From a virus (lineage: Duplodnaviria; Heunggongvirae; Uroviricota; Caudoviricetes): a stretch of 64,000 nt of DNA. Location: IMG/VR virus record IMGVR_UViG_3300032327_001521; one strand, given 5' to 3'. The notes beneath the pieces were generated by a model. That model ran no database searches and was not told the origin of the DNA. It saw only the letters and a list, made by a program, of their open reading frames with translations. Numbering within the stretch: the stretch's first letter is position 1; each line of letters opens with the position of its first letter. The translations under genes and the position numbers were made by a program. This document shows, in pieces, positions 1 to 64,000 of this stretch.

Positions 1-491
1 GGATAGGCTGTTGCCGGGTCAGCTGCTGACCACGTCTCATTATGAAAGGCCATGAAATCTTGAGCCGGATCTATTTCCAAACTTGCAGTTATCCATAAGT
101 CTGTGTCAAGCATCACATGCTCGGGCGTCATTTTTCTAGCAACCTGCAGTTTTGGCCATGACCAAAAAAGGTTTCTGTCAATGAGTTTATTTTGCTCTGG
201 GATCTCATGGATTGTACTGTATACCTGATCAATTTTATAGCGCTTCAAAACTTCAAGCCACGCAGAGTTAGTGTAAAGTTCTATGTTTCCATGATATCTT
301 TTCCAACTAATGGCCGATAGTAATTGAATAGCTGCAATAATACCCTCCCATTCAATTGGTCCTCTTTTTTCAAAAACGTGTATGCCAGTTAAGGGCCTTC
401 CCATTTGTTTAACCTTTTTTTTATTTGCAAAAATTTGTAACAATAAAGCGGATGCACTATATGAGTGCATCCGCTCCGTGAAGTTAGATTA

Positions 492-1283
492 CTATTGGCC
501 TAAGATGACCGGCACTTTGCCGTCTGTTATGATTACTTTGTTATTAGTAGTCTTAATGGCATCAATCCATTTCTCAGTCAAGTTTTCTTTACTCAAGCCG
601 GTAGTTCTGACCTTATTGGCTTCTGCATCAATTCGTGCCTTTTCCAAATTCATTCGTGAAACTTCCAACTCATTTTTAACCTGTTCGGCCTGTTGCTTTG
701 CATTATTTCGGCGCTCAATTGCATCAGCCATTGATTTTGGCGGTTTAAGTCCACTAGTTAATGCGGTTAGCGTAAAAAACTTGGCCTCAAAGTCCTTTTT
801 TAACCGTGTCTCAACTGCAGTTTCAAAACTATTTAGGTTATTCATTAGACTATCTGTTGAAAAATTTCGAGCCTCTTCACGGTATGCATTTGTGACAATT
901 GCATTTAGTACAGCAGCTTCAATATTATCCATTACTGTATTTTCATCATTGATACCTACGTGCTTGTAGTTAAAGATGATATCTGCGCCCTTGCCCCTGA
1001 CTGCTTGATATGTTAACGATGGGTCAACTGAGAAAACTCCTGCATCTTTACCAGTAATTATAACCTCCGATGGATCAGCTTTTTGCTCAAACATTGGGAC
1101 TTGATAGAGCTCTGTGCCCACTCCCAATATTCCTTGCGAACCTGTTACAACTGTAAAATCAGATCTGCCGTTGCGACCGTAGTCGGTCATTAAGACACCT
1201 TCATAATTTGGCTGCACTCTATTACATGCAGTAGCGGTTGCAATTACTAATACAATTGCGAAGATTTGTTTAACGTTTTTCAC
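492..1283 (-). CDS. SPFH/band-7 (prohibitin-like) lipoprotein
   Basis: N-terminal signal peptide ending ATATAC (lipobox-like Cys); beta-rich core followed by an Ala/Glu/Arg/Lys-rich helical segment typical of SPFH proteins; GTG start per track. Confidence 0.5.
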   Translation of the reverse strand: MKNVKQIFAIVLVIATATACNRVQPNYEGVLMTDYGRNGRSDFTVVTGSQGILGVGTELYQVPMFEQKADPSEVIITGKDAGVFSVDPSLTYQAVRGKGADIIFNYKHVGINDENTVMDNIEAAVLNAIVTNAYREEARNFSTDSLMNNLNSFETAVETRLKKDFEAKFFTLTALTSGLKPPKSMADAIERRNNAKQQAEQVKNELEVSRMNLEKARIDAEANKVRTTGLSKENLTEKWIDAIKTTNNKVIITDGKVPVILGQ

Positions 1284-1449
1284 TTGAGAAAAATTTAGAA
1301 TATGGAAAAATTATTAATAAAACGATGTGAACTAGTCCGGTGGCCCATCCAATAAATGGAATGCTACTCTTAAAGAGCCAAAGATGAAATTGAAATAGGA
1401 GAAAATTACCTAGGATAAAGGCAAGTCCCGATAACAGGGTGTTTTTCAT
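1270..1449 (-). CDS. small hydrophobic membrane protein (59 aa, not in ORF track), possible NfeD-like partner of the SPFH protein
   Basis: ATG at 1449, stop 1270-1272; translation MKNTLLSGLAFILGNFLLFQFHLWLFKSSIPFIGWATGLVHIVLLIIFPYSKFFSSEKR has two predicted TM helices; 14-nt overlap with SPFH gene start. Confidence 0.3.
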   Translation of the reverse strand: MKNTLLSGLAFILGNFLLFQFHLWLFKSSIPFIGWATGLVHIVLLIIFPYSKFFSSEKR

Positions 1450-1481
1450 TTGTATAAATTTGCTAAGTATAGTTATTATAC

Positions 1482-1510
1482 AAAAAAGCCGGCAACACAG
1501 GCCGGCTTTT
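1482..1510. terminator. bidirectional rho-independent terminator
   Basis: aaaaa-agccggc-aacacag-gccggct-tttt; lies just past the stop of the hsp20 gene (1531). Confidence 0.6.
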
Positions 1511-1530
1511 AATCAATAATTGCTAGACTC

Positions 1531-1923
1531 TTAGTTTACAGTAATTTCAATTTTGCGTGAATTTTGCTGCTTTACCTCTTTGCTGATTTGAACTGTCAAG
1601 ATTCCATTCGCCATTTGTGCATCAACTTCTTTTAGGTTACAATCCTTAGGTAACTTAAATCTAAATGACTCAGATTGAGCTAGCCGTGTTGATTTGGTTG
1701 GGTCAACCTGAGTTGAGATTGATAACCGACCTTCTTCAATTGAGACCTTAACTGAGCTGTTATCGTGGCCCGGCAAGGAGAGTTGAAGTTCAAAGTTAGA
1801 CTCGTCTGACTCAACTGAGTATCGACCAAGAGCTAGGGATGAAGTAGAATCGTATAGATTAAACGGTACACTGTATTGGCTAGTGCATAGAAGGTCATCT
1901 AAGATTGATTTGTATTTGTGCAT
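1531..1923 (-). CDS. Hsp20/alpha-crystallin family small heat-shock protein
   Basis: C-terminal NGILTVQISKEVK resembles the alpha-crystallin domain GVLTVTLPK motif; size 130 aa. Confidence 0.7.
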   Translation of the reverse strand: MHKYKSILDDLLCTSQYSVPFNLYDSTSSLALGRYSVESDESNFELQLSLPGHDNSSVKVSIEEGRLSISTQVDPTKSTRLAQSESFRFKLPKDCNLKEVDAQMANGILTVQISKEVKQQNSRKIEITVN

Positions 1924-1973
1924 ATTTTATTAAAGGTTTTTATTCTAATATAGGTTAAAAAGTATGCCAGCGG

Positions 1974-2046
1974 TTAATTGACCACTAAAATTGACATACG
2001 TGTCAATTATTATGAAATGTATAGGTACAAATTTGACAAAATGTCA
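1974..2046. promoter_or_regulatory. array of three TTGACA-containing palindromic/half sites upstream of hsp20
   Basis: ttaattgacc (1974-1983); perfect 8-bp-arm palindrome aattgaca-tacg-tgtcaatt (1989-2008); ttgacaaaatgtca (2033-2046). Confidence 0.4.
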
Positions 2047-2047
2047 C

Positions 2048-2755
2048 CTATTTACAAAATATCCGGTCTAGGTCGTCTAGCCATTCAAATACATCAGCTA
2101 TTTGAATTGGTCCGCTATCAGGGTTTGACTTTACAATTGAGGTTTGAGAGATTTGTACGGTTACTGATATTTGATTTAGAATTGCACTAAGAGCCTCAGC
2201 TAAAGTCCAATTAATCATGCCCTCTAACAGGGTATCCTCTGTTTCTGAATCAATGTATTCCAGGAAATCGTCTACTCCAATCGGTAAATCACACCAGTCC
2301 AGGAAATTTATTGAGGACAGTGAATACAGCTCATCATCTTCAACTGTCTCGTCAATTTCAGTTACACCAAGTAGAACCGGATACGAGTTTAAAAAAATAA
2401 ATTCTTCTTCCTGCTTAGTAGGTATGGCATCAGCTAATTTGATTAGATATATGTGACTTGGTAAAACTTCTGCTCCAGTTGGCGAGCCATCATTGAGTAG
2501 TTTGTATATGCTCGCTAGGGTAGTTCCAGCAAGCTCACGAATCATTACTAGGTCAATGATCTCTGAATAAGGTTTAAGAACAGTGAGAAGTTCACGGACA
2601 GTTAACTGACCATCAAACTGAATCGGATAATTTAGATACCAGGTTAAAGGTATAGACGAATCGGCTATTGATCGTTCAATCCAATCCTCAGATGACTCAT
2701 CCCAAAAAGAAAAGTATAAGCCAGTTTTACGAATAGTTAGTTTGTCCATATACAC
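2048..2755 (-). CDS. hypothetical protein (acidic)
   Basis: 235-aa ORF, tight spacing with neighbours. Confidence 0.45.
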   Translation of the reverse strand: MYMDKLTIRKTGLYFSFWDESSEDWIERSIADSSIPLTWYLNYPIQFDGQLTVRELLTVLKPYSEIIDLVMIRELAGTTLASIYKLLNDGSPTGAEVLPSHIYLIKLADAIPTKQEEEFIFLNSYPVLLGVTEIDETVEDDELYSLSSINFLDWCDLPIGVDDFLEYIDSETEDTLLEGMINWTLAEALSAILNQISVTVQISQTSIVKSNPDSGPIQIADVFEWLDDLDRIFCK

Positions 2756-2775
2756 TTATTTATCGCATGGTTAAC

Positions 2776-3522
2776 CTATTCTGGTGGATGTTCTGCATAA
2801 AATTTAGCAAGTCGCTCTCTAAACTTAAAATAGTATTCCTTCATTTCGGATTGACCCATTGAAAAGTGCTGAGGGGCATCAGATGCTTCATTTGAGATCC
2901 AAATTCTGCAAGTAGTTGTCTTGATTTCCATTCGATCCCAAACTGCAACTGCATATGCTGCAACCTGGTGCTTATAGTCTTCAATCCATTTTTCATCCTT
3001 GGGCTTTCTGGCAGTCTTAAAATCTACGATTGCATTATCGCCAGTAATGAGTTCAGATACGTTATCGACAGTACCGGCATAGCCACCATCGCGAGAGGTC
3101 CATAAGAATCTCTCTTGGGCAATTACTCGCTGTATTTCATTAAATGAGCCTGCCTTTATGAAATTATAGAATAGTGTGCCACCTACTATCTTAGCTCGAT
3201 TATCAAACTTTTCAATTTCATCATCTAGCCTAGATAAGGATAGAGTCTCCTCAAGCCGGTCCTTTGCGCTCAGTGTGTCTGACAGATTAAGATAAATTTC
3301 GCAAAGCCGGTGCATCACAGTGCCGCGATTAGCAGCGTCCTGCCCAATTTGATCAGCCTTTTCGTGACCAATTCTATTTCGCCAGCCGTCAAGGCCTGAC
3401 TTATTGGAAGTTTCGCCTAGCACAGATGTGACGCTTGGATAGGTACCGATAATATGAGTATCTGTGCTTACCCTATAGTATCGGAATCCGTTTATTTCAA
3501 CCCTCTTTATTGTTTCACTCAT
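2776..3522 (-). CDS. PD-(D/E)XK nuclease, Cas4/RecB-like exonuclease family
   Basis: GTVMHRLCE (His/Glu), IVDFKTARKPK (D..K core) and YKHQVAAYA (QhxxY motif) in canonical order; no Cas4-style Cys cluster. Confidence 0.5.
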   Translation of the reverse strand: MSETIKRVEINGFRYYRVSTDTHIIGTYPSVTSVLGETSNKSGLDGWRNRIGHEKADQIGQDAANRGTVMHRLCEIYLNLSDTLSAKDRLEETLSLSRLDDEIEKFDNRAKIVGGTLFYNFIKAGSFNEIQRVIAQERFLWTSRDGGYAGTVDNVSELITGDNAIVDFKTARKPKDEKWIEDYKHQVAAYAVAVWDRMEIKTTTCRIWISNEASDAPQHFSMGQSEMKEYYFKFRERLAKFYAEHPPE

Positions 3523-3581
3523 TTGAATAAATAACTGTATATACTAGACTATAGTACAAAAAACTCCAGTAAAAGTTTAAT

Positions 3582-4910
3582 ATGGTAAAATCATTTGATG
3601 AATTTAGCTCAACTCTAAATGAGGGCTTTTGGGATTGGCTCACGGGTAAGTCCGAAAAGGGCGAAGAAAAAGCAAAGGGATCAGAGGCAGGTGCACTCGA
3701 TAGAACAGTTGAGGCCTATTATGAGACTCTTCAGAATTTTGCAGATTCAGGTAAATCAATTCAAGTTCAAACGCTAGGTAATATGAAATATTCCAAGCTT
3801 GTTGAGAATATTCAAATAGCATTAGAGTTTTTGGGTTATCAGCTTAAGCGATTTGGAGTAGACGGGTTCTTTGGGCCCGAGACTGCCAATTCAATAATCA
3901 AGTTTAATCAAGACACTGCACCAAAGCAGCCAACCAACGAAATGATTAAGAAGTTTGGAGAATTTGTATCAGTGTATGAGGCTGCAAATGGAATGCTTCA
4001 AACTTCTGACCTGGTTCAAGTTGCCGGTGCTGGTACCTCTACTAATGGTAAGCTTAATGTCAAGGCAGCTAGGGACTATGAAAGAATGGCTGCCGCAGCA
4101 GAGGCTAATGGAATAAAATGGACAATTAGTAGTTCTTATCGTGACTATGATTCTCAAGTTAAGACCGCTGCAAATAAGGGCCTCTATTCACAAGGCGGCC
4201 TAGCCGCTACACCTGGAATGTCAAATCACGGTTGGGGAAGCGCAATGGATTTAGACCTTTCACCAGAGGCACAGGATTGGCTTCAACAAAATGCAGCAGA
4301 CTATGGTTTTTCAACGATTGACAGAGAGCCTTGGCACTGGGAACACAAGGCAAGTGTTGAATTTGCAAAGTCTGGAGCTGAGGGTAATTCTCCAAGTTCT
4401 GTCCTAATTGATGCTGACCTAATTAAACGAATCATCTCAGAGCTAAAGGAAAAGGGTTTTAATCAGGACGACCTTGCTAAATTTGCTAAGAGTCAAGCGG
4501 TTGCCCTGACTAGTGATAGTGATGAGGCTTTTTATGAGGCTGTTCTTGTATCACTTGGTGCAAAGCCTACACCTGAAAAGATTAAGTTTCTTAAAGCCTG
4601 GCGACAGGCCGAGGGTGGTAAAGCGGCAAACAATCCATTCAATACAACAAAAAACTTGCCTGGCAATTCTGACACTAGTTATAACTCAGCCGGTGTAAAG
4701 AACTATCCAGACAAGCAAGCTGGACTTGACGCAACTGTTGCAACACTTAAGCTCGACTACTACAAAGACCTTGTAAGTAAGTTGATGGATGATTCCGTTA
4801 CAGCTGAAGAAATAGCAGCATCGCCTGACCTTAAAACTTGGGGAACAGGCGATGGTGTTACTAGAGTCCTAGCCGGCAGCTCAGTTAATCCGCCGCCGAT
4901 TGTTGCCTAA
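3582..4910 (+). CDS. endolysin: peptidoglycan-binding domain + M15 (VanY-type) peptidase + C-terminal domain of unknown function
   Basis: PG_binding_1-like IALEFLGYQLKRFGVDGFFGPETANSI; M15/VanY motif SNHGWGSAMD (S-x-H-x-x-G-x-A-x-D) and SSSYRDYDSQ. Confidence 0.8.
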   Translation: MVKSFDEFSSTLNEGFWDWLTGKSEKGEEKAKGSEAGALDRTVEAYYETLQNFADSGKSIQVQTLGNMKYSKLVENIQIALEFLGYQLKRFGVDGFFGPETANSIIKFNQDTAPKQPTNEMIKKFGEFVSVYEAANGMLQTSDLVQVAGAGTSTNGKLNVKAARDYERMAAAAEANGIKWTISSSYRDYDSQVKTAANKGLYSQGGLAATPGMSNHGWGSAMDLDLSPEAQDWLQQNAADYGFSTIDREPWHWEHKASVEFAKSGAEGNSPSSVLIDADLIKRIISELKEKGFNQDDLAKFAKSQAVALTSDSDEAFYEAVLVSLGAKPTPEKIKFLKAWRQAEGGKAANNPFNTTKNLPGNSDTSYNSAGVKNYPDKQAGLDATVATLKLDYYKDLVSKLMDDSVTAEEIAASPDLKTWGTGDGVTRVLAGSSVNPPPIVA

Positions 4911-5194
4911 AGATATGATTCCATTCTGCGAAGAGCCTTAGCCTCTTCTCCATCCCGGTAGAATCGACCTTTCCATGGATTCCAGTGCCGTGTATCGTAG
5001 AGCCAGGCATGGAAGTAGAAAGAGCGTAAGAGCTCTACTGTAAAGTAGAGACCAGCATGATCCTGCCGACTTCGGGTTTCCAATGAAAGCCTAAACCACT
5101 CAGAAACATTTTTACCAAGGTTCAATTGAACTTCAACTGCCTTGTTATAGGAGACCAGCTGCCCCCAATACCAGTCTATTGGGAACATCCGCAT
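4907..5194 (-). CDS. hypothetical protein
   Basis: 95-aa ORF abutting the endolysin stop. Confidence 0.3.
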   Translation of the reverse strand: MRMFPIDWYWGQLVSYNKAVEVQLNLGKNVSEWFRLSLETRSRQDHAGLYFTVELLRSFYFHAWLYDTRHWNPWKGRFYRDGEEAKALRRMESYL

Positions 5195-5311
5195 CTTTTT
5201 CCGTTTCCGCGTTTTTTCTTATTGATCCAGTCAAGAGCTAGATGGCTTGCAATACAGGCAGCAAAGCAGCCTGGAAAATGAGTTAGTGAATCGATTAGTA
5301 ACTGTTGCATG

Positions 5312-6451
5312 TTAGTTGGATAATGGTGCTTTTATTGCTGGGTGTGACTTGTAATTTTCAATTGTAAAGTCTGATGGTCTAAGCTCATCCACTTTAATTG
5401 CGGTTGGAAGAATAAGTTGAGGTAATTCATATGGTTCCCTAGTGTGGTTTGGAACTCCATATAGATCACATACTCTATTAATAGATTCATCTGTGACCTG
5501 CGGCCCTACTCCAAAATCCAATGGATCAAAATGAATATCAGTAGATGCCATATTAACTCTTTCATCGCATGTTAAATCTCTACCGACCTGTTCTTTAGCT
5601 TGTTCAATATGATTTAAGTATAAATGAACATCTCCTAAATTACCAATTAGCTGATCAGGAACCATATTGACTTCTTTAGCTAAGATTTCTAATAGAAGAC
5701 CATAAGATGCAATGTTGAATGGTAAACCTAAGAATGTATCTACTGACCGCTGATTCCACATTAATGAGATTGTTCTTTTTGGGACATTTAGTTCGTCTAA
5801 TTGTTCAGTAGATATTTCCTCAAACATTGTAAGATTAACTCTTTCTTTCAAAGTCAATTCTCTTGTATAAACTTGAAATCCATAATGACAAGGTGGAAGA
5901 ACCATATCTGTAATGACTGCTGGGTCCCAGGCTGTCACTAGTAATCTTCGACTATCTGGATTGGTCTTAATCTGCTCAATGAGCTCGGCAATTTGATCAA
6001 TACCATAATATGTACCCCAACTTCTCCACTGTGCTCCGTAAATCGGACCCAGGTCTCCCCATCTAGTAGCAAACACATCATCTTCTTTTATCCGGTTGAT
6101 GAATTCTTCTTGCGATAAAAGGGCATCATTATGTGATCCAGCAAACGGTGGATTCTCTTTTAACCATTCCCTTTCATAGTTTTTATAGGCATCACCATCC
6201 CAAATATGACAATTATTATCAACTAGATATTTAATATTAGTGTCGCCTTTGAGAAACCATAACAATTCGGTTACTACCGATTTCCATGCCATTTTTTTAG
6301 TGGTAAGCAGTGGAAATCCTGACTGCATATTGTGGCGAATTGTGTACCCAAAAATAGATTTGGTACCGGTACCAGTTCGGTCACTTTTATCAACCCCGAA
6401 TTCGAGAATTGTCTTTAGTAGCTCCTGATATTGGGTGTCTAGCTTATTCAT
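5312..6451 (-). CDS. ThyA-family enzyme (thymidylate synthase or dUMP hydroxymethylase) with two insertions
   Basis: DRTGTGTKSIFG, LLWFLKGDTN, GDLGPIYGAQWRSWG, DSRRLLVTAWDP, LPPCH catalytic Cys, DTFLGLPFNIASYG (Asn retained, so uracil-specific), GDVHLYLNH; about 45-aa insertion after LLWFL block, a second after QVY, and a C-terminal extension (379 aa). Confidence 0.85.
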   Translation of the reverse strand: MNKLDTQYQELLKTILEFGVDKSDRTGTGTKSIFGYTIRHNMQSGFPLLTTKKMAWKSVVTELLWFLKGDTNIKYLVDNNCHIWDGDAYKNYEREWLKENPPFAGSHNDALLSQEEFINRIKEDDVFATRWGDLGPIYGAQWRSWGTYYGIDQIAELIEQIKTNPDSRRLLVTAWDPAVITDMVLPPCHYGFQVYTRELTLKERVNLTMFEEISTEQLDELNVPKRTISLMWNQRSVDTFLGLPFNIASYGLLLEILAKEVNMVPDQLIGNLGDVHLYLNHIEQAKEQVGRDLTCDERVNMASTDIHFDPLDFGVGPQVTDESINRVCDLYGVPNHTREPYELPQLILPTAIKVDELRPSDFTIENYKSHPAIKAPLSN

Positions 6452-6740
6452 TTGGATACATGAAGTTTTTTAATTTGGCTGGGCTTGTTTTTGCATCGGC
6501 CCATTCTTTTGCATAGTTCCAGGCCCGACCATGCGAATCCGTAATTGAAACCTCGCCTGCTATAAAATTTTCCAATTGCTCGCGGTTCATAAATGCAATT
6601 GGCTCTTTCCATTCATCGTGTATGAGAAACAGGCCATCTGCCAGTACAGAGTCGCACCTATGAGCTTTTAGAACTGGACCCTCAAAATTAAGGAGCTCAA
6701 TCGATTCGTATCTTGGGGCTTTACGATTTATATTATTCAT
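6444..6740 (-). CDS. hypothetical protein
   Basis: 98-aa ORF overlapping the upstream stop by a few nt (operon-like). Confidence 0.4.
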   Translation of the reverse strand: MNNINRKAPRYESIELLNFEGPVLKAHRCDSVLADGLFLIHDEWKEPIAFMNREQLENFIAGEVSITDSHGRAWNYAKEWADAKTSPAKLKNFMYPNE

Positions 6741-7108
6741 AGGTCTTCATCTATTTTGTTTAGTAGCATTGAATCACTAATTATACCGGCTGCCATTAAG
6801 ACCTTAAGTAGAGCATTGAGCTGAGTGAAGTGCAACTGTAGAGCTCCGTTCATGTGTTTGGACTCAACATGAATATCAAAACCCTCGCCGTTTGACCACT
6901 CGGTGACCTCAATGAAATCTCCCTTTGACGTCCAGGTGCCGTCCTCATTAATTGAAATATTCCATGACTTACGTGTGTTGCTATCAATTGAGTACTTGCC
7001 TAAAAATTCGGGTTCATAGTTTTCACAAATCTTGTTATCTGGCTCTTGTAATGTCTCCTGAAGTTGTGCAAGCCTCTTAATTTCCGCTTGAATTTCTGCT
7101 TTTGTCAT
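6737..7108 (-). CDS. hypothetical protein
   Basis: 123-aa ORF with overlapping start/stop, coupled to neighbours. Confidence 0.4.
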   Translation of the reverse strand: MTKAEIQAEIKRLAQLQETLQEPDNKICENYEPEFLGKYSIDSNTRKSWNISINEDGTWTSKGDFIEVTEWSNGEGFDIHVESKHMNGALQLHFTQLNALLKVLMAAGIISDSMLLNKIDEDL

Positions 7109-7287
7109 CTTATTTCGTTGTCTATGTGTATTGAAAAATATTCACGGTTAGGTGAATCATCATCTGCTTGGCCCAGTGCTTTGCAGATCATATCTGCATG
7201 AAGCGGGTTCATGCTGTGCGCAAGAACCATTTCTTGTGAAATTTCTCCAGTATCTGGATCAGTGTCCTTAAATTTAATTACCCACAT
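7105..7287 (-). CDS. hypothetical small protein
   Basis: 60-aa ORF coupled to downstream gene. Confidence 0.3.
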   Translation of the reverse strand: MWVIKFKDTDPDTGEISQEMVLAHSMNPLHADMICKALGQADDDSPNREYFSIHIDNEIR

Positions 7288-7329
7288 ATTGTAAAATGTA
7301 TAGGATTAATAGTACCTAATCTTTAAATA

Positions 7330-7689
7330 TTATAGCCGAATTTCTCTAAAAGTTCCAGGATCAGACCAAAAAGTAAAGGTATCACCGTCCTTTGGAGCAG
7401 GCCTTTCGTACTCTTCACGAAATCGCTTTAGTCTCTCAGCAAACACTGCCTGATCCTGAGCTGACCGGGTTGCCAGCCACTGAGAGCTTAGTTCTGCTAG
7501 GACAGGGTCCTCAAAATTTGCAGTCACGCCATCTGTATAAACCAGAACCCATCGATCCGATCCGAGAATGCTCCATTTTGTATTAGTTGTAATGCCGTAA
7601 AGAAATAGTATTCGGGACTCCTGGATTTCGCCATGTGCTTCAACCAATCGATTAAAGACTGCATTTCCTAAATCAATAATATCTTTCAT
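7330..7689 (-). CDS. hypothetical protein
   Basis: 119-aa ORF. Confidence 0.4.
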   Translation of the reverse strand: MKDIIDLGNAVFNRLVEAHGEIQESRILFLYGITTNTKWSILGSDRWVLVYTDGVTANFEDPVLAELSSQWLATRSAQDQAVFAERLKRFREEYERPAPKDGDTFTFWSDPGTFREIRL

Positions 7690-7713
7690 GTCTATGGATT
7701 TTTGCTCTATTAT

Positions 7714-8517
7714 TTAACACTGTAGTGACGGCACCCAATGAGTTGTACGCCCGTCAGTCGTCAGTTCGCGTGTAACCACATTGCCGTGTGGATCAGTCTT
7801 TTGAGCATACACCTCAAATTCAAATACAAATTCGCCAAGCTCTCCACCAACTCTTTGATAGTTTCGGATACTTGCACCGCCCTGTCGATAAGAGGCCTGC
7901 ATGATTTCCCGAATAAGCCTGTGCAAAACTGAAAACTCGTAAGTCTTTAGCTCGCCAACTAGCCGATGCGGCGAAATTCTTGCTCTATACAAGGCCTCAC
8001 ACTTGATATAGTTACCAACACCCGCACAGGTCCCCTGATTCATCAGGACCTCACAGATTGGCTTGTTATAGTGCTTCATCATTGCTCTTGTAAAGTCGAT
8101 CAGGCTTGCCTCTGGATTATTTAGGAGGTCTACGCCTAGACCTTTAAGCTTTTTATCCAGCTCAGCTCGATTATGTGAAAACTTAAGTGTACCGAACCGG
8201 CGCTGATCAACAAAATAGAGGGCCCGATCATTGTCTAGCCCTATTCCAAAATGCGCGTGCTTATCTGACTCAGTTGACCAGTATCCGCTCATGCCTAGTG
8301 TGATCCACATTGTTGCACCAGTTTCAAATTCAAGCCACATAAACTTGCCTTTGACACCTCCACCGACCACTCGACTCGGCAGTTTTACCTCATCAATACC
8401 AGTCGGCCGCTTTTTTAGGAAACGACCACCAAAAACTTGCAATTGTGTTACACTGGAATCTCCAATCTCTTGACGGAGATCCTCATATACTCTTCTTACT
8501 TCAGGCGATTCAGGCAT
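7714..8517 (-). CDS. Fpg/Nei-family DNA glycosylase (endonuclease VIII-like), zincless-finger type
   Basis: N-terminal MPESPEV (Fpg catalytic Pro2/Glu3), LGMSG, DQRRFG, H2TH region GVGNYIKCEALYRARISPHR; C-terminus has no CxxC-x-CxxC zinc finger. Confidence 0.8.
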   Translation of the reverse strand: MPESPEVRRVYEDLRQEIGDSSVTQLQVFGGRFLKKRPTGIDEVKLPSRVVGGGVKGKFMWLEFETGATMWITLGMSGYWSTESDKHAHFGIGLDNDRALYFVDQRRFGTLKFSHNRAELDKKLKGLGVDLLNNPEASLIDFTRAMMKHYNKPICEVLMNQGTCAGVGNYIKCEALYRARISPHRLVGELKTYEFSVLHRLIREIMQASYRQGGASIRNYQRVGGELGEFVFEFEVYAQKTDPHGNVVTRELTTDGRTTHWVPSLQC

Positions 8518-8550
8518 TGATAAATATCTTTGTAAAAATATACCAACTTA

Positions 8551-8796
8551 ATGAAAACTTATGTAGAAGACTTCAACGGTTTCGCAAAGGCCTATGATTC
8601 TGTAATGGAAGGCTTGGCCGCCAAGAAAAAGGTCGATCAAGACGGTGATGGCGATACTGATTTTGTTGATGCCAAGATTGCCCAGTACAAAAAGGGCGGA
8701 ATTCCAAAGGACAAGGCTATCCAAAAGGGCAAGATGTTTGCCAAGAAAAATAACATTAAGGACAACGGCTCAAAACCTTCTGGCAAGCTCAAGTAG
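8551..8796 (+). CDS. hypothetical Lys-rich small protein
   Basis: 81-aa ORF on plus strand. Confidence 0.4.
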   Translation: MKTYVEDFNGFAKAYDSVMEGLAAKKKVDQDGDGDTDFVDAKIAQYKKGGIPKDKAIQKGKMFAKKNNIKDNGSKPSGKLK

Positions 8797-8825
8797 AATA
8801 GGCTAACTTATTAATTTTAGTTTTT

Positions 8826-9023
8826 ATGTATTACTTAGCAAAAGTTAGATTTGAGTCGGAAGACGACAAGGGAAGAGTAAAAAAAGTTCGTGAGCACTAT
8901 CTAGTTGAGGCAACCTCAGTTGGAGAAGCTGAAGAGAAACTAATGGACCGATTTGGCACAGGCATTTCTCCGTGCATGCTGGAATCCGTGCAAGAATCTA
9001 AGATCTTGGGTTTGATTGAGTAA
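8826..9023 (+). CDS. conserved-looking small hypothetical protein
   Basis: 65 aa MYYLAKVRFESEDDKGRVKKVREHYLVEATSVGEAEEKL; followed by a strong terminator. Confidence 0.45.
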   Translation: MYYLAKVRFESEDDKGRVKKVREHYLVEATSVGEAEEKLMDRFGTGISPCMLESVQESKILGLIE

Positions 9024-9043
9024 TTTAAACTTAGAGAAAAAGA

Positions 9044-9068
9044 AAAAGGGAGCAATGCTCCCTTTTTT
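9044..9068. terminator. bidirectional rho-independent terminator
   Basis: aaaaa-gggagc-aat-gctccc-tttttt between convergent genes. Confidence 0.65.
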
Positions 9069-9092
9069 GTTTAGTTTAACCTAGTACAAGTA

Positions 9093-9326
9093 CTACAGGC
9101 TTTGAAAATAGCCAGGAAATCTCTCATTCAGACTTTCTCGCATCTCTAAATCAGATAAGCCAGTTGCGGCCATACCAAATAGATGTTCTATAATTCTGAC
9201 GCTGTCAGTTGACCCAATCATTGCATCGATCTTATTGCGAACTCTACTAAATTGAAGTGGACCATTTTCTGAAATCTGCTTTACCAGCTCCCCTGGTTCA
9301 GGCACGTAATACTTATTGAAACCCAT
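9093..9326 (-). CDS. hypothetical protein (start moved to internal ATG)
   Basis: track ORF 9093..9380 would begin inside a terminator hairpin; internal Met (MGFNKYY) at 9326 avoids it. Confidence 0.3.
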   Translation of the reverse strand: MGFNKYYVPEPGELVKQISENGPLQFSRVRNKIDAMIGSTDSVRIIEHLFGMAATGLSDLEMRESLNERFPGYFQSL

Positions 9327-9351
9327 ATAAACTGTATTGTACTCTCTATAA

Positions 9352-9382
9352 ACAAAAAAGGCTTGCTGATTTCTCAGCAAGC
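9352..9382 (-). terminator. rho-independent terminator, minus-strand orientation
   Basis: hairpin gcttgctga-ttt-ctcagcaagc (9361-9382) followed on the minus strand by a U-run (A-run 9353-9359 on plus). Confidence 0.6.
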
Positions 9383-9860
9383 CTTGGTATCGTGGGAAAA
9401 GCGTACGGAAGGATTAAGGTTTACCTCCATTTTGACGATGAACTGCAATAGTAGCGACCACTCTCACATCCCTCTGTCAAGGGCAACTCAAATCAGGTTG
9501 GATCCGCCTGAATCGCTGTTGTGTTAACAACTAACAATGTGGATGCTTTATTCCGCTCATCAGAAAATTATTCAGCCACAAGACGGGATTATTGTATACC
9601 CGTAGGTCGATTGCAAAATACTCCAAGTATGAAGTGTCAAAACTCCAGATTCCGACGGTTAATCGGTTCAGCCGTTCCGCTTGAAACTGCTGCGAGGCAT
9701 CCCTCTAATCTGGGCCGTTACCTGTTTTGCAAGCAGGTTATTCCGGCACGTACTTCAGTGAGGCTCATGACTTCCTCTCCAATTTTCCCAACGTTATTAA
9801 AGAACTAGTATTCTATTATAGCCAATATCCAAAAAAAGTTTTGAAATTTATGGCAATTTT
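9383..9860 (-). ncRNA. about 480-nt non-coding region with multiple hairpins; candidate structured RNA of unknown class
   Basis: no credible ORF on either strand (track ORFs 9521..9808 and 9727..9996 lie on the opposite strand to the flanking minus-strand genes and have no functional context); hairpins ccct-ctgtca-aggg and cctg-ttttgcaag-cagg; bounded by the minus-strand terminator. Confidence 0.25.
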
Positions 9861-10094
9861 TTATAGCGCCAGCGTAAGTAAATGGAGAGTCCAAAAAACA
9901 ATCCCGCTATACAGTACAAAACGAAATTCGCTCGCCATAGTGTTCCAGTTGCCTGGATTAGCCAATACTGAACTATGTCGAACCCGAATGGATTGAAGAA
10001 AAGAGCGATCATCATACATCGGGTCGCTAGATTCCCAATTAAAATTTTTCTCCAAGTTTCTACTATCACCGTCCATAAGCATTTGATTTTTCAT
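9861..10094 (-). CDS. hypothetical small protein with C-terminal hydrophobic tail
   Basis: 77-aa ATG-initiated ORF; competing 73-aa GTG ORF in another frame; weak. Confidence 0.2.
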   Translation of the reverse strand: MKNQMLMDGDSRNLEKNFNWESSDPMYDDRSFLQSIRVRHSSVLANPGNWNTMASEFRFVLYSGIVFWTLHLLTLAL

Positions 10095-10134
10095 ACAATA
10101 AGCGTAAGGAAGAGTCTATCTTCTTGACTATTTA

Positions 10135-10395
10135 TTACCATTTAGGCTCCTGACCGATTTGATCAAGTGCACAATGAAAATTCTTAAGTCTGGTCTTTGC
10201 CTCTAGAAAACACCCACAAATTCCGCATTGTATAAATGTTGAGTCAAAGTGTTCACAGGCTTTACACAATTCCATTCGAGCGGCCTTTTCAATTTCAGAT
10301 ACAAATACCTTATCTAGAATCCTAGACATTACGGTTGGATTCTTGGTTTTTGGAGTGCTATCTCCGCAGCCGCAATCTTCTGTTTCCTGATTCAT
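10135..10395 (-). CDS. Cys-rich small protein (8 Cys; zinc-ribbon/Fe-S-like), coupled to uvdE
   Basis: CGCGDS ... CKACEH ... CGICGC ... HC; its start overlaps the UvdE stop. Confidence 0.5.
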   Translation of the reverse strand: MNQETEDCGCGDSTPKTKNPTVMSRILDKVFVSEIEKAARMELCKACEHFDSTFIQCGICGCFLEAKTRLKNFHCALDQIGQEPKW

Positions 10396-11396
10396 TAAGC
10401 TTCTACTAGGTCTTTTTTAAAGTATCTCTTATCGTCAAACTCTAGATAGTTTTCAAGAAGCAACCTGGTTGACTGCTGTTCTCGATACTGAAGTACTGCC
10501 AAATCCTTGGCCTTTGCCTCAACCTCACAATCAAATGTCATACCATACTCGTTTATTCTTTCATAAACATAGTCAGCATGGGATCGAGCAATAACGGTTG
10601 GATCTTCGAACGTCTTTTTACAGCTTGAGTAGTGAGTGAGAGGTGTCACATCTTTCCAAGTACGAGCTGCAAGCTTAAGAGCGGCCTCCTCGGTTAGGCC
10701 ACCGTCATTGAATCTGTGATGGTGAAAATCAAAAGTAATTGGCGTACCAATTCGCATGTACACCATATTGTACAAATCAGTAACCGAATATTGAGCACCC
10801 TTATCATCATTTTCAATAACTATCCTGTCCCTAGCGCTTTGACTTAGCTTGGCAAAGTTTTCGCAAAAACGCTTGGCTGCCGATTCCTTGTCTCCATACG
10901 TGCCGCCTAGATGAATGTTAATTGGAAACTGGTGCGAGACCGGCAGACCCATAAGATCCATGATTTCGCTGTGCTGATTTAGATCCTTGATTGTTTTACG
11001 AACAACTGACTCGCTTGGAGAACAGAGCACATCAAACTGACCTGGGTGCATGGATAGCCTGATCCCATTGTCTAGAGCATACTCGCCAATCTTTTGCATA
11101 TCAACCAAAATCTGCTTGAAATTAGGCAGCGTTTGAATTTCATACTCTGACATCCATGGAAAAACATCGCTTGACATTCGGTACACAAAGATTCCATTCT
11201 TTACATTCCATCTCAAGATCTTAAGAATATCCTTGATGTTTTGATGGGCTAGTTCGCTACAATAGGGCTGACCCTTTGCAGCAAATGTTCGCTTAATCAT
11301 GCCGCGATTAGCTGTGATCTTTTGATCGGCTAATGATAGGTTAATGCAACAGTAACCAAATCTAACGTTTGATGTATTCATGAATCTATTGTACAT
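10395..11396 (-). CDS. uvdE: UV damage endonuclease UvdE
   Basis: blocks matching B. subtilis UvdE: HPGQFDVLCSPSESV, INIHLGGTYGDKESA, IENDDK, FDFHHH, RSHADYV, EVEAKAKDLAVL. Confidence 0.9.
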   Translation of the reverse strand: MYNRFMNTSNVRFGYCCINLSLADQKITANRGMIKRTFAAKGQPYCSELAHQNIKDILKILRWNVKNGIFVYRMSSDVFPWMSEYEIQTLPNFKQILVDMQKIGEYALDNGIRLSMHPGQFDVLCSPSESVVRKTIKDLNQHSEIMDLMGLPVSHQFPINIHLGGTYGDKESAAKRFCENFAKLSQSARDRIVIENDDKGAQYSVTDLYNMVYMRIGTPITFDFHHHRFNDGGLTEEAALKLAARTWKDVTPLTHYSSCKKTFEDPTVIARSHADYVYERINEYGMTFDCEVEAKAKDLAVLQYREQQSTRLLLENYLEFDDKRYFKKDLVEA

Positions 11397-11413
11397 AGAT
11401 TAGCATCGCTTGG

Positions 11414-11527
11414 CTAAATGCCTAAGTGGTCATAGGTTGGGCAACTCTTATATGGTGAACAGCTCATAGTAAGGGCGGCTAAAGCAATGGCTGCTAATAC
11501 AGCAAATGCAATTCTCTTCTTTTTCAT
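11414..11527 (-). CDS. small secreted/lipo-protein (37 aa, not in track)
   Basis: MKKKRIAFAVLAAIALAALTMSCSPYKSCPTYDHLGI: signal peptide followed by Cys. Confidence 0.25.
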   Translation of the reverse strand: MKKKRIAFAVLAAIALAALTMSCSPYKSCPTYDHLGI

Positions 11528-11551
11528 AGTGGTCAGTTTTTTCTATTTATC

Positions 11552-11580
11552 AAAAAGGGCCCAAAAGGCCCTTAATTAAA
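11552..11580 (-). terminator. rho-independent terminator downstream of the exonuclease gene
   Basis: gggcc-aaaa-ggccc flanked by A/T runs. Confidence 0.55.
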
Positions 11581-12202
11581 AGTTGGCAACTGAATAGTAT
11601 TGCGTTATACCTCTAATTACCCTGACTACATCGATTGCATCCTGTAAAGCATCATGTGTTACTGAACCTTCAACTTGTGCACGTTGCATGCAGGTTTGTA
11701 AATTAGGTGGACCAGTATCAGTCATCCAATCAATACACATGATAGCTGGATCTATCATCCGCTGCTTAAACTGAATGGCCGTCTTCCATCCTGGAATCTT
11801 TTCTAGGAATAACTTATCAAAGACTCCAAAGTTTTTACCGGCTACTGTGATTACCACTTGATCCGAGTTTTCAATTTTGGGTACACCATTAGCCATCAAC
11901 CACATTGCAAAAGATTTTGCAACTAGATTAACCGGTATGATATTGTGCCGCTTGCGAATCTCAGACCGGTCATGTCGATCAGCTCTCTCTAGCTCTCCAA
12001 GTTTTGCAAGAATCTCACGATTCATATTGAGAGCAAATGTGCTTCCTGACACATGCTGATGCTCCACCAGACAATTAAAAGTTGGCAGCTCATCTATCTT
12101 TTTAAGATTAAGCGTATCTTCAATTACTGCTCCAATCTGAAGAACTTGACAGGTTTCCGGGTCAAGGCCGGTTGTTTCGACATCAATTGAAATATAAATC
12201 AT
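11576..12202 (-). CDS. DnaQ-like 3'-5' exonuclease (DEDDh)
   Basis: Exo I ISIDVETTGL, Exo III HDALQDAID (H-x4-D). Confidence 0.8.
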   Translation of the reverse strand: MIYISIDVETTGLDPETCQVLQIGAVIEDTLNLKKIDELPTFNCLVEHQHVSGSTFALNMNREILAKLGELERADRHDRSEIRKRHNIIPVNLVAKSFAMWLMANGVPKIENSDQVVITVAGKNFGVFDKLFLEKIPGWKTAIQFKQRMIDPAIMCIDWMTDTGPPNLQTCMQRAQVEGSVTHDALQDAIDVVRVIRGITQYYSVANF

Positions 12203-12210
12203 AGTAGTTA

Positions 12211-12609
12211 TTAAAATGGCAAGTCATCATCGCTCCAATCAAATGACTCGGTTGATTTAGGCTTTTCAGCCTTTGGTTTTGATTCCATCCAAAAATCATC
12301 GTCATCTTCAAAATTTGTTTTTGACTTGGCCTCACCGACCATTCTCCATGCCTCCAATGCATTGAAGTATTTTACTGTGCCGGTCTTATCTGTCCAGTCT
12401 CGTCCGGTAACATTAAAACCAACGGTAATTTGGTCTCCAACTGAATATGCATCAATTATATTGCACTTCTCTTGCGTAAGCTGAAAAATAATTTTTTGTG
12501 GGTATTTGTCTCCTACTTCAAGAACAAACTCGCGTTTGCGAAAGCCCTTACCAAAGGTTTGTGCCGGGAAGATCTCAATGATGGTGCCGGCCATCTCAAA
12601 TTTATTCAT
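12211..12609 (-). CDS. single-stranded DNA-binding protein, DUF3127-type OB fold with SSB acidic C-terminal tip
   Basis: start moved to internal Met (MNKFEMAG) directly after the kinase stop; core resembles Bacteroidetes DUF3127; C-terminus DWSDDDLPF mimics the SSB DDDIPF tip. Confidence 0.6.
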   Translation of the reverse strand: MNKFEMAGTIIEIFPAQTFGKGFRKREFVLEVGDKYPQKIIFQLTQEKCNIIDAYSVGDQITVGFNVTGRDWTDKTGTVKYFNALEAWRMVGEAKSKTNFEDDDDFWMESKPKAEKPKSTESFDWSDDDLPF

Positions 12610-12610
12610 A

Positions 12611-13108
12611 TTAAAAGTCTGCGTTTGATATTCTGATATCGTAATTTGTAAAATGTGCAAAGTCTAGACGGTCAGCCTGCACTCGACGCTCTAGTGTATC
12701 GCCAGGCATTGCACGATTAGCCAAACGACCTACCCTGATCTCTTCAGGTATGTCAATGAAAATAATAAGACTCTCAGCCCTGTCCTCAGGCAATAGGTGT
12801 TCAAGGCCACGAGGGGTCATTATGAAAAGGGTCTTACTGTAAAACTGTTCTCGAGTTGTGCCATAAATCCAATGATTAAATCTGACCCATTCATAGAATT
12901 CGCCATTTTTAATCATTGCCTGAGCCTGGTCCTCGGACACAAATCGATAGTCCTGGTCAGGGGTCTCATTCTCTCTAGGAGGTCGAGTTGTATAGCTTAG
13001 GGCATACTCAAAACCTCTTTGCTCAAGCCTCTTTCTGAGGTGATCTTTGCCTGAGGCTCCATGACCGCATAAAATTATCCGTTTAAAACCTTTACCTAAC
13101 CTTTCCAT
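12611..13108 (-). CDS. guanylate kinase family nucleoside monophosphate kinase
   Basis: P-loop GHGASGKD, signature YTTRPPRENE, WIYGTTRE. Confidence 0.75.
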   Translation of the reverse strand: MERLGKGFKRIILCGHGASGKDHLRKRLEQRGFEYALSYTTRPPRENETPDQDYRFVSEDQAQAMIKNGEFYEWVRFNHWIYGTTREQFYSKTLFIMTPRGLEHLLPEDRAESLIIFIDIPEEIRVGRLANRAMPGDTLERRVQADRLDFAHFTNYDIRISNADF

Positions 13109-14424
13109 TAATATTCTCTAGTGCTTCCGTGCACGGCTTTGATTACTGGAAATCTCAGGGAGTGCTGGCCGTGCTGGTCAACTGTTTGCTCAAAGTATTG
13201 CACTGTAATTGTTTTACCCAATATGTCATTTGGGTTTTTATAATAATTACGACGCTGTTCAAGATTAAAACCTGATCCAACTCTTACCTGATTGCCCTTA
13301 TGCTGAATGAATACGGCTTTTAACATTTCCTCTTCAACTTCATGGCCGTCCTCTATTACGCGATGAGTTCCATTCTCAAGACCGGTAACCACATACTCGG
13401 CATCATGCATTTTCTTCACCTTAAGTAGGTTCTTTGAGCGTTTGCCTTCATATCCAACATCCTTGCGAATCATAATTCCTTCGTATCCCATTGCTGATGC
13501 ATCAGCGACCAACACTTCAAAGTGCTCGCGGCTCTCTACTCTAATTTGAGTTAGCGGCTTTGCGTGCACAAGCTCAAGGCTGTCAAAATAAGCATTAAGC
13601 ATAATAAGCCGTGCTGAGAGACTGATTTCACTGGCTCCAGCACTGAACTCGGATAGGTCTACTAAATCAAATACATAGTAGATTGGTGCCTCAACGGTAT
13701 GGTCTTTTTTACCAATTTCCTTTAGAATTCCTTGGAAATCCTCTAGTCCATCCTCCTTCATGACACAAACCTCGCCGTCTAATACCTTTGACCTTATCCC
13801 AAGCGGCTTAAGATCAGCTGCTAATTTAGATAGAGTATGGAACTCCTTACCCTGTCGAGAAAAGAACCTGATCTCTCCAGCTTCATCTGCAATTGCAAGG
13901 CAACGAACTCCATCAAGTTTACGGCTGGCCCACCAGGATTGTTCTTCAAAATCTATGCCCTTTTCACTTGATTCAAATTTTTCAGCTAGGGCAACATCAA
14001 AACCTGGAACCGTGCCAGGCAAAACTGAGTTAATTAGAGTAGCGGTTGCACGAGTTTTAATATTTCGATCAATCACATCATAGATGATCTCTGCAAACTC
14101 CTGATTTTTTTCAATAAATCCATTAACGACTTGAATTGCAGAGTGGCCAGTGATATGCCTGTCATTCAGATCATCTAATAGGGCGAACAGATCGGTATAG
14201 TTGTCAAATTTTAGGTCCTGACGTTTCTTAAGATTCTCTGAGGTTACGCCATACTGTTTAAATGGCGAATATGTGTACTCAAATATCTTGCGTAAAAATG
14301 GCGAATCATACTTTTGAATTATCTCCTTTTTTAGATTGGTCGAGGAGGTTGCTTTCATTTCATCGATGAAATCTCTAAGCTTACTAAGTTCTGCTTGCAT
14401 AGAGGTATTATACTCCATAAACAA
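13108..14424 (-). CDS. ATP-dependent DNA ligase
   Basis: motif I KLDGVR (adenylated Lys), motif V LLKVKK, nucleotidyltransferase-type spacing. Confidence 0.8.
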   Translation of the reverse strand: MFMEYNTSMQAELSKLRDFIDEMKATSSTNLKKEIIQKYDSPFLRKIFEYTYSPFKQYGVTSENLKKRQDLKFDNYTDLFALLDDLNDRHITGHSAIQVVNGFIEKNQEFAEIIYDVIDRNIKTRATATLINSVLPGTVPGFDVALAEKFESSEKGIDFEEQSWWASRKLDGVRCLAIADEAGEIRFFSRQGKEFHTLSKLAADLKPLGIRSKVLDGEVCVMKEDGLEDFQGILKEIGKKDHTVEAPIYYVFDLVDLSEFSAGASEISLSARLIMLNAYFDSLELVHAKPLTQIRVESREHFEVLVADASAMGYEGIMIRKDVGYEGKRSKNLLKVKKMHDAEYVVTGLENGTHRVIEDGHEVEEEMLKAVFIQHKGNQVRVGSGFNLEQRRNYYKNPNDILGKTITVQYFEQTVDQHGQHSLRFPVIKAVHGSTREY

Positions 14425-14456
14425 AAAAAGGCCAACTTTTCAGTAGGCCTTTTTCT
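14423..14456. terminator. rho-independent terminator
   Basis: aaaaaaa-ggccaac-tttc-agtaggcc-ttttt. Confidence 0.5.
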
Positions 14457-14473
14457 TTCAAAAATAATGAAGG

Positions 14474-15145
14474 TTAAGCAAATGAATCATCCTTGCCGGT
14501 GTACGGCTTAACTAGTGCCTTGAGATTACCCAACTTCTTTTGCTCTTCTGGATTAAGAGTAGTAGTCCCAATCTTATCAATATCGCCAATTAATGTATCA
14601 CCGCTTTCATCACGCTTATAAAGTAACATGAGACGGCCTAGTGCATCACATGCGGTCTTATCATCATCTCTAAGTCCAAGCTTACCCGTATATTTTTTTA
14701 TGATTCCAATCATTTTATCTAGCTCATTGCCATATACTGGGTTAAGCGGATCAAGCATTCTAACTAGATCCGATACATCCGGTTGCAAATCCGAGTCAGG
14801 ATAAGCCTTGCCAGTTTGAGCAGGAGCAGCCTGTTCGCCTGCAACAGATATGGACACTTGATTTTGTGCATTTGATCTCCAGGCTATTGATACCATGTCA
14901 GTCCCATTATCGTGTTTTACCATAACTGTGCCAGCCTTTGTGCCAGAGTCAACAGCTGTTCCAACTGCATCAGTTAGTTGCTTCCACTGTGGTGCAAAGG
15001 CTCCGCCGTTTGCACCGCTCTTTACCTGATTGAGAGCTTTGGCTGGGTCAGAATCAGCCTCTAAGACTAGAGCAGATTCATTTACTGATCGGTATTTTAA
15101 TTGCTCAAGGTGTTGAGCATAATTGAAATAGTTAAGTTGATTCAT
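14474..15145 (-). CDS. hypothetical protein
   Basis: 223-aa ORF. Confidence 0.5.
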   Translation of the reverse strand: MNQLNYFNYAQHLEQLKYRSVNESALVLEADSDPAKALNQVKSGANGGAFAPQWKQLTDAVGTAVDSGTKAGTVMVKHDNGTDMVSIAWRSNAQNQVSISVAGEQAAPAQTGKAYPDSDLQPDVSDLVRMLDPLNPVYGNELDKMIGIIKKYTGKLGLRDDDKTACDALGRLMLLYKRDESGDTLIGDIDKIGTTTLNPEEQKKLGNLKALVKPYTGKDDSFA

Positions 15146-15162
15146 TTATGTGAACTTATTTT

Positions 15163-16188
15163 TTACAAGAATGTTAGCTTTGTACCCTTTGGTGTGGTAA
15201 CAACCTTGCTCGATTTCTTTGCGCCAGTAGCAGTCTTTGCTACAGCTTTACCTGCATAATCCCCAGTCTTACTCTTAAAATCAGTCAAGATTTTCTCAAC
15301 CTGATCAAGCGTAATACTTCCAAGTTTACCAATCAGCTCATTAGCTAAGGCTTCATCAAAATCTTTTACTGGAGCACTCTTTCCTAGTATTGTTGCAAGA
15401 GACTGGGCCGTTGCATTTCCGAATCTTCCCATTGGGCCGCCTTTTGCATTAATCGCGGCCTTTGCCTCAGGGCTTAGTGCAATCAGAATTGCTTGTAGAG
15501 AAGCAATTTCATCTGCTTGCTGACCATATTTCAGGCTAATTGCATCCTTAACTAGATTGGCAACAGACTGGTCTCCAGTTGGAGTAGCAGGCTCAGCAGG
15601 TTCAGTAGCAGTAGGCGTTTTTTCTGGAGATGGTGCCGGAATAGCCTCTGCCTCCTTAGCCTTTCGGTTTGGATCGTTTGGTTGAGCATCTGGATCAAGT
15701 ATTGCTGTTTTCAAAGCGTCAGAATCAAAGATTTTTGAATCTCCTACCGTTATTTCAATGGTTGACCCAGCCGGTTTAAATCCACCTAGTGAGCTAAGCT
15801 TGACATCATCATAAAATGGTTGACTCAAAGAGTTAAGCTTTTTCACAACTGTGATTACTCCTTTCAATACGCCTTGCCTAATTCCAAAAATATCATTTCT
15901 GTACTTGTCCTTTGATGTATACAGTACCGGAATACCACGCTTAAGTATATCGGCTAGGCCTGCTTCCAGTGCCAATTGGTCATTAACATATTTAGCAACA
16001 GTATTGCCGACCTCTTCATCAGAAGAGCCTTTGGGAACTCTAACTCTAGCTGTAAATTCAAAATTAGCAACCTCATTCTTACCCGGGTCAGTTTTATTGA
16101 ATTTCCAAACTTTATCCTGAGCCTCATTAATTGCTGACTCTTGATAGTTCTCATTGATGAATTCGTTAAAAGACTTAAATTTTTCCAT
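15163..16188 (-). CDS. hypothetical protein with Pro/Thr/Ala/Glu-rich linker
   Basis: 341-aa ORF; low-complexity PAPSPEKTPTATEPAEPATPTG segment. Confidence 0.5.
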   Translation of the reverse strand: MEKFKSFNEFINENYQESAINEAQDKVWKFNKTDPGKNEVANFEFTARVRVPKGSSDEEVGNTVAKYVNDQLALEAGLADILKRGIPVLYTSKDKYRNDIFGIRQGVLKGVITVVKKLNSLSQPFYDDVKLSSLGGFKPAGSTIEITVGDSKIFDSDALKTAILDPDAQPNDPNRKAKEAEAIPAPSPEKTPTATEPAEPATPTGDQSVANLVKDAISLKYGQQADEIASLQAILIALSPEAKAAINAKGGPMGRFGNATAQSLATILGKSAPVKDFDEALANELIGKLGSITLDQVEKILTDFKSKTGDYAGKAVAKTATGAKKSSKVVTTPKGTKLTFL

Positions 16189-16273
16189 CTATTTGTTTTT
16201 CTGTTTTTTATAATAACTAAGTAGAGTTATTTATCCATTAAGGTCGAAACATTGGGGAATAAATAACCTTATC

Positions 16274-17395
16274 ATGAAGTACATATTTGAGTTTGCAGAA
16301 TACTCGGCTGATCAGGTTCTTGAGACTGCACTGGGAATTCTTGGAGATACCGGAACCAATTCACAATTTGGCGAGCAGACTAGCTATTTTAAGCAACTTG
16401 TACTTGAGGCTCGTAACTTGGGGATTGATGCATATGTATTTACTGATTTTGATGCAGATGGCACTACTGCCTGGATGCTAGAGGCCAACGAGACTTGGTC
16501 TAAATCTCGCAGAGGACTACCAAAGGTCTTCTATGATCGCAGCTTTCGTAAAAAGGCTGGGGCTAAGAATCGATCAAATACTCAAGCTCTTTCAGGTCTT
16601 GGCTGTACGCCAATCAATTCTCCAGATTTTAGAAAGGTTGCACTAGACAAACATCTTATGTATTCAAGCCTTGTACCGGCTCAGCTCGGGGAACTCGGTC
16701 TGCCGTATACTGAACGATATTCGAAAAAGGGGCTATTGCCATTTTTACAAGAGCGGCCAGTTTGTATTATTAAGCCGAGATTTGGATCAGGTGGAAAAGG
16801 CATAATTAAGGTAACAAAAGAGGGTATCGGATATGAATTATCCTATCAAGGAAATTCAATACAGTGTTCTGAAGCCAATTTGGTCAATACCATTAGTGAA
16901 GTTCGTAAAAAGATGCGAACTTCAAATCGACTGCACATAATTCAAGAGTGTATTAGCTTGCCAAAGTACAATGATTCGGTTTTTGATGTTCGGGTCATTT
17001 ATCAACGTGGGGCAAATGGCTCTGCCTTAAGAACTGGAATGGCAGTTAGACTAGCTGCACCCAAGAATATTGCAGCAAACCTTCATCAGGGTGGTAGTCG
17101 CGAAACCCTAAGTCGTGTACTTGGCGCACTATTCAATCAGGACTCAAACGGTCCTATTGCCGAATCAATTCGAGCTCATTCAAAATTTGTATTTGAAAAT
17201 TTAGACTCAAAGTTTGGACCAATTGGTGAAATTGGAATAGATTTTCTAATAGACCAGAGCGGTAAAGTTTACTTAATTGAGGTTAATTCAATTCCAGGTA
17301 GAAGCCTATTTCATATCATACCTGATATTAGACAAACCTCTATTAAGAGACCGGTTGAATATGCTAAATACCTACTAAACAAAAAAAGCCGCTAA
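16274..17395 (+). CDS. ATP-grasp enzyme (YheC/YheD-like ligase) with N-terminal domain of unknown function
   Basis: CIIKPRFGSGGKGIIKV and IGIDFLIDQSGKVYLIEVNSIPG are ATP-grasp C-terminal signatures; own promoter region and terminator. Confidence 0.65.
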   Translation: MKYIFEFAEYSADQVLETALGILGDTGTNSQFGEQTSYFKQLVLEARNLGIDAYVFTDFDADGTTAWMLEANETWSKSRRGLPKVFYDRSFRKKAGAKNRSNTQALSGLGCTPINSPDFRKVALDKHLMYSSLVPAQLGELGLPYTERYSKKGLLPFLQERPVCIIKPRFGSGGKGIIKVTKEGIGYELSYQGNSIQCSEANLVNTISEVRKKMRTSNRLHIIQECISLPKYNDSVFDVRVIYQRGANGSALRTGMAVRLAAPKNIAANLHQGGSRETLSRVLGALFNQDSNGPIAESIRAHSKFVFENLDSKFGPIGEIGIDFLIDQSGKVYLIEVNSIPGRSLFHIIPDIRQTSIKRPVEYAKYLLNKKSR

Positions 17396-17410
17396 TGCGG
17401 CTTTAATTTT
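17381..17410. terminator. bidirectional rho-independent terminator
   Basis: aaaaaaa-gccgc-taat-gcggc-tttaatttt between convergent genes. Confidence 0.65.
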
Positions 17411-17425
17411 AAATGCTGTGGCAAT

Positions 17426-17929
17426 CTATGCTTTATCAGCAGTATTTGCCTGGTCCTTTAGTCCTGCAATTTGCTCATCCAACTTTTTCATTTCCATCAT
17501 AGGTTGGTTAAGGGCCATTGCAATTCTAAAGATTCGCTGTGCACTATCAATGCCGGTTCCTTCAAATCGATTGATAATCATTGCACATGCTTCAATAGCA
17601 GAGGCTTGTACCTGGATTGGACCAGTTTCAGCAGATGATTTTTCCATCTGCTCGTATCGTGCAACAGCGGAGGCAAATCCCAAATAACAATTCATTAGCA
17701 TGAATGCTTCATTTGGACCGGTGAATGTGAATTTAGCATTACACTGATTACGAATCCACTTAAGGTCTCCAGGTTCAATACCGAGTGTCCAATAACCTGT
17801 TCGCCTATTGATAAGCATTTCAGATTCTGACATGGTACTAGTTGGCTCTTCCTGAGATTCTTCTACAGTTGAGGTTTGAACATCTTGCTCCATTAGAGCT
17901 TCTGTTTCTTGCGCGGTTTGGTCTTTCAT
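17426..17929 (-). CDS. hypothetical acidic protein
   Basis: 167-aa ORF. Confidence 0.45.
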   Translation of the reverse strand: MKDQTAQETEALMEQDVQTSTVEESQEEPTSTMSESEMLINRRTGYWTLGIEPGDLKWIRNQCNAKFTFTGPNEAFMLMNCYLGFASAVARYEQMEKSSAETGPIQVQASAIEACAMIINRFEGTGIDSAQRIFRIAMALNQPMMEMKKLDEQIAGLKDQANTADKA

Positions 17930-18001
17930 TTGACAGGTTTTATTTAATTATTATACCAATAAATTGGTTAGTAGAATTTTACTAACTACAAATTACAAGT
18001 T

Positions 18002-18490
18002 TTAGCGAAGCCTGTCTAAAATTATGCGCTGTGAATTTAATATCTTTGAATAGGCTTCAGTTAGGTCAATGAAGCCTGCCCAGTCAATTTCTTCAGTCTG
18101 TAGCTGTGAAGCTGGTATACTAAGACCAGTTAAGCCAATCTCTGATGGATTTGAGATTCGGCAAATTAGGTAGTGGATATTGTGTTTGAAAGTTTGGCCT
18201 TTCCATACCTCGGCTGTGTGAACTTCAGGTTCAACCTGAGATCGACTAAGTGAGATACCCGTCTCTTCAAACAGTTCTCTAAATGCAGCATCCTCTGGGG
18301 ATTCGCCAACCTCCACTTTGCCTTTTGGAATTCCCATTATTGGCTTTTGCCAACTATCATTTGTTGGATGAATAAGTAATACCATTGGCCCAGTTGGGGC
18401 TTCGAGAACAATTACTATGCCAGCCTTGTCAGTTGACCCCTTTGGCTCTTCTGCAAATGTACTAAATGATTTAACCATTTGAGTCAGCAT
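18002..18490 (-). CDS. NUDIX hydrolase
   Basis: Nudix box GKVEVGESPEDAAFRELFEETGI (G-x5-E-x7-REUxEExGU); start moved to internal Met to avoid overlap with S21 gene. Confidence 0.75.
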   Translation of the reverse strand: MLTQMVKSFSTFAEEPKGSTDKAGIVIVLEAPTGPMVLLIHPTNDSWQKPIMGIPKGKVEVGESPEDAAFRELFEETGISLSRSQVEPEVHTAEVWKGQTFKHNIHYLICRISNPSEIGLTGLSIPASQLQTEEIDWAGFIDLTEAYSKILNSQRIILDRLR

Positions 18491-18668
18491 TTCGATACAT
18501 TTGTCTATGCTTGGCAGCTTTAATCTCTTCACGTCTTAATATGCTAGGTTTAGTGAACTCTTTTCTTTTTCGGAGTTCCTTGTTTTGGCCGGTTTTTTCA
18601 ATCTTTCGCTTTAGGACCTTTAGAGCTCGATCAATTGAGCCGTGGTCTTTTGTATTTACAATTAACAT
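18471..18668 (-). CDS. rpsU: ribosomal protein S21 (phage-encoded, Bacteroidetes-type)
   Basis: MLIVNTKDHGSIDRALKVLKRKIEKTGQNKELRKRKEFTKPSILRREEIKAAKHRQ matches bS21 length and the KRxxEKxG...ELRxR...KPS pattern. Confidence 0.75.
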   Translation of the reverse strand: MLIVNTKDHGSIDRALKVLKRKIEKTGQNKELRKRKEFTKPSILRREEIKAAKHRQMYRNADSNG

Positions 18669-18672
18669 TTTC

Positions 18673-19401
18673 TTATAGTAGGTATGGGCACAGTTTTAAA
18701 ACCTCCTCACGGTTAATATACTCATTAAGGTAGGTATTTACAAGCCCTGTTTGAATTTTGTGTTTGTACCATATTGGTAACTTGCCAATATATGATTCAT
18801 GCACTGCAAAATAGAGATTTACCAGATCCGGCCGATCTAGCTTAAAATTCTCCATCGTTAACATGACTGGTCCTTTTGCGGTGATACCTGCTCTAAATCG
18901 AATAAGATCCTCGCCAAGAGTTTGGTGTAGATTCTCAGCAAGCTCAGCGAGTTTGGTAGTATGTGGAAATCTGCCTAGATTAAGGTGAACTGGCTTGCCA
19001 TCCACGATTTGTCTAGCTCCAATCAAATTCCCTTTATGCGATACTATTTGGACCTGCTCATTAAATTTAGGCTTACTAAAGTATAGCGAACCCTTCTGCA
19101 TAGGCGTAACATTTAAGTGCCTAAAAGTTGGAAATGTCCTAATTTTAGAGTCTGGCTCGATTGCTGTAATTGGAGTGGCCAGCTTTTGAGCTCTAAATTT
19201 ACTCTGAACTGACTCCGGTATAAAATCTGAACCGGCTAATCGGTTAAAAACTTGGTGAGTTGAATAGGCATTAGGCTTAATGCTAATCATAAGCTTACAA
19301 TCATCTCCATATAGATCAGTAAGATCATGTGATTCTCCAACAAGCCCTATTTTATGCGAAAACGTATCGTAGTTTTGAAAGTCATCAAATCGCTTTATCA
19401 T
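18673..19401 (-). CDS. hypothetical protein
   Basis: 242-aa ORF. Confidence 0.5.
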   Translation of the reverse strand: MIKRFDDFQNYDTFSHKIGLVGESHDLTDLYGDDCKLMISIKPNAYSTHQVFNRLAGSDFIPESVQSKFRAQKLATPITAIEPDSKIRTFPTFRHLNVTPMQKGSLYFSKPKFNEQVQIVSHKGNLIGARQIVDGKPVHLNLGRFPHTTKLAELAENLHQTLGEDLIRFRAGITAKGPVMLTMENFKLDRPDLVNLYFAVHESYIGKLPIWYKHKIQTGLVNTYLNEYINREEVLKLCPYLL

Positions 19402-21722
19402 CGTTTGGTTACCAATTTTCCAATCTTAAAAAAGCCTTTGCCTTCTTTAACCTGTTCTTGATTAGTTTGAAGGGCTTTTGGTACGGTTCCATTTTCCCAG
19501 TGAGCCAATGTTTCTTTCTTAACATCGTCTCTCATTGATGCATTAAGTTCGCCAGACCTTTCCAATTCGTCAAGAGTTGCATCAAGTCGAGAGATCTTAT
19601 CAGTATTTGGAGAATATGAATTATTCTTGAAATCCCAAGCATCTGCTAGATAGGCCTGTGAGTATGGGTCTAGGCTTGACATTGGGTGCTGCGGTTCAAT
19701 ATCACTGGCTTCACCAAGAGAACTTAGCACATTTTTCATTGCCGCCGTTAAGGGTGCCATTTCCTCTTCTGTTGTTATATCCTTTTTATCGCCGCCGCCC
19801 TTTGCTGAATACATGCCCTTTGGTTGGCTAAGTAGTGCTCCAGTTGCAGCGGTTGCAACAGCGGCGCTCACTGCGCATGGATTATTGGGTTTAGTTTCCG
19901 CTGCAAGTTTAGACATTGCCTCTTTTGCACTCTTAACCTGAGAACTAATCGCAGCATACGATTCCGGATCAGACTCCTTAAGCACATCTAGCTCTTCCAT
20001 TGTTATTGAATCAGAAGAGTCCTCTTCGGCTATTAAGGATAGAGTTTCTTGTATACCGGCTAAATTTAGCGCAACACTTGAGGTTTTGTCAGCCGCTGCA
20101 TCTGTTACTTTATTAAAAACATCATTTGGATCGGTGCCCTTACCTAAATAGGAAAGACACTCATTGCTCTTTATAAAGCTCTTAAGTAAAAATGCAACCA
20201 GTGCTTTTGAGCTCAGTGCAACCTTAGGCGCTACTTTTTCAAGTTTAGCAATTGAGGCCTGTACAGTTTTTAGCATTTTAGGTCCTTGTATTAAGAGTTC
20301 TGGTGCTTCTCTAAATATTGCTACTGACTTTGCAACGTTCGGACTAAGTAATTTAACGGCACCTGGGGTTTCAATAATGTCTGACAGCAATTTTTGTAAG
20401 CCTGCAGCGTTACCGGCCTTAATTTCGCTAATCAATGCTTTGTCGAGATTTACGCCTGCCTTGGCGAATTCAGTTGCTAGTTTTGGATCCTTTAGTAAGG
20501 CAATAAGGCTTTTGCCAGTTACTTGGCCCTCCTTTGCAAGCATATTACCAATCATCTTTTCATATGCAGCATACATGAGATACTTTTCTTTGATTGACTT
20601 TGATGCTCCATTTGTTAACAGTTTTTGGAATCCTTCTGACTTGATTATATCGGATTCCATTTTACTAGTAAATGCTGGAATGTCTGCAAATTTACTTGTA
20701 ATCTTGTTAATCTCTGCTTGAACTTCACCGGCTCCAATTGCCTTGGTTTCAGCATCAACTGCAGCCTTATCGGCAGCGGCTGTGAGCTTTGCCTCATCTT
20801 TGAGTAGGAGCTCACTTGCGTCAGTTGCGCTCTTACTAAAAGCAGAAGTCTTTAGCGCAAGTTCGTCAAGCCATTTTAATAAACCTGCAGGCTTTGGAAC
20901 AATTCCCAAGCTTGCTTTGTTAAGAGCATTACCAATAAAATCAGCTAGTCCACGAATGATTTTTATCCCAGTAGTTGAAAGAAACTTTCCAATTTCGCCT
21001 AGTCCAGTTGCTAATTTTTCAAAAATTCCAGTACTAGCTTTTGCCCCAGGATCAATAGCTAAGGCTCCAGCTTTAAACTCCTGAACGGCACCTTTGGCAG
21101 CGGCTCCTCCCCAAAGTGCTCCAATCAGCTTTTCGCCAAGTTTTGCAAAAGGCTTCATTGCAAACTTGATTGGTGCAAATACGACTGCGCCAACTGCAGG
21201 TATTGCCATGCCTAAGCTAATAAGACCGGTTAGGAAATTACCTCGATAGAAAGAGATTAGTGCATTTATAAAGTTTGCTACTTCATTTGCTGGAATACCT
21301 GCTGCATCAAATGGAATGATTCCAATAATATCGAGCACAAATTGTAAGATTCCAATCGCAGACCCGCCCTCAGTCATGGTACTTAAGAAACTCTTTGCCA
21401 TGTCCATTAGGCCCTCATTAATTGGTGATAGCGCTTCTAGTGTTTCGAGATAGGCTCCTTCAAGAGTAAGAAATACTGGGTTATAGCCATGTCGAATTAG
21501 AAGATTTTCACACCTATTGATCTCTTCAATTGCATCAAATGCTTCAAGTAGATACAATTGATGGTTTAGCACGGCTGCCGCTTCCTGAGAAGTTGCTGGA
21601 ATATATTGAGTAAATGAAAGAGAGCCAAGCGTCTCCCAAATTGTTTGGGGTACAATTGATTCTAATAGATTAGAACTGTTTGGTTGACCGAAAAATTCGT
21701 CAGCTGAAGAAATATACTTCAT
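19398..21722 (-). CDS. large Ala/Lys/Gly-rich protein with hydrophobic GxxxG segments (tape-measure or internal virion protein candidate)
   Basis: 774 aa; segments like LISLGMAIPAVGAVVFAPI and LIGALWGGAAAKGA; antisense ORFs 20164..20721 and 20743..21084 are GCN-codon artifacts. Confidence 0.45.
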   Translation of the reverse strand: MKYISSADEFFGQPNSSNLLESIVPQTIWETLGSLSFTQYIPATSQEAAAVLNHQLYLLEAFDAIEEINRCENLLIRHGYNPVFLTLEGAYLETLEALSPINEGLMDMAKSFLSTMTEGGSAIGILQFVLDIIGIIPFDAAGIPANEVANFINALISFYRGNFLTGLISLGMAIPAVGAVVFAPIKFAMKPFAKLGEKLIGALWGGAAAKGAVQEFKAGALAIDPGAKASTGIFEKLATGLGEIGKFLSTTGIKIIRGLADFIGNALNKASLGIVPKPAGLLKWLDELALKTSAFSKSATDASELLLKDEAKLTAAADKAAVDAETKAIGAGEVQAEINKITSKFADIPAFTSKMESDIIKSEGFQKLLTNGASKSIKEKYLMYAAYEKMIGNMLAKEGQVTGKSLIALLKDPKLATEFAKAGVNLDKALISEIKAGNAAGLQKLLSDIIETPGAVKLLSPNVAKSVAIFREAPELLIQGPKMLKTVQASIAKLEKVAPKVALSSKALVAFLLKSFIKSNECLSYLGKGTDPNDVFNKVTDAAADKTSSVALNLAGIQETLSLIAEEDSSDSITMEELDVLKESDPESYAAISSQVKSAKEAMSKLAAETKPNNPCAVSAAVATAATGALLSQPKGMYSAKGGGDKKDITTEEEMAPLTAAMKNVLSSLGEASDIEPQHPMSSLDPYSQAYLADAWDFKNNSYSPNTDKISRLDATLDELERSGELNASMRDDVKKETLAHWENGTVPKALQTNQEQVKEGKGFFKIGKLVTKR

Positions 21723-21740
21723 TAAAGTTAGTCACTTTTT

Positions 21741-21755
21741 TCTATTTATTTAGAG
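21741..21755 (-). promoter_or_regulatory. late-promoter-like motif (minus-strand CTCTAAATAAATAGA)
   Basis: one of at least 8 copies of a T[AG]TTTATTTA-type motif 15-50 nt upstream of structural gene starts. Confidence 0.3.
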
Positions 21756-22811
21756 TGAACTAACTATTTGGCCGAGTATTTTTTGGTAGTCCTCATGTGA
21801 GCACTCCGATAGAAACTTGCAAATTTCAAAAAATTCGTCAACTGTTTCAAATGACAGTGCTGGGTGCAGACTAGGGTCCTTGTACGATACTGGGATTACA
21901 CCTAGCATCAATGATTCATAGACTCGAGCTGGTGTAAAGCCTTCCTCTAGATAGAGAGTCTTACTCACATTTATTGAGACTAGCGAATGTAGTAAAGAAT
22001 CCCATATCTCTTCTCTATTTTGTCTTGGGCAAAGCCTTACCTGAGATTTAGTGGCTATCCACTCTTCTAGCAAATCCGTTGACTTTGCTGCAATGGTCAT
22101 TGTGAATTTCTCACCATTAAATTTCTGGACTTCATCTATTGCATTAATTATATCAATAATTATTGGGTCCTTTGAATGGCCTATCTTATAGTTATCAAAT
22201 GATAGATTGCCATAATATGTGAGATGAGACTGTCTGCTATAGGTATGCTCAGAGTGCAAAGCTAAACAATCTTCAAGAAATCGCTTACTGCAACCTTTCA
22301 TAGTAATGGATGGAATTTCTCGACAGAGCCCCAACTGCCTAGATGTCTCTAAGAAATCCAGGCTCAAAGAGAGATCTGTATCAAGAATAATAATATCTGC
22401 TGGATCATAGCCCGCAGCTAGAGCAGTGGTTATGATCTCTTCAAACCTGGCAGCATCATTGAGCTTCTTCTCCAAAGTTGAGAGATTTCTAAATCTAGCC
22501 TTTAGGAAAATTTTTGAATAGTGTCTCATTTTGATCCTATTTAGGACCGTATCAAATTGAATTCGATAGTCAAAAACAAGTTCATTGCAGTACTTTTCAA
22601 ATACTTTGCCAATCTTATCATTTGGAAAAATTGGCCGTATATTGCCGGTCTTGCCTTTATCAATATAATTAAAAAAATCAAATCCATCAACTTGATATGA
22701 TCGTGCAATCTCATCAAGTAGACCTAATTGATAAAAAGTATGGCCTGGAATATTATCATCAAATATGCCTAACTGGCCAAAATATGCATAGAGTGCACGG
22801 GTCTTTTCCAT
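21750..22811 (-). CDS. hypothetical protein, weak GT-B glycosyltransferase-like C-terminal motif
   Basis: 353 aa; ESLMLGVIPVSY resembles the E-x7-E / G-x-P-V motif of GT-B C-terminal domains; weak. Confidence 0.3.
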   Translation of the reverse strand: MEKTRALYAYFGQLGIFDDNIPGHTFYQLGLLDEIARSYQVDGFDFFNYIDKGKTGNIRPIFPNDKIGKVFEKYCNELVFDYRIQFDTVLNRIKMRHYSKIFLKARFRNLSTLEKKLNDAARFEEIITTALAAGYDPADIIILDTDLSLSLDFLETSRQLGLCREIPSITMKGCSKRFLEDCLALHSEHTYSRQSHLTYYGNLSFDNYKIGHSKDPIIIDIINAIDEVQKFNGEKFTMTIAAKSTDLLEEWIATKSQVRLCPRQNREEIWDSLLHSLVSINVSKTLYLEEGFTPARVYESLMLGVIPVSYKDPSLHPALSFETVDEFFEICKFLSECSHEDYQKILGQIVSSL

Positions 22812-22828
22812 ATGATTAATCTATACTT

Positions 22829-23590
22829 TTAGTAAGAGCCATTTGACTTTTCATTAGTAATCCTTAGAAAGCGTTTGAATGTAATTATACCTTCGTTAAT
22901 TGACTTGAAGAATATTTTATTGAAATCTTTTAGGTCCTGTTTATAACCAGATTGGGTTTCATCTGTAGAATTCTCAGTCCATTGATAAGACCAAAACAAT
23001 TCTTTTGGCGTTTTAAATCCAAAGAATTCAAGTACCTGCCTTTCGGTTTTTATTGCCTCATCACCATTCCAATTATGACCAACTGAAATAACTCCGCAAT
23101 CAATATCTTTTAATATGTTGGATTCGCCTAATGTAGTGTGCCTATTTTCTAGCCAAGTTAGCCTTTCTACTAATTTAGCATATACAGCATTCATTTTGCC
23201 CCATCTTATAGAACCAAAGAAAACGACAGCATCAGACTTCAATAATTCATTGACAACTTTATACAATTCGTCATCTTTGTTATTAAAGGAAGCCCAACAT
23301 CTTAATTCGCCAGTTTTATCTTTGCCATTTTTGAGTAAGGCTTTTTTAACTCCACAGTAATTACCTGTTTTAGAACTGACATTGCCTTCACACTCATAGA
23401 TTTTTAGCTTGGAAATATCAATAATTGTGACTTTATTGGGTCCTAACTTTTCCTGTAAAAGATAAGCTACTGAAGAAGATTTTGGAGTATCGTCTTTATG
23501 CCCTGACCAACGATTGGAAGTTAACAGAAAAAGAACTTTTTCCTTCTTTTCTAGGTATTTTAAAGTTTTGTTAAATTTTTCGTTAGTCAT
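22829..23590 (-). CDS. flavodoxin-like fold protein (NAD(P)H-dependent FMN reductase-like)
   Basis: VLFLLTSNRWSGHK resembles the phosphate-binding loop of flavodoxin-like reductases; weak. Confidence 0.3.
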   Translation of the reverse strand: MTNEKFNKTLKYLEKKEKVLFLLTSNRWSGHKDDTPKSSSVAYLLQEKLGPNKVTIIDISKLKIYECEGNVSSKTGNYCGVKKALLKNGKDKTGELRCWASFNNKDDELYKVVNELLKSDAVVFFGSIRWGKMNAVYAKLVERLTWLENRHTTLGESNILKDIDCGVISVGHNWNGDEAIKTERQVLEFFGFKTPKELFWSYQWTENSTDETQSGYKQDLKDFNKIFFKSINEGIITFKRFLRITNEKSNGSY

Positions 23591-23607
23591 ATTTACTCTT
23601 TATAATT

Positions 23608-23994
23608 TTAACATCTTAATAAAGTACTATCTGATGAACCACTTTGCCAACCTCCATGTAACTTACCTGGATTATATGCACCACTTAGCCAATCAACAAC
23701 ATTTTGGTCTTTTTTAGATGGAGGACCATTGTTAATCATTGGTTTAGGGTCTTTACCTTCTTGAATAATTTGTGTCGGTGGTGGAGTTGGTTTTTCCACT
23801 TTACCATCATGAATATCTTGCAGTTCTTGAACTTTTACTTTTGATTTACCTTCATTTAAAGAAGGGTCAATCTCATGTTTGAATACAAGATTCAAATGGC
23901 TTTTAATCATTTCAGCCTGTCCTTCATCAATTTTGTTTGTGCCAGTGATTTCAAAAAAACCTTGAAGCCAAAAGGCAAAATCTCTACTTGTCAT
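23608..23994 (-). CDS. hypothetical protein
   Basis: 128-aa ORF. Confidence 0.4.
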   Translation of the reverse strand: MTSRDFAFWLQGFFEITGTNKIDEGQAEMIKSHLNLVFKHEIDPSLNEGKSKVKVQELQDIHDGKVEKPTPPPTQIIQEGKDPKPMINNGPPSKKDQNVVDWLSGAYNPGKLHGGWQSGSSDSTLLRC

Positions 23995-24002
23995 TTTCTT
24001 AG

Positions 24003-24803
24003 TTAAACGTTTTTAAAGCCGGCAAAGTGTGTAATAAAGTGTTTGTTTGTACCGGCTGCACGATTAACAAAAACCCGGTCAAAGTTATTCTCAAAAATGG
24101 AGAGAACTTCATTAAACTTTTGGGAGCGGTTTTCTAAAAGCCAAGAGTAATGAAAATGATATTCAACAATGAATAGTTTGATATGGCTCCAGTCAGTAAC
24201 AGCCTTAATCATTTCATATTCCATGCCCTCAATATCCATCTTGACACAATTAACCTTTTTAAGAACTTCATTGATATTCTCAGCTGACACGGTCATAACT
24301 GGCCGGCCTTTAACTGGATGGACTGAGTGCTTACCTGAATCCTGTGATAAGAAGAACTCAACTTCACTTTCATCACCTGGCACAATTGCTTTTTCAATAA
24401 GCTCGCAGCGGTCAGCTACTCCATTCATTTCAATATTCTGCTGAGCAAACTCAACATTGTTATGAAACGGTTCGTATGAATAGACTTTTTTAATTCTTGG
24501 AAATTGAGTTAGGAGTCGAGTTGCAAATATTCCAATATGGGCACCGGCATCTAACCAAGTATCCTCCTGATTCAGGTCTTCAAGTGTTAATGGATTGCCA
24601 TCCTGCGCATAATGTGGTAAGAACAGAGGTTTGAAATACTCTCCACCAGTCGGCTTCATTGAAATATTTTGGGATACGTTGAACTTGACCTCTTCTTCAG
24701 AGCGAACCAGAAACTTGTACTCGTGGTACTTAGTCTTTTTTTCAACGACTTGAAGCGTGCCGGCTTCTCGGGCCTCCTCAATGGAGCATAAAACATCTGC
24801 CAT
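24003..24803 (-). CDS. FkbM-family SAM-dependent methyltransferase
   Basis: motif I WLDAGAHIGIFATRL (vlDvGAnvG pattern of FkbM family). Confidence 0.55.
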   Translation of the reverse strand: MADVLCSIEEAREAGTLQVVEKKTKYHEYKFLVRSEEEVKFNVSQNISMKPTGGEYFKPLFLPHYAQDGNPLTLEDLNQEDTWLDAGAHIGIFATRLLTQFPRIKKVYSYEPFHNNVEFAQQNIEMNGVADRCELIEKAIVPGDESEVEFFLSQDSGKHSVHPVKGRPVMTVSAENINEVLKKVNCVKMDIEGMEYEMIKAVTDWSHIKLFIVEYHFHYSWLLENRSQKFNEVLSIFENNFDRVFVNRAAGTNKHFITHFAGFKNV

Positions 24804-24836
24804 GTAAACAATAATTTAACAGTATTATACTACTGT

Positions 24837-25103
24837 TTACTTATCTTGGTTTAGATCAAATGGCGTATCTTTTATTGAGAGTTCAGCTTCGTTTTCACGA
24901 TTTGGGCCAGACTTCTGATATGCAGTATCTTTGGGCTTTTCAAGTTTATCAATATCAGTTGCCTTAACCCGAACTGAGCGATTGTCTGAGGTCATTACTT
25001 GATAGGTACCATTAATCGGATCCACACCAATCACTCGACCTGACTTGCCGTCCTGTAGAGTTACGCGCTGGCCGGCAGAATATCTAGAAGACTTTGGGGA
25101 CAC
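24837..25103 (-). CDS. hypothetical small protein (SH3/KOW-like beta fold)
   Basis: 88-aa ORF; GQRVTLQDGKSGRVIGV. Confidence 0.35.
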   Translation of the reverse strand: MSPKSSRYSAGQRVTLQDGKSGRVIGVDPINGTYQVMTSDNRSVRVKATDIDKLEKPKDTAYQKSGPNRENEAELSIKDTPFDLNQDK

Positions 25104-25126
25104 TAGAGTAATGTCCTCGGCCTCAT

Positions 25127-26665
25127 TCAGACTTTTTTTTTGGAAAGCTCCAATTCAATATAGTGATTCTTAAGAGAATTAACGTTCTTCTCAATTGCAA
25201 CTTTAAGATCTGACAATTGATTATGATATTCTTCAGATAGACCTGGATCGCTTAGGGCTTCATCTAATTGAGCAATGGTTTGCTCTAATTTAGAGAGGTC
25301 AACCTCAACTGATTTCTTGTCCTCTTCAATTTGGCGTACAAATTTCTCACGCTCTTCAAGTTCAATTGCATACATTTCGCTAACATCGTAATTGAATTTC
25401 TCCATCACATAATTATGAAAATCTAGGCCTTCCATCTTTTTAACAATACGAGTGTGAGCGTATTTTTCAAAAACATAAAGAGCTTCGCCAATTGTAAATA
25501 CAATAGAGTCTGCATCAAGTCTCTCATTAACAATCTTCTTTGCAAACTCAAGATTAACAATCATGTCCAAATTATTGAATAATTTGGTTAGAGTAGCTCG
25601 GGTTTCCATCTGCTCCATTAAGAATATCTCAGATAGTTCAATTGATTTTAGGTCTTCGATCGTGTTTCCGTTAATCTTTAGAGCTAATGATCCTTCCTCA
25701 TTTACTGCAAATGCAATTTCAAGGTTACGACCTTTTGCAAAGATTTCAGATTCGCGCTCCTTAAAATTAAGGCTAGCAAATGTTTCGCAAACTTCAACAA
25801 ATTCTGGATATTCTGCAACATCTGCTTCTGTGACTTGAACAGGGGCTTCGTCTTCGGATAGTTTAACAAATTTATTATCAACAAAAACTACTGCAACTGA
25901 CTCAGAGATCTTATAGAATGGTGCAATCACTGACTTAACTTTGGCATCTCCATTTCCAATACCAATACTAAATTTGCCTTGAGCTTTTGCCTCAACCATA
26001 CTTAGCGAATTAATTAGCCTTGTGATTATTGGCATTACTGGCTTACCGCGTAATTTCATTTTGATTGAATCCGCTGTATAGATTTCTTCTAATAGACAAG
26101 TTTCAAGTTCGGCAATAACTTCACGATATAGAATAGCACCAGTTTGGCGCATTTCAAAAATTGCGTTAATTACCTCCAATTTTGAACGATTTTCATTAAC
26201 GTAATTAGTTAGTTCAGCGATAGTCGATTCAACTAATGGATCGTATGCAAAGCCGCTTAGTGATTCAATAAGTGTTCCAATTACTCTAAATTCCGGCGTA
26301 ACTGAAAGCTTTTGCTCAAGCACTGAAATTGAATACTTAAAAGACGGATCCTTATATAGAGAAGACTCCTTTAGTGCTTTAACCTTAAGTGAGAGACCTG
26401 CCTCTTTTGCCATATCCTGAAGTCGCTTGGTTGGCTTTTCTGCCAATTTCATGAATTTAGCAACAACCTCCTTTAAGTTCTCGTTTAGAGTAGCGTCTGC
26501 CATTCCGCTAAGATTGGCAAGAGCATTTTCGAGAATTTGGTCAGATGGAACGCCTAATAGAACGCTGTTATTTATGGATTCGAGCACCATCTTAATGATG
26601 ACACTATTACTAATGCTAGGATTAGACTTTAGCTCGGAGGTTAATTCTTGTATGAGACTGTTCAT
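25127..26665 (-). CDS. hypothetical protein (virion/assembly candidate)
   Basis: 512-aa ORF; preceded by TTATTTAT motifs. Confidence 0.5.
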   Translation of the reverse strand: MNSLIQELTSELKSNPSISNSVIIKMVLESINNSVLLGVPSDQILENALANLSGMADATLNENLKEVVAKFMKLAEKPTKRLQDMAKEAGLSLKVKALKESSLYKDPSFKYSISVLEQKLSVTPEFRVIGTLIESLSGFAYDPLVESTIAELTNYVNENRSKLEVINAIFEMRQTGAILYREVIAELETCLLEEIYTADSIKMKLRGKPVMPIITRLINSLSMVEAKAQGKFSIGIGNGDAKVKSVIAPFYKISESVAVVFVDNKFVKLSEDEAPVQVTEADVAEYPEFVEVCETFASLNFKERESEIFAKGRNLEIAFAVNEEGSLALKINGNTIEDLKSIELSEIFLMEQMETRATLTKLFNNLDMIVNLEFAKKIVNERLDADSIVFTIGEALYVFEKYAHTRIVKKMEGLDFHNYVMEKFNYDVSEMYAIELEEREKFVRQIEEDKKSVEVDLSKLEQTIAQLDEALSDPGLSEEYHNQLSDLKVAIEKNVNSLKNHYIELELSKKKV

Positions 26666-26683
26666 TGAACTGCTTGTCTTTTT

Positions 26684-26720
26684 TGTTATTTATTTTGCAA
26701 ATTCGGTAACTTTATTTATC
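26684..26720 (-). promoter_or_regulatory. two copies of the TTATTTAT motif upstream of gene 25127..26665
   Basis: tgttatttatttt and tttatttatc. Confidence 0.3.
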
Positions 26721-26739
26721 TGCGAATCGGCTGATATAA

Positions 26740-28728
26740 TTAAATAGAACTTGGACTAAGTCCACTGGAAGTTTGTGATGGCCGTACTGGAGTTGAGGCC
26801 GCCGTATTTAAGGTAGTTGCCTTCTCTATAATACGAGATTCTTCAGATTTCTTCTTTAACGACTCAGTCAAAGTTTCATTCTTGACAGTAAGCTCGGTAA
26901 CCTGTTTTTGCAAACTTGCAATTGTAGCATTATTTAGCAAAGCAGTTGCAGCATCCTCTGCTGCAGAGATAACTCCTGAGTAATTAACCGATGATGTCCA
27001 TTTTCCTGTATAGAGCATGGTTTCGGTACCATCAGTCTTAGACACAATTGATATATGAAACTGTTCATCAGTTGTCTCTAATAATGACTTAGCCTTTTCC
27101 TTAGGTATTCGAAAACATATTTCTCCTCGGCTTGGGCTTGTAAGCGTTGTATTTGTTACCGTGGCAAAAACAAAATCAGTTGTGCTACCAAAAACTAATT
27201 TGAATTCAGAGTTGTTATTTAAGTTGACCCTATCCTGTTTTGTAGAATCTAATGGATTAGCCTGATAAACTGTAAACTTAACCAAATTGTCAGTTGGATC
27301 AATCGGCAAAGTTAGTCGGCCTTGTCCATATACTACTTGGTCTGACTCACTGCCTACTTTTTGTAGAGCATTCTTTTGACTAATTCTAATATTTGACTGC
27401 TTTAACGGTACGTATTCAGGAATCTTACGCTCAACCACAATAGGTCGACCGCTACCACCGGATGGTAAACCTAAGCTTTGAGTTTTAACATTTACCTGAG
27501 CTGACTTTGGTGAAAATATTGAACCTATTTCAAAATTTTTCTGTACAATCTTATTGTAAACCTTCATTGATTGAGGGCTATCTAATAAGGTCAGCTTTGC
27601 TAAGCTACGGCCATATTTGTTTGGATTGATTACACTTAATGCGCCAGTTCGTATTACCTGTTCACCAGTCTTACGATTTAGTAGGCGTAGAGTATAGTCA
27701 ATTGACATCGATATTGCAAAACCGGCGTTTCTTAAAATTGGTCGATAACTTAGAGGCAGGTCAAAATTATCCTCTTGATAAACAATTAGATTGCCAGCTT
27801 GGATAAAATTTGAACCAAGTTGTTCATATACCTGTAGTTGATGAGATAGTATCCAGTCCTGATCAACTCCACTCTCATTAAGAGATGCAATCAAAGAATC
27901 TGGGAATGCTTGATTCCAGGTGGCAAAAAATTCAATATAGTCTCCATCTGTTGCCTCTATGATATGACACCCAAGACCATTAAACTTATTGTTTTGAGAG
28001 ATTGCGCCCTCATTATAATTATTGATTTGATATCGATCATACGTTATATTATTAGGCGCATTATACTCTTCGTATACGGCTTCTGCAAAAAATACCGTAA
28101 TCGGAGCACCCTTAATAAATCCAACTCCGCCTGTGATGATGTGCTCAAATGAGGCTGCTCCAAATTGTGCAAAATCTGCATTGAGTTTTGGAATAGATGG
28201 AATCTTTAGTTCAACATACTTATCGTATATAGTATTTGCAAGAAATAGAGGTTGAGTATTGTAAGTGAATATTTCCTGAGCGGTTACTGAGTCTAATAAT
28301 ATGTTAGCAAGTTGTAGTTGGCTTAGATCATTTAGTGTTTGCTTAACACCAAAGATTACGTTTTCAACCTCTGTAAAATTAAAACCCGATGCAAAATGAA
28401 CCCTAACTGTATCCATTACCAAATTTGTACTGGCTGCCTGAGGGACTGCTGTTTGGGTAAGCAATGGATCAAATTCAGTATAGATTGGACTAAGAGTAGG
28501 GTCAATATACACTGCTTTGGAACCACCAACCGATACAATACTTAGGTCTCTTGAATTATTGGTTACACTTCGATAGCCGTCAGTATTGTAAATTTGACGA
28601 GATTCTGTGTGAGCATTTGTTAGTACATAAAAATCAGAAGTCAATAACTCTGAGCCCGGATCATCAACTGGCGTTAGCCTGTACTCTAGTACACAATAGT
28701 CAGATAAATTTATAAAATTGGTATTCAT
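26740..28728 (-). CDS. hypothetical virion structural protein (662 aa)
   Basis: large beta-rich ORF in structural region; function not determinable from sequence. Confidence 0.45.
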   Translation of the reverse strand: MNTNFINLSDYCVLEYRLTPVDDPGSELLTSDFYVLTNAHTESRQIYNTDGYRSVTNNSRDLSIVSVGGSKAVYIDPTLSPIYTEFDPLLTQTAVPQAASTNLVMDTVRVHFASGFNFTEVENVIFGVKQTLNDLSQLQLANILLDSVTAQEIFTYNTQPLFLANTIYDKYVELKIPSIPKLNADFAQFGAASFEHIITGGVGFIKGAPITVFFAEAVYEEYNAPNNITYDRYQINNYNEGAISQNNKFNGLGCHIIEATDGDYIEFFATWNQAFPDSLIASLNESGVDQDWILSHQLQVYEQLGSNFIQAGNLIVYQEDNFDLPLSYRPILRNAGFAISMSIDYTLRLLNRKTGEQVIRTGALSVINPNKYGRSLAKLTLLDSPQSMKVYNKIVQKNFEIGSIFSPKSAQVNVKTQSLGLPSGGSGRPIVVERKIPEYVPLKQSNIRISQKNALQKVGSESDQVVYGQGRLTLPIDPTDNLVKFTVYQANPLDSTKQDRVNLNNNSEFKLVFGSTTDFVFATVTNTTLTSPSRGEICFRIPKEKAKSLLETTDEQFHISIVSKTDGTETMLYTGKWTSSVNYSGVISAAEDAATALLNNATIASLQKQVTELTVKNETLTESLKKKSEESRIIEKATTLNTAASTPVRPSQTSSGLSPSSI

Positions 28729-29546
28729 TTCTTGTACAATTTAATTGTTAACCAACTTGGCGAATAGTAAATGCCGACGCCAATCATTGGTGCAAGTGTC
28801 GGTTTTAGTTGAAGGGTTGCCCCATATCCTCCAAAAACACCAATTCCTAAATATGAAGAGGGTCGCTTATTAATTTCATTCTCAATTTGAGTAATTCCAT
28901 TCATGCTTATTTTAGCAGGAAATGCTGTCTTGGTGGTAATCCTTGCAATGCCGGTCTCTTTATCCCGACTGATTGCTAACTCTATTGCCATCTTAACAGC
29001 TGTTTCTATGTCAACACTACCGCCTGTAATCTTATCGTTTTTAATACTTGTTTGAACTTTACCTGATACCGTATATGAATTATTGGCATCATATTCCTTG
29101 CCAACTTCTATCCGTATTGTAGAATCATTAATTATGCGAGTCCCGGACTTTGAACCTGCTGCTTTTATTTGAGCAATCACAGTATCTCTAAATTGAATTT
29201 GACTATTTAGATAGGCAATCATCTTAGAGTCTTCGGCAGACTTACCTACAACCTTTTCGTATTTGGCATGTAGCGAACTAAATTGGTCAGTAAGCATTGC
29301 TTTATCAGCTGTTAGTATACTGATTGATGATAGGTTATTGCCATTTACATCTTTCCAAAATTTAACAGTATCTTGCATAACCTGCATATTACCATTTAGT
29401 ATTTGATTTGCTTGAGCAAGTCTTTGATTTTCAATAGCTAAGTCCTTATCTCCAGTACATTGCCGAAGAATAAGCATTACAATACAGGCTATTGCAATAA
29501 GAGCTATCCACTTAAGATTGCGATTAATAAATTCGAATAGAGCCAT
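28725..29546 (-). CDS. membrane-anchored coiled-coil protein
   Basis: N-terminal TM helix WIALIAIACIVMLIL followed by a heptad-rich region. Confidence 0.45.
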   Translation of the reverse strand: MALFEFINRNLKWIALIAIACIVMLILRQCTGDKDLAIENQRLAQANQILNGNMQVMQDTVKFWKDVNGNNLSSISILTADKAMLTDQFSSLHAKYEKVVGKSAEDSKMIAYLNSQIQFRDTVIAQIKAAGSKSGTRIINDSTIRIEVGKEYDANNSYTVSGKVQTSIKNDKITGGSVDIETAVKMAIELAISRDKETGIARITTKTAFPAKISMNGITQIENEINKRPSSYLGIGVFGGYGATLQLKPTLAPMIGVGIYYSPSWLTIKLYKK

Positions 29547-29769
29547 TGTCTAGTTGTTGAACCATTTTATAAAAATCTGGAACCTCTCCGGTGTCCACTT
29601 TTATTCTATCTATTAAATTAGCCTCAGCTTCTCGTGTTTGAGCAAGTTCAAATTCAATACTGTTTTTTTGAAGAGACAATAATTTAGTCTGTTCATCCAA
29701 TACTGCGAGTGACTGCTTTATTCTAGCATAGCTATCAATTATCCTTTTAACCTCTGGCAAATAATTCAT
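29524..29769 (-). CDS. hypothetical small coiled-coil protein
   Basis: 81-aa ORF. Confidence 0.35.
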   Translation of the reverse strand: MNYLPEVKRIIDSYARIKQSLAVLDEQTKLLSLQKNSIEFELAQTREAEANLIDRIKVDTGEVPDFYKMVQQLDNGSIRIY

Positions 29770-31037
29770 TAAATAGTTCTAATTTTAATTCCGTGAATGA
29801 AAAGTGAATCGTGTATAGCCTGTAAATAATATTCGCTCAAACCTAGGGAATTCCCAGCCATTTCTTCAGCTGGCTTTACCTCCGTAACAGCAGGCTGTGC
29901 AAGCTGACTTGACTGATTTACTGTATTGCTTGAATTATTATTGAATATTTGATTAGCTAAGGCTGATTCTGTTTGAGCTGGCTGTGTAAGAGTTGACAAC
30001 TTATCAGTAATACTGGAAGTCATTGTATTAGTTGTATTAGTTATAACCTTGCCAAGGTTATCAACACCCTGTGCTACCTGATTTGGTGGATTTAATATTT
30101 GATTTACCAGTGACTTATTCTTTATTGGATTGGTTGTCTTAACCGATACATCATTACTATATTGTTTAGTATTGATAGACTGCGAATTTTGTGATGCGTT
30201 ATTTGTAACTGATTGCAGATTATCAATTGCACTTAAGAAGCTTGATGTTGTATCAATACTAGACTCATCTATTGATTCAACCTTAGTTGACTCAGCCAGG
30301 GACGTCATTGATGGGCCTATGCTGTTTATTAGCGAATATATGCTATCTGTATACGAAGCAGCAGGTTTGGTTATAGCCTTATTCATATTCATAATTTGCA
30401 TACTATTAGATGAGCTAGGCTGTGTTCTATTCTCTGTACTCGGCAAGCCCTTATCCTGCCTTGGCACAGGCTGTGCAACAGTATTTACAATGGAGGTTGG
30501 AGTAAGTCTAGGCTCTGCTTCCGGTTGACTAGGCTTGTTAACTAAATTTAGAATAGAACTAACCATTGAATTTACAAAGCCTGTCTTTGATATATTTTGA
30601 GCAATACTAGTGGATGGGCTCATTGAGAGAGACGTCATTGCATTAAATTTAGAGTTTAATACTTCCTCTTGTGCATAGGTCTCTGATAGAGTTGACAAAA
30701 TATTATTGATTATAGATTTGGCAGGTTCAGGAAATTCAGCCAGGCTATAATCAAATGAATTGTTTACAGTTGAGTTATTGGAAGTTGATATATTATTGGT
30801 AACCGGCACAAGCTCTTTCTCAAGTGTTTGCACGGTAAGGTCAGGCACAGTAATCGGTGAGCTCTTTACTTGAGATGATACGCTACTGCTTGGTAATACC
30901 GCATCGGTTTGCTTAGATAGCAACTCTCCAAAAGTAGGAAAAGTTGATTTACTAGGTCTACCGTCAACTGCTAATTGAGCAATTCTGCCAGGCGACATCA
31001 TGCCTGCATCGTATCCATTAAACAGATCTTCTTCCAA
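29769..31037 (-). CDS. Ser/Thr/Asn-rich low-complexity protein
   Basis: 422 aa; TTG start in track, probable true ATG start at 31001 (MMSPGR). Confidence 0.45.
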   Translation of the reverse strand: MEEDLFNGYDAGMMSPGRIAQLAVDGRPSKSTFPTFGELLSKQTDAVLPSSSVSSQVKSSPITVPDLTVQTLEKELVPVTNNISTSNNSTVNNSFDYSLAEFPEPAKSIINNILSTLSETYAQEEVLNSKFNAMTSLSMSPSTSIAQNISKTGFVNSMVSSILNLVNKPSQPEAEPRLTPTSIVNTVAQPVPRQDKGLPSTENRTQPSSSNSMQIMNMNKAITKPAASYTDSIYSLINSIGPSMTSLAESTKVESIDESSIDTTSSFLSAIDNLQSVTNNASQNSQSINTKQYSNDVSVKTTNPIKNKSLVNQILNPPNQVAQGVDNLGKVITNTTNTMTSSITDKLSTLTQPAQTESALANQIFNNNSSNTVNQSSQLAQPAVTEVKPAEEMAGNSLGLSEYYLQAIHDSLFIHGIKIRTI

Positions 31038-31052
31038 TTTGTGCTCTCTTTT

Positions 31053-31066
31053 TGTTATTTATCAGG
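31053..31066 (-). promoter_or_regulatory. late-promoter-like motif (minus CCTGATAAATAACA)
   Basis: nearly identical to the copy at 42214-42228. Confidence 0.3.
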
Positions 31067-31239
31067 CGCTACCTGGCTGCTGGCCCAATTCGTCGGTGGG
31101 TTGAATCTCAAACTGTTGGTTTGAGTTAATGCCTGTCTCTTCAAGAATACTGTCTAGATAATGACAATATTCATAGTAAGGCAGTGCATACAGACTATTA
31201 AGTGATTGATTAAGCTTCACGGCAAGAATTCGGTTAATA

Positions 31240-32253
31240 TCAAATAAGTTCGTCAAGTCCGCCTGAAATAAGGAAAAGATCTTTGACCGTGAAGCCGGAC
31301 TGCTGAAAAAGAGGCGTTGAAACCGGATTTCCGCACTTAGGGCATTGAGTACTAACCATGGACAATCGAGCATTCTCAATCATCTCAGTGAATTTCTTAA
31401 TGAATGTAAACTTATTGATATGCCATGCATACGACTCTCTAGATAGACTTAAATACGCTTGTTGGTCTAGAGCCTGCCAGTCCTGAATTAGGTATGGTGC
31501 AGTTGATATAAATGCTTTATCTGGTAGCTTGCCCTGTTTACGGACATCTGAAATTCGAGCACGTAGTCTCTCAACTGTTCCGATAGTTGGCATATATAAG
31601 TAAAAGGTTTCTTTCAACTTTTCAGATTGAACCTCAAAACACTTGAATTCTGGCGAATAGTATTTCATGACCTCCGCTGGTAAGTCAATGAATCTTAACA
31701 TTGGACTCTTGATCTTTACATTGTCTGACCATCTAGTCTCTTGATCGCAACCTACATTACACTCAAATTTAACAAATAGTGAATTTTGACCATCTGGGAA
31801 AGTCATTTCCTGAATCATAAAGACTAGAGCAAGTCTATCTAATTCAGATATATCGCGCCAGGATAGCCAGCTTCGACCGCCTTTAATTTTAAATCTGCAG
31901 CACTTTTCAATAACATAATTGATCTTATCGTCTATGTCCAACATATCATTTTCATCGATTGTTGACCATTGCCTGATTTCAGATACGGTTGCTGCCTTTA
32001 TTGTAATCTCTGCATCGTCTGGATAAAATAGTCCACCTGACGGTAAATTGGCCAATGGTATGTTTTTCCAAAAAAGATCGTTTGAGCCACTCACAGTTGA
32101 TTCAACCATGGGCGTAGTGGCTTTTCCCAGCGAATTAGCAACCGGTGCAGGTGCTTCAGGCACAGCCTTAACGTCCTGATTCTTTCCGTAGATTTTGTCC
32201 TGCTGCTCTAAAAAGGCCAGCCCCTCACTTTGGAGTTCTTCCTCGTCTATCAT
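31240..32253 (-). CDS. hypothetical protein with C-terminal zinc-ribbon
   Basis: 337 aa; CPKCGNPV near C-terminus. Confidence 0.45.
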   Translation of the reverse strand: MIDEEELQSEGLAFLEQQDKIYGKNQDVKAVPEAPAPVANSLGKATTPMVESTVSGSNDLFWKNIPLANLPSGGLFYPDDAEITIKAATVSEIRQWSTIDENDMLDIDDKINYVIEKCCRFKIKGGRSWLSWRDISELDRLALVFMIQEMTFPDGQNSLFVKFECNVGCDQETRWSDNVKIKSPMLRFIDLPAEVMKYYSPEFKCFEVQSEKLKETFYLYMPTIGTVERLRARISDVRKQGKLPDKAFISTAPYLIQDWQALDQQAYLSLSRESYAWHINKFTFIKKFTEMIENARLSMVSTQCPKCGNPVSTPLFQQSGFTVKDLFLISGGLDELI

Positions 32254-32276
32254 GTACTATACTGGGTTTATTGAAA

Positions 32277-32732
32277 TTATATCACGAAATCTAGGAAAGT
32301 TTTCGCTAGATGTGATTTGGACTCATTGAGTCGGTTTAGGCTATCCGCATATACTTCAACCTTTTTTAAGGTTTTCGGATCCTGAATAAATGCCCTAATT
32401 GTCTTTGTCTTCTTATCAATCTTAAAGCTGTCAAAACGGCCAATTATGATAGACGGTTCACGCTTATCATTTGAAAAGGTTGAGTTTACCTGTACTCCAC
32501 TTGTCCTGGAGCCCTTTTTAAAATGCAGGTTCATATTGTGAATCTCACGGTCAAACTCATCAGTTTTGGCTGAAGCTGGCCTAGAAAGATCAGCTAGGGG
32601 TAGCAACTTGATTGCAATACCACTACTAAACGGCGACTTGGCTGCAACAAAATTAAAGTCAGTCTTTCCATAGAAAGGAAGACCTCTCATTGCCTGTTGG
32701 CGTTGTCCAAATGTTAGTACTGGTGCTGCCAT
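32277..32732 (-). CDS. hypothetical protein
   Basis: 151-aa ORF. Confidence 0.4.
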   Translation of the reverse strand: MAAPVLTFGQRQQAMRGLPFYGKTDFNFVAAKSPFSSGIAIKLLPLADLSRPASAKTDEFDREIHNMNLHFKKGSRTSGVQVNSTFSNDKREPSIIIGRFDSFKIDKKTKTIRAFIQDPKTLKKVEVYADSLNRLNESKSHLAKTFLDFVI

Positions 32733-32733
32733 A

Positions 32734-33063
32734 TTATAGTATTCCTGCTGTATTTGTTGTTCCTAGCACAGTGATAAATGAGCCGGCCGGTGTTTCAAGT
32801 TTAGCAATATTAACGTATTCAGTTGCACCAGGTGCAAGATAAATTGTAGACCCTGTACCGGATGTGCCCTGATCAACGGTCCAAACTTTTACTGACCGGC
32901 CGTTAGCTGGATCCGGATTATGAATTCCAAACCAATTAGGCGACCATGTTCCAATTGACCCATTTGAATCTTTGTGACCTGAGCCATCAGTAAAGGTTGG
33001 CGTATAGAGTACAGTATTGTTGGCAGGTTGATGAGTTTTTAGAAATTTTGGAATAGGTATCAT
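32734..33063 (-). CDS. small beta-rich protein, tandem paralog A
   Basis: shares LYTPTFT-GSG--DSNGSIGTWSPNWF and TVDQGTSGTG blocks with the next gene. Confidence 0.5.
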   Translation of the reverse strand: MIPIPKFLKTHQPANNTVLYTPTFTDGSGHKDSNGSIGTWSPNWFGIHNPDPANGRSVKVWTVDQGTSGTGSTIYLAPGATEYVNIAKLETPAGSFITVLGTTNTAGIL

Positions 33064-33084
33064 TTAGGTTAAACTAATTGTTTT

Positions 33085-33411
33085 TTAGATCATGGTTGCA
33101 GTTGTATTAGTGGTACCAAAGAGTGTTACGCTACCTGATCCAACCGTTATCTTGGCAATATTTGCATAGAATGTTCCACCACCAAGCAGATATGCAACAA
33201 CACCGCTGCCTGATGTTCCTTGGTCAACAGTCCATATTGTTACACTCTTAGCTGTAGCGCTTGGATTATGGACGGCAAACCAATTTGGAGACCATGTTCC
33301 AATTGACCCATTTGAATCACCGCGACCAGACCCGTTGGTAAACGTCGGTGTGTAGAGTGCAGTGCTATCTGAAGCAGTATGAGTCTTTATGAATTTAGCA
33401 ATATATGGCAT
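33085..33411 (-). CDS. small beta-rich protein, tandem paralog B (start moved to MPYIAKFIKTH)
   Basis: aligns end-to-end with paralog A; the track's longer start would overlap the upstream gene. Confidence 0.5.
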   Translation of the reverse strand: MPYIAKFIKTHTASDSTALYTPTFTNGSGRGDSNGSIGTWSPNWFAVHNPSATAKSVTIWTVDQGTSGSGVVAYLLGGGTFYANIAKITVGSGSVTLFGTTNTTATMI

Positions 33412-33427
33412 CTGAGTTATATGGTTT

Positions 33428-34132
33428 TTAGCAAGCACAATCGTTTGGATCGGTATTGCTTTTTGCGTATATGACCACTCCCGTAACTTTGATACTGAAA
33501 TCAGCATTTGGGTTGTAGATCTCTAGCTTATTTATTAGAGAGTCAGCTCCTCGAGTCTCGGGGTTTACGAAGTGCGCAAAAAACTCGTGTAATGGCATTG
33601 TAAATTCATCTAGATTTCGGTTGGTTATCTTAATCTGGCATTCGTAATCAGCTGGGAGTACATCATTTCCATTCTTGTCCTTCATTGGGTACTTGATATA
33701 GAGCATGCAGCCCCTAGCATAGTTACGATCGTTTTGAACAACATAATAATAAGGAGTGCCAGATGGATCAGCTCCGTTAATCTCAACATACTCATTCCCA
33801 GTCCCGAATGGATAATTAGATGGGTTTCCAGAAGGCTGATATGGAATGACGGAATCAGTATCATTGTCATATACTGATAAGGTTTCGCCAGCACATACTT
33901 CAAAATCAATGGCTAGACTGCTGTCAACTGGGTATGCGAAATTAGACAACTCGCAAAAATTGGTTTCCTTTTGCGATCCATTAAAGATTGAAAAACATTT
34001 GTCAACTAGTCGTAGGGCACGCTTAGTTGGCAAGGTTGAGCAAAGATTAGCGAATGCATCACTAACTCGTTTAGCTAAAGGATCATCATTGTATTTGATA
34101 TAAGCCATTCTTGATAGAACATTTTTAATCAA
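33428..34132 (-). CDS. hypothetical protein
   Basis: 234-aa ORF. Confidence 0.45.
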   Translation of the reverse strand: MIKNVLSRMAYIKYNDDPLAKRVSDAFANLCSTLPTKRALRLVDKCFSIFNGSQKETNFCELSNFAYPVDSSLAIDFEVCAGETLSVYDNDTDSVIPYQPSGNPSNYPFGTGNEYVEINGADPSGTPYYYVVQNDRNYARGCMLYIKYPMKDKNGNDVLPADYECQIKITNRNLDEFTMPLHEFFAHFVNPETRGADSLINKLEIYNPNADFSIKVTGVVIYAKSNTDPNDCAC

Positions 34133-34146
34133 TTACGATCAGCTTG

Positions 34147-34737
34147 CTATTGAATTCCTCTTGCTAACCTAGCGTCAATTGATATGTAATTATCTATTTG
34201 CGGCTCTGGCTTAATTATCTGGGGTTCAGTCTCCTCGGCAATATCTGGTTCAGCTTTAACTTCTGCTATGGTCACAATTTCTTCAGCATCTGGCCTAGTC
34301 TCGTCGGTCGGCTTTATGTAATCAACCAGTGACTTAATAAAGCCCAGTGCAACAATAGGTAAGATAGCACCGCTCACGACTGAAAGTACTCTCTTTTGAT
34401 AGATTAGATCTTCGTCAACCAGGCCAAATAGCTCAATCCATCCCTGGAATCCTTCTAGGTGGACGTACGCGTAGTATGCATTACCCATAGCCTGCATAGC
34501 TGTGAGGATTAAGAAGAGGCTCCAAACAATACCCTTGTTCATCTTATCCAATGTTATCAAAGATGCCAGAGAGGCAGCTGCTCCAACCTCAAAAGCAACA
34601 GCTAGACTAATTGCAAGCCAGGTTGGATTAGACAGCTTAAAGAAGTCAATCACATGCACGGTAGATATACATGACACAAGTAGGTACAGAGTAACAAACG
34701 TGCCAATGATAAAGTAGCTAGTAAGTTTCTTGTGCAT
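34147..34737 (-). CDS. polytopic membrane protein (about 4 TM helices)
   Basis: hydrophobic helices FIIGTFVTLYLLVSCI, WLAISLAVAFEVGAAASLASLI, WSLFLILTAMQAMG, VVSGAILPIVALGFI. Confidence 0.45.
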   Translation of the reverse strand: MHKKLTSYFIIGTFVTLYLLVSCISTVHVIDFFKLSNPTWLAISLAVAFEVGAAASLASLITLDKMNKGIVWSLFLILTAMQAMGNAYYAYVHLEGFQGWIELFGLVDEDLIYQKRVLSVVSGAILPIVALGFIKSLVDYIKPTDETRPDAEEIVTIAEVKAEPDIAEETEPQIIKPEPQIDNYISIDARLARGIQ

Positions 34738-35021
34738 TACTTCTCCAACTTTTTAAGCAGGATATCAATCTCAGCTTGGCGATTTACATCAAGCATGGTT
34801 CGGTCAGTTGACTGAATCATTCGTTTTTCAGCCTTAAGGCCTTCAATTTCAAGGCGTGAAACCAATTCATCTCTGTGACAAATTGAGTCAAGTTTGGCAT
34901 TTGCAGACTTGACCTTTTTCTCTAGCCCGTTAATATTTCTCGAATTACTACACTCTTGCACAAGGATCACAAGCAGTAAGCCAACTACAATTTTACTAAA
35001 GTTTTGATTTATGAAATTCAT
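34737..35021 (-). CDS. small N-terminally anchored coiled-coil protein
   Basis: TM helix IVVGLLLVILV then charged helical region; overlaps adjacent gene by 1 nt. Confidence 0.4.
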   Translation of the reverse strand: MNFINQNFSKIVVGLLLVILVQECSNSRNINGLEKKVKSANAKLDSICHRDELVSRLEIEGLKAEKRMIQSTDRTMLDVNRQAEIDILLKKLEK

Positions 35022-35051
35022 ATAATAGAATTTTTTACTATTTATTCTAGC

Positions 35052-35366
35052 CTATTTAACTGCATCCCATTCAATTCGACAGCTTAATCTCTTGTATCGA
35101 GCTTCAATATCATCAATTTGACGCTTAATAATCTGGTCAAAGAATGACTTAGCCGACTCATCAACCTGACCTTCAAACTTAATAATACCATCTTCTTCGT
35201 ATAGTCTTCCAATCGTTTTGCCTGTCTTAGGTTCGGTAAATTTAATAAAATGGTCAGCCGGTGTGAGCCACTTTAAATGATGGTTTGTGGTTAGAATAGC
35301 TCCAGTTAGAGCTGGGTCAGCTATTGTGGTACTGTATTCATTGTATGCATAATCTTCTGTTTCCAT
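35052..35366 (-). CDS. hypothetical protein
   Basis: 104-aa ORF. Confidence 0.4.
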   Translation of the reverse strand: METEDYAYNEYSTTIADPALTGAILTTNHHLKWLTPADHFIKFTEPKTGKTIGRLYEEDGIIKFEGQVDESAKSFFDQIIKRQIDDIEARYKRLSCRIEWDAVK

Positions 35367-35369
35367 TGC

Positions 35370-35870
35370 TTATATCGTAATAGATTTAATCCATTCAGTT
35401 ATTTCCGCACGATAGCATACTGCTTTAATTAGATAGGCTACAGAGACGGTAACCAGGCTAAGCCAGGCCAGGACATGAGCCCAATCTCCAAAGCCGGACA
35501 TTGACCTATACTTTATCTGAATAAGATATGCATAGTGATCTGTTGTTTTTATACGTTCAGTTTTTGCCTCAATTAGCTCAGTAAGCTCGGCTGTCTCAAA
35601 TATAAGCTTTTTTGAATTTATTGACTCTAGCACCCGACTACGCTCAAGCTCCATTACCTCAGTTCCCATCATTAGGGTTTCAGGTTCAAGATTTAGTATA
35701 TAGTAGGCTCGACGTCTCATATCTAACCGCATGCCAACCTGGGAAAGTGAGCCATTCCTGTTAAGCTTTAGCATTTGGTTAACGTAAAAATTTCTATTTC
35801 TGATGTTTCTGACTATCAGCATTAGACTTCTCCAAAAGATAGTTGGGTTTAAGAATTCAAATATGGTCAT
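35370..35870 (-). CDS. hypothetical protein with C-terminal TM helix
   Basis: 166 aa; WAHVLAWLSLVTVSVAYLI. Confidence 0.4.
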   Translation of the reverse strand: MTIFEFLNPTIFWRSLMLIVRNIRNRNFYVNQMLKLNRNGSLSQVGMRLDMRRRAYYILNLEPETLMMGTEVMELERSRVLESINSKKLIFETAELTELIEAKTERIKTTDHYAYLIQIKYRSMSGFGDWAHVLAWLSLVTVSVAYLIKAVCYRAEITEWIKSITI

Positions 35871-35871
35871 A

Positions 35872-36498
35872 TTAAAAATATTGCGCTAGGTTATCTTGCA
35901 TGTGTGGGTTGTTTGCTAACACTCGATCCTTAAGCATTCTACGAGCCTTTCGAATCTTGGTTTTAACCGTGTTTAGGTTCATTTGATATTTCTCAGCAAT
36001 TTCATTGCCCTTCATCAAATGAACCTCCTTATCAATTAGAATAGATTTTTCTAGACATTCTGGTAACTGTCGCATCTCAAGAGTTGTCATTGAATACAGA
36101 GAGTCCATGTAGATCTCACGCTCAAAGTTAGAAAGAGAAGTATCCTCGATTATTGGAGGAGTCAGCATATTATCAAGCCGTACTGCAAAATTGGTCTTTA
36201 GCTTATGCTTATGTAGCAATGATTCATTTTTTGCAATAGTATAGATCCAGGTAGTAAATCTAAACTTATCACTATATGACGCTAGCCCTTTAAATATTTT
36301 GAATAGGGTATTGTGCAAAACCTCATCCGTTTCATCTGGATCGTTAAAAAACTTCCAAATAAAATACTTAAGTTTTGGATACATGATTGTTGAAAGCCGA
36401 TTTCTATCCCTTTCTGTATATTCTCCACTCTTTATTTTCTCAGCGAGAGATTGCATCTCATCGTTGAGTTGGCGATTGACCGCGTCATATGAACTCAT
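35872..36498 (-). CDS. phage RNA polymerase sigma factor (sigma-70 region 2/4-like)
   Basis: FTTWIYTIAKNESLLH resembles region 2.2-2.4; C-terminal HTH MKGNEIAEKYQMNLNTVKTKIRKARRML resembles region 4. Confidence 0.55.
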   Translation of the reverse strand: MSSYDAVNRQLNDEMQSLAEKIKSGEYTERDRNRLSTIMYPKLKYFIWKFFNDPDETDEVLHNTLFKIFKGLASYSDKFRFTTWIYTIAKNESLLHKHKLKTNFAVRLDNMLTPPIIEDTSLSNFEREIYMDSLYSMTTLEMRQLPECLEKSILIDKEVHLMKGNEIAEKYQMNLNTVKTKIRKARRMLKDRVLANNPHMQDNLAQYF

Positions 36499-36507
36499 GT
36501 TAATATT

Positions 36508-44864: not shown

Positions 44865-47168
44865 CTATACGAGACCAAGTACAGACTTCAGCTTATTGAT
44901 TACTGTCTCACTTGTGATAGTTTTGGAACACTCAAATTGGCGGTTTGTATCCTTGTGTATTGGACACCAGTTCCAGTCAGCTGGGTCAAGTCTATGAAAG
45001 TTAAAACAGCCTGAGCACTTACCAGCCGGCGCATTTATCCTAACAATATCCTGCATTTCATTATAGTCTTCAGTAAAACCTGATATCATTATGACGGGCG
45101 TAGTTGTTGCCCAGGCTAGCCAAGTAAGACCGCTACTGATTCCAACAAAAGCCTCAGCTGATTCAATCTCCTCAAGTGCTTTATCAATTGGCCCAGCTGG
45201 TAACTTTCTAGCGCCAGTTGGATACATGTTACCCATAAAACCGTTTGGTTCAGATGATACAATAACAGCTTCATAGCCATTGACATTACACCAATTGACA
45301 ACATCTTGCCAACCAGTTGGATTATTCCAGTACTTTGTTTGGCACGTGCCGTGTATTCCAATTGCAATCTTTTTTTGCTTGGCAACTTTAGGTAGAGTGA
45401 GAACCGGTTTAGTATCTTTGAAATCTAGTCCAAGTATATCAAATGCAGCCTTTTGCATTGGCTGAGTCTTAACCTCTTTTGGATTAAGAGTCTTGACTAT
45501 TTGATCGTTCTCATCATAATAAAATCCAATTGAATACATTGCCGTAAGGCTACCAACATTTGAACCAGGCTCAATAAACTCAATCTCTGGATAGTTGTCC
45601 TTAAACATGTGATTCCAAAAGGTTGAGCACATCATCCTGCACCCGTGCTTTTTACGAAACTCTTCGGCGGCTGGCATCCAGGCAAGAGTATCACCAAGCG
45701 ATTTAGACTCAACTGACACAAGCACATTGGCCCCAGCTAAATCAAGCTTTTCATCTAGTAAGACCTCATTTGTCTTTAGGTCAGTAACTCGATAGCCCCA
45801 ATCCACGTAATAGGCTCGATTTGTTCTGGCCCACATGTTATTGGTTATCTTTTGTGAAAAATCAATATTGCCGGTTGACCTGTCAATAAATTCAACCAAG
45901 AACTCTCCAGGTTCTTCCCGGATCACTTCAATGAATGCTCCTTTAACTGCATGATAGTTAATACTATCAGGTCTACGATTCGCCTGGTTCACATGCTTGA
46001 TGTGATCTTGCTTTTCCAGGAGACGTTCATTTGCAATCTCAGCAGCTCTCTCCCAACTAAACTCGGATCTGATCTTTTTAGATTCTTTCAAAGCCCGTTT
46101 CTTATGCAGTGGCCAGTTTTCATAAGCATCACGCATTACCTGTCTAAGGTCATCAAAATCAGGTTCATACCAATTACATGATTCCTCAAAGCCAGTTGCC
46201 TGAATTTCGCCTTTAACCTTAACTGGTAGGCCTCTACCCTCTGCAAATTCTAGCTGACCTGACACATTTGAATAGATTGATGGAGTTCCACAAGCCATTG
46301 CCTCAATTAGTGGCAAATTCCAGCCCTCTGACCTAGAACACGATAGGAAAACATCAATTGACCGGAGTAGATCAATATACTCTTGAGTAGGAGGTAGATG
46401 AATTATCTTAATACGTGGGTCCTCAAGCCCATAGTGAGCTAATCTTTCCTCTGTTGTTTGCATACCGTCTTTTGCAAAACGATTATCAACAGATAAGATT
46501 AGATCAATTGGCTCATCCTCTGAAAATTCGGCTAAGAAAGCCTCAATCATTTCAGTGGTTGCTTTACGTGGTTCCCATCTGCCGAAAATTGCAAATGTAA
46601 ATCGACCTGTGCCCGTTAATGGATGCCCGGCTTCACCTGGACAAAATACGGTACCGTCAACTCCTTCTGGCACAACTGCAATTCGATCAGCTGGATAACC
46701 TTGAGCAATAGTCATATCGCGTTGCCATTTGCTTGGAACCCATAGCTCATTTATCTCAAGTAACCGGTTAAAGAATTTAGCAGGTTGTCGAGTTGCTTCC
46801 CAAACATTATAGGCAATAGTGTATTTTGGATAGCCTTGATAAAAATAGGCATGACCTGTTTCACCAAGCACAATATTGACCTCTGCCTGGCCTGGATTTG
46901 GCCAATTTGTATAGATTGGAAAGTCCTTAAGCTGACCGTTGTCGGCCCATAGAGTCTGCTCAACCATCATGGTTTTCAGCTCATCTGTCATATAGGGTTC
47001 CTCATTATGAGGCTCATCTGACGGCTCTGTCCAGGTTGGGCCAATTGAAAAATTACGGACCTCAACTGGTCGTAATTTAGCTAGTTTAGTAAAAAATTGT
47101 TGGGCATGATTATTGAAACCGGTTGTGCCAATTAGCGGCACGTGGGCCTTTATCTTTAGGTCCTGCAT
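44865..47168 (-). CDS. two-domain glycosyltransferase (N-terminal GT4-like + C-terminal GT9/heptosyltransferase-like)
   Basis: GT4 motif EGWNLPLIEAMACGTPSIYSNVSGQLEF; C-terminal KKIAIGIHGTCQTKYWNNPTGWQDVVNW resembles GT9 acceptor-binding region. Confidence 0.7.
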   Translation of the reverse strand: MQDLKIKAHVPLIGTTGFNNHAQQFFTKLAKLRPVEVRNFSIGPTWTEPSDEPHNEEPYMTDELKTMMVEQTLWADNGQLKDFPIYTNWPNPGQAEVNIVLGETGHAYFYQGYPKYTIAYNVWEATRQPAKFFNRLLEINELWVPSKWQRDMTIAQGYPADRIAVVPEGVDGTVFCPGEAGHPLTGTGRFTFAIFGRWEPRKATTEMIEAFLAEFSEDEPIDLILSVDNRFAKDGMQTTEERLAHYGLEDPRIKIIHLPPTQEYIDLLRSIDVFLSCSRSEGWNLPLIEAMACGTPSIYSNVSGQLEFAEGRGLPVKVKGEIQATGFEESCNWYEPDFDDLRQVMRDAYENWPLHKKRALKESKKIRSEFSWERAAEIANERLLEKQDHIKHVNQANRRPDSINYHAVKGAFIEVIREEPGEFLVEFIDRSTGNIDFSQKITNNMWARTNRAYYVDWGYRVTDLKTNEVLLDEKLDLAGANVLVSVESKSLGDTLAWMPAAEEFRKKHGCRMMCSTFWNHMFKDNYPEIEFIEPGSNVGSLTAMYSIGFYYDENDQIVKTLNPKEVKTQPMQKAAFDILGLDFKDTKPVLTLPKVAKQKKIAIGIHGTCQTKYWNNPTGWQDVVNWCNVNGYEAVIVSSEPNGFMGNMYPTGARKLPAGPIDKALEEIESAEAFVGISSGLTWLAWATTTPVIMISGFTEDYNEMQDIVRINAPAGKCSGCFNFHRLDPADWNWCPIHKDTNRQFECSKTITSETVINKLKSVLGLV

Positions 47169-47213
47169 GAAGTTTTGAGATTTAAAAATTATACTTTACT
47201 AGACTGGCTGGTT

Positions 47214-47528
47214 TTAGGCAAGCAGTATCTCAAATGCTTCAAGCTCTTCAGGTCCACCAATCATAGTCTTTAGATCTTCTTCGGTAAATACCGGTAGAGT
47301 ATATTCTGCAACTCTTGTATCAAGCACAATTTCCTGAATTGTAACCTTGGCCTGTTCCATTGCATCAATGTCAGTTTGGACTGCCTTTTTTACATTGAGC
47401 AACTTAACAATTAAGTCATAGTTTTTGGTGAGAAATCCATCTGTCTTGTTGCGATTTGTAATTGAAAGAACAGACGAAAATAGCGCATAAACCTGTGTCT
47501 TACTTAGACTTTTTACGTGAGTGGTCAT
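47214..47528 (-). CDS. hypothetical protein
   Basis: 104-aa ORF. Confidence 0.4.
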   Translation of the reverse strand: MTTHVKSLSKTQVYALFSSVLSITNRNKTDGFLTKNYDLIVKLLNVKKAVQTDIDAMEQAKVTIQEIVLDTRVAEYTLPVFTEEDLKTMIGGPEELEAFEILLA

Positions 47529-47557
47529 TTATTCTGAGTTTTTTAGGCTCTTATACT

Positions 47558-47983
47558 CTACTTTTTCAAAAAGGTATTGGCTGTAGCTAACCAATGTTTA
47601 TCGAATCCAAAAATATATGCTAGACTTTGAAAACAATTGGTGCTCTGGTTTGAAGACTTTTTTCGGGTTAGGTAAGTCCAGTATCCAACATCATACCTGT
47701 TTCCAAGCAGTTCAGTAAATCTCTCATGGGAATAGCCTGGCAAATTTAAAACCCTATAACTTCTGTCTAGGATAAACTGTTCATCTCTCCATTTGGCCAG
47801 AGTCTTGGTGATACGAAATCCACTGACATCACTTTCGCAAATATAGAGTTCGCCATTAAGATCTCTTACCAATTGGCAATGGTTATACTCTGCACTGGTA
47901 AATAACCGGATAAGGCTCCAATAGATACGCTGTAGCCAGGTACCATATTCATTTCTAACTAGAATAATACTCCAATCCTTCAT
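47558..47983 (-). CDS. hypothetical protein (possible Cys-His hydrolase, YNHCQ)
   Basis: 141-aa ORF; weak. Confidence 0.35.
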   Translation of the reverse strand: MKDWSIILVRNEYGTWLQRIYWSLIRLFTSAEYNHCQLVRDLNGELYICESDVSGFRITKTLAKWRDEQFILDRSYRVLNLPGYSHERFTELLGNRYDVGYWTYLTRKKSSNQSTNCFQSLAYIFGFDKHWLATANTFLKK

Positions 47984-48351
47984 TAATCAAATCTATTTCC
48001 GCCAGCTGGAGAGTCAGCCCAGGCAATTTTTTGAGATACCATATCCTCAATAACTATTGGTATAGTCATCAGCATCATAAAAAACTCATATTCTGTCATA
48101 ACGGCGGTAGGGTCGCCAGCAGGTACAATAGTTCCATTTTGATCAACCTGAGTTGTTGTATCAGCAATAAGCGGTACTTTTTTAGGAGGAATAAAGTCGA
48201 TTACTGTAGTGCCATCTGGAGAATAGTATTTAACAATTAGAGAGAGTACTACGGCCTTATTAAATAAATCACCGATACTGATATTAATACTATCAACGTG
48301 TACTTTTCTTTTAAAGCCATAGTTAGGCTCATCACTTATACTGTATATCAT
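47983..48351 (-). CDS. hypothetical protein
   Basis: 122-aa ORF. Confidence 0.4.
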   Translation of the reverse strand: MIYSISDEPNYGFKRKVHVDSINISIGDLFNKAVVLSLIVKYYSPDGTTVIDFIPPKKVPLIADTTTQVDQNGTIVPAGDPTAVMTEYEFFMMLMTIPIVIEDMVSQKIAWADSPAGGNRFD

Positions 48352-48363
48352 AGCTTTATTATT

Positions 48364-51195
48364 TTATTGGAATAGGCCATATGCTTGTAGATCATCAATG
48401 ACAGAATTTATTAAATTTTTAACAACTGTAACATCTGCGGCTAATTGACCCAATGAAGTTCTTGCATTTGCATCAATCGTTGCACCACCGGATGGAGCAG
48501 CATAAGTAGAATTTGAGTGTGTCTTAGTAGTAGTAGAATAGGTTTGGGTATACACACTTGCTCGCGTACCTCCAGCTAATCCAAAAAATCCTAATGTTCC
48601 CCCAGAAGTTCCTAATGTTAAATTTCCTCTAATAATAGTATTAACTGTACCATTAGTAGCTCCAATAGTAATTGCGGTTGTACTACCGTTTGCTCCTCCA
48701 GTACCTATATTTATAGTTTTAGTAAATGTACTTGCTGTAATTCCTGTTCCTATATTTATTTCACTAGCTGCTGTTTGAAGTGTAGCAAAGTTAATGGTTG
48801 GTGAATAAGAACACATGTGAATAGTATCAGTTACACCTATATGTGAAAATAAATGCCAACCTATTCTGTTATTAAAAGACGCTGCACCAAATCCAATTTC
48901 ATAACTTAAGGCTGGTGTTACTGGATAGTATGGAAAAGTTGTAGTTGATGCTCCACCGAAAACTGCGCCTATTTCAAAAGATATTCTAGCAGAAGAAAAG
49001 CCGTTGCTACCCATTAAACTAGCTCCACTTACATATGTACCAGTTGGAACAGTACCTGGTATTTTTACAACAACTGAATCTCCTATATTAGTTGTTGTAT
49101 AAGTTAAAGCAGAAACTCTTCCTGAGCCAACAAAATTAGAAGGAACAACAGTAGGAGATTGATTACCTCTACCGAAAACAACAATTTCAAAAACTGCAGG
49201 TATTACGCCGGCTGTTGCAATTGTAAATGTAATATCTATATCTGCTCCATTCTGCACAACGCTTGTTACTGTACCATAATTTCGGGCAGTGTTTCGTGCA
49301 ACGGCTAATACAACTTCATTATATGTACCAGAATTAGCAGTATAACTAGTAGAATTGATTCTAAAAAATGGATAACCTTTAGAGATACCCTGACCTGAAT
49401 CGAAATCTCCAGCGGCTCCAACTGCATAATTATAAAAATGATAACTTGAAAATGGAAATACACCGCCGAGGTATGATCCAGTAGTTGAAAACCAAATAGC
49501 TGGCGATCCACCGATGCCTCCTCCGGCGAGTCCGTTACTAGTAGAAACTCCTATTAAAGCATGAGCTCCAGCATTAGAGCTAAAATTAATTTTAGTTCCA
49601 AGAGAAACCGCACTACTAGCATTAAATATTGGAAAATAATCGGCAAAGGTAGGGTAAGTTGGAATTGCAAACGATAAAAAACTACCTCCAGCCATAGTAG
49701 CAGAAGGCACTGTTGTCGAACCTCCTCCTATTGTTAAGGTTGAACCTGCTGGACCACTTAGGGTTCCGGATATGGCTAATCCGCCAGTTATGCTAGAGCC
49801 GCTTCCGCTAAGTCTAAGTCGTTCAGCTGCTGCAGCCCCAGCTAATGAAGTCCTAAACACTAAATCAACCGTAGGATTTCCAACACTGGCACCATATGAA
49901 CTCAATACAGAGTCAATTGCCGAACCCGAAATACTAGTTGGTGTTGATCCTATTCCACTGATAAAATTTAAAGTAGTACCAGTTCCTACTGAGGAATATA
50001 ATGTCATAAGAGCATTACCTCCAGAATAAGTACCACTAGCTGTAGTTATAGCAGTTCCAGCTATTGCATTTGCATACGATGATGCTAAAAACAAGGTAGT
50101 TCCAGAAGAACCGTATACGTAATAATCAGTAGTTGTAGCCAATCCGGTAGTTCCAGTAATATTAGCTAACCTTACTAGAGTACCAGTAGGAGTAGTTGCG
50201 CTTGCAGTAAAGGTTAATTGAACAGATCCGCCAACGCCATTTACAATAGTCATACTGGAATAAGTTCTAGTTTGGCTATTATCGTATAGGTTTCTTATAT
50301 TTAATGCTGTGCCTAATGAATTTTGAGTAGTTGTTACAGACGATGACGTTATAGCACTGGTAAAAGTCTTAGCTCCAGCAATAGTTTGAATACCTTCTGT
50401 CATTACAAAGCTTGCAGCAGCACTTACATCTGGAATAGTATAAACCCTAGATGCGGCTGGTGCAGGAGAAGTTATTGTAATCGTATTAGTTGTACCAAGT
50501 ATAAGTTGGTTGGTTGTAGCAGAGACAGTTAATGTAGAACTAAAAGTCTTAGGTCCTGCAATTCCTTGAGTGCCTTGAGTCATTACAAAGCTTGCATCAG
50601 CATCTGTCACAGGAATGGTAAGAGTCCTGCTGGTTGTGAGAGTTGCTGTTCCCAAGATTATAGTAGAAGTGTGTGGGCTAGTTTGAGTAAAGGTGTCATC
50701 TATTGTGGTACCTGCAGCTGGGTAGAGTGCAATTGCGCGAACTGCTCCAGCATTCACTGCACCACTTCCAACTCCAGCAGGCCCTTGAGCACCACTTGTC
50801 CCACTTGAGCCAGAAGTACCTGAGCTACCTGATGTACCAGAACCAGACGTGCCTGAGCTACCTGATGTACCAGAACCAGACGTGCCTGAGCTACCAGATG
50901 TACCATCTGTTCCTGATGTACCTGAGCTACCGGATGTACCATCTGTTCCTGATGTACCTGAGCTACCTGAAGAACCTGCTATACCAGATGTACCTGAGCT
51001 GCCGGACGTACCGTTTGACCCAGAAGAACCTGACCCGCCAGTTCCTCCGCCAGTTGATGAAGTCCCAGAAGAGCCTGATGTACCTGAAGTATTGTCAAAG
51101 TTAGACTTCCATGCAAAACCATTCCAAATCCAGTCATTGCCTGCATACGAATAGGTTTGGCCGGACGTGGCTGGGTATGGGAATAGTATTGCCAT
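48364..51195 (-). CDS. tail fibre protein with collagen-like Gly-X-Y repeats
   Basis: N-terminal fibre module ...GQTYSYAGNDWIWNGFAWKS; about 120 aa of GSSGTSGTDG triplets; Thr/Ser/Gly-rich beta C-terminal region. Confidence 0.65.
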   Translation of the reverse strand: MAILFPYPATSGQTYSYAGNDWIWNGFAWKSNFDNTSGTSGSSGTSSTGGGTGGSGSSGSNGTSGSSGTSGIAGSSGSSGTSGTDGTSGSSGTSGTDGTSGSSGTSGSGTSGSSGTSGSGTSGSSGTSGSSGTSGAQGPAGVGSGAVNAGAVRAIALYPAAGTTIDDTFTQTSPHTSTIILGTATLTTSRTLTIPVTDADASFVMTQGTQGIAGPKTFSSTLTVSATTNQLILGTTNTITITSPAPAASRVYTIPDVSAAASFVMTEGIQTIAGAKTFTSAITSSSVTTTQNSLGTALNIRNLYDNSQTRTYSSMTIVNGVGGSVQLTFTASATTPTGTLVRLANITGTTGLATTTDYYVYGSSGTTLFLASSYANAIAGTAITTASGTYSGGNALMTLYSSVGTGTTLNFISGIGSTPTSISGSAIDSVLSSYGASVGNPTVDLVFRTSLAGAAAAERLRLSGSGSSITGGLAISGTLSGPAGSTLTIGGGSTTVPSATMAGGSFLSFAIPTYPTFADYFPIFNASSAVSLGTKINFSSNAGAHALIGVSTSNGLAGGGIGGSPAIWFSTTGSYLGGVFPFSSYHFYNYAVGAAGDFDSGQGISKGYPFFRINSTSYTANSGTYNEVVLAVARNTARNYGTVTSVVQNGADIDITFTIATAGVIPAVFEIVVFGRGNQSPTVVPSNFVGSGRVSALTYTTTNIGDSVVVKIPGTVPTGTYVSGASLMGSNGFSSARISFEIGAVFGGASTTTFPYYPVTPALSYEIGFGAASFNNRIGWHLFSHIGVTDTIHMCSYSPTINFATLQTAASEINIGTGITASTFTKTINIGTGGANGSTTAITIGATNGTVNTIIRGNLTLGTSGGTLGFFGLAGGTRASVYTQTYSTTTKTHSNSTYAAPSGGATIDANARTSLGQLAADVTVVKNLINSVIDDLQAYGLFQ
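50715..51087 (-). repeat. collagen-like (G-X-Y)n coding repeat in the 943-aa fibre gene
   Basis: 3-nt periodicity; mirrored P-E/D-V-P frame on plus strand (track ORF 50849..51154). Confidence 0.7.
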
Positions 51196-51215
51196 TGAGT
51201 ATTTAGCTAAATTTA

Positions 51216-51230
51216 GTCTATTTATTTAGG
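51216..51230 (-). promoter_or_regulatory. late-promoter-like motif (minus CCTAAATAAATAGAC) upstream of the 943-aa fibre gene
   Basis: gtctatttatttagg; near-identical copy at 52049-52064. Confidence 0.35.
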
Positions 51231-51245
51231 CTCCATTGCCTCTAG

Positions 51246-52031
51246 TTAAAAGTTATAGTTTAGGTAATCAAATGAATAGCTAAAGAATGTTCCAAACCTA
51301 TAATATGCTCTAATACAAACCGCTAAACTTCGTAATCCTGGAAGAGTAGCTGACATGGTTAGATCGGAGCCATTTACCGGAGCTGCCGCTTGTATGCCTG
51401 TCCTGGTTTCGTACGTAGGGAATGAGTCCTTACTTGTATTCCAAATAAAACCTGCCTCAGTAAATTCGCTAGTTAGTCCAGCCCCAGGCCCAGTAAAACC
51501 AAAACCAAATTCAACAGTTGCTACGATATCACTGTTTGATGGTGTTACACTACTCATAAATGACTGAGGTAAACCCCAAGGATATAGAGCTGAATACCCT
51601 ATTCCCTGCTCATTTTGTGCATATGCTCGATAATATGCAATCTCGCTAACACTAACACTAAGGTCTGGTATTGAAAATCCAGGTGAAACTGTTGGATCGC
51701 CTGTTCCAGCATAAGTACCATAAGAGTAGTGATCGGTTGGATATTCACTAATATGATTAGGATTTGAATCTATTGTTATATAAATACCCCAATCACTTAT
51801 ACCAGAGGCTCCTTGATTTAGCACAAGCCCTCCAAATGTTGCATTAAAGGTAGAGTTGTTTTGGACAATTGAGTTTAGCTGAACAGTTGGTAATATACCA
51901 GATGTTGTGGTTGTAGTAGTTGCAGCCCCGCCAACTGCTGCACCTGAGAACCTCCAAGCTGAGCCGTTCCAGGCCCAACCCTCGTAAATTTGACCCGTAT
52001 TTAAGCTCGTTGATGGAAAGTCAAGTGCCAT
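51246..52031 (-). CDS. tail fibre/receptor-binding protein sharing the N-terminal fibre module
   Basis: MALDFPSTSLNTGQIYEGWAWNGSAWRF parallels the N-termini of the 52059 and 48364 genes. Confidence 0.5.
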   Translation of the reverse strand: MALDFPSTSLNTGQIYEGWAWNGSAWRFSGAAVGGAATTTTTTSGILPTVQLNSIVQNNSTFNATFGGLVLNQGASGISDWGIYITIDSNPNHISEYPTDHYSYGTYAGTGDPTVSPGFSIPDLSVSVSEIAYYRAYAQNEQGIGYSALYPWGLPQSFMSSVTPSNSDIVATVEFGFGFTGPGAGLTSEFTEAGFIWNTSKDSFPTYETRTGIQAAAPVNGSDLTMSATLPGLRSLAVCIRAYYRFGTFFSYSFDYLNYNF

Positions 52032-52048
52032 TTAAGTTGTGCAATTTG

Positions 52049-52064
52049 GTCTATTTATTTAAGG
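52049..52064 (-). promoter_or_regulatory. late-promoter-like motif (minus CCTTAAATAAATAGAC) upstream of gene 51246..52031
   Basis: gtctatttatttaagg. Confidence 0.35.
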
Positions 52065-54416
52065 TCCAGTTGTTGTAGTGGTCGTAGTTGCACAGGCAGC
52101 TCCCCAATTAGGTTTAGGTAGGGTCCAGGCAGTCGCGCCTGTACTGAAATTTGAAGGCTGAGTAGGTATTAGCGAAACACACCAACCACTAAGGTCCTGA
52201 TTAAATATGGATGCTCCATTAAACATTGAAAGCATACTAATGACCTTTGCGGTGTTCCAAGTGGTAATTGCTGAGTTAAACGAGGTTGCACCTGAGAACA
52301 TTTGATTCATACCAATGACATTTGATGTATTCCAGCTATCGAGAGGCTGATTAAACGAGGTTGCATCACGGAACGTTGAATTCATAGCTGTGACACTGCT
52401 AGTATTCCAGCTATCGAGAGGCTGATTAAACGAGGTTGCACCTGAGAACGTAGCGCTCATACCAATGACATTTGATGTATTCCAGCTATTGAGAGGCTGA
52501 TTAAACGAGGTTGCACCTGAGAACATCTGATTCATGTTAGTGACATTTGCCGTATTCCAACTATTGAGAGGCTGATTAAACGAGGTTGCACCATAGAACA
52601 TTAAGCTCATATTACCGACATTAGCTACATTCCAACTACTGAGCGGCTGGTTAAATGCGGTTGCATTTTGAAATATTCTACTCATGTCTGTGATGCTTGC
52701 TGTGTTCCAGCCAGCAACTGACGAGTTAAACGAGGTTGCACCATAGAACATTGAGCCCATGGCTATTAGACCGGTAGTGGTCCAATTATTAAGCGGCTGG
52801 TTAAACGAGGTTGCATTGTAGAACATAGCTGCCATATTAGTGACTTTTATTACGTTCCAACCATTAAGAGCCTGATTAAAGGCTATTGCAGATTGGAACA
52901 GGTTAGCCATGCGTGTGACATTTGCTACGTTCCAGCTATTGAGCGGCTGGTTGAATGAGCCTGCATTTCGAAATACATTGCTCATATCTGTGATATTCGT
53001 TGTGTTCCAGTCAGCAACTGATGAGTTAAACGCGGTTGCACCATAGAACATTGAGTCCATGCTAGTGAGCGCAGTAGTGGTCCAATTATTAAGAGGCCGA
53101 TTAAAGGCTGATGCAAGTTGGAACATACTAGTCATACTACTGACATTTGAAACGTTCCAGCTATTAAGAGGCTGGTTAAATGAGGCTGCACCGTAGAACA
53201 TTGCGACCATATTAGTGACGTTTGCTACATTCCAGCTATTAAGAGGCTGGTTAAACGAGGTCGCGTTGTAGAACATTGAGCCCATATTAGTGACATTTGC
53301 TGTTCCAGTTCCACTGGTCCATGCAACGGATGAGTTAAATGAGGTTGCACCATAGAACATTTGGTACATGTATGTAACACTTGAAACGTTCCAGCTATCT
53401 AGCGGCTGGTTAAAAGAGGTTGCGCCATAGAACATTGAGCCCATGTTAATAACACTTACTGTATTCCAGCTATCTAGCGGCTGATTAAATGAGGTTGCAT
53501 TTTGAAATATGCTACTCATACTTGTAACGCCACTAGTATTCCAACCAGTAACAGATGAGTTAAATAAGGTTGCGCCTTGGAACATACTGCTCATATTAGT
53601 GACATTTGCTGTATTCCAGCTATCAAGAGGCTGGTTAAATGAGCTTGCACTATTAAACATTTGAGTCATGTTAGTGACATTTGCTACATTCCAGCTATTA
53701 AGAGGCTGATTAAACGCGGTTGCACTTGAGAACGTAGCGCTCATATTAGTGACATTTGCTGTATTCCAGCTATCAAGAGGCTGGTTAAATGAGCTCGCGG
53801 ATTCGAACATTTGAGTCATGTCAGTGACATTCGCTGTGTTCCAATTGCTAATATCATAATTAAAATATTGGGCTGATTGGAACATACTGGCCAAGCTGGT
53901 CACCTGACTTAGATTTGGAGTATTGGTTGCGGTGAATCCAGTTAGGTTACTTGCTCCAGCAAACATGGATTCCATTGAAAGCCAGCCGTCATACGACCAG
54001 TCCGTAACATCTGTTAAGTAAGGTGCAAGGTCTCCAGCTATAAAATGCGGAAATACTCCGGTAATTGCAATTGACCAACTTGGACTGTCTCCACCGGATA
54101 AATTAATTATGTGATCATCGGTTAAGCCGTATGCACTACCACTTTGACTAGGATCACCAATATTATACCAGGAAAGGTTGTAATCATATGGATATATTGG
54201 GACACCTTCCTTGGTTTTTTGAATTGATATAGTAACTTCATTTGGTGAATCGGTTAGTATAAATGTAAAACCGTTAGGTGGTGCTGTTGTAGTAGTAGTA
54301 GTATCTCCAGGCGCGCCTATTGCCTCGGTAAAAAAGTCCCAAGCAGATCCATTCCAGATCCAAGCTTCGTATATTTGGCCGACTGTTAGACCGGCTGATG
54401 GAAAATCTAATGGCAT
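52059..54416 (-). CDS. receptor-binding protein with DUF285-type (bacterial surface protein 26-residue) repeats
   Basis: more than 20 tandem copies of F-x-gA-tsFNQ-pL-xsWN-vsnVTnMxxMF; N-terminal fibre module MPLDFPSAGLTVGQIYEAWIWNGSAWDF; C-terminal TTTTTTTGP. Confidence 0.6.
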   Translation of the reverse strand: MPLDFPSAGLTVGQIYEAWIWNGSAWDFFTEAIGAPGDTTTTTTAPPNGFTFILTDSPNEVTISIQKTKEGVPIYPYDYNLSWYNIGDPSQSGSAYGLTDDHIINLSGGDSPSWSIAITGVFPHFIAGDLAPYLTDVTDWSYDGWLSMESMFAGASNLTGFTATNTPNLSQVTSLASMFQSAQYFNYDISNWNTANVTDMTQMFESASSFNQPLDSWNTANVTNMSATFSSATAFNQPLNSWNVANVTNMTQMFNSASSFNQPLDSWNTANVTNMSSMFQGATLFNSSVTGWNTSGVTSMSSIFQNATSFNQPLDSWNTVSVINMGSMFYGATSFNQPLDSWNVSSVTYMYQMFYGATSFNSSVAWTSGTGTANVTNMGSMFYNATSFNQPLNSWNVANVTNMVAMFYGAASFNQPLNSWNVSNVSSMTSMFQLASAFNRPLNNWTTTALTSMDSMFYGATAFNSSVADWNTTNITDMSNVFRNAGSFNQPLNSWNVANVTRMANLFQSAIAFNQALNGWNVIKVTNMAAMFYNATSFNQPLNNWTTTGLIAMGSMFYGATSFNSSVAGWNTASITDMSRIFQNATAFNQPLSSWNVANVGNMSLMFYGATSFNQPLNSWNTANVTNMNQMFSGATSFNQPLNSWNTSNVIGMSATFSGATSFNQPLDSWNTSSVTAMNSTFRDATSFNQPLDSWNTSNVIGMNQMFSGATSFNSAITTWNTAKVISMLSMFNGASIFNQDLSGWCVSLIPTQPSNFSTGATAWTLPKPNWGAACATTTTTTTGP
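52106..53966 (-). repeat. DUF285-like 26-28-residue solenoid repeats (coding)
   Basis: visible period of about 80 nt across 1.8 kb. Confidence 0.6.
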
Positions 54417-54434
54417 TCTGCGAGCTTGGATTTG

Positions 54435-55022
54435 TTATGTAATATCGATCAGGTAAGCAGCTACGTAAATCTTTACCGTGTAGTCTTGAGCGCCAACTAG
54501 CAGGTCACTAGCTTGGGTTGTGACCTGTATTGCTGCATTCTCAATTAGGTTAGACCAGCCATCAAAACCAGCAGGGGTTGGATAGCCTTTTGCAATATAT
54601 GTGCCATCTGTATCCATTATTCGAGTATTAAAATTAAAAATTGGGTCAGTTGAGGCTGCATTGACATCTAGCGTACTACCGCTTAGTGATCCACTGCCTC
54701 CAGTCCTACGTGCAACGGCAGAAATCACATCCCAGGCTTTTCCAACACCTGGCGCTTCAAGACCTATCACTGCATAACTAGCAGCTGGAAAAGCTAACTG
54801 AGCAACTGTCAGCTCAACCGTGCCCATTACTAGACTTGGTCCGCTAGTTGGCTTAGGCTGAATCCACTGGTAAGAATCATCGTCATAGACGTAAACGTAC
54901 TCGATACCAGTATCAGTATTAAACCACCGATCGCCCTCGTTTATTGTACCTTCTGGCGCAATGTTCTGCGAATAGTAGGCTCCTCCACCGCCTCCTGCAT
55001 ATACTTGTGGATAGTGTCCCAT
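54435..55022 (-). CDS. tail fibre-associated protein
   Basis: 195 aa; motif RWFNTDTGIEYVYVYDDDSYQWIQ shared with the giant fibre (RLFNYDDGLEYAYVTDGGSNFWIQ). Confidence 0.5.
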   Translation of the reverse strand: MGHYPQVYAGGGGGAYYSQNIAPEGTINEGDRWFNTDTGIEYVYVYDDDSYQWIQPKPTSGPSLVMGTVELTVAQLAFPAASYAVIGLEAPGVGKAWDVISAVARRTGGSGSLSGSTLDVNAASTDPIFNFNTRIMDTDGTYIAKGYPTPAGFDGWSNLIENAAIQVTTQASDLLVGAQDYTVKIYVAAYLIDIT

Positions 55023-55051
55023 TGGTTAGTTAAAAATTTCAGTGAAGGACC

Positions 55052-55157
55052 GGTGTAAGGTAGGGGAGGTCACGAACAAGATTCCGCCCGTAGGCATAGC
55101 ATGAACAAGATTCTGCCCGTAGGCATAACACGAAACCGACAACCCCTACTCTACACC
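55052..55157. promoter_or_regulatory. inverted repeat enclosing two 25-nt direct repeats, between the giant fibre gene and gene 54435..55022
   Basis: arms ggtgtaaggtaggggagg (55052-55069) / aacccctactctacacc (55141-55157); direct repeats gaacaagattcYgcccgtaggcata at 55074-55098 and 55103-55127. Confidence 0.4.
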
Positions 55158-55186
55158 AAATCCTTCGATTTAAGTATTTCTATTTA

Positions 55187-58100
55187 TTAAGGAAGTCGTG
55201 TCTCAAACCAACATCTAAGTTCTGTGTTTGTAAAGCCTGTAGAAAGACTAGCACACGGCCCAAATTCCGAATAGACTCCAAACTCGTAATTGAAAGGAAA
55301 TTTATCATGGGATATTGCAACAACTCTGCTTAGTGGGCCGGATATTAATTGACCCAATCCTCCATTTGCGCTTGGTGACCATGCCACATACCTAAATGCA
55401 ATATACATTGGAGCATAATTCCTAGAATATGGAAAGCGTCGAGTTGGTGGGCCGCTAGCTCCGCCTATACCAGGAACAAGCATGGTCTCGTTAATTGGTG
55501 CACCCGAAGTTGACCTATACTTCACTAAACGATTTGCAAATCTGCCATTAATGTATTGAGCTACGTCTATCACTTGATTAATTGCAGTAACCTCGTAATG
55601 ATTTGGTCTACTTACGCCAACTACATCATTAAAAATAGCGCGCTTGTGAGTTCCTCCACGCGTCCAACCGCCTGATGTTGATTGCCATGGAAAATATGGA
55701 CTACTATTTGGTGGTACGTCTCCACCTACAAAGTGAGGTGGAGATACTACATATCCCGCTCCACGACTATTCTGGCCTGCGGTGTAGCTAACTCGGCGAC
55801 GATAATACACCATTTCCACAAAAATTCGGTATTGAGAGAGCAGCTCAGTAGTTAAATCAACTGCTACAACGTATGGAGCTGATTTTAAATTAAATCCGCT
55901 ACCTGGAGAATTGGTTGCAGTATCCCAATCCTGTAGTGAAACTGCTCCGCTCGTACCATTGACCTGTTGATATACTGCTCGTAATTTTACGATTGGAACT
56001 GGCAAGACTATGCCTACTCCGCCTGTACCTGAACCGCCTGACGAGCCGCCTCCGCTTATCCCGGATATCTGTATCCAGAAGTTTGAGCCGCCGTCAGTAA
56101 CATATGCATACTCAAGACCGTCATCATAATTAAAGAGGCGATCTCCAATATTCACTGAGGTTGGAAAACCTGATTGTGTGTAATATGTATGTGAAGTGCC
56201 AGATGAACCGCTTGTTCCAGAAGAACCACTTGAACCTGCTACACCGGATGTACCTGACGTACCGCTTGAACCTGCTACACCGCTTGTTCCAGAAGAACCG
56301 CTTGTGCCTGAAGAGCCTGATCCAGATGTACCTGACGTACCGCTTGTGCCTGAAGAGCCTGAGCCCCCGGTCCCGGATGTACCGGCTACAACTGTCGTCC
56401 ACGTTAATGGATATTGACCACTGTCTATTGCATTGAGTGTAAGAACCTGACCTGCTGTGCCTGCTGTAGTAGGTAGCCGGTATACTACATTTGCAGCTAG
56501 TGTGCCAGGTGCAGTAAAACCTGTGTAATTAGTTGAGCCAGTTTCTAAGAGTCTGATCTCACCGCTTGTGCCTGAGGTTGGGCCGATCGAGACAACTCCA
56601 TGTAATCTAGAGTTAGTAGAACCGCTTGTGCCGAATATTGCAATTGGGCTCCCTGTACTGTCCTCAACCATTACTACATTTGTGCTCGCAACTCCCTGTA
56701 CCCGGAGCTGAGCTCCGATTCCAGAAGTCATTGCTGTGACGTATGCACCAATATTGACGGCTCCGCCAAAATGAGCCTTGTCCTTTTCAATATAGATTGA
56801 CCATGGCGCATTTGTGTAGGTTGAAGCAACCTTTACACTTCTTCCAAGTAGGTCAGGTGTATTTGCTGGATCAAGTTTTGATTCAATATAGATTGACGCA
56901 AAATTTGTAAAACCTAAACCAAAATCCCAAAATGGAACTCCATCAGGATAGACGGCTTTACGTATGTAAACATCGTATCCTGTTCCAACGGCCAAGCTTG
57001 CTCCAGCTGAAGCATAATAACCTAGGTTAAGTGTTTTGGTTGATTGATATGAACGTGCAACACCTCCACCAAGTATTTGAGTTTCATAATAATTAGTAGT
57101 TGCATCTGTACCGATTGCACCATTAAAGTCAGCAAAGTGGGCCTGTGCAATCAGGTACTGGGCTCGCTGTGGATCAATCTGTGTAGTTGTAAGTTCTCCA
57201 ATGATACCACTAGTTGATGAACTGCCGCCAGATACAATATGCCTCTTATGCTTAAGAACTGTAACTCCAGATGTTCCACCAGTACCGCCTGGTGTATAAT
57301 CAGTATATGTATCTGCAATTGGATTAACCGGTTGTGTTATATTTTCCGAAACATATGCAATTACATTAATTTGAGGAGTACTATGATTTATGTAGCCAAA
57401 ACCGGATGGTGTATACGGATCGTCATTTCTAACAATATCATAATAGTTTAATAGGCTAAGCTTGGTTGCGCTCTCTCCACTTGATCCAACTATTACGGCT
57501 CCGCTAGTTCCACTTGGAGCAAGTCGTAAATTAATAGAAGATGTGCCAGTTGAGTCAGTTGCAGTTAGCAGCACATCACTAGCTCCGCCTGACATCATCC
57601 AATAGTTATTGACACCAGATGTATTGCCGACTGTAATTGGTCCAACAAATCCTTTGGTTCCAGTAATATACTGGTCACCTTGAGTCATTACGAAATCGGC
57701 ATTTGCACCAGAATCAGGTACAGTATAGGTTTTGCCAACTGCATGAGTTGCTAATTGCACAATTGAGTTTCCACTGGATGTTCCAGCAAAAGTATCATCG
57801 AGTGAAGTTCCGCTTGTTTGATATATGGCAAGTCGACCACCAACACCAGATCCAATATTGACACTTAGACCGGAAGTACCAGATGTACCGGAAGTACCAG
57901 CTGAACCGCTTGTGCCTGAAGTTCCAGAGCTACCAGAAGACCCGCTTGTTCCAGACGTGCCAGAAGAACCGGATGAGCCGGTTGTCCCAGAGCTACCCGA
58001 AGACCCGCCTGTTCCAGACGTGCCAGAAGAACCGGATGAGCCAGTTGTCCCGGATGAACCTGATGTACCTGAGCTACCGGAAGAACCGCCAGTCCCTGAC

Positions 58101-61100
58101 GTACCAGAAGAACCTGAAGAGCCTGAACCAGAAGTTCCAGAGCTACCAGACGTCCCAGATGAACCTGATCCGCCTGTTCCTATTGAGCCAGTCTGTTTAG
58201 AGATAAGGCCTGCTCCATTTATGACAAGGTAATTGGTTAAACCAGATGTTGTTGATATCCCAGTTAAGGTTGCAGTATGCACAGTTAAGTCTCCAGCTCC
58301 AGTAATCTTACCTGAGGTACCGCCTGTACCATTTTGAAATTCAATGAGGCTATCTGAGTCTGCGCCGCTACCTTGACGAATTGAAATGGCCTTACGTGTT
58401 GCCTCAGTTATGATCTCTGGCTCAGTTGAGTTATCGTATGCTTGCTGTAGATTAGTGGTTGATATTCCGCCTACTGCACCGCTTATGAGCTCGCCAAATT
58501 TAGAGGCTCCGGTGAATCGTGCTTTGGCTGTATTAGTTAAGTCTGTTGCATCTTTGGTAACAGAAAGGACTCCGATAATTGTACCATTCTCTGCATTATT
58601 AGAATATTCAACAAATGTTTCAGTTGGTATTGCCGCAATTGCATCAGCAAGGTTTGAATACCAGGCCTGTCCGTATTGAATACGAATGAGACCGGTTGCG
58701 AATAGGTAGATTCGTTGATTTGTTGCTCGTCCGCCTCCACCTGGAATTGCGGTAACTGTTCCAGCTAGATCATAGTTAGCTTGATCGATTGTTGTTCTAT
58801 TACTAAAGACTCCGCCATTACGAGTTCTGTACTGGAAAGTTACAGGTGACTGCGCTCCAATTGAAACCGAATTTGGATTTAGCTCATTGACTGTAAAATT
58901 AATACCATTACCCCAAAGTGTTCCGTTTGTAGTATTAAAAGTCAAATTCGCAGCAACATTTGGATACGGTATGATCCCCTGATTAATAAGCTTAATTGGT
59001 GCCCAAATATCACGAATAGAGCTATATGGGCTCACATCAAAATCAACTGAATTGTTTACGTTCTGTATGGTAGTATTATTTGGATGGACTACTTTACCAA
59101 CATACAGAAATTCTCGACGCTGCTGAGGAGTTGGGAGAGTCGACTGTGTCGATACTGCACCGCTCGTTGAGAGTAGTATGTGAGTTGAATTACCTGAAAG
59201 GAGTGGTGCTACACCGGTCGTGCCTGCAAAAATAACATTTGTAACATCAGGTAGAGTAGCATAGGCTCCAGTATTCTTAACGATCCAGCCTTTAGCTGAG
59301 CCAATTGAGAATGACGTACTGCCTGCATCAATTGTTAGGCCTGAAAACTCGTAAACACCAGTTGATGTAACGTTACCCTCTAGAATATTACGCTCCTTTG
59401 AGGTTAGAGTTAAGTTAGCATCTTCGTTTTGAATTGAGACATGAATTGTACCTGATGTTGAGCCATTATCTGTTACATAACCAATTTGATTACTTCTAGA
59501 GTTAAATGGTAGACTCGTTGTACTCGCAACAAACGCACCAGCTGAGGTTGATGCATAGATAATATCGCCAATTGAGTAGGAGCTAAGATTTAGACCTGTT
59601 ATGATACCGCTGTTCGTGACAAAGCCCTCCTGCCCATTTAGGATATTAGCCGACACTAGCCCAACTACTTCATTATTACCAATATGAGCGCTTGTGGCCA
59701 AAGTAGCATTCGGTACAGCGCCAGTTGCACTCTGTAATTTAACAACTTGGCCCTTTAAGAGAGTTGAGCCAGACGCATTGTAGACCCTAATATATTGCTG
59801 TTGACCAGTTCTAACTACTACATCACTTGATGTGCTTGGATAGTAGGATATAGATTTGCTATTTGAGTCAAAGAAGGCTCTGCCTACTTTTGTTGTAACC
59901 GATCCACTTGTTGAGAAATCAATATTTTGAACTTCTTGAATATCCTTGTTATGTAGGACCAATGAGGTTCCATTAAATGTTAAATTGGCTTGGGCAACGG
60001 CTCCGCTAGAAGACCCGTCTGAGGTTAAGACACGATTTGCGCCAGGATCAGTAATATACAAGCTTGTTCCAGAAGAACCACTTGAGCCGTCTGTTCCTGA
60101 AGTACCAGAAGTTCCATCTGTTCCAGATGTACCACTTGATCCGGCTGTACCGGAAGTACCACTTGAACCATCTGTTCCAGAAGTACCATCTGTACCTGAG
60201 CTGCCTGAGGCTCCAGCTGTTCCAGAAGTACCAGAAGTCCCATCTGTGCCAGAAGTCCCAGAAGAACCATCTGTGCCAGAAGTTCCCGATGAACCGTCTG
60301 TACCTGAGCTGCCTGAGGCTCCGTCTGTTCCAGAAGTACCAGACGTACCGGCTGCAGCAATTAAAGTCCAAAAAGTTCCTTCAGTAGGAGTATTTCCAAC
60401 CGTTCCACCATTAGCATCTATTCTATACCAAGTTTCTCCTTCATACGTAACAATATCACCTACTGCATATGCGTCTCCTATACTATAGGGTCCTCTAAAA
60501 TTCCATAACGCATCTGTACCATCTGTACCTGATGTACCGCTTGAGCCGTCTGTACCGGAAGTCCCTGATGAACCCGAGCCTGAAGTGCCAGATGAACCGT
60601 CAGTACCGGAAGTTCCTGATGTTCCATCTGTACCAGATGTACCGCTTGAACCATCTGTTCCACTTGAACCGTCTGTTCCTGAAGTCCCTGATGAACCGTC
60701 TGTTCCAGAAGATCCGGAAGTTCCGTCTGTACCGGATGTCCCAGATGAACCGTCTGTTCCAGAAGAACCGGACGTACCGCTCGAACCATCAGTTCCGGAA
60801 GTTCCTGACGAGCCGTCTGTACCTGAACTACCGGATGTCCCATCTGTACCCGAAGTACCGCTTGACCCATCCGTTCCCGATGTTCCGTCTATTCCAGAAG
60901 TCCCAGATGAACCGTCTGTTCCAGAAGATCCGGAAGTTCCAGAGCTACCAGCAGTTCCGTCTGAACCTGCTGTACCTGCTGAGCCAGCTCCTCCAACAAA
61001 TTCAACTAGATCTCCATCTAGAATACCGTCACGATACCAATATTTGCTAGAAGTTCCATTAATGACTAGTCGAACATCCATTGACTGGAATCGAATAGCT

Positions 61101-61249
61101 GACGGTATATTAGCATTCGCAACATCAATAGCCTCACCTTCAGTAGCCGCATAATACGGGCCTGACCATGAATCAACTGGTGCTGGATTTACCGGCTGTA
61201 CGCCAAAGGGTAACTGTAGTCCGCCTATTAATCCTGAAGTTCCTGCCAT
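55187..61249 (-). CDS. giant (2020 aa) tail fibre with four collagen-like blocks
   Basis: blocks of GSSGTSGTDG triplets at about aa 86-235, 300-400, 1010-1110, 1610-1690 separated by beta-rich domains. Confidence 0.7.
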   Translation of the reverse strand: MAGTSGLIGGLQLPFGVQPVNPAPVDSWSGPYYAATEGEAIDVANANIPSAIRFQSMDVRLVINGTSSKYWYRDGILDGDLVEFVGGAGSAGTAGSDGTAGSSGTSGSSGTDGSSGTSGIDGTSGTDGSSGTSGTDGTSGSSGTDGSSGTSGTDGSSGTSGSSGTDGSSGTSGTDGTSGSSGTDGSSGTSGTDGSSGTDGSSGTSGTDGTSGTSGTDGSSGTSGSGSSGTSGTDGSSGTSGTDGTDALWNFRGPYSIGDAYAVGDIVTYEGETWYRIDANGGTVGNTPTEGTFWTLIAAAGTSGTSGTDGASGSSGTDGSSGTSGTDGSSGTSGTDGTSGTSGTAGASGSSGTDGTSGTDGSSGTSGTAGSSGTSGTDGTSGTSGTDGSSGSSGTSLYITDPGANRVLTSDGSSSGAVAQANLTFNGTSLVLHNKDIQEVQNIDFSTSGSVTTKVGRAFFDSNSKSISYYPSTSSDVVVRTGQQQYIRVYNASGSTLLKGQVVKLQSATGAVPNATLATSAHIGNNEVVGLVSANILNGQEGFVTNSGIITGLNLSSYSIGDIIYASTSAGAFVASTTSLPFNSRSNQIGYVTDNGSTSGTIHVSIQNEDANLTLTSKERNILEGNVTSTGVYEFSGLTIDAGSTSFSIGSAKGWIVKNTGAYATLPDVTNVIFAGTTGVAPLLSGNSTHILLSTSGAVSTQSTLPTPQQRREFLYVGKVVHPNNTTIQNVNNSVDFDVSPYSSIRDIWAPIKLINQGIIPYPNVAANLTFNTTNGTLWGNGINFTVNELNPNSVSIGAQSPVTFQYRTRNGGVFSNRTTIDQANYDLAGTVTAIPGGGGRATNQRIYLFATGLIRIQYGQAWYSNLADAIAAIPTETFVEYSNNAENGTIIGVLSVTKDATDLTNTAKARFTGASKFGELISGAVGGISTTNLQQAYDNSTEPEIITEATRKAISIRQGSGADSDSLIEFQNGTGGTSGKITGAGDLTVHTATLTGISTTSGLTNYLVINGAGLISKQTGSIGTGGSGSSGTSGSSGTSGSGSSGSSGTSGTGGSSGSSGTSGSSGTTGSSGSSGTSGTGGSSGSSGTTGSSGSSGTSGTSGSSGSSGTSGTSGSAGTSGTSGTSGLSVNIGSGVGGRLAIYQTSGTSLDDTFAGTSSGNSIVQLATHAVGKTYTVPDSGANADFVMTQGDQYITGTKGFVGPITVGNTSGVNNYWMMSGGASDVLLTATDSTGTSSINLRLAPSGTSGAVIVGSSGESATKLSLLNYYDIVRNDDPYTPSGFGYINHSTPQINVIAYVSENITQPVNPIADTYTDYTPGGTGGTSGVTVLKHKRHIVSGGSSSTSGIIGELTTTQIDPQRAQYLIAQAHFADFNGAIGTDATTNYYETQILGGGVARSYQSTKTLNLGYYASAGASLAVGTGYDVYIRKAVYPDGVPFWDFGLGFTNFASIYIESKLDPANTPDLLGRSVKVASTYTNAPWSIYIEKDKAHFGGAVNIGAYVTAMTSGIGAQLRVQGVASTNVVMVEDSTGSPIAIFGTSGSTNSRLHGVVSIGPTSGTSGEIRLLETGSTNYTGFTAPGTLAANVVYRLPTTAGTAGQVLTLNAIDSGQYPLTWTTVVAGTSGTGGSGSSGTSGTSGTSGSGSSGTSGSSGTSGVAGSSGTSGTSGVAGSSGSSGTSGSSGTSHTYYTQSGFPTSVNIGDRLFNYDDGLEYAYVTDGGSNFWIQISGISGGGSSGGSGTGGVGIVLPVPIVKLRAVYQQVNGTSGAVSLQDWDTATNSPGSGFNLKSAPYVVAVDLTTELLSQYRIFVEMVYYRRRVSYTAGQNSRGAGYVVSPPHFVGGDVPPNSSPYFPWQSTSGGWTRGGTHKRAIFNDVVGVSRPNHYEVTAINQVIDVAQYINGRFANRLVKYRSTSGAPINETMLVPGIGGASGPPTRRFPYSRNYAPMYIAFRYVAWSPSANGGLGQLISGPLSRVVAISHDKFPFNYEFGVYSEFGPCASLSTGFTNTELRCWFETRLP
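56196..56417 (-). repeat. collagen-like block 4 of the giant fibre gene
   Basis: G-X-Y coding periodicity; mirrored PEEPLVP frame on plus strand. Confidence 0.65.
57883..58200 (-). repeat. collagen-like block 3 of the giant fibre gene
   Basis: G-X-Y coding periodicity; mirrored frame ORF 57825..58232. Confidence 0.65.
60049..60360 (-). repeat. collagen-like block 2 of the giant fibre gene
   Basis: G-X-Y coding periodicity; mirrored frame ORF 59946..60488. Confidence 0.65.
60544..60994 (-). repeat. collagen-like block 1 of the giant fibre gene
   Basis: G-X-Y coding periodicity; mirrored frame ORF 60585..61154. Confidence 0.65.
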
Positions 61250-61250
61250 T

Positions 61251-62447
61251 TTATGATCTTGTTATTTGGTGCCTGTGATTTCCTGGCGGAGTTCCACCGA
61301 GGCTATATGGTATTGAATTTGTCATTGTGTAAACCTTATATGAAGTAGCCGTTCCGCCTGCATCGTTAACATTAAAAGTCGATAGTATGTATTGAGCTTT
61401 AATATCAACGTTTAGCGCATCAAGGTCAACTGCCGCAGACAGAGATAATGTTGCTGGCATTGCAGCTGTAAATATTCGCTGAACCGTGCCTGTTTCCAAA
61501 TTAAAAGGATTGGCACCTGTTGTAAAAATCCTTGTCCCAAGAGCTCTAACACCGGCACTGTCAGTTGGAGCACTAGAGGATGGTCCGTAGAATATAAAGT
61601 ATCCAAAATTCACAGTTGAGTTACCGCCGGTTGTTGTTTGATATGTATCGGTAACGCTAACTCTGTAAGTTATTGAATTTGATGCTTTTAAGGCTGCATC
61701 ATTATGGACGATTGGTCCAAATGAATACGTTCCAGGTCCAATTGATGTAGCTGATCCAACATCAGTCCAACCCCCAGTCCCATTAACTTGATATTGCAAG
61801 ACATATGTTGATAGATCAACCAATGGACTATTCCTAGTGATAAGACCACTTAGAGTTGAGCTCACTTTACCCTTTTCGCGATTTGAGTTTGTCTCTGGCG
61901 AAATTACGGCTAGCGTACTATTAATGGTCAATGAAAAGGTTGGTGCTACATAAACCGGCGTAAAGTTTAGAGTGGCAGTATTTGTGCCAGTAGCAGTATC
62001 TGTTACAATATATCGATAGTTTATCGAGGCAGTATTGAATGGGGTATCGGTAAATGTGTGAGTATATGAACCTGACGTATTTCCTAGTGTTGTAAGTACT
62101 GTCCATGAGCCTGAGTTATTCCTCCGCCATTCAATCGAAGAAGAGAATAAGGTTGCCCCTAAAGAGTTTATTGTTGTGCTATAATTAAGCACAATTGAGA
62201 CAGCTGTCTGATTAAATTGAACAGTTGACGGTGAAGTTAGCGATACAGTTGGGGCCAAGGCCTCAACCACAGCCATTTGAATGACCTCATTTGCAGTTTT
62301 GCCAGTTGATGGTATGACTTGGCCATTTGTGTACTTACCAAATGTTTTGCCATTAGACAAAGAAACAGTAAGATCAGTATCAAAGACCAGACCAGCTCCA
62401 CCTAGGCCATCTAGGTCAATTTGTTTTATCTTTATCTTGTATGCCAT
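61251..62447 (-). CDS. beta-rich (Ig-like) virion protein upstream of the giant fibre
   Basis: 398 aa, Thr/Ser/Asn-rich beta-strand pattern; 2-nt gap to the fibre gene. Confidence 0.45.
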   Translation of the reverse strand: MAYKIKIKQIDLDGLGGAGLVFDTDLTVSLSNGKTFGKYTNGQVIPSTGKTANEVIQMAVVEALAPTVSLTSPSTVQFNQTAVSIVLNYSTTINSLGATLFSSSIEWRRNNSGSWTVLTTLGNTSGSYTHTFTDTPFNTASINYRYIVTDTATGTNTATLNFTPVYVAPTFSLTINSTLAVISPETNSNREKGKVSSTLSGLITRNSPLVDLSTYVLQYQVNGTGGWTDVGSATSIGPGTYSFGPIVHNDAALKASNSITYRVSVTDTYQTTTGGNSTVNFGYFIFYGPSSSAPTDSAGVRALGTRIFTTGANPFNLETGTVQRIFTAAMPATLSLSAAVDLDALNVDIKAQYILSTFNVNDAGGTATSYKVYTMTNSIPYSLGGTPPGNHRHQITRS

Positions 62448-62508
62448 TCAGAAGTCGAGTTGATTTTCTCAGTTAGAGTTATTTATCAACCCGAATTTGA
62501 TTTATGGC

Positions 62509-63465
62509 CTATTGTCGTCTATCCTTTGCGTATAAGATTGCCTCAACGTACTTGGAGGATGCAGTTGCTGGGTCAATACTGGATAGATCAGCATCAAATG
62601 GGCTCTGGTTTATAAACTCGCCTTTATAGAAGAGCCGGCCGTCATTATTACCCGTTACTCCAGCATTGTGCATAATCTTGTGCTTGTCATAGTCAGCTAG
62701 ACTTGAAGTTCCCCAACTAAACTCTAGATCCCGGTGAAGTCTAGTTTGAGCACCTGATCTCCATGCACCCCATAGTACAGCCCACATATCTGCACACCAT
62801 TTTTGAATTGGATTATAGGACTTTGCAAGTTCAGCATCTAGCGAGGATCTCTCTGCTGCTTCCCTGGCTGCCATATACGAATAGAGATCAAGGGCACAGG
62901 TTTTTACATATTCCCAGTATTGAGCGGTTACACCCTTCATTAAATATTGGGCACCACCTGACACTGCCTGATTAGCCTCAACTGTACTTGGCTCAACCTT
63001 TGCAATATCGCACATATTTGTAAAAAGTGAGTCTGATTTGGACTTTATGTAGTCTGCACCAATGTAAGAAATCGTATCACTTAAGTACCAATAGTGATCA
63101 TCATACATTGAGCTAAAGTCAGGAAGTTCCCTAAAGATAATATCTGAATCATGATAGAAGATCACATCTCCCCTTAGCTCAGGATAGGCCCTAAAGTGCT
63201 GTTCTAGAATATCCGGCCTTAGGATTGGAATATATCCATTGTTTTGAGTGATCCGCTTTTTGTAAAAAAAGAATCTGACCTGTGGGTATTTACCTGCAAG
63301 ATGGATAACCTCAGCGGATGGAGCTCCGTCATGAGCCCATAAGACTTCAATCCAGTTTGGATTTATTCCAACCTTCATAAAGTTATGAATCATTACCTCA
63401 ACTTGCCAATGGAAATAGGGTACGTCGGGCTGAGCCGAAATGAATACGATCTTCTTTGTCAACAT
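62509..63465 (-). CDS. hypothetical protein, possible nucleotide-sugar transferase (weak DxD hint)
   Basis: 318 aa; FYHDSDIIF; function weak. Confidence 0.3.
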   Translation of the reverse strand: MLTKKIVFISAQPDVPYFHWQVEVMIHNFMKVGINPNWIEVLWAHDGAPSAEVIHLAGKYPQVRFFFYKKRITQNNGYIPILRPDILEQHFRAYPELRGDVIFYHDSDIIFRELPDFSSMYDDHYWYLSDTISYIGADYIKSKSDSLFTNMCDIAKVEPSTVEANQAVSGGAQYLMKGVTAQYWEYVKTCALDLYSYMAAREAAERSSLDAELAKSYNPIQKWCADMWAVLWGAWRSGAQTRLHRDLEFSWGTSSLADYDKHKIMHNAGVTGNNDGRLFYKGEFINQSPFDADLSSIDPATASSKYVEAILYAKDRRQ

Positions 63466-63501
63466 ACTAATATTATACTAGGTCAGGCTCAAAGTTTTAG
63501 T

Positions 63502-64000
63502 CTATGGACCCGTTGTAGTAGTGGTAGTAGTTGACGTTGTAGTAGTTGTTCTCGGTACCCTAGGCGCAACAGTAGTGGTTGTCGTTGTACTTGTTGTTGT
63601 AGTAGTCGGCACTGCCGTTGTAGTGGTAGTTGTGCTAGTTGATGTGGTTGTGGTTGTTGCACCTGGCTCAAGAGTGGTAGTTGTGGTGCTTGTAGTGGTT
63701 GTACCAAGCGGCATATTAACTGTATAGCTGCAACCATTTGGCCTAGTGAATGTATAGGTACCAACCGCATTTGGAATGCTAGAGAAAGTAGGTAGGTTAA
63801 CATCAAATGTCCAACCCAGGTTTATTTGATATCCCAACATGCCAGTGAGGCTATACACGGTACCATTATGGTCAAACTCAACCTCGTATGGACCTGATGG
63901 TGTTCCATAAAAAGTCACAGATGCCGGATAGACTCCATTGCTTGGCGAATACAGAATATTGTTAGGTGCACAAGTTGTTGTAGTTGTTGTAGTTGGCCCG
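63502..64000 (-). CDS. Thr-rich (mucin-like linker) tail protein, 5'-truncated by window edge
   Basis: frame stays open through 64000 (..GPTTTTTTTCAPNNILYSPSNGVYPASV precedes the track's GTG Met); two TTTTTTTGP linkers. Confidence 0.45.
   Translation of the reverse strand, partial: GPTTTTTTTCAPNNILYSPSNGVYPASVTFYGTPSGPYEVEFDHNGTVYSLTGMLGYQINLGWTFDVNLPTFSSIPNAVGTYTFTRPNGCSYTVNMPLGTTTTSTTTTTLEPGATTTTTSTSTTTTTTAVPTTTTTSTTTTTTVAPRVPRTTTTTSTTTTTTTGP

What the first reader, a model, noticed from the sequence alone, without database searches (positions are those of the whole stretch)
18471..18668. Phage-encoded ribosomal protein S21, alongside tmRNA, a nucleotidyltransferase and an ATP-grasp enzyme: a translation-manipulation toolkit
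The 65-aa ORF has the length, basic composition and KRxxEKTG...ELRKR...KPS pattern of bacterial bS21, Bacteroidetes short form. Phage bS21 has been described in some marine phages. Here it co-occurs with three other translation-linked elements: a phage tmRNA (42295), a Pol-beta nucleotidyltransferase right after the tmRNA (43465..44247), and a YheC/RimK-like ATP-grasp ligase (16274..17395); RimK-type enzymes glutamylate ribosomal protein S6. Together this suggests coordinated takeover of host translation or ribosome rescue. I do not know of this combination being characterised as a unit.
Basis: partly seen in the sequence, partly recalled or inferred. Interest (0 to 1): 0.65.

Follow-up and report, generated by a model that had tools for sequence, protein, structure and literature searches.

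The report
Phage-encoded ribosomal protein bS21, Bacteroidota type
A large T4-like freshwater phage carries a real copy of ribosomal protein bS21 of the Bacteroidota kind, which is already known from many phages; the tmRNA, nucleotidyltransferase and ATP-grasp genes elsewhere in the window are also real, but relatives gain and lose them independently, so they are not one toolkit.

Summary
The 65-aa ORF (18471..18668, minus strand) is a genuine bS21. It scores 47.6 bits against Pfam PF01165 (cut-off 27) and matches TIGR00030. Its best solved relative is Flavobacterium johnsoniae bS21, and its nearest cellular relatives are Saprospiraceae and other Bacteroidota.

The window is a T4-like myovirus whose relatives reach 250-270 kb. 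Only 2 of 54 genes have a Shine-Dalgarno-like motif, which fits a Bacteroidota host.

The other three elements exist:
- a tmRNA (Rfam, 77.9 bits);
- a Pol-beta-fold nucleotidyltransferase (catalytic motif plus predicted fold);
- a YheC/D ATP-grasp, which is not RimK.

They are not co-conserved with bS21. In about 130 related IMG/VR loci the tmRNA is in every locus that covers its site, while bS21, the ATP-grasp and the NTase each have their own distribution, and all four bS21/ATP-grasp combinations occur.

Phage bS21 is well described (Mizuno 2019; Chen 2022), and the idea of a translation toolkit in huge phages was set out by Al-Shayeb 2020. This is a new member of a known kind.

Side observations:
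- a second, unannotated ATP-grasp-fold gene lies directly upstream of bS21;
- the tmRNA encodes a conserved 23-26-aa tag across the lineage;
- there is a manA-like RNA.

The parts
18471..18668 (-). Phage bS21 gene (65 aa), Bacteroidota type
   Evidence: Pfam PF01165 at 47.6 bits. TIGR00030 at 41.2 bits. Best PDB match is 7JIL chain z, F. johnsoniae bS21, E 1.8e-11, aligned without gaps over residues 1-59, with His54 at the Tyr54 position. Conserved at 56-98% identity in about 30 related IMG/VR loci.
18002..18478 (-). Nudix hydrolase (158 aa from the ATG at 18478). Its start overlaps the bS21 stop by 8 nt (ATGGTTAA).
   Evidence: Pfam NUDIX E 2.1e-13. The Nudix box GX5EX7REUXEEXGU is intact when read from the sequence. 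The same start was called in a public assembly. It is present in relatives with and without bS21.
18673..19401 (-). Unannotated ATP-grasp-fold protein (242 aa), ending 4 nt upstream of bS21
   Evidence: No Pfam, PHROG or NCBIfam hit. AlphaFold model pLDDT 86.9. Foldseek against PDB gives 310 hits at E<=1e-3; the 50 listed are all ATP-grasp enzymes, led by LysX/ArgX, PsnB, Ddl and a RimK-domain protein. It co-occurs with the YheC/D ATP-grasp in 9 of 9 positive relatives and is absent wherever that gene is absent.
19398..21722 (-). 774-aa hypothetical protein, first gene of the tightly packed block 19398-21722 / 18673-19401 / bS21 / Nudix
   Evidence: 4-nt ATGA overlap with the next gene. No family hit. 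Conserved at 25-93% identity in relatives.
21743..21750 (-). AATAAATA motif (resembles the T4 late promoter TATAAATA), 21 nt upstream of the first gene of the bS21 block
   Evidence: 9 of 11 copies in the window lie in the 11% non-coding fraction. Four of them lie 21-24 nt upstream of a start codon. Promoter function is inferred, not shown.
16274..17395 (+). YheC/D-family ATP-grasp ligase (373 aa). It is an accessory gene on the opposite strand and not part of a bS21 unit.
   Evidence: PF14398 at 185.5 bits. RimK family TIGR00768 only 30.8 bits against a cut-off of 143.4. No PDB sequence relative. Present in relatives both with and without bS21.
17385..17404 (.). Bidirectional terminator-like hairpin between the converging ATP-grasp gene and the gene at 17426..17929
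42295..42664 (+). Phage tmRNA, a core gene of this lineage and independent of bS21
   Evidence: Rfam RF00023 at 77.9 bits. Matches in all 62 gp15-anchored relatives, full-length in most. The acceptor and T stems pair 12/12 in 28 of 30 distinct sequences, with compensatory changes, and G3.U is invariant. ARAGORN finds it in 15 of 18 relatives. The window copy has a 6-nt T loop.
42385..42462 (+). tmRNA tag reading frame: GNTTSFWSLVNATVSTPAGTELVEA, then stop
   Evidence: The frame is fixed by synonymous changes across relatives and by ARAGORN tags in relatives, GNTxFWSLVN...EELLAA.
42251..42279 (+). Promoter-like site (GTGACC-17-TATAAT) upstream of the tmRNA
   Evidence: This is a consensus match only.
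42669..42695 (+). Terminator-like hairpin (12 pairs) plus a T run just after the tmRNA
42716..43465 (+). Tail gene weakly similar to the T4 gp15 tail sheath stabiliser; it lies between the tmRNA and the NTase
   Evidence: PF16724 E 3.8e-5, 23.4 bits, just below the cut-off of 25. 66-99% identical in 62 relatives.
43465..44247 (+). Pol-beta-fold nucleotidyltransferase (260 aa) of unknown substrate; a variable accessory gene
   Evidence: Invariant G54-S55...S62-G63-D64-x-D66...Q111-x-D113. AlphaFold pLDDT 88.5. Foldseek gives Pol beta, Pol lambda, PolX and Cid1 at E 4e-5 to 3e-3, TM about 0.4 for the PolX-family matches (about 0.3 for Cid1). Present in only 11 of 62 tmRNA-bearing relatives.

Best explanation
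**What it is.** The ORF encodes a functional phage copy of small-subunit ribosomal protein bS21, acquired from or convergent with Bacteroidota bS21. It is carried by a T4-like myovirus of a freshwater lineage in which the longest related contigs are 250-270 kb.

**Where it sits.** It is the third gene of a tightly packed four-gene block: a 774-aa hypothetical protein, an ATP-grasp-fold protein, bS21 and a Nudix hydrolase. The block is preceded by a motif that resembles a T4 late promoter.

**Likely mechanism (inferred, not shown).**
- bS21 is made during infection without the strong Shine-Dalgarno leader that autoregulates host rpsU.
- It binds the 30S platform, where bS21 is a late-assembling protein that can dissociate from mature ribosomes.
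- It keeps or sets host ribosomes in the state with the anti-Shine-Dalgarno tail sequestered. That state initiates best on SD-less, A-rich leaders, which is the kind of leader nearly all genes in this window have.

**The other three elements.** The tmRNA, the Pol-beta-fold nucleotidyltransferase and the YheC/D ATP-grasp are real but separate.
- The tmRNA is a core gene of the whole lineage.
- The other two are accessory genes, each with its own distribution.
- They do not form a module with bS21.
For: **Identity**
- Family scores.
- Ungapped alignment over residues 1-59 to F. johnsoniae bS21 (PDB 7JIL), with an aromatic-ring residue (His54) at the Tyr54 position that stacks on the 16S tail (PMC9723584).
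- 79 of the best 80 of 499 matches in GTDB species genomes carry Bacteroidota titles, led by Saprospiraceae at 61-63% identity.

**Selection**
- About 30 related phage loci keep the gene at 56-98% identity with invariant core residues.

**Phage context**
- T4-type large terminase, baseplate wedge, gp15-like tail gene and collagen-repeat fibre proteins.
- The closest GenBank phages are only 33-37% identical in the large terminase.

**SD-less leaders**
- 2 of 54 genes have an AGGA/GGAG/GAGG motif at -22..-4, against 10% background. The leaders are A-rich and G-poor.
- No SD precedes the phage bS21 itself.
- Host rpsU across Bacteroidota has an exceptionally strong SD, and ribosomes lacking bS21 initiate worse on SD-less mRNAs (PMC9976891).

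**Timing**
- The AATAAATA motif lies 21 nt upstream of the block.
- A sigma-70 region-2 protein is encoded at 35872..36498.
- bS21 of other Bacteroidota phages is transcribed with late genes (PMC9723584).

**Independence of the other elements**
- Presence and absence across relatives.
Against: - No experiment shows incorporation into ribosomes or any effect on translation for this protein.
- The host is inferred, not demonstrated.
- The promoter-like motifs are TATAAT-type and T4-late-type. The Bacteroidota TAnnTTTG motif is not enriched in non-coding DNA (7 of 75 copies).
- Three subgroups of close relatives lack bS21 in the same slot, so it is dispensable for the lineage.
- Position 54 is His rather than Tyr.
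- Late expression rests on a short motif and on analogy with other phages.
Confidence: 0.7

Rival explanations
1. One reading: bS21, the tmRNA, the nucleotidyltransferase and the ATP-grasp ligase act together as one coordinated toolkit for translation takeover or ribosome rescue. In this model the ATP-grasp modifies a ribosomal protein as RimK does, and the NTase services the tmRNA.
For: - All four elements are present in the window and in the closest 252-253 kb relatives.
- bS21 is flanked by two ATP-grasp-fold genes.
- Many relatives' tmRNA genes do not encode the 3' CCA, so some nucleotidyltransferase activity is needed.
- Large phages are known to accumulate translation genes (PMC7162821).
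Against: - The four distributions differ. The tmRNA is in all relatives. bS21 is in subgroups A and B only. The ATP-grasp is in A, D and E. The NTase is in A and D.
- All four bS21/ATP-grasp combinations exist.
- NTase presence does not track whether CCA is encoded.
- The ATP-grasp is far below the RimK cut-off.
- The NTase's best fold matches are PolX and Cid1, and CCA-adding enzymes reach only E 0.05-0.07.
- The tmRNA and NTase are 24 kb away, among tail genes.
- No ATP-grasp homologue was found near bS21 in 16 unrelated bS21 phage loci.
Confidence: 0.07
2. The phage bS21 acts as a selective or dominant-negative variant rather than a simple supplement. It displaces host bS21 and changes which mRNAs the ribosome accepts or shuts down host translation, or it has a role off the ribosome as an RNA-binding protein.
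For: - Phage and bacterial bS21 form separate clusters and differ at N-terminal and C-terminal positions (PMC9723584).
- The window protein is only 50-63% identical to any cellular bS21.
- It has His54 and a distinct C-terminal tail ending ...NADSNG.
- McNutt et al. speculate that phages promote bS21 exchange (PMC9976891).
Against: - Core ribosome-contact residues are conserved.
- The window has no recognisable protease or factor for removing host bS21, although many of its ORFs have no family match.
- Nothing in the sequence separates replacement from supplementation.
Confidence: 0.2
3. The bS21 gene is a recently captured passenger with no role in infection.
For: It is missing from the same slot in three subgroups of close relatives, so it is dispensable.
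Against: - It is kept intact in about 30 related loci that have diverged to 56% identity, with invariant core residues.
- In one subgroup it has its own promoter-like TAGTATAAT element just upstream.
- In the window it overlaps the next gene in a coupling-type arrangement.
- bS21 recurs in hundreds of unrelated phages (320 IMG/VR matches; PMC9723584).
Confidence: 0.03

Closest known systems
bS21-encoding freshwater myoviruses of Bacteroidetes (Chen et al. 2022, ISME Commun, PMC9723584)
   Same: - Phage-encoded bS21 most similar to Bacteroidota bS21, with an aromatic-ring residue at position 54.
- Large myovirus genomes from freshwater.
- Proposed substitution into host ribosomes late in infection.
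- Similar accessory content elsewhere in the genome, such as Hsp20, thymidylate synthase and glycosyltransferases.
   Different: - Those phages are 293-331 kb with 31-34% GC. The window is about 40% GC, and the longest contigs of its relatives are 250-270 kb.
- Their bS21 lies on the reverse strand among the large terminase, portal, protease and capsid genes.
- Here bS21 is co-oriented with its neighbours, between an ATP-grasp-fold gene and a Nudix gene. It sits next to a DNA-repair and nucleotide-metabolism cluster, 19 kb from the large terminase.
- That paper mentions no tmRNA, Nudix or ATP-grasp.
Viral ribosomal proteins survey (Mizuno et al. 2019, PMC6375957), including Pelagibacter phage HTVC008M bS21
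   Same: bS21 is the commonest phage-borne ribosomal protein. HTVC008M bS21 is incorporated into E. coli ribosomes (as cited in PMC9976891).
   Different: The host group and bS21 type differ, and the window protein has no experimental data.
Translation gene sets of huge phages (Al-Shayeb et al. 2020, Nature, PMC7162821)
   Same: S21, tmRNA, SmpB and CCA-adding nucleotidyltransferase are described together as means of redirecting host translation. The closest GenBank matches to this window's large terminase and bS21 are huge-phage genomes deposited as uncultured phage (LR7565xx).
   Different: - Only 33-37% identity in the large terminase.
- No SmpB or tRNA was found in this window.
- The bS21 here has no N-terminal extension.
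- The NTase is not of the CCA-adding type.
RimK / LysX-ArgX alpha-L-glutamate and carrier-protein ligases (ATP-grasp)
   Same: Both ATP-grasp genes beside bS21 share the ATP-grasp fold. The 242-aa protein's best structural matches are LysX/ArgX, which modify a protein C-terminus.
   Different: Neither gene reaches any family cut-off for RimK. The 373-aa protein belongs to the uncharacterised YheC/D family. Both genes occur in relatives that lack bS21.

Membership tests
Ribosomal protein bS21 (Pfam PF01165 / TIGR00030) | Profile score above the curated cut-off over nearly the full profile | tested here: met
   PF01165 at 47.6 bits against 27, profile positions 2-54 of 55. TIGR00030 at 41.2 bits against 28.95.
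Ribosomal protein bS21 (Pfam PF01165 / TIGR00030) | Small, strongly basic protein of about 55-71 aa | tested here: met
   65 aa with 19 Lys+Arg and 8 Asp+Glu, counted from the translation.
Bacteroidota-type bS21 | Closest to Bacteroidota sequences, with an aromatic-ring residue at F. johnsoniae position 54 | tested here: met
   The best PDB match is 7JIL chain z, aligned without gaps, with His54 opposite Tyr54. 79 of the best 80 genome matches carry Bacteroidota titles. His at this position is reported in a few phage bS21 (PMC9723584).
Bacteroidota-type bS21 | Incorporation into the 30S platform and sequestration of the 16S 3' tail | not testable with these tools
   Needs ribosome purification or cryo-EM from infected or expressing cells.
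tmRNA (Rfam RF00023) | Covariance-model score above the gathering score, full length | tested here: met
   77.9 bits against 47, model positions 1-374.
tmRNA (Rfam RF00023) | tRNA-like domain: 7-bp acceptor stem with G3.U, a T arm, and an ACCA end | tested here: met
   12 of 12 stem pairs form, G3.U is invariant in 30 of 30 relatives, and compensatory changes occur. One departure: the window's T loop has 6 nt (TTCGAT), against 7 nt in 28 of 30 sequences, which probably explains why ARAGORN misses it.
tmRNA (Rfam RF00023) | Internal tag reading frame ending in a hydrophobic, Ala-rich degradation signal | tested here: inconclusive
   The frame is conserved, and relatives end in ...ELLAA...ELVAA or ...ALVA. 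The window copy ends in ...ELVEA, with Glu in the second-to-last position. The effect on proteolysis is unknown.
RimK family alpha-L-glutamate ligase | Score above the family cut-off (TIGR00768, or a Pfam RimK-family model) | tested here: not met
   TIGR00768 at 30.8 bits against 143.4. No RimK-family model is among the Pfam hits at E<=0.01. No PDB sequence hit at E<=0.01. The protein is instead PF14398 YheC/D at 185.5 bits.
Pol-beta-superfamily nucleotidyltransferase | hG[GS]-x(9-13)-Dh[DE]h motif plus a third carboxylate, on the minimal NTase fold | tested here: met
   G54-S55...D64-x-D66 and D113 are invariant in 19 homologues. The model has pLDDT 88.5. Foldseek probability is 1.00 to Pol beta, Pol lambda, PolX and Cid1, with TM about 0.4 for the PolX-family matches (about 0.3 for Cid1). 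No Pfam model is matched.
CCA-adding enzyme (tRNA nucleotidyltransferase) | Specific similarity to class I or class II CCA-adding enzymes | tested here: not met
   1vfg at E 0.053 and 1ou5 at E 0.074, ranked 32-38, well behind PolX and Cid1. No NCBIfam hit.
Co-conserved functional module (bS21 + tmRNA + NTase + ATP-grasp) | The genes are gained and lost together in related genomes | tested here: not met
   Five presence/absence patterns among relatives:
- A: all four present.
- B: bS21 and tmRNA only.
- C: tmRNA only.
- D: tmRNA, ATP-grasp and NTase.
- E: tmRNA and ATP-grasp.

The most novel reading that the evidence does not exclude
The two ATP-grasp-fold ligases that bracket bS21 may form a protein-modifying pair. 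One is the unannotated 242-aa LysX/RimK-like fold directly upstream; the other is the YheC/D enzyme downstream. Relatives always carry both or neither. The pair could add amino acids to a component of the 30S platform (bS6, bS18 or bS21) or to tmRNA-tagged proteins. Together with phage bS21 and the lineage's tmRNA, with its unusually long and conserved tag, this would be a staged remodelling of Bacteroidota ribosomes that has not been described for any phage.
Probability: 0.05. Interest if true: 0.75.

Novelty: new member of a known kind. Interest (0 to 1): 0.3.

Why it matters
Phage bS21 is the commonest virus-borne ribosomal protein, but how it works is untested in Bacteroidota, where bS21 controls whether the ribosome can see Shine-Dalgarno sequences.

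This window adds a second large freshwater phage lineage, different in gene context from the published one. It carries a Bacteroidota-type bS21 and has almost entirely SD-less genes. Close relatives with and without the gene provide natural comparisons.

The analysis also shows that co-location of translation-related genes in one big phage genome is not evidence of a module. The gain is incremental rather than conceptual.

Tried and rejected
- **ARAGORN on the window** found no tmRNA or tRNA. This is a false negative, explained by the 6-nt T loop.
- **The 84-aa bS21 with a basic, aromatic N-terminal extension**, as called in ENA scaffold KRAE22-1_SAMEA4981851_METAG-scaffold_9. I rejected it. 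The window has an in-frame TAA in that extension, closer relatives place the upstream gene's stop there, and subgroup B lacks it.
- **GAGGAGG about 30-36 nt upstream of bS21 as a Shine-Dalgarno.** Rejected because it is too far from the start, lies in the codons for the invariant NREE of the upstream gene, and is not conserved at the DNA level.
- **The alternative tmRNA tag frame starting at GCA.** Rejected because relatives hit an early stop in that frame, and synonymous changes support the GGC frame.
- **The Bacteroidota -7 promoter motif TAnnTTTG** is not enriched in non-coding DNA, so it gives no host support.
- **PADLOC** gave nothing relevant for the NTase, either ATP-grasp or their neighbours.
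- **PDB sequence search of the YheC/D protein** gave no hit.
- **Literature on YheC/YheD** gave only spore-coat and general ATP-grasp references.
- **bS21 elsewhere in the bS21-negative 270-kb relatives.** A profile-pattern scan of IMG/VR did not place those contigs among the best 80 of 320 matches, which reach down to about 44% identity. A more distant copy cannot be excluded, because whole contigs could not be read.
Full report
**1. Observation**

The window holds a 65-aa ATG-to-stop ORF at 18471..18668 on the minus strand.
- It matches Pfam Ribosomal_S21 over almost the whole profile: E 1.4e-12, 47.6 bits, cut-off 27.
- It also matches NCBIfam TIGR00030 at 41.2 bits against 28.95 and PHROG 21469.
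- Its best solved relative is bS21 of Flavobacterium johnsoniae (7JIL chain z, E 1.8e-11). The alignment has no gaps over residues 1-59 and places His54 opposite Tyr54. Tyr54 is the residue that stacks on the 16S 3' tail in the Bacteroidota ribosome (PMC9723584).
- A pattern scan of one genome per GTDB species gave 499 confirmed matches. Of the best 80, 79 carry Bacteroidota titles, led by Saprospiraceae at 61-63% identity. The search patterns came from a Bacteroidota-like alignment, so this result is partly circular. The PDB search is not.

**2. What the window is**

It is a phage.
- It has a T4-type large terminase (37504..39450), a baseplate wedge protein (40432..42195), a weak gp15-like tail protein, collagen-repeat fibre proteins including a 2020-aa ORF, and a DUF285-repeat protein.
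- The left part carries DNA-repair and nucleotide genes: thymidylate synthase, Fpg, UvdE, guanylate kinase, DNA ligase and an exonuclease. It also has Hsp20 and an SPFH protein.
- GC content is about 40%.
- The nearest GenBank phages are only 33-37% identical in the large terminase. They are huge uncultured phages, Sphingomonas phage PAU and the Lak phages.
- IMG/VR holds many relatives, on contigs up to 252-271 kb.
- A near-identical 169-kb scaffold exists in an ENA metagenome assembly.
- Only 2 of 54 genes have an SD-like tetramer at -22..-4, against 10% background, and the leaders are A-rich and G-poor. This is the initiation style of Bacteroidota.

**3. Local anatomy**

bS21 is the third gene of a tight block on the minus strand:
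- 19398..21722 encodes a 774-aa protein with no family match.
- 18673..19401 overlaps it by 4 nt.
- bS21 follows after a 4-nt gap.
- A Nudix hydrolase follows, and its ATG (18478) overlaps the bS21 stop by 8 nt.

An AATAAATA motif lies 21 nt upstream of the first gene. Nine of its 11 copies in the window fall in the 11% of sequence that is non-coding, and four of them lie 21-24 nt before a start codon. It resembles the T4 late promoter, and a sigma-70 region-2 protein is encoded at 35872..36498. Late expression is therefore an inference. It agrees with the transcript data of Chen et al. for other bS21 phages.

The 242-aa protein directly upstream of bS21 has no sequence-family hit. Its AlphaFold model (pLDDT 86.9) is clearly an ATP-grasp fold. 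Foldseek gives 310 PDB hits at E<=1e-3, led by LysX/ArgX, PsnB, Ddl and a RimK-domain protein.

**4. The other three elements**

*tmRNA (42295..42664)*
- It is real: 77.9 bits, full length.
- It has a promoter-like site and a strong terminator-like hairpin of its own.
- It matches in all 62 related loci anchored on the gp15-like gene, full-length in most, and always lies between the baseplate wedge gene and that gene.
- Among 30 distinct sequences, the acceptor and T stems pair 12/12 in 28, with compensatory changes. G3.U, the alanine identity pair, is invariant.
- ARAGORN finds the gene in 15 of 18 relatives, with tags of 23-26 aa in 14 of the 15: GNTxFWSLVN...EELLAA.
- The window copy and its 99% twin L044 differ in two ways. 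The T loop has 6 nt, and the tag ends ...ELVEA rather than ...ELVAA. The short loop probably explains why ARAGORN misses it.

*The ORF at 43465..44247*
- It has no family hit.
- It has an invariant GS...SGDxD...QxD signature.
- A confident model (pLDDT 88.5) has Pol beta, Pol lambda, PolX and Cid1 as its best structural matches. CCA-adding enzymes are far weaker.
- 'Pol-beta-fold nucleotidyltransferase' is therefore supported, but a role in translation is not.

*The ORF at 16274..17395*
- It is a YheC/D ATP-grasp at 185.5 bits.
- It is a very distant relative of RimK, not a member: 30.8 bits against 143.4.

**5. Test of the 'toolkit'**

I anchored scans of IMG/VR on bS21, the gp15-like gene and the DNA ligase, then searched the loci with the window's proteins and tmRNA. 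The relatives fall into five patterns.

| Subgroup | Example contigs | bS21 | 242-aa ATP-grasp fold | YheC/D ATP-grasp | NTase | tmRNA |
|---|---|---|---|---|---|---|
| A | window; 252-253 kb contigs 3300043446_005562, 3300027759_000046 | + | + | + | + | + |
| B | 3300027749_000049, 3300009164_000061, 3300034060_001790 | + | - | - | - | + |
| C | 270-271 kb contigs such as 3300042430_002694 | - | - | - | - | + |
| D | 3300027736_000027, 3300043409_003130 | - | + | + | + | + |
| E | 3300014204_000161, 3300033889_000445 | - | + | + | - | + |

- Subgroup E also lacks the Nudix gene.
- In subgroup C the Nudix gene starts 8 nt after the preceding gene, so the bS21 slot is simply empty.
- A broader profile scan found 320 bS21-encoding stretches in IMG/VR. 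None of the C, D or E contigs is among the best 80.
- None of 16 unrelated bS21 phage loci has a homologue of the ATP-grasp nearby.

The only perfect co-occurrence is between the two ATP-grasp-fold genes. They are not adjacent to each other, and both are independent of bS21.

**6. Mechanism**

What is shown:
- the identity of the gene;
- its conservation;
- its Bacteroidota affinity;
- the SD-less leaders of the phage genes.

What follows from published work:
- In F. johnsoniae, bS21, bS18 and bS6 sequester the anti-SD tail.
- bS21 joins the 30S subunit last and can dissociate from it.
- Ribosomes lacking bS21 translate rpsU better, because of its very strong SD, and translate SD-less mRNAs worse (PMC9976891).

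The phage gene has no SD, so it would escape that feedback.

My inference is that the phage supplies bS21 to keep ribosomes replete, or replaces the host protein with its own version. Either would favour its SD-less late mRNAs. Sequence alone cannot separate supplementation from selective replacement.

In subgroup B a TAGTATAAT element ends 7-9 nt before the bS21 ATG, which suggests a leaderless or nearly leaderless transcript. The same element type precedes the tmRNA in the window.

**7. Comparison with what is known**

- Phage bS21 is well documented (PMC6375957). Chen et al. refer to 900 published bS21 phages.
- That paper describes Bacteroidetes-infecting freshwater myoviruses with bS21. 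They differ from this lineage in GC content (31-34%), size (293-331 kb) and gene context, with bS21 on the reverse strand among head genes. It does not mention tmRNA, Nudix or ATP-grasp.
- Al-Shayeb et al. already list S21, tmRNA, SmpB and CCA-adding enzymes as translation-redirecting genes of huge phages, and note that no phage has them all.

**8. Verdict**

This is a genuine phage bS21 and a new member of a known kind, in a lineage and context that differ from the published one. The 'toolkit as a unit' reading is not supported. Interest is modest at 0.3.

The most interesting leftovers are the paired ATP-grasp-fold genes around bS21, the lineage-wide tmRNA with a long conserved tag, and a manA-like RNA.

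Noticed in passing
window 9573..9772 (-): Full-length match to the Rfam manA RNA motif RF01745: 49.4 bits, just under the gathering score of 55.2, E about 1e-11. It lies in a 1.6-kb stretch (about 8520-10130) with no ORF over 95 aa, between the Fpg glycosylase and UvdE genes. As far as I recall, manA RNAs are known from marine bacteria and cyanophages; I did not check this.
   Followed up: partly
window 18673..19401 (-): A 242-aa protein with no sequence-family hit is predicted with confidence to be an ATP-grasp fold, with LysX/ArgX, PsnB and RimK-domain proteins as best matches. It lies 4 nt upstream of bS21. It co-occurs perfectly with the non-adjacent YheC/D ATP-grasp gene (16274..17395) across relatives, in 9 of 9 positive loci, and is absent from all loci that lack that gene. 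The usual ATP-binding Lys in the KP motif is not invariant, so it may be a non-catalytic partner.
   Followed up: partly
window 42385..42462 (+), and L045-L099: The lineage's tmRNA encodes an unusually long tag of 23-26 aa in most relatives, with a conserved N-terminal GNTxFWSLVN motif and an ...ELLAA or ...ALVA end. The window copy ends ...ELVEA and has a 6-nt T loop. Only about a third of relatives encode the 3' CCA.
   Followed up: yes
window, 11 sites, e.g. 21743..21750, 26687..26694, 51219..51226, 52052..52059 (-), 16258..16265 (+): AATAAATA resembles the T4 late promoter. It is strongly concentrated in non-coding DNA (9 of 11 copies), and four copies lie 21-24 nt upstream of start codons. 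One copy lies 9 nt before the YheC/D ATP-grasp start.
   Followed up: partly
window 17950..17956, 24824..24830, 47188..47194, 63472..63478 (-), 42273..42279 (+); L004, L012, L018, L019 just upstream of bS21: A second promoter-like element, (TA)GTATAAT, has 6 of its 12 copies in non-coding DNA. Three of them lie 20-21 nt before start codons. It precedes the tmRNA in the window. In subgroup-B relatives it ends 7-9 nt before the bS21 ATG, which suggests a leaderless bS21 mRNA.
   Followed up: partly
window 35872..36498 (-): A 208-aa protein with a sigma-70 region 2 domain (E 1.1e-8), next to the terminase region. It is a candidate phage sigma factor for one of the promoter classes above.
   Followed up: no
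window 55187..61249 (-) and 52059..54416 (-): A 2020-aa ORF with six collagen triple-helix repeat stretches and a weak CBM_5_12 match, and a 785-aa protein made of seven DUF285 repeats (E 1e-238). Both are probably tail fibre or host-recognition proteins.
   Followed up: no
window 7714..8517, 10395..11396, 13108..14424, 5312..6451, 12611..13108 (-): A dense DNA-repair and nucleotide set next to the bS21 block: Fpg glycosylase, UvdE UV endonuclease, ATP-dependent DNA ligase, thymidylate synthase and guanylate kinase. This fits a phage of sunlit surface water.
   Followed up: no
L206 (JASGCW010000017.1, MAG labelled Limnohabitans sp.): The one non-Bacteroidota title among the best 80 cellular bS21 matches (51% identity). 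It may be a mis-binned Bacteroidota or phage contig.
   Followed up: no

What the first reader, a model, noticed from the sequence alone, without database searches (positions are those of the whole stretch)
21741..55192. Recurrent TAAATAAATA-type motif upstream of structural genes: candidate late promoter for the phage-encoded sigma factor
Reading the coding (minus) strand, a motif of the form (C/T)T(A/G)AATAAATA(G/A/C)A occurs 15-50 nt upstream of the starts of at least eight structural or late genes. On the plus strand: tctatttatttagag 21741; tgttatttatttt 26684 and tttatttatc 26711; tgttatttatcagg 31053; tgtttatttatcagc 42214; gtctatttatttagg 51216; gtctatttatttaagg 52049; tctatttattaagg 55179. 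The copies before the three tail-fibre genes are nearly identical across 16 nt. The phage encodes its own sigma-like factor (35872..36498). The motif is reminiscent of the T4 late promoter TATAAATA.
Basis: seen in the sequence. Interest (0 to 1): 0.55.

Follow-up and report, generated by a model that had tools for sequence, protein, structure and literature searches.

The report
T4-late-like ATAAATA promoter in jumbo phage
A seven-base signal, ATAAATA, sits just upstream of about twenty genes in this large uncultured phage and is kept unchanged in dozens of relatives, so it is almost certainly a phage-specific promoter of the kind phage T4 uses for its late genes; which protein reads it is not settled.

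Summary
ATAAATA occurs 24 times in the window, about what shuffles give, but 20 copies lie just upstream of, and pointing toward, a gene or the tmRNA (Fisher P=1e-20). Sites occur on both strands and outside the stated range. In more than 80 related IMG/VR contigs (sigma 60-100% identical) the heptamer is invariant upstream of orthologous genes while the flanks diverge.

The consensus is R-ATAAATA-R-N3-W-A. There is no information at -35. Spacing to ATG is bimodal: 5-7 nt, which looks leaderless, and 17-24 nt.

A second conserved class, (T)AGTATAAT, precedes the ligase, methyltransferase and glycosyltransferase genes. ATAAATA precedes the tail-fibre, baseplate/terminase and lysin genes. Together these fit a phage-specific, probably late, -10-only promoter like T4 TATAAATA, cyanophage NATAAATA and the ATAAATA of jumbo phage CBB.

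The link to the sigma at 35872-36498 is unproven. That protein is an ECF-type sigma2+sigma4 factor, not gp55-like, and ECF sigmas normally need a -35 element. Its gene lies inside an ATAAATA-driven operon. No gp55 or gp33 was found, but most of the genome was not available.

Verdict: a new member of a known kind, of moderate interest.

The parts
2757..2763 (-). ATAAATA site. ATG lies 7 nt downstream (leaderless-like), before the ~230-aa ORF ending at 2048.
3527..3533 (+). ATAAATA site 48 nt before the VanY-type lysin/peptidase gene 3582-4910. Conserved in L087 and L088.
8520..8526 (+). ATAAATA site 24 nt before ORF 8551-8796.
10129..10135 (-). ATAAATA site 34 nt before ORF 9861-10094. Conserved in L086, L087 and L088.
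11544..11550 (-). ATAAATA site directly after a terminator-like hairpin and 16 nt before a 37-aa lipoprotein-like ORF (11414-11527). The UvdE endonuclease gene 10395-11396 follows.
16228..16234 (-). ATAAATA site 39 nt before ORF 15163-16188. One arm of a divergent pair.
16259..16265 (+). ATAAATA site 8 nt before ORF 16274-17395 (leaderless-like). Other arm of the divergent pair. Conserved in L085.
21743..21749 (-). The preceding TAA is the stop codon of 21750-22811. Conserved in L083-L085 at 32-97% amino-acid identity.
26687..26719 (-). Relatives keep two or three tandem copies.
31056..31062 (-).
33529..33535 (-). ATAAATA site 21 nt before ORF 33085-33507. It looked intragenic only because of an over-long TTG ORF call.
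35039..35045 (-). ATAAATA site 17 nt before ORF 34737-35021. Invariant in about 30 relatives at 37-94% amino-acid identity.
42218..42224 (-). It heads the operon that runs through TerL, PhoH and the sigma gene. Invariant in about 20 relatives.
42260..42279 (+). Tandem ATAAATA (42260-42266) and TATAAT (42274-42279), 28 and 15 nt before the mature 5' end of the tmRNA gene. The ATAAATA-n7-TATAAT arrangement is conserved in most relatives, with a TACAAT variant of the second element in some.
42295..42664 (+). Phage-encoded tmRNA gene, a non-coding target of the motif.
   Evidence: Rfam RF00023, 77.9 bits, E=1.5e-28
42703..42709 (+). ATAAATA site directly after a terminator hairpin (42669-42695) and 6 nt before the ATG of 42716-43465 (leaderless-like). 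Spacing is mostly 5-7 nt across the relatives.
51219..51225 (-).
52052..52058 (-). It abuts the stop codon of 52059-54416.
55181..55187 (-). It overlaps the stop codon of the 2020-aa fibre gene and is followed by a 157-nt folded leader, then ORF 54435-55022.
62480..62486 (-). ATAAATA site 32 nt before ORF 61251-62447, which is followed by the 2020-aa tail-fibre gene 55187-61249.
35872..36498 (-). ECF-type sigma factor gene (sigma2 + sigma4, 208 aa). It is the only candidate reader visible in the window.
14407..14412 (-). Second promoter class, (T)AGTATAAT. This copy follows a terminator hairpin and lies exactly 6 nt before the ligase ATG in all five genomes compared. Other copies: 1475-, 7329-, 17950-, 24824-, 32276-, 47188-, 63472-.

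Best explanation
ATAAATA, in the context R-ATAAATA-R-N3-W-A, is the core of a phage-specific promoter that consists of a -10-type element only.

Proposed mechanism (inferred): host core RNA polymerase, carrying a phage-encoded specificity factor, binds the heptamer. It melts the DNA there and starts at the A six or seven bases downstream.

The resulting mRNAs would be of two kinds. Most would have a short A-rich leader of about 11-18 nt. When the ATG lies 5-7 nt from the motif, the mRNA would be leaderless.

The sites sit in the very short gaps between genes, often touching the upstream stop codon or a terminator hairpin. They therefore act as operon-head or internal booster promoters.

This class drives the tail-fibre, baseplate-packaging and lysis genes and is most likely the late class. 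A second conserved class, (T)AGTATAAT, drives DNA-metabolism and modification genes and is most likely read by the host primary sigma earlier in infection. The tmRNA gene carries both.

What is shown: non-random placement, orientation, spacing and deep conservation.

For: Placement in the window:
- 19 of 24 copies lie in called intergenic sequence, which is 5.2% of the window; a 20th site, at 33529, is also upstream of an ORF start. Fisher P=1.2e-20 and binomial P=4.6e-23.
- ATAAATA is the top intergenic 7-mer and is depleted inside genes.

Relatives (986 kb):
- 346 of 530 copies lie in about 10% intergenic sequence.
- 259 copies are co-oriented with the next gene and 40 are not.
- The heptamer is invariant upstream of orthologues of six or more genes at 32-97% amino-acid identity, while the flanks are unalignable.

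Promoter-like geometry:
- A logo of 105 non-redundant sites shows about 0 bits from -50 to -4, so there is no -35 element. A is at 83% right after the motif and 75% at the sixth base after it. In the window that base is A at 16 of 20 sites and a purine at 19 of 20.
- Spacing to ATG is bimodal, 5-7 nt and 17-24 nt.
- The motif is conserved upstream of a non-coding tmRNA gene, in tandem with TATAAT.

Two classes that split by function:
- A separate conserved TATAAT class precedes the ligase (fixed 6-nt spacing), the methyltransferase and the glycosyltransferase.
- ATAAATA precedes tail fibres, the baseplate wedge/TerL operon and a VanY-type lysin.

Precedents:
- T4 late promoters are a -10-like element with no -35 conservation (PMC7892883).
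- NATAAATA precedes late genes in T4-like cyanophages (PMC2984593).
- ATAAATA with an A/T-rich downstream stretch precedes structural genes in jumbo phage CBB (PMC5259590).
- The divergent sigma gp36 of phiEco32 uses a single-element promoter (PMC12276001).
Against:
- The overall count of the heptamer is no higher than chance.
- Some downstream genes are not obviously late (UvdE, tmRNA, small unknown ORFs), and many have no annotation.
- The functional split rests on few annotated operons (5:1 against 0:4, Fisher P=0.048).
- The only sigma in view is ECF-type. That family normally needs a -35 element.
- No gp55, gp33 or clamp homologue was detected in the window or in the flanks of relatives (and the PHROG scans 8, 21, 22, 28, 29, 40, 41).
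- In the window the sigma gene has no promoter of its own. It lies 5.7 kb behind an ATAAATA site.
Confidence: 0.7

Rival explanations
1. The motif is a late promoter but is read by a gp55-like minimal sigma, with gp33 and a sliding clamp, encoded in the roughly 100-200 kb of the genome that lies outside the window. The ECF-type sigma would then control a different, smaller regulon or act on host genes.
For: - The motif matches 7 of 8 bases of the T4 late promoter and lacks a -35 element, as gp55 promoters do (PMC7892883).
- The phage has a T4-type terminase and baseplate wedge.
- T4-related jumbo phages usually carry both a minimal sigma and gp33 (PMC7824862).
- Phage CBB has the same ATAAATA motif together with a gp55-like protein (PMC5259590).
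- ECF sigmas normally require a -35 element.
Against: - No gp55, gp33 or gp45 was detected by tblastn, phmmer or PHROG in the 64-kb window, in about 1 Mb of relatives' flanks, or in PAU.
- The closest cultured relatives by TerL (PAU, PTm1) are not classical T4-like phages.
- In five relatives the ECF sigma gene has its own ATAAATA site ending 19 nt before its ATG. That is the autoregulatory layout typical of ECF sigmas.
Confidence: 0.3
2. The motif is a variant -10 element read by the host's own primary sigma. It would then be a general phage promoter with no temporal specificity.
For: - TGATAAATA resembles an extended -10 element (TGnTAnAAT-like) at 8 of the 20 sites.
- The sites precede genes of mixed function, including a tmRNA.
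- The host is unknown, so its consensus cannot be checked.
Against: - A distinct, equally conserved TATAAT class coexists with it and partitions by gene function. Two sharply different invariant elements argue for two readers.
- In some relatives a gene has switched from TATAAT to ATAAATA rather than drifting between them.
- The heptamer is strictly invariant, 7 of 7 at hundreds of sites, which is unlike the degenerate host -10 elements.
- Bipartite sigma70-type promoters are not enriched (31 against 41 expected).
Confidence: 0.1
3. The motif acts at the RNA level, as a translation enhancer or ribosome-loading site in a host that lacks Shine-Dalgarno pairing, or as an endonuclease processing site in polycistronic mRNA.
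For: - The distance to the start codon is very tight.
- Only 6 of 76 genes have a Shine-Dalgarno-like 4-mer.
- An A-rich tract follows the motif.
- Many sites lie inside operons with no terminator upstream.
Against: - The motif is conserved upstream of a non-translated tmRNA gene, outside the mature RNA.
- A second spacing mode of 5-7 nt leaves no room for a ribosome-loading element, but matches the distance from a -10 element to a start site.
- The TATAAT class shows the same two spacing modes, including a fixed 6 nt before the ligase ATG.
- Several sites immediately follow intrinsic terminators.
Confidence: 0.05

Closest known systems
Phage T4 late promoter TATAAATA, read by gp55 with gp33 and the gp45 sliding clamp
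   Same: - A single A/T-rich -10-type element, identical at 7 of 8 positions.
- No conserved -35 element (PMC7892883).
- Preferred A where T4 geometry places the start site.
- Precedes virion and lysis genes.
   Different: - The leading T is not conserved; R precedes the heptamer.
- No gp55, gp33 or gp45 homologue was found in the sequence available.
- The phage's visible sigma has a sigma4 domain, which gp55 lacks.
- The coupling to the start codon is much tighter, and there is a leaderless class.
NATAAATA late-promoter motif of T4-like cyanomyoviruses (S-PM2, Syn9)
   Same: - The same heptamer with a free first base.
- Found upstream of late-gene homologues.
- Some genes carry overlapping early and late promoters (PMC2984593), as the tmRNA gene does here.
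   Different: Those phages have clear g55, g33 and g45 homologues. This family is only distantly related to them (TerL about 30% identical).
ATAAATA motif of Rak2-like jumbo phages CBB and GAP32
   Same: - The same heptamer with an A/T-rich stretch downstream.
- About 35 sites before structural genes in a jumbo myovirus (PMC5259590).
- No gp33 or gp45 was detected there either.
   Different: CBB has a gp55-like protein as well as an RpoD-like sigma. Here only an ECF-type sigma is seen. The evidence there was a MEME prediction, as here, without transcript mapping.
phiEco32 gp36, a divergent sigma with a single-element middle/late promoter (AATGTA centred at -11.5)
   Same: A phage-encoded sigma-family protein that redirects host core polymerase to promoters defined by one -10-region element (PMC12276001). 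It is the best precedent for the ECF-type sigma reading ATAAATA.
   Different: The motif is different. gp36 did not appear among the sequence or fold matches of this sigma. gp36 works with the co-factor gp79, and no equivalent is known here.
Bacterial ECF (group 4) sigma factors and their promoters
   Same: - The sigma at 35872-36498 has the sigma2 + sigma4 architecture. Its closest solved relatives are sigmaE, AlgU, SigW and SigH.
- Its gene lies downstream of the candidate target promoter, as in ECF autoregulation.
   Different: - ECF promoters are bipartite, with a conserved -35 (AAC-type) and a GC-containing -10. The ATAAATA sites have no -35 information.
- No anti-sigma gene was recognised next to the sigma gene.

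Membership tests
T4-type late promoter system (gp55/gp33/gp45) | A -10-region element matching TATAAATA | tested here: met
   ATAAATA is invariant at 20 window sites and at 105 non-redundant family sites. The leading T is not conserved.
T4-type late promoter system (gp55/gp33/gp45) | No conserved -35 element | tested here: met
   Information content is about 0 bits from -50 to -4.
T4-type late promoter system (gp55/gp33/gp45) | Precedes late (virion, lysis) genes and not early genes | tested here: inconclusive
   The motif precedes the tail-fibre, baseplate/TerL and lysin genes, while DNA-metabolism operons carry TATAAT. It also precedes UvdE, the tmRNA and many unknown genes. No timing data exist.
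T4-type late promoter system (gp55/gp33/gp45) | A gp55 homologue (minimal sigma without sigma4) is encoded by the phage | tested here: not met
   - BLASTP of the window sigma against T4 gp55 gives E=2.0.
- tblastn and phmmer with gp55 give no hit in the window, the relatives' loci or PAU.
- No gp55 PHROG family was hit in about 70 window proteins.
- Caveat: more than 100 kb of the genome was not available.
T4-type late promoter system (gp55/gp33/gp45) | gp33 co-activator and gp45 sliding clamp coupling transcription to replication | not testable with these tools
   No gp45 hit was found in the window. gp33 is too small and divergent to detect, and the replication module lies outside the sequence held.
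T4-type late promoter system (gp55/gp33/gp45) | Transcription starts 6-7 nt downstream of the element | not testable with these tools
   Indirect evidence only: A is enriched at the sixth base after the motif, and a spacing mode of 5-7 nt would put the ATG at +1.
ECF (group 4) sigma-70 family | Only sigma2 and sigma4 domains are present | tested here: met
   - Pfam Sigma70_r2 at 35.2 bits, with a weak r4_2 hit.
- NCBIfam TIGR02985 at 4.9e-18, and TIGR02937 (sigma70-ECF) exactly at its cut-off.
- AlphaFold2 model with pLDDT 88.
- Foldseek top hits are sigmaE, AlgU, SigW and SigH. The sigma2 domain matches at TM 0.8-0.88 and the sigma4 domain at TM 0.74.
ECF (group 4) sigma-70 family | Cognate promoters are bipartite with a conserved -35 element | tested here: not met
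   There is no -35 conservation at the ATAAATA sites. No other bipartite conserved motif was noticed in the intergenic regions.
ECF (group 4) sigma-70 family | The sigma gene is preceded by its own target promoter (autoregulation), usually with an adjacent anti-sigma gene | tested here: inconclusive
   - The sigma gene is in the operon headed by the ATAAATA site at 42218.
- Five relatives have an ATAAATA site ending 19 nt before the sigma ATG.
- The downstream 166-aa and 104-aa proteins give no anti-sigma hit.

The most novel reading that the evidence does not exclude
An ECF-type, two-domain sigma factor, conserved across a widespread family of 250-270-kb jumbo phages known from environmental metagenome contigs, has been retooled to read a promoter with only a -10 element (ATAAATA). 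It would then be functionally convergent with T4 gp55 without gp55, gp33 or a clamp, and would autoregulate from the same motif. Its mRNAs would often be leaderless.

Analogous single 'ATAnATA' promoters occur in more distant jumbo and huge phages: TTATACATA in Sphingomonas phage PAU, ATACATA in Tenacibaculum phage PTm1, and AATATATAA in the 642-kb phage LR756502, which carries a homologous ECF sigma. These would then be specificity variants of one ancient phage sigma-promoter system.
Probability: 0.3. Interest if true: 0.6.

Novelty: new member of a known kind. Interest (0 to 1): 0.42.

Why it matters
- The motif gives a ready operon map for an abundant, uncultured jumbo-phage family in which most genes have no annotation. 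Genes behind ATAAATA can be provisionally treated as late or virion genes, and genes behind TAGTATAAT as early or middle.
- It extends the T4-style late promoter, a -10 element alone, to a lineage only distantly related to T4.
That would be useful for understanding sigma evolution and as an orthogonal promoter/sigma pair.
- The fixed 5-7-nt spacings predict widespread leaderless mRNAs, which can be tested directly in metatranscriptomes.

Tried and rejected
- Near-identity DNA search of 12 kb against the phage collection gave no match. There is no cultured close relative.
- Counting the longer string TATTTATT gave 11 against 7.4 expected, not significant. The signal is in the placement of the 7-mer, not in its count.
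- A canonical sigma70 bipartite promoter scan showed no enrichment (31 against 41 expected).
- The Bacteroidetes -7 motif TAnnTTTG is not enriched: 3 intergenic copies out of 75. A Bacteroidetes-type host promoter is therefore not what is conserved here.
- Comparison with T4 gp55 and gp45 found nothing.
- Relatives of the tail-fibre-adjacent gene 51246-52031 could not be found. Conservation of the sites at 51219, 52052 and 55181 could therefore not be tested.
- I tried to assign functions to the unannotated genes behind the motif. PDB sequence searches for 25127-26665, 26740-28728, 29769-31037 and 19398-21722 gave no hits.
- An AlphaFold2 model of the 512-aa protein behind the tandem promoters (pLDDT 79) had no meaningful fold match, with TM <=0.18. 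Its role remains unknown.
- Extending the genome beyond the window failed. The source contig (ENA ERZ28594406 scaffold_9, 169 kb) ends about 2.3 kb past the left edge, and no DNA was returned for the right side.
- A PDB fold search of the sigma did not bring up gp55 or phiEco32 gp36.

Full report
**Context.** The window is part of an uncultured jumbo myovirus.
- It carries a T4-type large terminase (37504-39450), a baseplate wedge gene (40432-42195), PhoH, collagen-like tail fibres, DNA ligase, ThyA, SSB, a VanY-type lysin and a sigma-like gene.
- There is no close DNA match among deposited phages. TerL is 30-37% identical to those of huge metagenomic phages (LR745206, LR756502), Sphingomonas phage PAU, the Lak phages and Tenacibaculum phage PTm1.
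- The sequence comes from a 169-kb ENA scaffold.
- IMG/VR holds more than 80 relatives whose sigma is 60-100% identical. Several are contigs of 253-271 kb.

**The observation.**
The shared core is ATAAATA.
- The heptamer occurs 24 times on both strands. Dinucleotide shuffles give 22.1 +/- 4.4, so the count itself is unremarkable.
- The placement is not. 19 copies lie in the 5.2% of the window that my gene calls leave intergenic (Fisher P=1.2e-20). A 20th copy, at 33529, is really 21 nt upstream of ORF 33085-33507.
- ATAAATA is the most frequent intergenic 7-mer (17 against 2.4 expected). Only four copies (26569, 48708, 48753, 51780+) are not upstream of a gene.
- Every one of the 20 sites points toward the downstream gene, including five on the plus strand (3527, 8520, 16259, 42260, 42703).
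The copy at 55179 is 158 nt from the next ORF, with a strongly folded leader in between. The 'TAA' in front of the tail-fibre copies is the stop codon of the preceding gene.

**Conservation.** I located orthologues of the downstream genes in the relatives and read their upstream sequences.
- The heptamer is invariant before orthologues of 25127 (two or three tandem copies), 34737, 40432, 42716, 3582, 9861, 16274 and 19398, at 32-97% amino-acid identity. The surrounding intergenic sequence is unalignable.
- Over 986 kb of relatives, 346 of 530 copies fall in about 10% intergenic sequence. 259 are co-oriented with the next gene and 40 are not.

**Anatomy.**
- A logo of 105 non-redundant sites carries essentially no information from -50 to -4, so there is no -35 element.
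- R precedes the heptamer. A follows it in 83% of sites.
- The sixth base after it is A in 75% of family sites, and in 16 of 20 window sites, with a purine in 19 of 20.
- The distance from the motif to the ATG is bimodal. One mode is 17-24 nt (78 sites) and a sharp second mode is 5-7 nt (20 sites). A further peak at 47-48 nt comes from the tandem copies.
- From my knowledge of T4, the late element TATAAATA spans about -13 to -6. The A-rich position is where +1 would then fall, and the 5-7-nt class would give leaderless mRNAs that begin at the ATG.
- Several sites directly follow terminator hairpins (11544, 42703). Others abut the upstream stop codon.

**A non-coding target.**
- Rfam finds a tmRNA gene at 42295-42664 (77.9 bits), which ARAGORN missed.
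- It is preceded by ATAAATA (42260) and, seven bases later, by TATAAT (42274). Most relatives keep this arrangement; some have TACAAT as the second element (read on the opposite strand in the 40432 rows).
- A signal conserved upstream of an untranslated RNA gene argues for transcription rather than translation.

**A second class.**
- (T)AGTATAAT lies about 20 nt upstream of the methyltransferase (24824), the glycosyltransferase (47188), ORF 17426-17929 and others.
- It lies exactly 6 nt before the ligase ATG in all five genomes compared.
- The annotated operons behind TATAAT are DNA-metabolism or modification operons. Those behind ATAAATA are tail fibre, baseplate/terminase and lysin.
- The numbers are small (Fisher P=0.048).
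- Orthologues of 31240 carry TATAAT in close relatives and ATAAATA in distant ones, which is a discrete class switch.
- Two sharply distinct, invariant elements imply two readers. TATAAT is the near-universal housekeeping -10 element, so ATAAATA is most simply the phage-specific one.

**The sigma.**
- The protein at 35872-36498 is an ECF-type sigma.
  - Pfam Sigma70_r2.
  - NCBIfam Sig70_bacteroi1 at 4.9e-18, and sigma70-ECF exactly at its cut-off.
  - Its best solved relatives by sequence are AlgU, sigmaE and SigW.
  - The AlphaFold2 model (pLDDT 88) matches ECF sigmas over both domains.
- It shows no similarity to T4 gp55. No gp55 or gp45 homologue was found in the window, in the relatives' flanks or in PAU.
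- ECF sigmas normally need a -35 element, and these sites have none.
- The sigma gene has no promoter of its own in the window. It lies 5.7 kb behind the ATAAATA site at 42218, in the operon with the baseplate wedge, TerL and PhoH.
  - Five relatives have an ATAAATA site ending 19 nt before the sigma ATG.
  - Many relatives have a GTATAAT about 3.95 kb upstream.
- This layout fits ECF-style autoregulation seeded from a TATAAT promoter, but it proves nothing.
- A single-element promoter read by a divergent phage sigma has a precedent in phiEco32 gp36 (PMC12276001).

**Wider pattern.**
- More distant jumbo phages have their own single upstream heptamers of the form ATAnATA.
  - In PAU, TTATACATA occurs 33 times in intergenic sequence and 3 times in coding sequence on the gene strand.
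  - In PTm1 the motifs are ATACATA and ATAGATA.
  - In the sampled structural region of LR756502, ATATATA occurs in 33 upstream regions against 2.2 expected, often 4-7 nt before the ATG.
- LR756502 carries a clear homologue of this ECF sigma.
- PAU has only a weak sigma-like protein, gp1, which is annotated as a virion component.

**Comparison with what is known.**
- T4 late promoters are a -10-like element without a -35 element, read by gp55 with gp33 and the clamp (PMC7892883).
- T4-like cyanophages use NATAAATA (PMC2984593).
- Jumbo phage CBB has ATAAATA with an A/T-rich downstream stretch before structural genes (PMC5259590).
- The present motif is the same kind of signal in a new lineage.
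- It fails the gp55 membership test in the sequence available. It works like a T4 late promoter, but whether it belongs to that system is open.

**Verdict.**
- The promoter reading is well supported. The late timing is plausible. The sigma assignment is an open hypothesis at about 0.35.
- The finding is a new member of a known kind and of moderate interest.

Noticed in passing
window 42295-42664 (+): Phage-encoded tmRNA gene (Rfam RF00023, 77.9 bits) that ARAGORN does not report. It is flanked by a tandem ATAAATA/TATAAT promoter pair and a terminator hairpin at 42669-42695.
   Followed up: partly
window 55023-55176 (-): A 157-nt leader between the ATAAATA site and ORF 54435-55022 folds into a long imperfect hairpin (MFE -53.8 kcal/mol, z=-4.66). 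It contains a tandem 27-nt direct repeat, ATGCCTACGGGC(A/G)GAATCTTGTTC. There is no Rfam match and no phage-database match. It may be an RNA stabiliser, a processing site or a regulatory leader.
   Followed up: partly
window 14407-14412 (-) and relatives L084, L085, L087, L088: The TATAAT before the DNA ligase gene is always exactly 6 nt from the ATG and directly follows a terminator hairpin. This predicts a leaderless ligase mRNA. Together with the 5-7-nt ATAAATA class, it suggests that leaderless mRNAs are common in this phage family.
   Followed up: partly
L091, L093-L096 (Sphingomonas phage PAU); L092 (Tenacibaculum phage PTm1); L090 (LR756502): Distantly related jumbo and huge phages each have their own over-represented upstream heptamer of the form ATAnATA: TTATACATA in PAU, ATACATA/ATAGATA in PTm1, and AATATATAA in LR756502. 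The spacing to the ATG is similar. I found no description of these motifs in the held literature.
   Followed up: partly
L085, L062, L058 compared with window 32276-32281: Orthologues of gene 31240-32253 carry TATAAT in close relatives but ATAAATA in more distant ones. This is a discrete switch of promoter class at one gene.
   Followed up: no
window 11414-11527 (-): An unannotated 37-aa ORF with a lipoprotein-like signal peptide (MKKKRIAFAVLAAIALAALTMSC...), 16 nt downstream of an ATAAATA site. It is possibly a spanin-like or lysis-related small protein.
   Followed up: no
whole window: Only 6 of 76 called genes have a Shine-Dalgarno-like 4-mer at -18 to -4. Upstream regions are A-rich instead. 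This points to Shine-Dalgarno-independent translation and may be a clue to the unknown host.
   Followed up: no
window 25127-26665 (-): This 512-aa protein lies behind two tandem ATAAATA copies (three in some relatives). It is conserved in 97 protein clusters. The model has a long helical N-terminus, a beta-rich middle and a C-terminal coiled coil (pLDDT 79), with no fold match in the PDB. It is presumably a highly expressed virion or scaffold protein of unknown type.
   Followed up: partly
L093 94-1182 (PAU gp1): PAU gp1 is annotated both as an RNA polymerase sigma factor and as an internal capsid vertex protein. Its Pfam r2 and r4 hits are below threshold. A packaged sigma-like protein would be an interesting way to start phage-specific transcription.
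   Followed up: no

What the first reader, a model, noticed from the sequence alone, without database searches (positions are those of the whole stretch)
44865..47168. Several glycosyltransferases plus poly-Thr linkers in fibre proteins: candidate phage-directed glycosylation of virion proteins (or of DNA)
A 767-aa protein fuses a GT4 domain (EGWNLPLIEAMACGTPSIY...) to a GT9/heptosyltransferase-like domain. A second GT-like ORF sits in the fibre locus (62509..63465). A third cluster (21750..24803) combines a GT-B-like protein, a flavodoxin-like protein and an FkbM methyltransferase; the last is a family that usually O-methylates sugars. In parallel, the fibre/RBP genes carry mucin-like linkers: ACATTTTTTTGP at the C-terminus of 52059..54416, and TTTTSTTTTTTTGP plus a second TTTTTTTGP in 63502..64000. 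These are classic O-glycosylation substrates. The parsimonious hypothesis is a phage-encoded tail-fibre O-glycosylation (and methylation) system. The alternative is sugar modification of hydroxymethylated DNA bases, given the ThyA paralog.
Basis: inference. Interest (0 to 1): 0.65.

Follow-up and report, generated by a model that had tools for sequence, protein, structure and literature searches.

The report
Phage enzymes that sugar-coat tail fibres
This uncultured 169-kb phage has at least three sugar-adding enzymes in its tail and fibre genes, one related to the bacterial enzymes that coat adhesins with heptose, which suggests, without any direct test yet, that many aquatic phages glycosylate their own tail fibres.

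Summary
The ORF 44865..47168 (-) is real. It encodes a 767-aa fusion of a GT4 glycosyltransferase with a full-length homologue of TibC/AAH, the bacterial autotransporter protein O-heptosyltransferases (PDB E 2.7e-53; it passes the curated NCBIfam TIGR04414 cut-off). The catalytic Asp, the phosphate and sugar contacts and the four iron-finger cysteines are conserved. Only the adenine-contacting Arg is lost.

The gene ends 10 nt before the tail-tube gene and lies beside the fibre genes. More than 500 viral contigs carry relatives, in at least two synteny contexts, always at the fibre/sheath-tube boundary.

Poly-Thr does not track this enzyme (6/82 loci). Collagen-like G-(S/T)-S fibres do (37/82, often adjacent).

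Poly-Thr tracks the second enzyme, 62509..63465. That protein has a GT-A fold with an invariant DxD. In 70/80 related loci the ORF directly upstream carries poly-Thr tracts (background 6-7%).

A third ORF, 21750..22811, has a GT-B fold and lies near an FkbM methyltransferase.

ThyA is a canonical thymidylate synthase, so the DNA-sugar alternative lacks its prerequisite here.

Verdict: virion-protein O-glycosylation is the best-supported reading. No glycan has been observed.

The parts
44865..47168 (-). 767-aa two-domain glycosyltransferase (GT4 + BAHT/TibC-like). This is the flagged ORF.
45984..47168 (-). N-terminal GT4 (GT-B, retaining-type) domain, residues about 1-395. The EX7E motif E281...E289 is invariant.
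   Evidence: Pfam PF00534 43.5 bits and PF20706 33.9 bits; phrog_2170 over residues 15-377, E 1e-33; invariant columns
44880..45971 (-). C-terminal BAHT (TibC/AAH-like protein O-heptosyltransferase) domain, residues 400-763. It carries D493 (TibC D110), T608 and K612 (T226, K230), the Trp aligned with W305, and the Cys718/721/735/747 iron finger.
   Evidence: PDB 4rap E 2.7e-53 with alignment; TIGR04414 266.7 bits, above the 200 cut-off; residue conservation in 121 homologues; residue roles from PMC4358343
44240..44854 (-). Tail-tube-like protein (204 aa). Its start codon lies 10 nt after the glycosyltransferase stop codon.
   Evidence: phrog_45 tail tube, E 4.4e-9; sequence; conserved at +1 in 13 related loci
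42716..43465 (+). T4 gp15-like tail sheath stabiliser (context).
   Evidence: Pfam PF16724, E 3.8e-5; conserved in relatives
48364..51195 (-). 943-aa fibre protein with 24 collagen-like G-(T/S)-S triplets (residues 56-140) and a BppL_N motif. Candidate acceptor of the BAHT enzyme.
55187..61249 (-). 2020-aa fibre protein with 122 collagen-like triplets (GTS 43, GSS 41, GTD 23) in six blocks. Main candidate acceptor of the BAHT enzyme.
62509..63465 (-). 318-aa GT-A-fold glycosyltransferase (phrog_4417) with invariant H105-D106-x-D108. Candidate poly-Thr O-glycosyltransferase.
63502..64000 (-). C-terminal 165 aa of a 603-aa modular protein with five poly-Thr tracts. It lies immediately upstream (36 bp) of the GT-A gene. 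Candidate acceptor.
52059..54416 (-). 785-aa DUF285/PARCEL-repeat fibre protein with poly-Thr tracts at residues 39-44 and 777-783 (the C-terminal TTTTTTTGP).
51246..52031 (-). 261-aa protein with a TTTTTTS tract at residue 38.
21750..22811 (-). 353-aa GT-B-fold protein, acceptor unknown. It has no sequence-level family.
24003..24803 (-). FkbM-family methyltransferase (266 aa). The same domain is fused inside the GT4-TibC protein in many relatives.
   Evidence: Pfam PF05050 and TIGR01444 66.8 bits, above the 37.7 cut-off; fused variants

Best explanation
**What it is.** The flagged gene encodes a cytoplasmic, late-expressed enzyme of the tail module that O-glycosylates the phage's own virion proteins.

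**Proposed mechanism.**
- The C-terminal domain is a TibC/AAH-type (BAHT) protein O-glycosyltransferase. It puts the first sugar on Ser/Thr hydroxyls of a long repetitive acceptor. The sugar is heptose or a related sugar; the nucleotide carrier is uncertain because the adenine-reading Arg is lost.
- The most likely acceptors are the G-(S/T)-S collagen-like stalks of the neighbouring fibres, 48364..51195 and 55187..61249. Together these hold about 146 triplets.
- The fused GT4 domain adds a second sugar. In many relatives a fused FkbM or class-I methyltransferase caps the glycan. Here an FkbM enzyme is encoded separately.
- A second, independent enzyme-substrate pair works in the same fibre locus. 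The GT-A enzyme 62509..63465 glycosylates the poly-Thr linkers of the modular protein encoded just upstream, and probably those of 51246..52031 and 52059..54416.

**Shown versus inferred.**
- Shown: domain identities, active-site conservation, gene positions and the co-occurrence statistics.
- Inferred: that any glycan is made, which protein receives it, the sugar, and the order of the two domains.
For: 1. **Family membership.** Residues 400-760 align end to end with TibC (4rap residues 21-386, E 2.7e-53). They pass the curated equivalog cut-off of TIGR04414 (266.7 bits against 200). Every characterised member of this family glycosylates proteins (PMC4358343).
2. **Active site.** The TibC residues shown by mutagenesis to be needed are conserved here: D110, K230, W305 and Cys339/342/358/370. 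So is T226. In 121 homologues D and W are 121/121, K is 119/121 and each Cys is 118/121.
3. **GT4 domain.** It is intact, with invariant E281 and E289.
4. **Position in the window.** The gene stops 10 nt before the tail-tube gene, with no minus-strand terminator between them. Fibre genes lie directly upstream.
5. **Position in relatives.** The placement recurs in relatives of 43-97% identity and in two different synteny contexts. One is fibres - GT - tube - gp15-like. The other is fibres - 2OG oxygenase/multi-GT - GT - 83 aa - sheath - tube.
6. **Link to collagen-like fibres.**
   - 37 of 82 loci carry a G-(S/T)-S collagen-like ORF within 10 kb (19 of 33 loci with at least 8 kb of upstream flank). 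In 17 of them it lies less than 100 bp from the GT gene.
   - Conversely, 120 IMG/VR stretches (1.08 Mb) picked only for coding GTS repeats contain a TibC-domain gene, or part of a GT4-TibC relative, in 8 cases. My rough expectation is far below 1.
   - Those 8 include at least four other architectures: a different GT4 + TibC, TibC alone, and a 1454-aa protein with an N-terminal FkbM-like region and a C-terminal TibC domain.
7. **Multi-domain relatives.** 131 of the 150 best TibC-domain cluster representatives exceed 450 aa. That fits a glycan assembly line.
8. **Poly-Thr and the GT-A.**
   - 78 of 80 GT-A loci have a T5+ ORF, and in 70 of 80 it is the ORF immediately upstream (median gap 43 bp).
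   - After 90% dereplication the figure is 56 of 63, spread over 8-30 homology clusters.
   - Background is 6 of 82 and 7 of 120.
9. **No DNA-modification route.** ThyA is canonical.
Against: - No glycan, mass shift or activity has been observed. Everything rests on homology and gene neighbourhood.
- The classical BAHT acceptor is absent. No autotransporter beta-helix with strand-loop-strand repeats turned up in the NCBIfam scan of the fibre proteins. A collagen-like chain is a structurally different substrate.
- R286 of TibC, which reads the adenine of ADP-heptose, is Ala here and mostly Val or Ile in the family.
- No ADP-heptose synthesis gene was found in the window. The donor is therefore unknown.
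- 45 of 82 GT4-TibC loci show no GTS-type ORF within reach, including 9 of the 20 loci with at least 8 kb on both sides.
- Only 8 of 120 GTS stretches show a TibC-domain or related gene.
- The gene also adjoins the tube and sheath genes, so these could be the targets instead.
- Co-occurrence may partly reflect shared ancestry of aquatic myovirus tail modules.
Confidence: 0.55

Rival explanations
1. One reading: the GT4-TibC enzyme glycosylates the poly-Thr linkers of the fibre and receptor-binding proteins.
For: Poly-Thr tracts are present in four ORFs of the same fibre locus. In the closest clade, 5 of about 13 loci have a T5/T6 ORF near the GT. My recollection is that AIDA-I carries some Thr-linked heptose.
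Against: Only 6 of 82 GT4-TibC loci have any T5+ ORF within 10 kb. That equals the background of 7 of 120. Poly-Thr ORFs sit directly upstream of a different enzyme, the GT-A, in 70 of 80 loci.
Confidence: 0.12
2. The enzyme glycosylates other virion proteins, such as the tail tube, sheath or capsid, as in mycobacteriophages. The collagen-like fibres are not the target.
For: The gene directly precedes the tail-tube gene here. In the second lineage it directly precedes an 83-aa ORF, the sheath and the tube. Mycobacteriophage glycans sit on capsid and tail-tube C-termini (Freeman 2023, as cited in PMC12619734).
Against: The tube protein is not notably Ser/Thr-rich (18%). TibC-domain genes of other architectures are found beside GTS-collagen ORFs in stretches chosen only for the repeat.
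Confidence: 0.15
3. The enzymes act on host molecules (LPS, capsule or surface proteins). The purpose would be to block superinfection or remodel the cell. This is the usual reading of glycosyltransferases found in phage 'host recognition clusters'.
For: The literature on pelagimyophages and cyanophages reads fibre-cluster glycosyltransferases this way (PMC7029224; PMC12801897). GT4 enzymes commonly build polysaccharides.
Against: BAHT enzymes act on proteins, not lipid-linked glycans. The tight and lineage-independent adjacency of each enzyme to a particular kind of repetitive phage protein is not expected for host-surface remodelling. The position next to the tube gene suggests late expression, which suits virion assembly.
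Confidence: 0.1
4. The sugars go onto DNA, that is onto hydroxymethylated or hydroxylated pyrimidines, as in T-even phages or RB69.
Confidence: 0.04
5. The protein is a counter-defence enzyme that glycosylates a host defence protein or a signalling molecule.
For: Pfam PF20706 'GT4 in conflict systems' matches residues 187-377 (33.9 bits, cut-off 26).
Against: That hit overlaps the generic GT4 hits and scores lower. The conserved position in the structural module and the TibC fusion argue otherwise. PADLOC was not searched.
Confidence: 0.04

Closest known systems
Bacterial autotransporter heptosyltransferases (BAHT): TibC, AAH/AAH2 of E. coli (TIGR04414; PDB 4rap, 4rb4)
   Same: - The catalytic domain is homologous over its full length, including the N-terminal beta-barrel region.
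- The catalytic Asp, the Thr/Lys phosphate contacts, the sugar-contacting Trp and the four-Cys iron finger are all present.
- The position that sets stereoselectivity is Ser, as in AAH.
- The presumed acceptor is also a long, repetitive, Ser-rich extracellular fibre.
   Different: - It is encoded by a phage and fused to a GT4 domain. Relatives add methyltransferase or further GT domains.
- No autotransporter or strand-loop-strand repeat protein lies nearby.
- The adenine-contacting Arg is lost.
- Dodecamer formation and the donor sugar are untested.
Mycobacteriophage virion glycosylation (Freeman et al. 2023, Cell Host Microbe; known to me only through citations in PMC12619734 and PMC12801897)
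   Same: Phage-encoded glycosyltransferases sit next to structural genes and modify virion proteins post-translationally in the cytoplasm.
   Different: The enzyme families differ, with no BAHT domain reported there. The targets there are capsid and tail-tube C-termini of siphoviruses of Actinobacteria. Here the candidates are collagen-like and poly-Thr regions of fibres in large aquatic myovirus-like phages.
Chlorovirus PBCV-1 A064R (from my own knowledge, not checked here): a three-domain viral protein with two rhamnosyltransferases and a methyltransferase that builds the capsid glycan
   Same: A virus-encoded, multi-domain, cytoplasmic 'GT + GT (+ methyltransferase)' enzyme builds a glycan on a virion protein. 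The GT4-FkbM-TibC relatives have the same logic.
   Different: The folds, linkage (N-linked there) and host (eukaryotic alga) are unrelated.
BclA of Bacillus anthracis and other glycosylated bacterial collagen-like proteins (from my own knowledge)
   Same: Collagen-like G-X-Thr repeats of a surface filament are multiply O-glycosylated, and the glycan carries methylated sugars.
   Different: Different enzymes are used. BclA repeats are mostly GPT, whereas here they are GTS, GSS or GTD without proline.
GT8/GT24-type retaining GT-A enzymes (LgtC, glycogenin, UGGT catalytic domain, XXYLT1), and mucin-type GalNAc transferases as a functional analogue (the last from my own knowledge)
   Same: For ORF 62509..63465: a GT-A fold with DxD. 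The proposed action on Thr-rich, mucin-like linkers resembles mucin-type O-glycosylation.
   Different: No sequence-level membership in any Pfam or NCBIfam GT family. TM-scores are only 0.41-0.48.

Membership tests
BAHT (TibC/AAH protein O-heptosyltransferase, TIGR04414) | Scores above the curated family cut-off over the full model length | tested here: met
   266.7 bits against a cut-off of 200, model positions 9-374 of 374; PDB TibC E 2.7e-53
BAHT (TibC/AAH protein O-heptosyltransferase, TIGR04414) | Catalytic base Asp110 | tested here: met
   D493 aligns with D110; Asp in 121 of 121 homologues; role from PMC4358343
BAHT (TibC/AAH protein O-heptosyltransferase, TIGR04414) | Beta-phosphate contacts Thr226 and Lys230, and heptose O4 contact Trp305 | tested here: met
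   T608 and K612, and Trp conserved in 121 of 121
BAHT (TibC/AAH protein O-heptosyltransferase, TIGR04414) | Arg286 hydrogen bond to adenine N1, the basis of ADP-sugar specificity | tested here: not met
   Ala in the window protein; V 51, I 44, R 17, A 6 in the family
BAHT (TibC/AAH protein O-heptosyltransferase, TIGR04414) | Four-Cys iron finger (Cys339, 342, 358, 370) | tested here: met
   C718, C721, C735, C747; each Cys in 118 of 121 homologues
BAHT (TibC/AAH protein O-heptosyltransferase, TIGR04414) | Beta-hairpin thumb (Phe265/Val266) and ring-shaped dodecamer | tested here: inconclusive
   HMMER aligns NGFMGN with QGFVWN next to a 3-residue deletion. MAFFT puts gaps at these columns. 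The oligomeric state cannot be tested with these tools.
BAHT (TibC/AAH protein O-heptosyltransferase, TIGR04414) | The acceptor is an autotransporter passenger with strand-loop-strand repeats, usually encoded next to the enzyme | tested here: not met
   No autotransporter or target-repeat family hit in the eight neighbouring fibre and tube proteins at E <= 0.1. The neighbours are phage fibres.
BAHT (TibC/AAH protein O-heptosyltransferase, TIGR04414) | Transfers heptose from ADP-heptose | not testable with these tools
   No heptose-pathway genes were seen in the window. The host is unknown.
GT4 (retaining GT-B, Pfam Glycos_transf_1) | Passes the Pfam gathering cut-off and has the EX7E motif | tested here: met
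   PF00534 43.5 bits against 26.4; E281 and E289 invariant in 26 sequences
GT-A glycosyltransferase (GT8/GT24-like), for ORF 62509..63465 | GT-A fold | tested here: met
   AF2 pLDDT 94.5. The best Foldseek PDB hits listed are all GT-A enzymes; best E 2.9e-7, prob 1.0, TM 0.41-0.48.
GT-A glycosyltransferase (GT8/GT24-like), for ORF 62509..63465 | DxD metal and nucleotide-sugar motif | tested here: met
   H105, D106 and D108 invariant in 37 sequences
GT-A glycosyltransferase (GT8/GT24-like), for ORF 62509..63465 | Sequence-level membership in a curated GT family | tested here: not met
   No Pfam, NCBIfam or PDB sequence hit; only phrog_4417 'unknown function'
T-even / RB69-type DNA glycosylation | ThyA homologue with N177D, L143D/E or D169N that makes 5hm-dCMP or 5ho-dCMP | tested here: not met
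   L185, C188, D238 and N246 equal E. coli L143, C146, D169 and N177. Passes the thymidylate-synthase equivalog cut-offs. Criteria from PMC13326640. Only the 64-kb window was examined.
T-even / RB69-type DNA glycosylation | Glycosyltransferase specifically similar to DNA alpha- or beta-glucosyltransferase | tested here: inconclusive
Phage virion glycosylation system | Glycan covalently attached to virion proteins | not testable with these tools
   Needs glycoprotein staining or mass spectrometry

The most novel reading that the evidence does not exclude
Large aquatic phages run two dedicated, substrate-matched O-glycosylation systems on their tail fibres. One is a ring-forming BAHT-type enzyme, fused to glycan-extending and methylating domains, that hyperglycosylates G-(S/T)-S collagen-like stalks. 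The other is a separate GT-A enzyme that turns poly-Thr linkers into mucin-like segments. Each system occurs in more than 500 viral contigs. If this is right, glycan-coated fibres would be a common and so far overlooked feature of environmental phages, with consequences for host recognition, stability and stickiness.
Probability: 0.35. Interest if true: 0.8.

Novelty: new variant of a known kind. Interest (0 to 1): 0.68.

Why it matters
**State of knowledge.** As far as I know, and from the papers read here, glycosylation of tailed-phage virions has been shown experimentally only for mycobacteriophages. Glycosyltransferases in the fibre clusters of marine phages are routinely read as host-LPS or DNA modifiers.

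**What this adds.** A protein-specific enzyme family (BAHT) is found fused into multi-domain glycan-building proteins in the tail modules of hundreds of uncultured phages. A second enzyme family is almost always paired with poly-Thr proteins. Together these give two concrete enzyme-substrate pairs that can be tested at once.

**Consequences if confirmed.**
- Many 'auxiliary metabolic' glycosyltransferases would become virion-maturation enzymes.
- The odd Ser/Thr-only collagen-like repeats and poly-Thr linkers of phage fibres would have an explanation.
- The BAHT family would extend beyond autotransporter virulence factors.
- New tools for site-directed protein O-glycosylation would become available.

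**Experimental entry point.** Microcystis phage Mel-JY01 is cultured and carries the same arrangement.

Tried and rejected
- **Close relatives by DNA.** Megablast of the ORF and of 20 kb of the window against 50,697 phage records found nothing, so no close cultured relative exists. The terminase is nearest to huge phages, Sphingomonas phage PAU and Lak phages at 32-37% identity.
- **Poly-Thr as partner of the GT4-TibC gene.** Rejected: 6 of 82 loci.
- **Canonical BAHT target repeats in the fibre proteins.** None found.
- **ADP-heptose pathway genes in the window.** None among the called genes.
  - The Mel-JY01 'cytidylyltransferase-like' 639-aa protein gives only a marginal Pfam hit (21.1 bits against a cut-off of 21) and no NCBIfam hit.
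  - It is therefore not evidence for HldE.
- **A shared late-promoter motif upstream of the gene (AAAGTATAAT).** Not enriched: 13 matches against 10.3 expected.
- **Promoter and terminator scans.** They gave fewer sites than shuffled sequence.
- **Sequence searches for the 'flavodoxin-like' 253-aa and the 128-aa ORFs.** Nothing usable.
- **Pfam on the modules between poly-Thr tracts.** No family, apart from one Gly_rich_2 hit.
- **Literature.** Searches for Mel-JY01, for phage-encoded TibC/BAHT, for O-heptosyltransferase with phage, for glycosylated tail fibres and for poly-threonine in phages found no relevant paper. Freeman 2023 itself is not held in the library.
- **Moraphages.** I could not establish whether this phage belongs to the 'moraphages' of PMC12619734.


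Full report
**1.

ORF 44865..47168 on the minus strand is a clean 767-codon frame and contains the quoted GT4 signature.
- Pfam places a Glycos_transf_1 domain at residues 189-309 (43.5 bits, cut-off 26.4). It gives only sub-threshold hits to GT9 (residues 591-700) and to the TibC N-terminal domain (residues 400-461).
- A search of PDB sequences settles the C-terminal half. Residues 400-760 align without large gaps to residues 21-386 of TibC of enterotoxigenic E. coli (4rap, E 2.7e-53).
- The NCBIfam equivalog model for 'autotransporter strand-loop-strand O-heptosyltransferase' (TIGR04414) scores 266.7 bits against a curated cut-off of 200.

**2. The other candidate enzymes**

- ORF 62509..63465 (318 aa) has no Pfam, NCBIfam or PDB sequence hit. 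Its only match is to phrog_4417, 'unknown function'.
  - With an alignment of 37 homologues, AlphaFold2 gives a confident model (pLDDT 94.5).
  - All the best Foldseek PDB matches are GT-A glycosyltransferases: the UGGT catalytic domain, LgtC, XXYLT1 and glycogenin. The best E-value is 2.9e-7 and TM-scores are 0.41-0.48.
  - H105-D106-x-D108 is invariant.
- ORF 24003..24803 is an FkbM methyltransferase.
- The 'flavodoxin-like' claim could not be checked beyond negative sequence searches.

**3. The BAHT domain looks catalytically competent**

The TibC structure paper names these residues (PMC4358343):
- Asp110 as the catalytic base;
- Thr226 and Lys230 on the beta-phosphate;
- Trp305 on heptose O4;
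- Arg286 on adenine N1;
- Pro300 (Ser294 in AAH) as the stereoselectivity switch;
- Cys339, 342, 358 and 370 as an iron finger needed for the dodecamer and for activity.

In the window protein these positions are D493, T608, K612, a conserved Trp, Ala, Ser, and C718, C721, C735 and C747. In 121 homologues:
- Asp and Trp are invariant;
- Lys is present in 119 and each Cys in 118;
- the Arg position is mostly Val or Ile.

The chemistry and the architecture are therefore kept, but the nucleotide part of the donor may differ. The GT4 domain keeps its two invariant glutamates, E281 and E289.

**4. Genomic setting**

The window is part of a 169,379-bp metagenomic scaffold. The phage has a T4-type terminase most like those of huge phages and Sphingomonas phage PAU, and there is no close cultured relative.
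- The glycosyltransferase gene ends 10 nt before a tail-tube-like gene (phrog_45, E 4.4e-9). No minus-strand terminator lies between them.
- A gp15-like gene follows on the opposite strand.
- Upstream lie three small ORFs and then the fibre genes. These are a 943-aa and a 2020-aa protein with collagen-like repeats, a DUF285/PARCEL-repeat protein, the GT-A gene and the poly-Thr protein.

**5. The family is large and viral**

- The big protein collection holds more than 2000 homologues of the fusion. Many are 750-790 aa long. Others are 985-1330 aa, with an FkbM or class-I methyltransferase domain as well.
- The best cultured example is Microcystis phage Mel-JY01, at 45% identity. Its 1226-aa protein is annotated only as 'methyltransferase FkbM'.
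- IMG/VR has at least 546 viral stretches that encode a relative.
- An exhaustive HMMER search with the BAHT domain alone finds 1402 cluster representatives. 131 of the best 150 are longer than 450 aa, that is multi-domain, and lengths reach 2033 aa.

**6. Where the gene sits in other phages**

I called and clustered ORFs in 82 loci.
- About 13 loci, at 50% identity or more, share the window's order: fibres, GT, tube, gp15-like, baseplate-like, terminase.
- About 50 loci, at 43-46% identity, belong to a different myovirus lineage. There the gene is followed by an 83-aa ORF, the tail sheath (Pfam Phage_sheath_1) and the tube. It is preceded by fibres, a 2OG-Fe(II) oxygenase and a 791-aa GT4+GT25 protein.

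In both contexts the gene marks the boundary between the fibre genes and the sheath/tube genes. This is hard to reconcile with a DNA-modifying role.

**7. Which protein is the acceptor?**

Only 6 of 82 loci have an ORF with five or more consecutive Thr. By contrast:
- 50 of 82 loci have a collagen-like (GXY)n ORF. In 37 the repeat is the unusual G-(S/T)-S kind seen in the window.
- In 17 of those 37, the repeat ORF lies less than 100 bp from the GT gene.
- The window's two fibres carry 24 and 122 such triplets.

As a converse test I scanned IMG/VR for DNA coding GTSGSSGTSGSSGTS.
Eight of them contain a TibC-domain gene or part of a GT4-TibC relative.
- I could not measure the background directly. 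With a few thousand such genes in my rough estimate of about 6e10 bases, the expectation is well below one.
- Among the eight are architectures unlike the window's: a different GT4 + TibC (695-696 aa), TibC alone (403 aa), and a 1454-aa protein with an N-terminal FkbM-like region and a C-terminal TibC domain.

The link is therefore between the BAHT domain and this kind of fibre, across architectures. It is not universal, however:
- 9 of the 20 loci with at least 8 kb on both sides lack a GTS-type ORF;
- some loci have GPQ-type collagens instead;
- the classical BAHT target repeat is absent from the fibre proteins.

**8. Poly-Thr belongs to the other enzyme**

The GT-A family of ORF 62509..63465 is very large (3351 homologues) and occurs in at least 579 IMG/VR stretches.
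- In 78 of 80 fetched loci an ORF with T5+ tracts is present.
- In 70 of 80 that ORF is the one immediately upstream on the same strand (median gap 43 bp). The window has the same arrangement, with a 36-bp gap.
- After removing near-identical copies the figure is 56 of 63. These upstream proteins fall into 8 (loose) to 30 (strict) homology clusters and range from 135 to 1839 aa.
- They are built of modules of about 70-90 aa joined by Thr tracts, with up to 31 tracts in one protein.
- Background for a T5+ ORF in comparable viral DNA is 6 of 82 and 7 of 120.

This is the strongest single association found.

**9. The DNA alternative**

- The ThyA homologue (5312..6451) passes two thymidylate-synthase equivalog cut-offs and is 52% identical to E. 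coli ThyA.
- It keeps L143, C146, D169 and N177. A 2026 study uses these positions to tell dTMP synthases from 5hm-dCMP and 5ho-dCMP synthases (PMC13326640).
- No hydroxymethylase was seen in the window.
- The GT-B ORF resembles T4 DNA glucosyltransferases no more than it resembles ordinary GT4 enzymes.
- A DNA role for that one ORF cannot be excluded, because 105 kb of the genome lie outside the window.

**10. Proposed mechanism, and what is inferred**

- Shown: the domain identities, the conserved active sites, the tail-module position in two lineages, and the two co-occurrence patterns.
- Inferred:
  - During late infection the BAHT domain, perhaps as a TibC-like ring, adds a first sugar to Ser/Thr along the unfolded or assembling collagen-like stalks.
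  - The GT4 domain extends it, and an FkbM enzyme may methylate it.
  - The GT-A enzyme coats the poly-Thr linkers.
- Unknown: the donor sugars, the order of action, and whether tube or sheath proteins are also targets.

**11. Comparison with what is known, and novelty**

- The domain is a member of the BAHT family by curated score and by nearly all catalytic and structural residues. It fails two family features, the adenine-reading Arg and an autotransporter acceptor.
- It is best described as a BAHT-family enzyme recruited to a new kind of acceptor.
- Functionally the closest precedents are mycobacteriophage virion glycosylation, chlorovirus A064R and glycosylated collagen-like BclA. The last two are from my own knowledge.
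- Automated pipelines already name these proteins 'autotransporter ... O-heptosyltransferase'. I found no paper discussing a phage-encoded BAHT, a glycosylated collagen-like phage fibre or the GT-A/poly-Thr pairing.
- Published genomics reads fibre-cluster glycosyltransferases as LPS or DNA modifiers.
- I rate this a new variant of a known kind. Interest is moderately high because it is directly testable, for example in the cultured phage Mel-JY01. No glycan has been observed, so it remains unproven.

Noticed in passing
L001 (Microcystis phage Mel-JY01, PP395634.1) 635..3052 (+) versus the annotated CDS 739..2298 (-): The GenBank record annotates a minus-strand 'hypothetical protein' made of PEVP repeats. 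The plus strand carries an 805-aa ORF with a globular N-terminus, a long GTS/GSS collagen-like region and a globular C-terminus. The plus-strand fibre is the more plausible gene, so the record looks mis-annotated. The 1226-aa GT4-methyltransferase-TibC protein next to it is annotated only as 'methyltransferase FkbM'.
   Followed up: partly
L018-L084 (second lineage), ORFs 1-5 genes upstream of the GT4-TibC gene; for example L083 694..3066 and 3074..3670: A 791-aa protein with GT4 and GT25 Pfam hits lies next to a separate 199-aa 2OG-Fe(II) oxygenase, close to collagen-like fibres. This recalls the collagen lysyl-hydroxylase and galactosyltransferase enzymes of animals and mimivirus. It hints at hydroxylation-dependent glycosylation of GPQ/GPK-type collagen-like phage fibres.
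   Followed up: partly
window 5312..6451 (-): The thymidylate synthase is 379 aa against 264 aa in E. coli. It has large insertions and a longer C-terminal region, yet keeps all catalytic and specificity residues.
   Followed up: partly
window 18471..18725 (-), from L004 20004..20258: A phage-encoded ribosomal protein S21 homologue (precomputed Pfam PF01165) sits next to a NUDIX hydrolase (18002..18532).
   Followed up: no
window 16274..17395 (+): A YheC/D-type ATP-grasp enzyme (Pfam 185 bits), which also hits 'sugar-transfer associated ATP-grasp'. Just beyond the window end, the fibre locus contains an Amidoligase_2-like gene (weak precomputed hit). Both suggest further peptide-ligase-type modifications in this phage.
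   Followed up: no
window 2776..3522, 7714..8517, 10395..11396, 13108..14424 (all -): An unusually full DNA-repair set for a phage: a PD-(D/E)XK nuclease, Fpg/Nei glycosylase, UvdE UV-endonuclease and an ATP-dependent DNA ligase.
   Followed up: no
window 52059..54416 (-): A fibre-locus protein made almost entirely of DUF285/PARCEL repeats (Pfam 777 bits, 7 stretches). This repeat is known from Mycoplasma and Listeria surface lipoproteins. Here it is capped at both ends by poly-Thr tracts.
   Followed up: no
window 492..1283 (-), 1531..1923 (-), 35872..36498 (-), 36508..37227 (-): SPFH/Band-7, HSP20, a sigma-70 region-2 protein and PhoH homologues. The terminase - PhoH - sigma order is conserved in relatives.
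   Followed up: no
L206-L285, ORF directly upstream of the GT-A gene; window 63502..64000: The modules between the Thr tracts are about 70-90 aa long, often begin or end with Cys, and match no Pfam family. They may be a new family of small binding domains strung on mucin-like linkers.
   Followed up: partly
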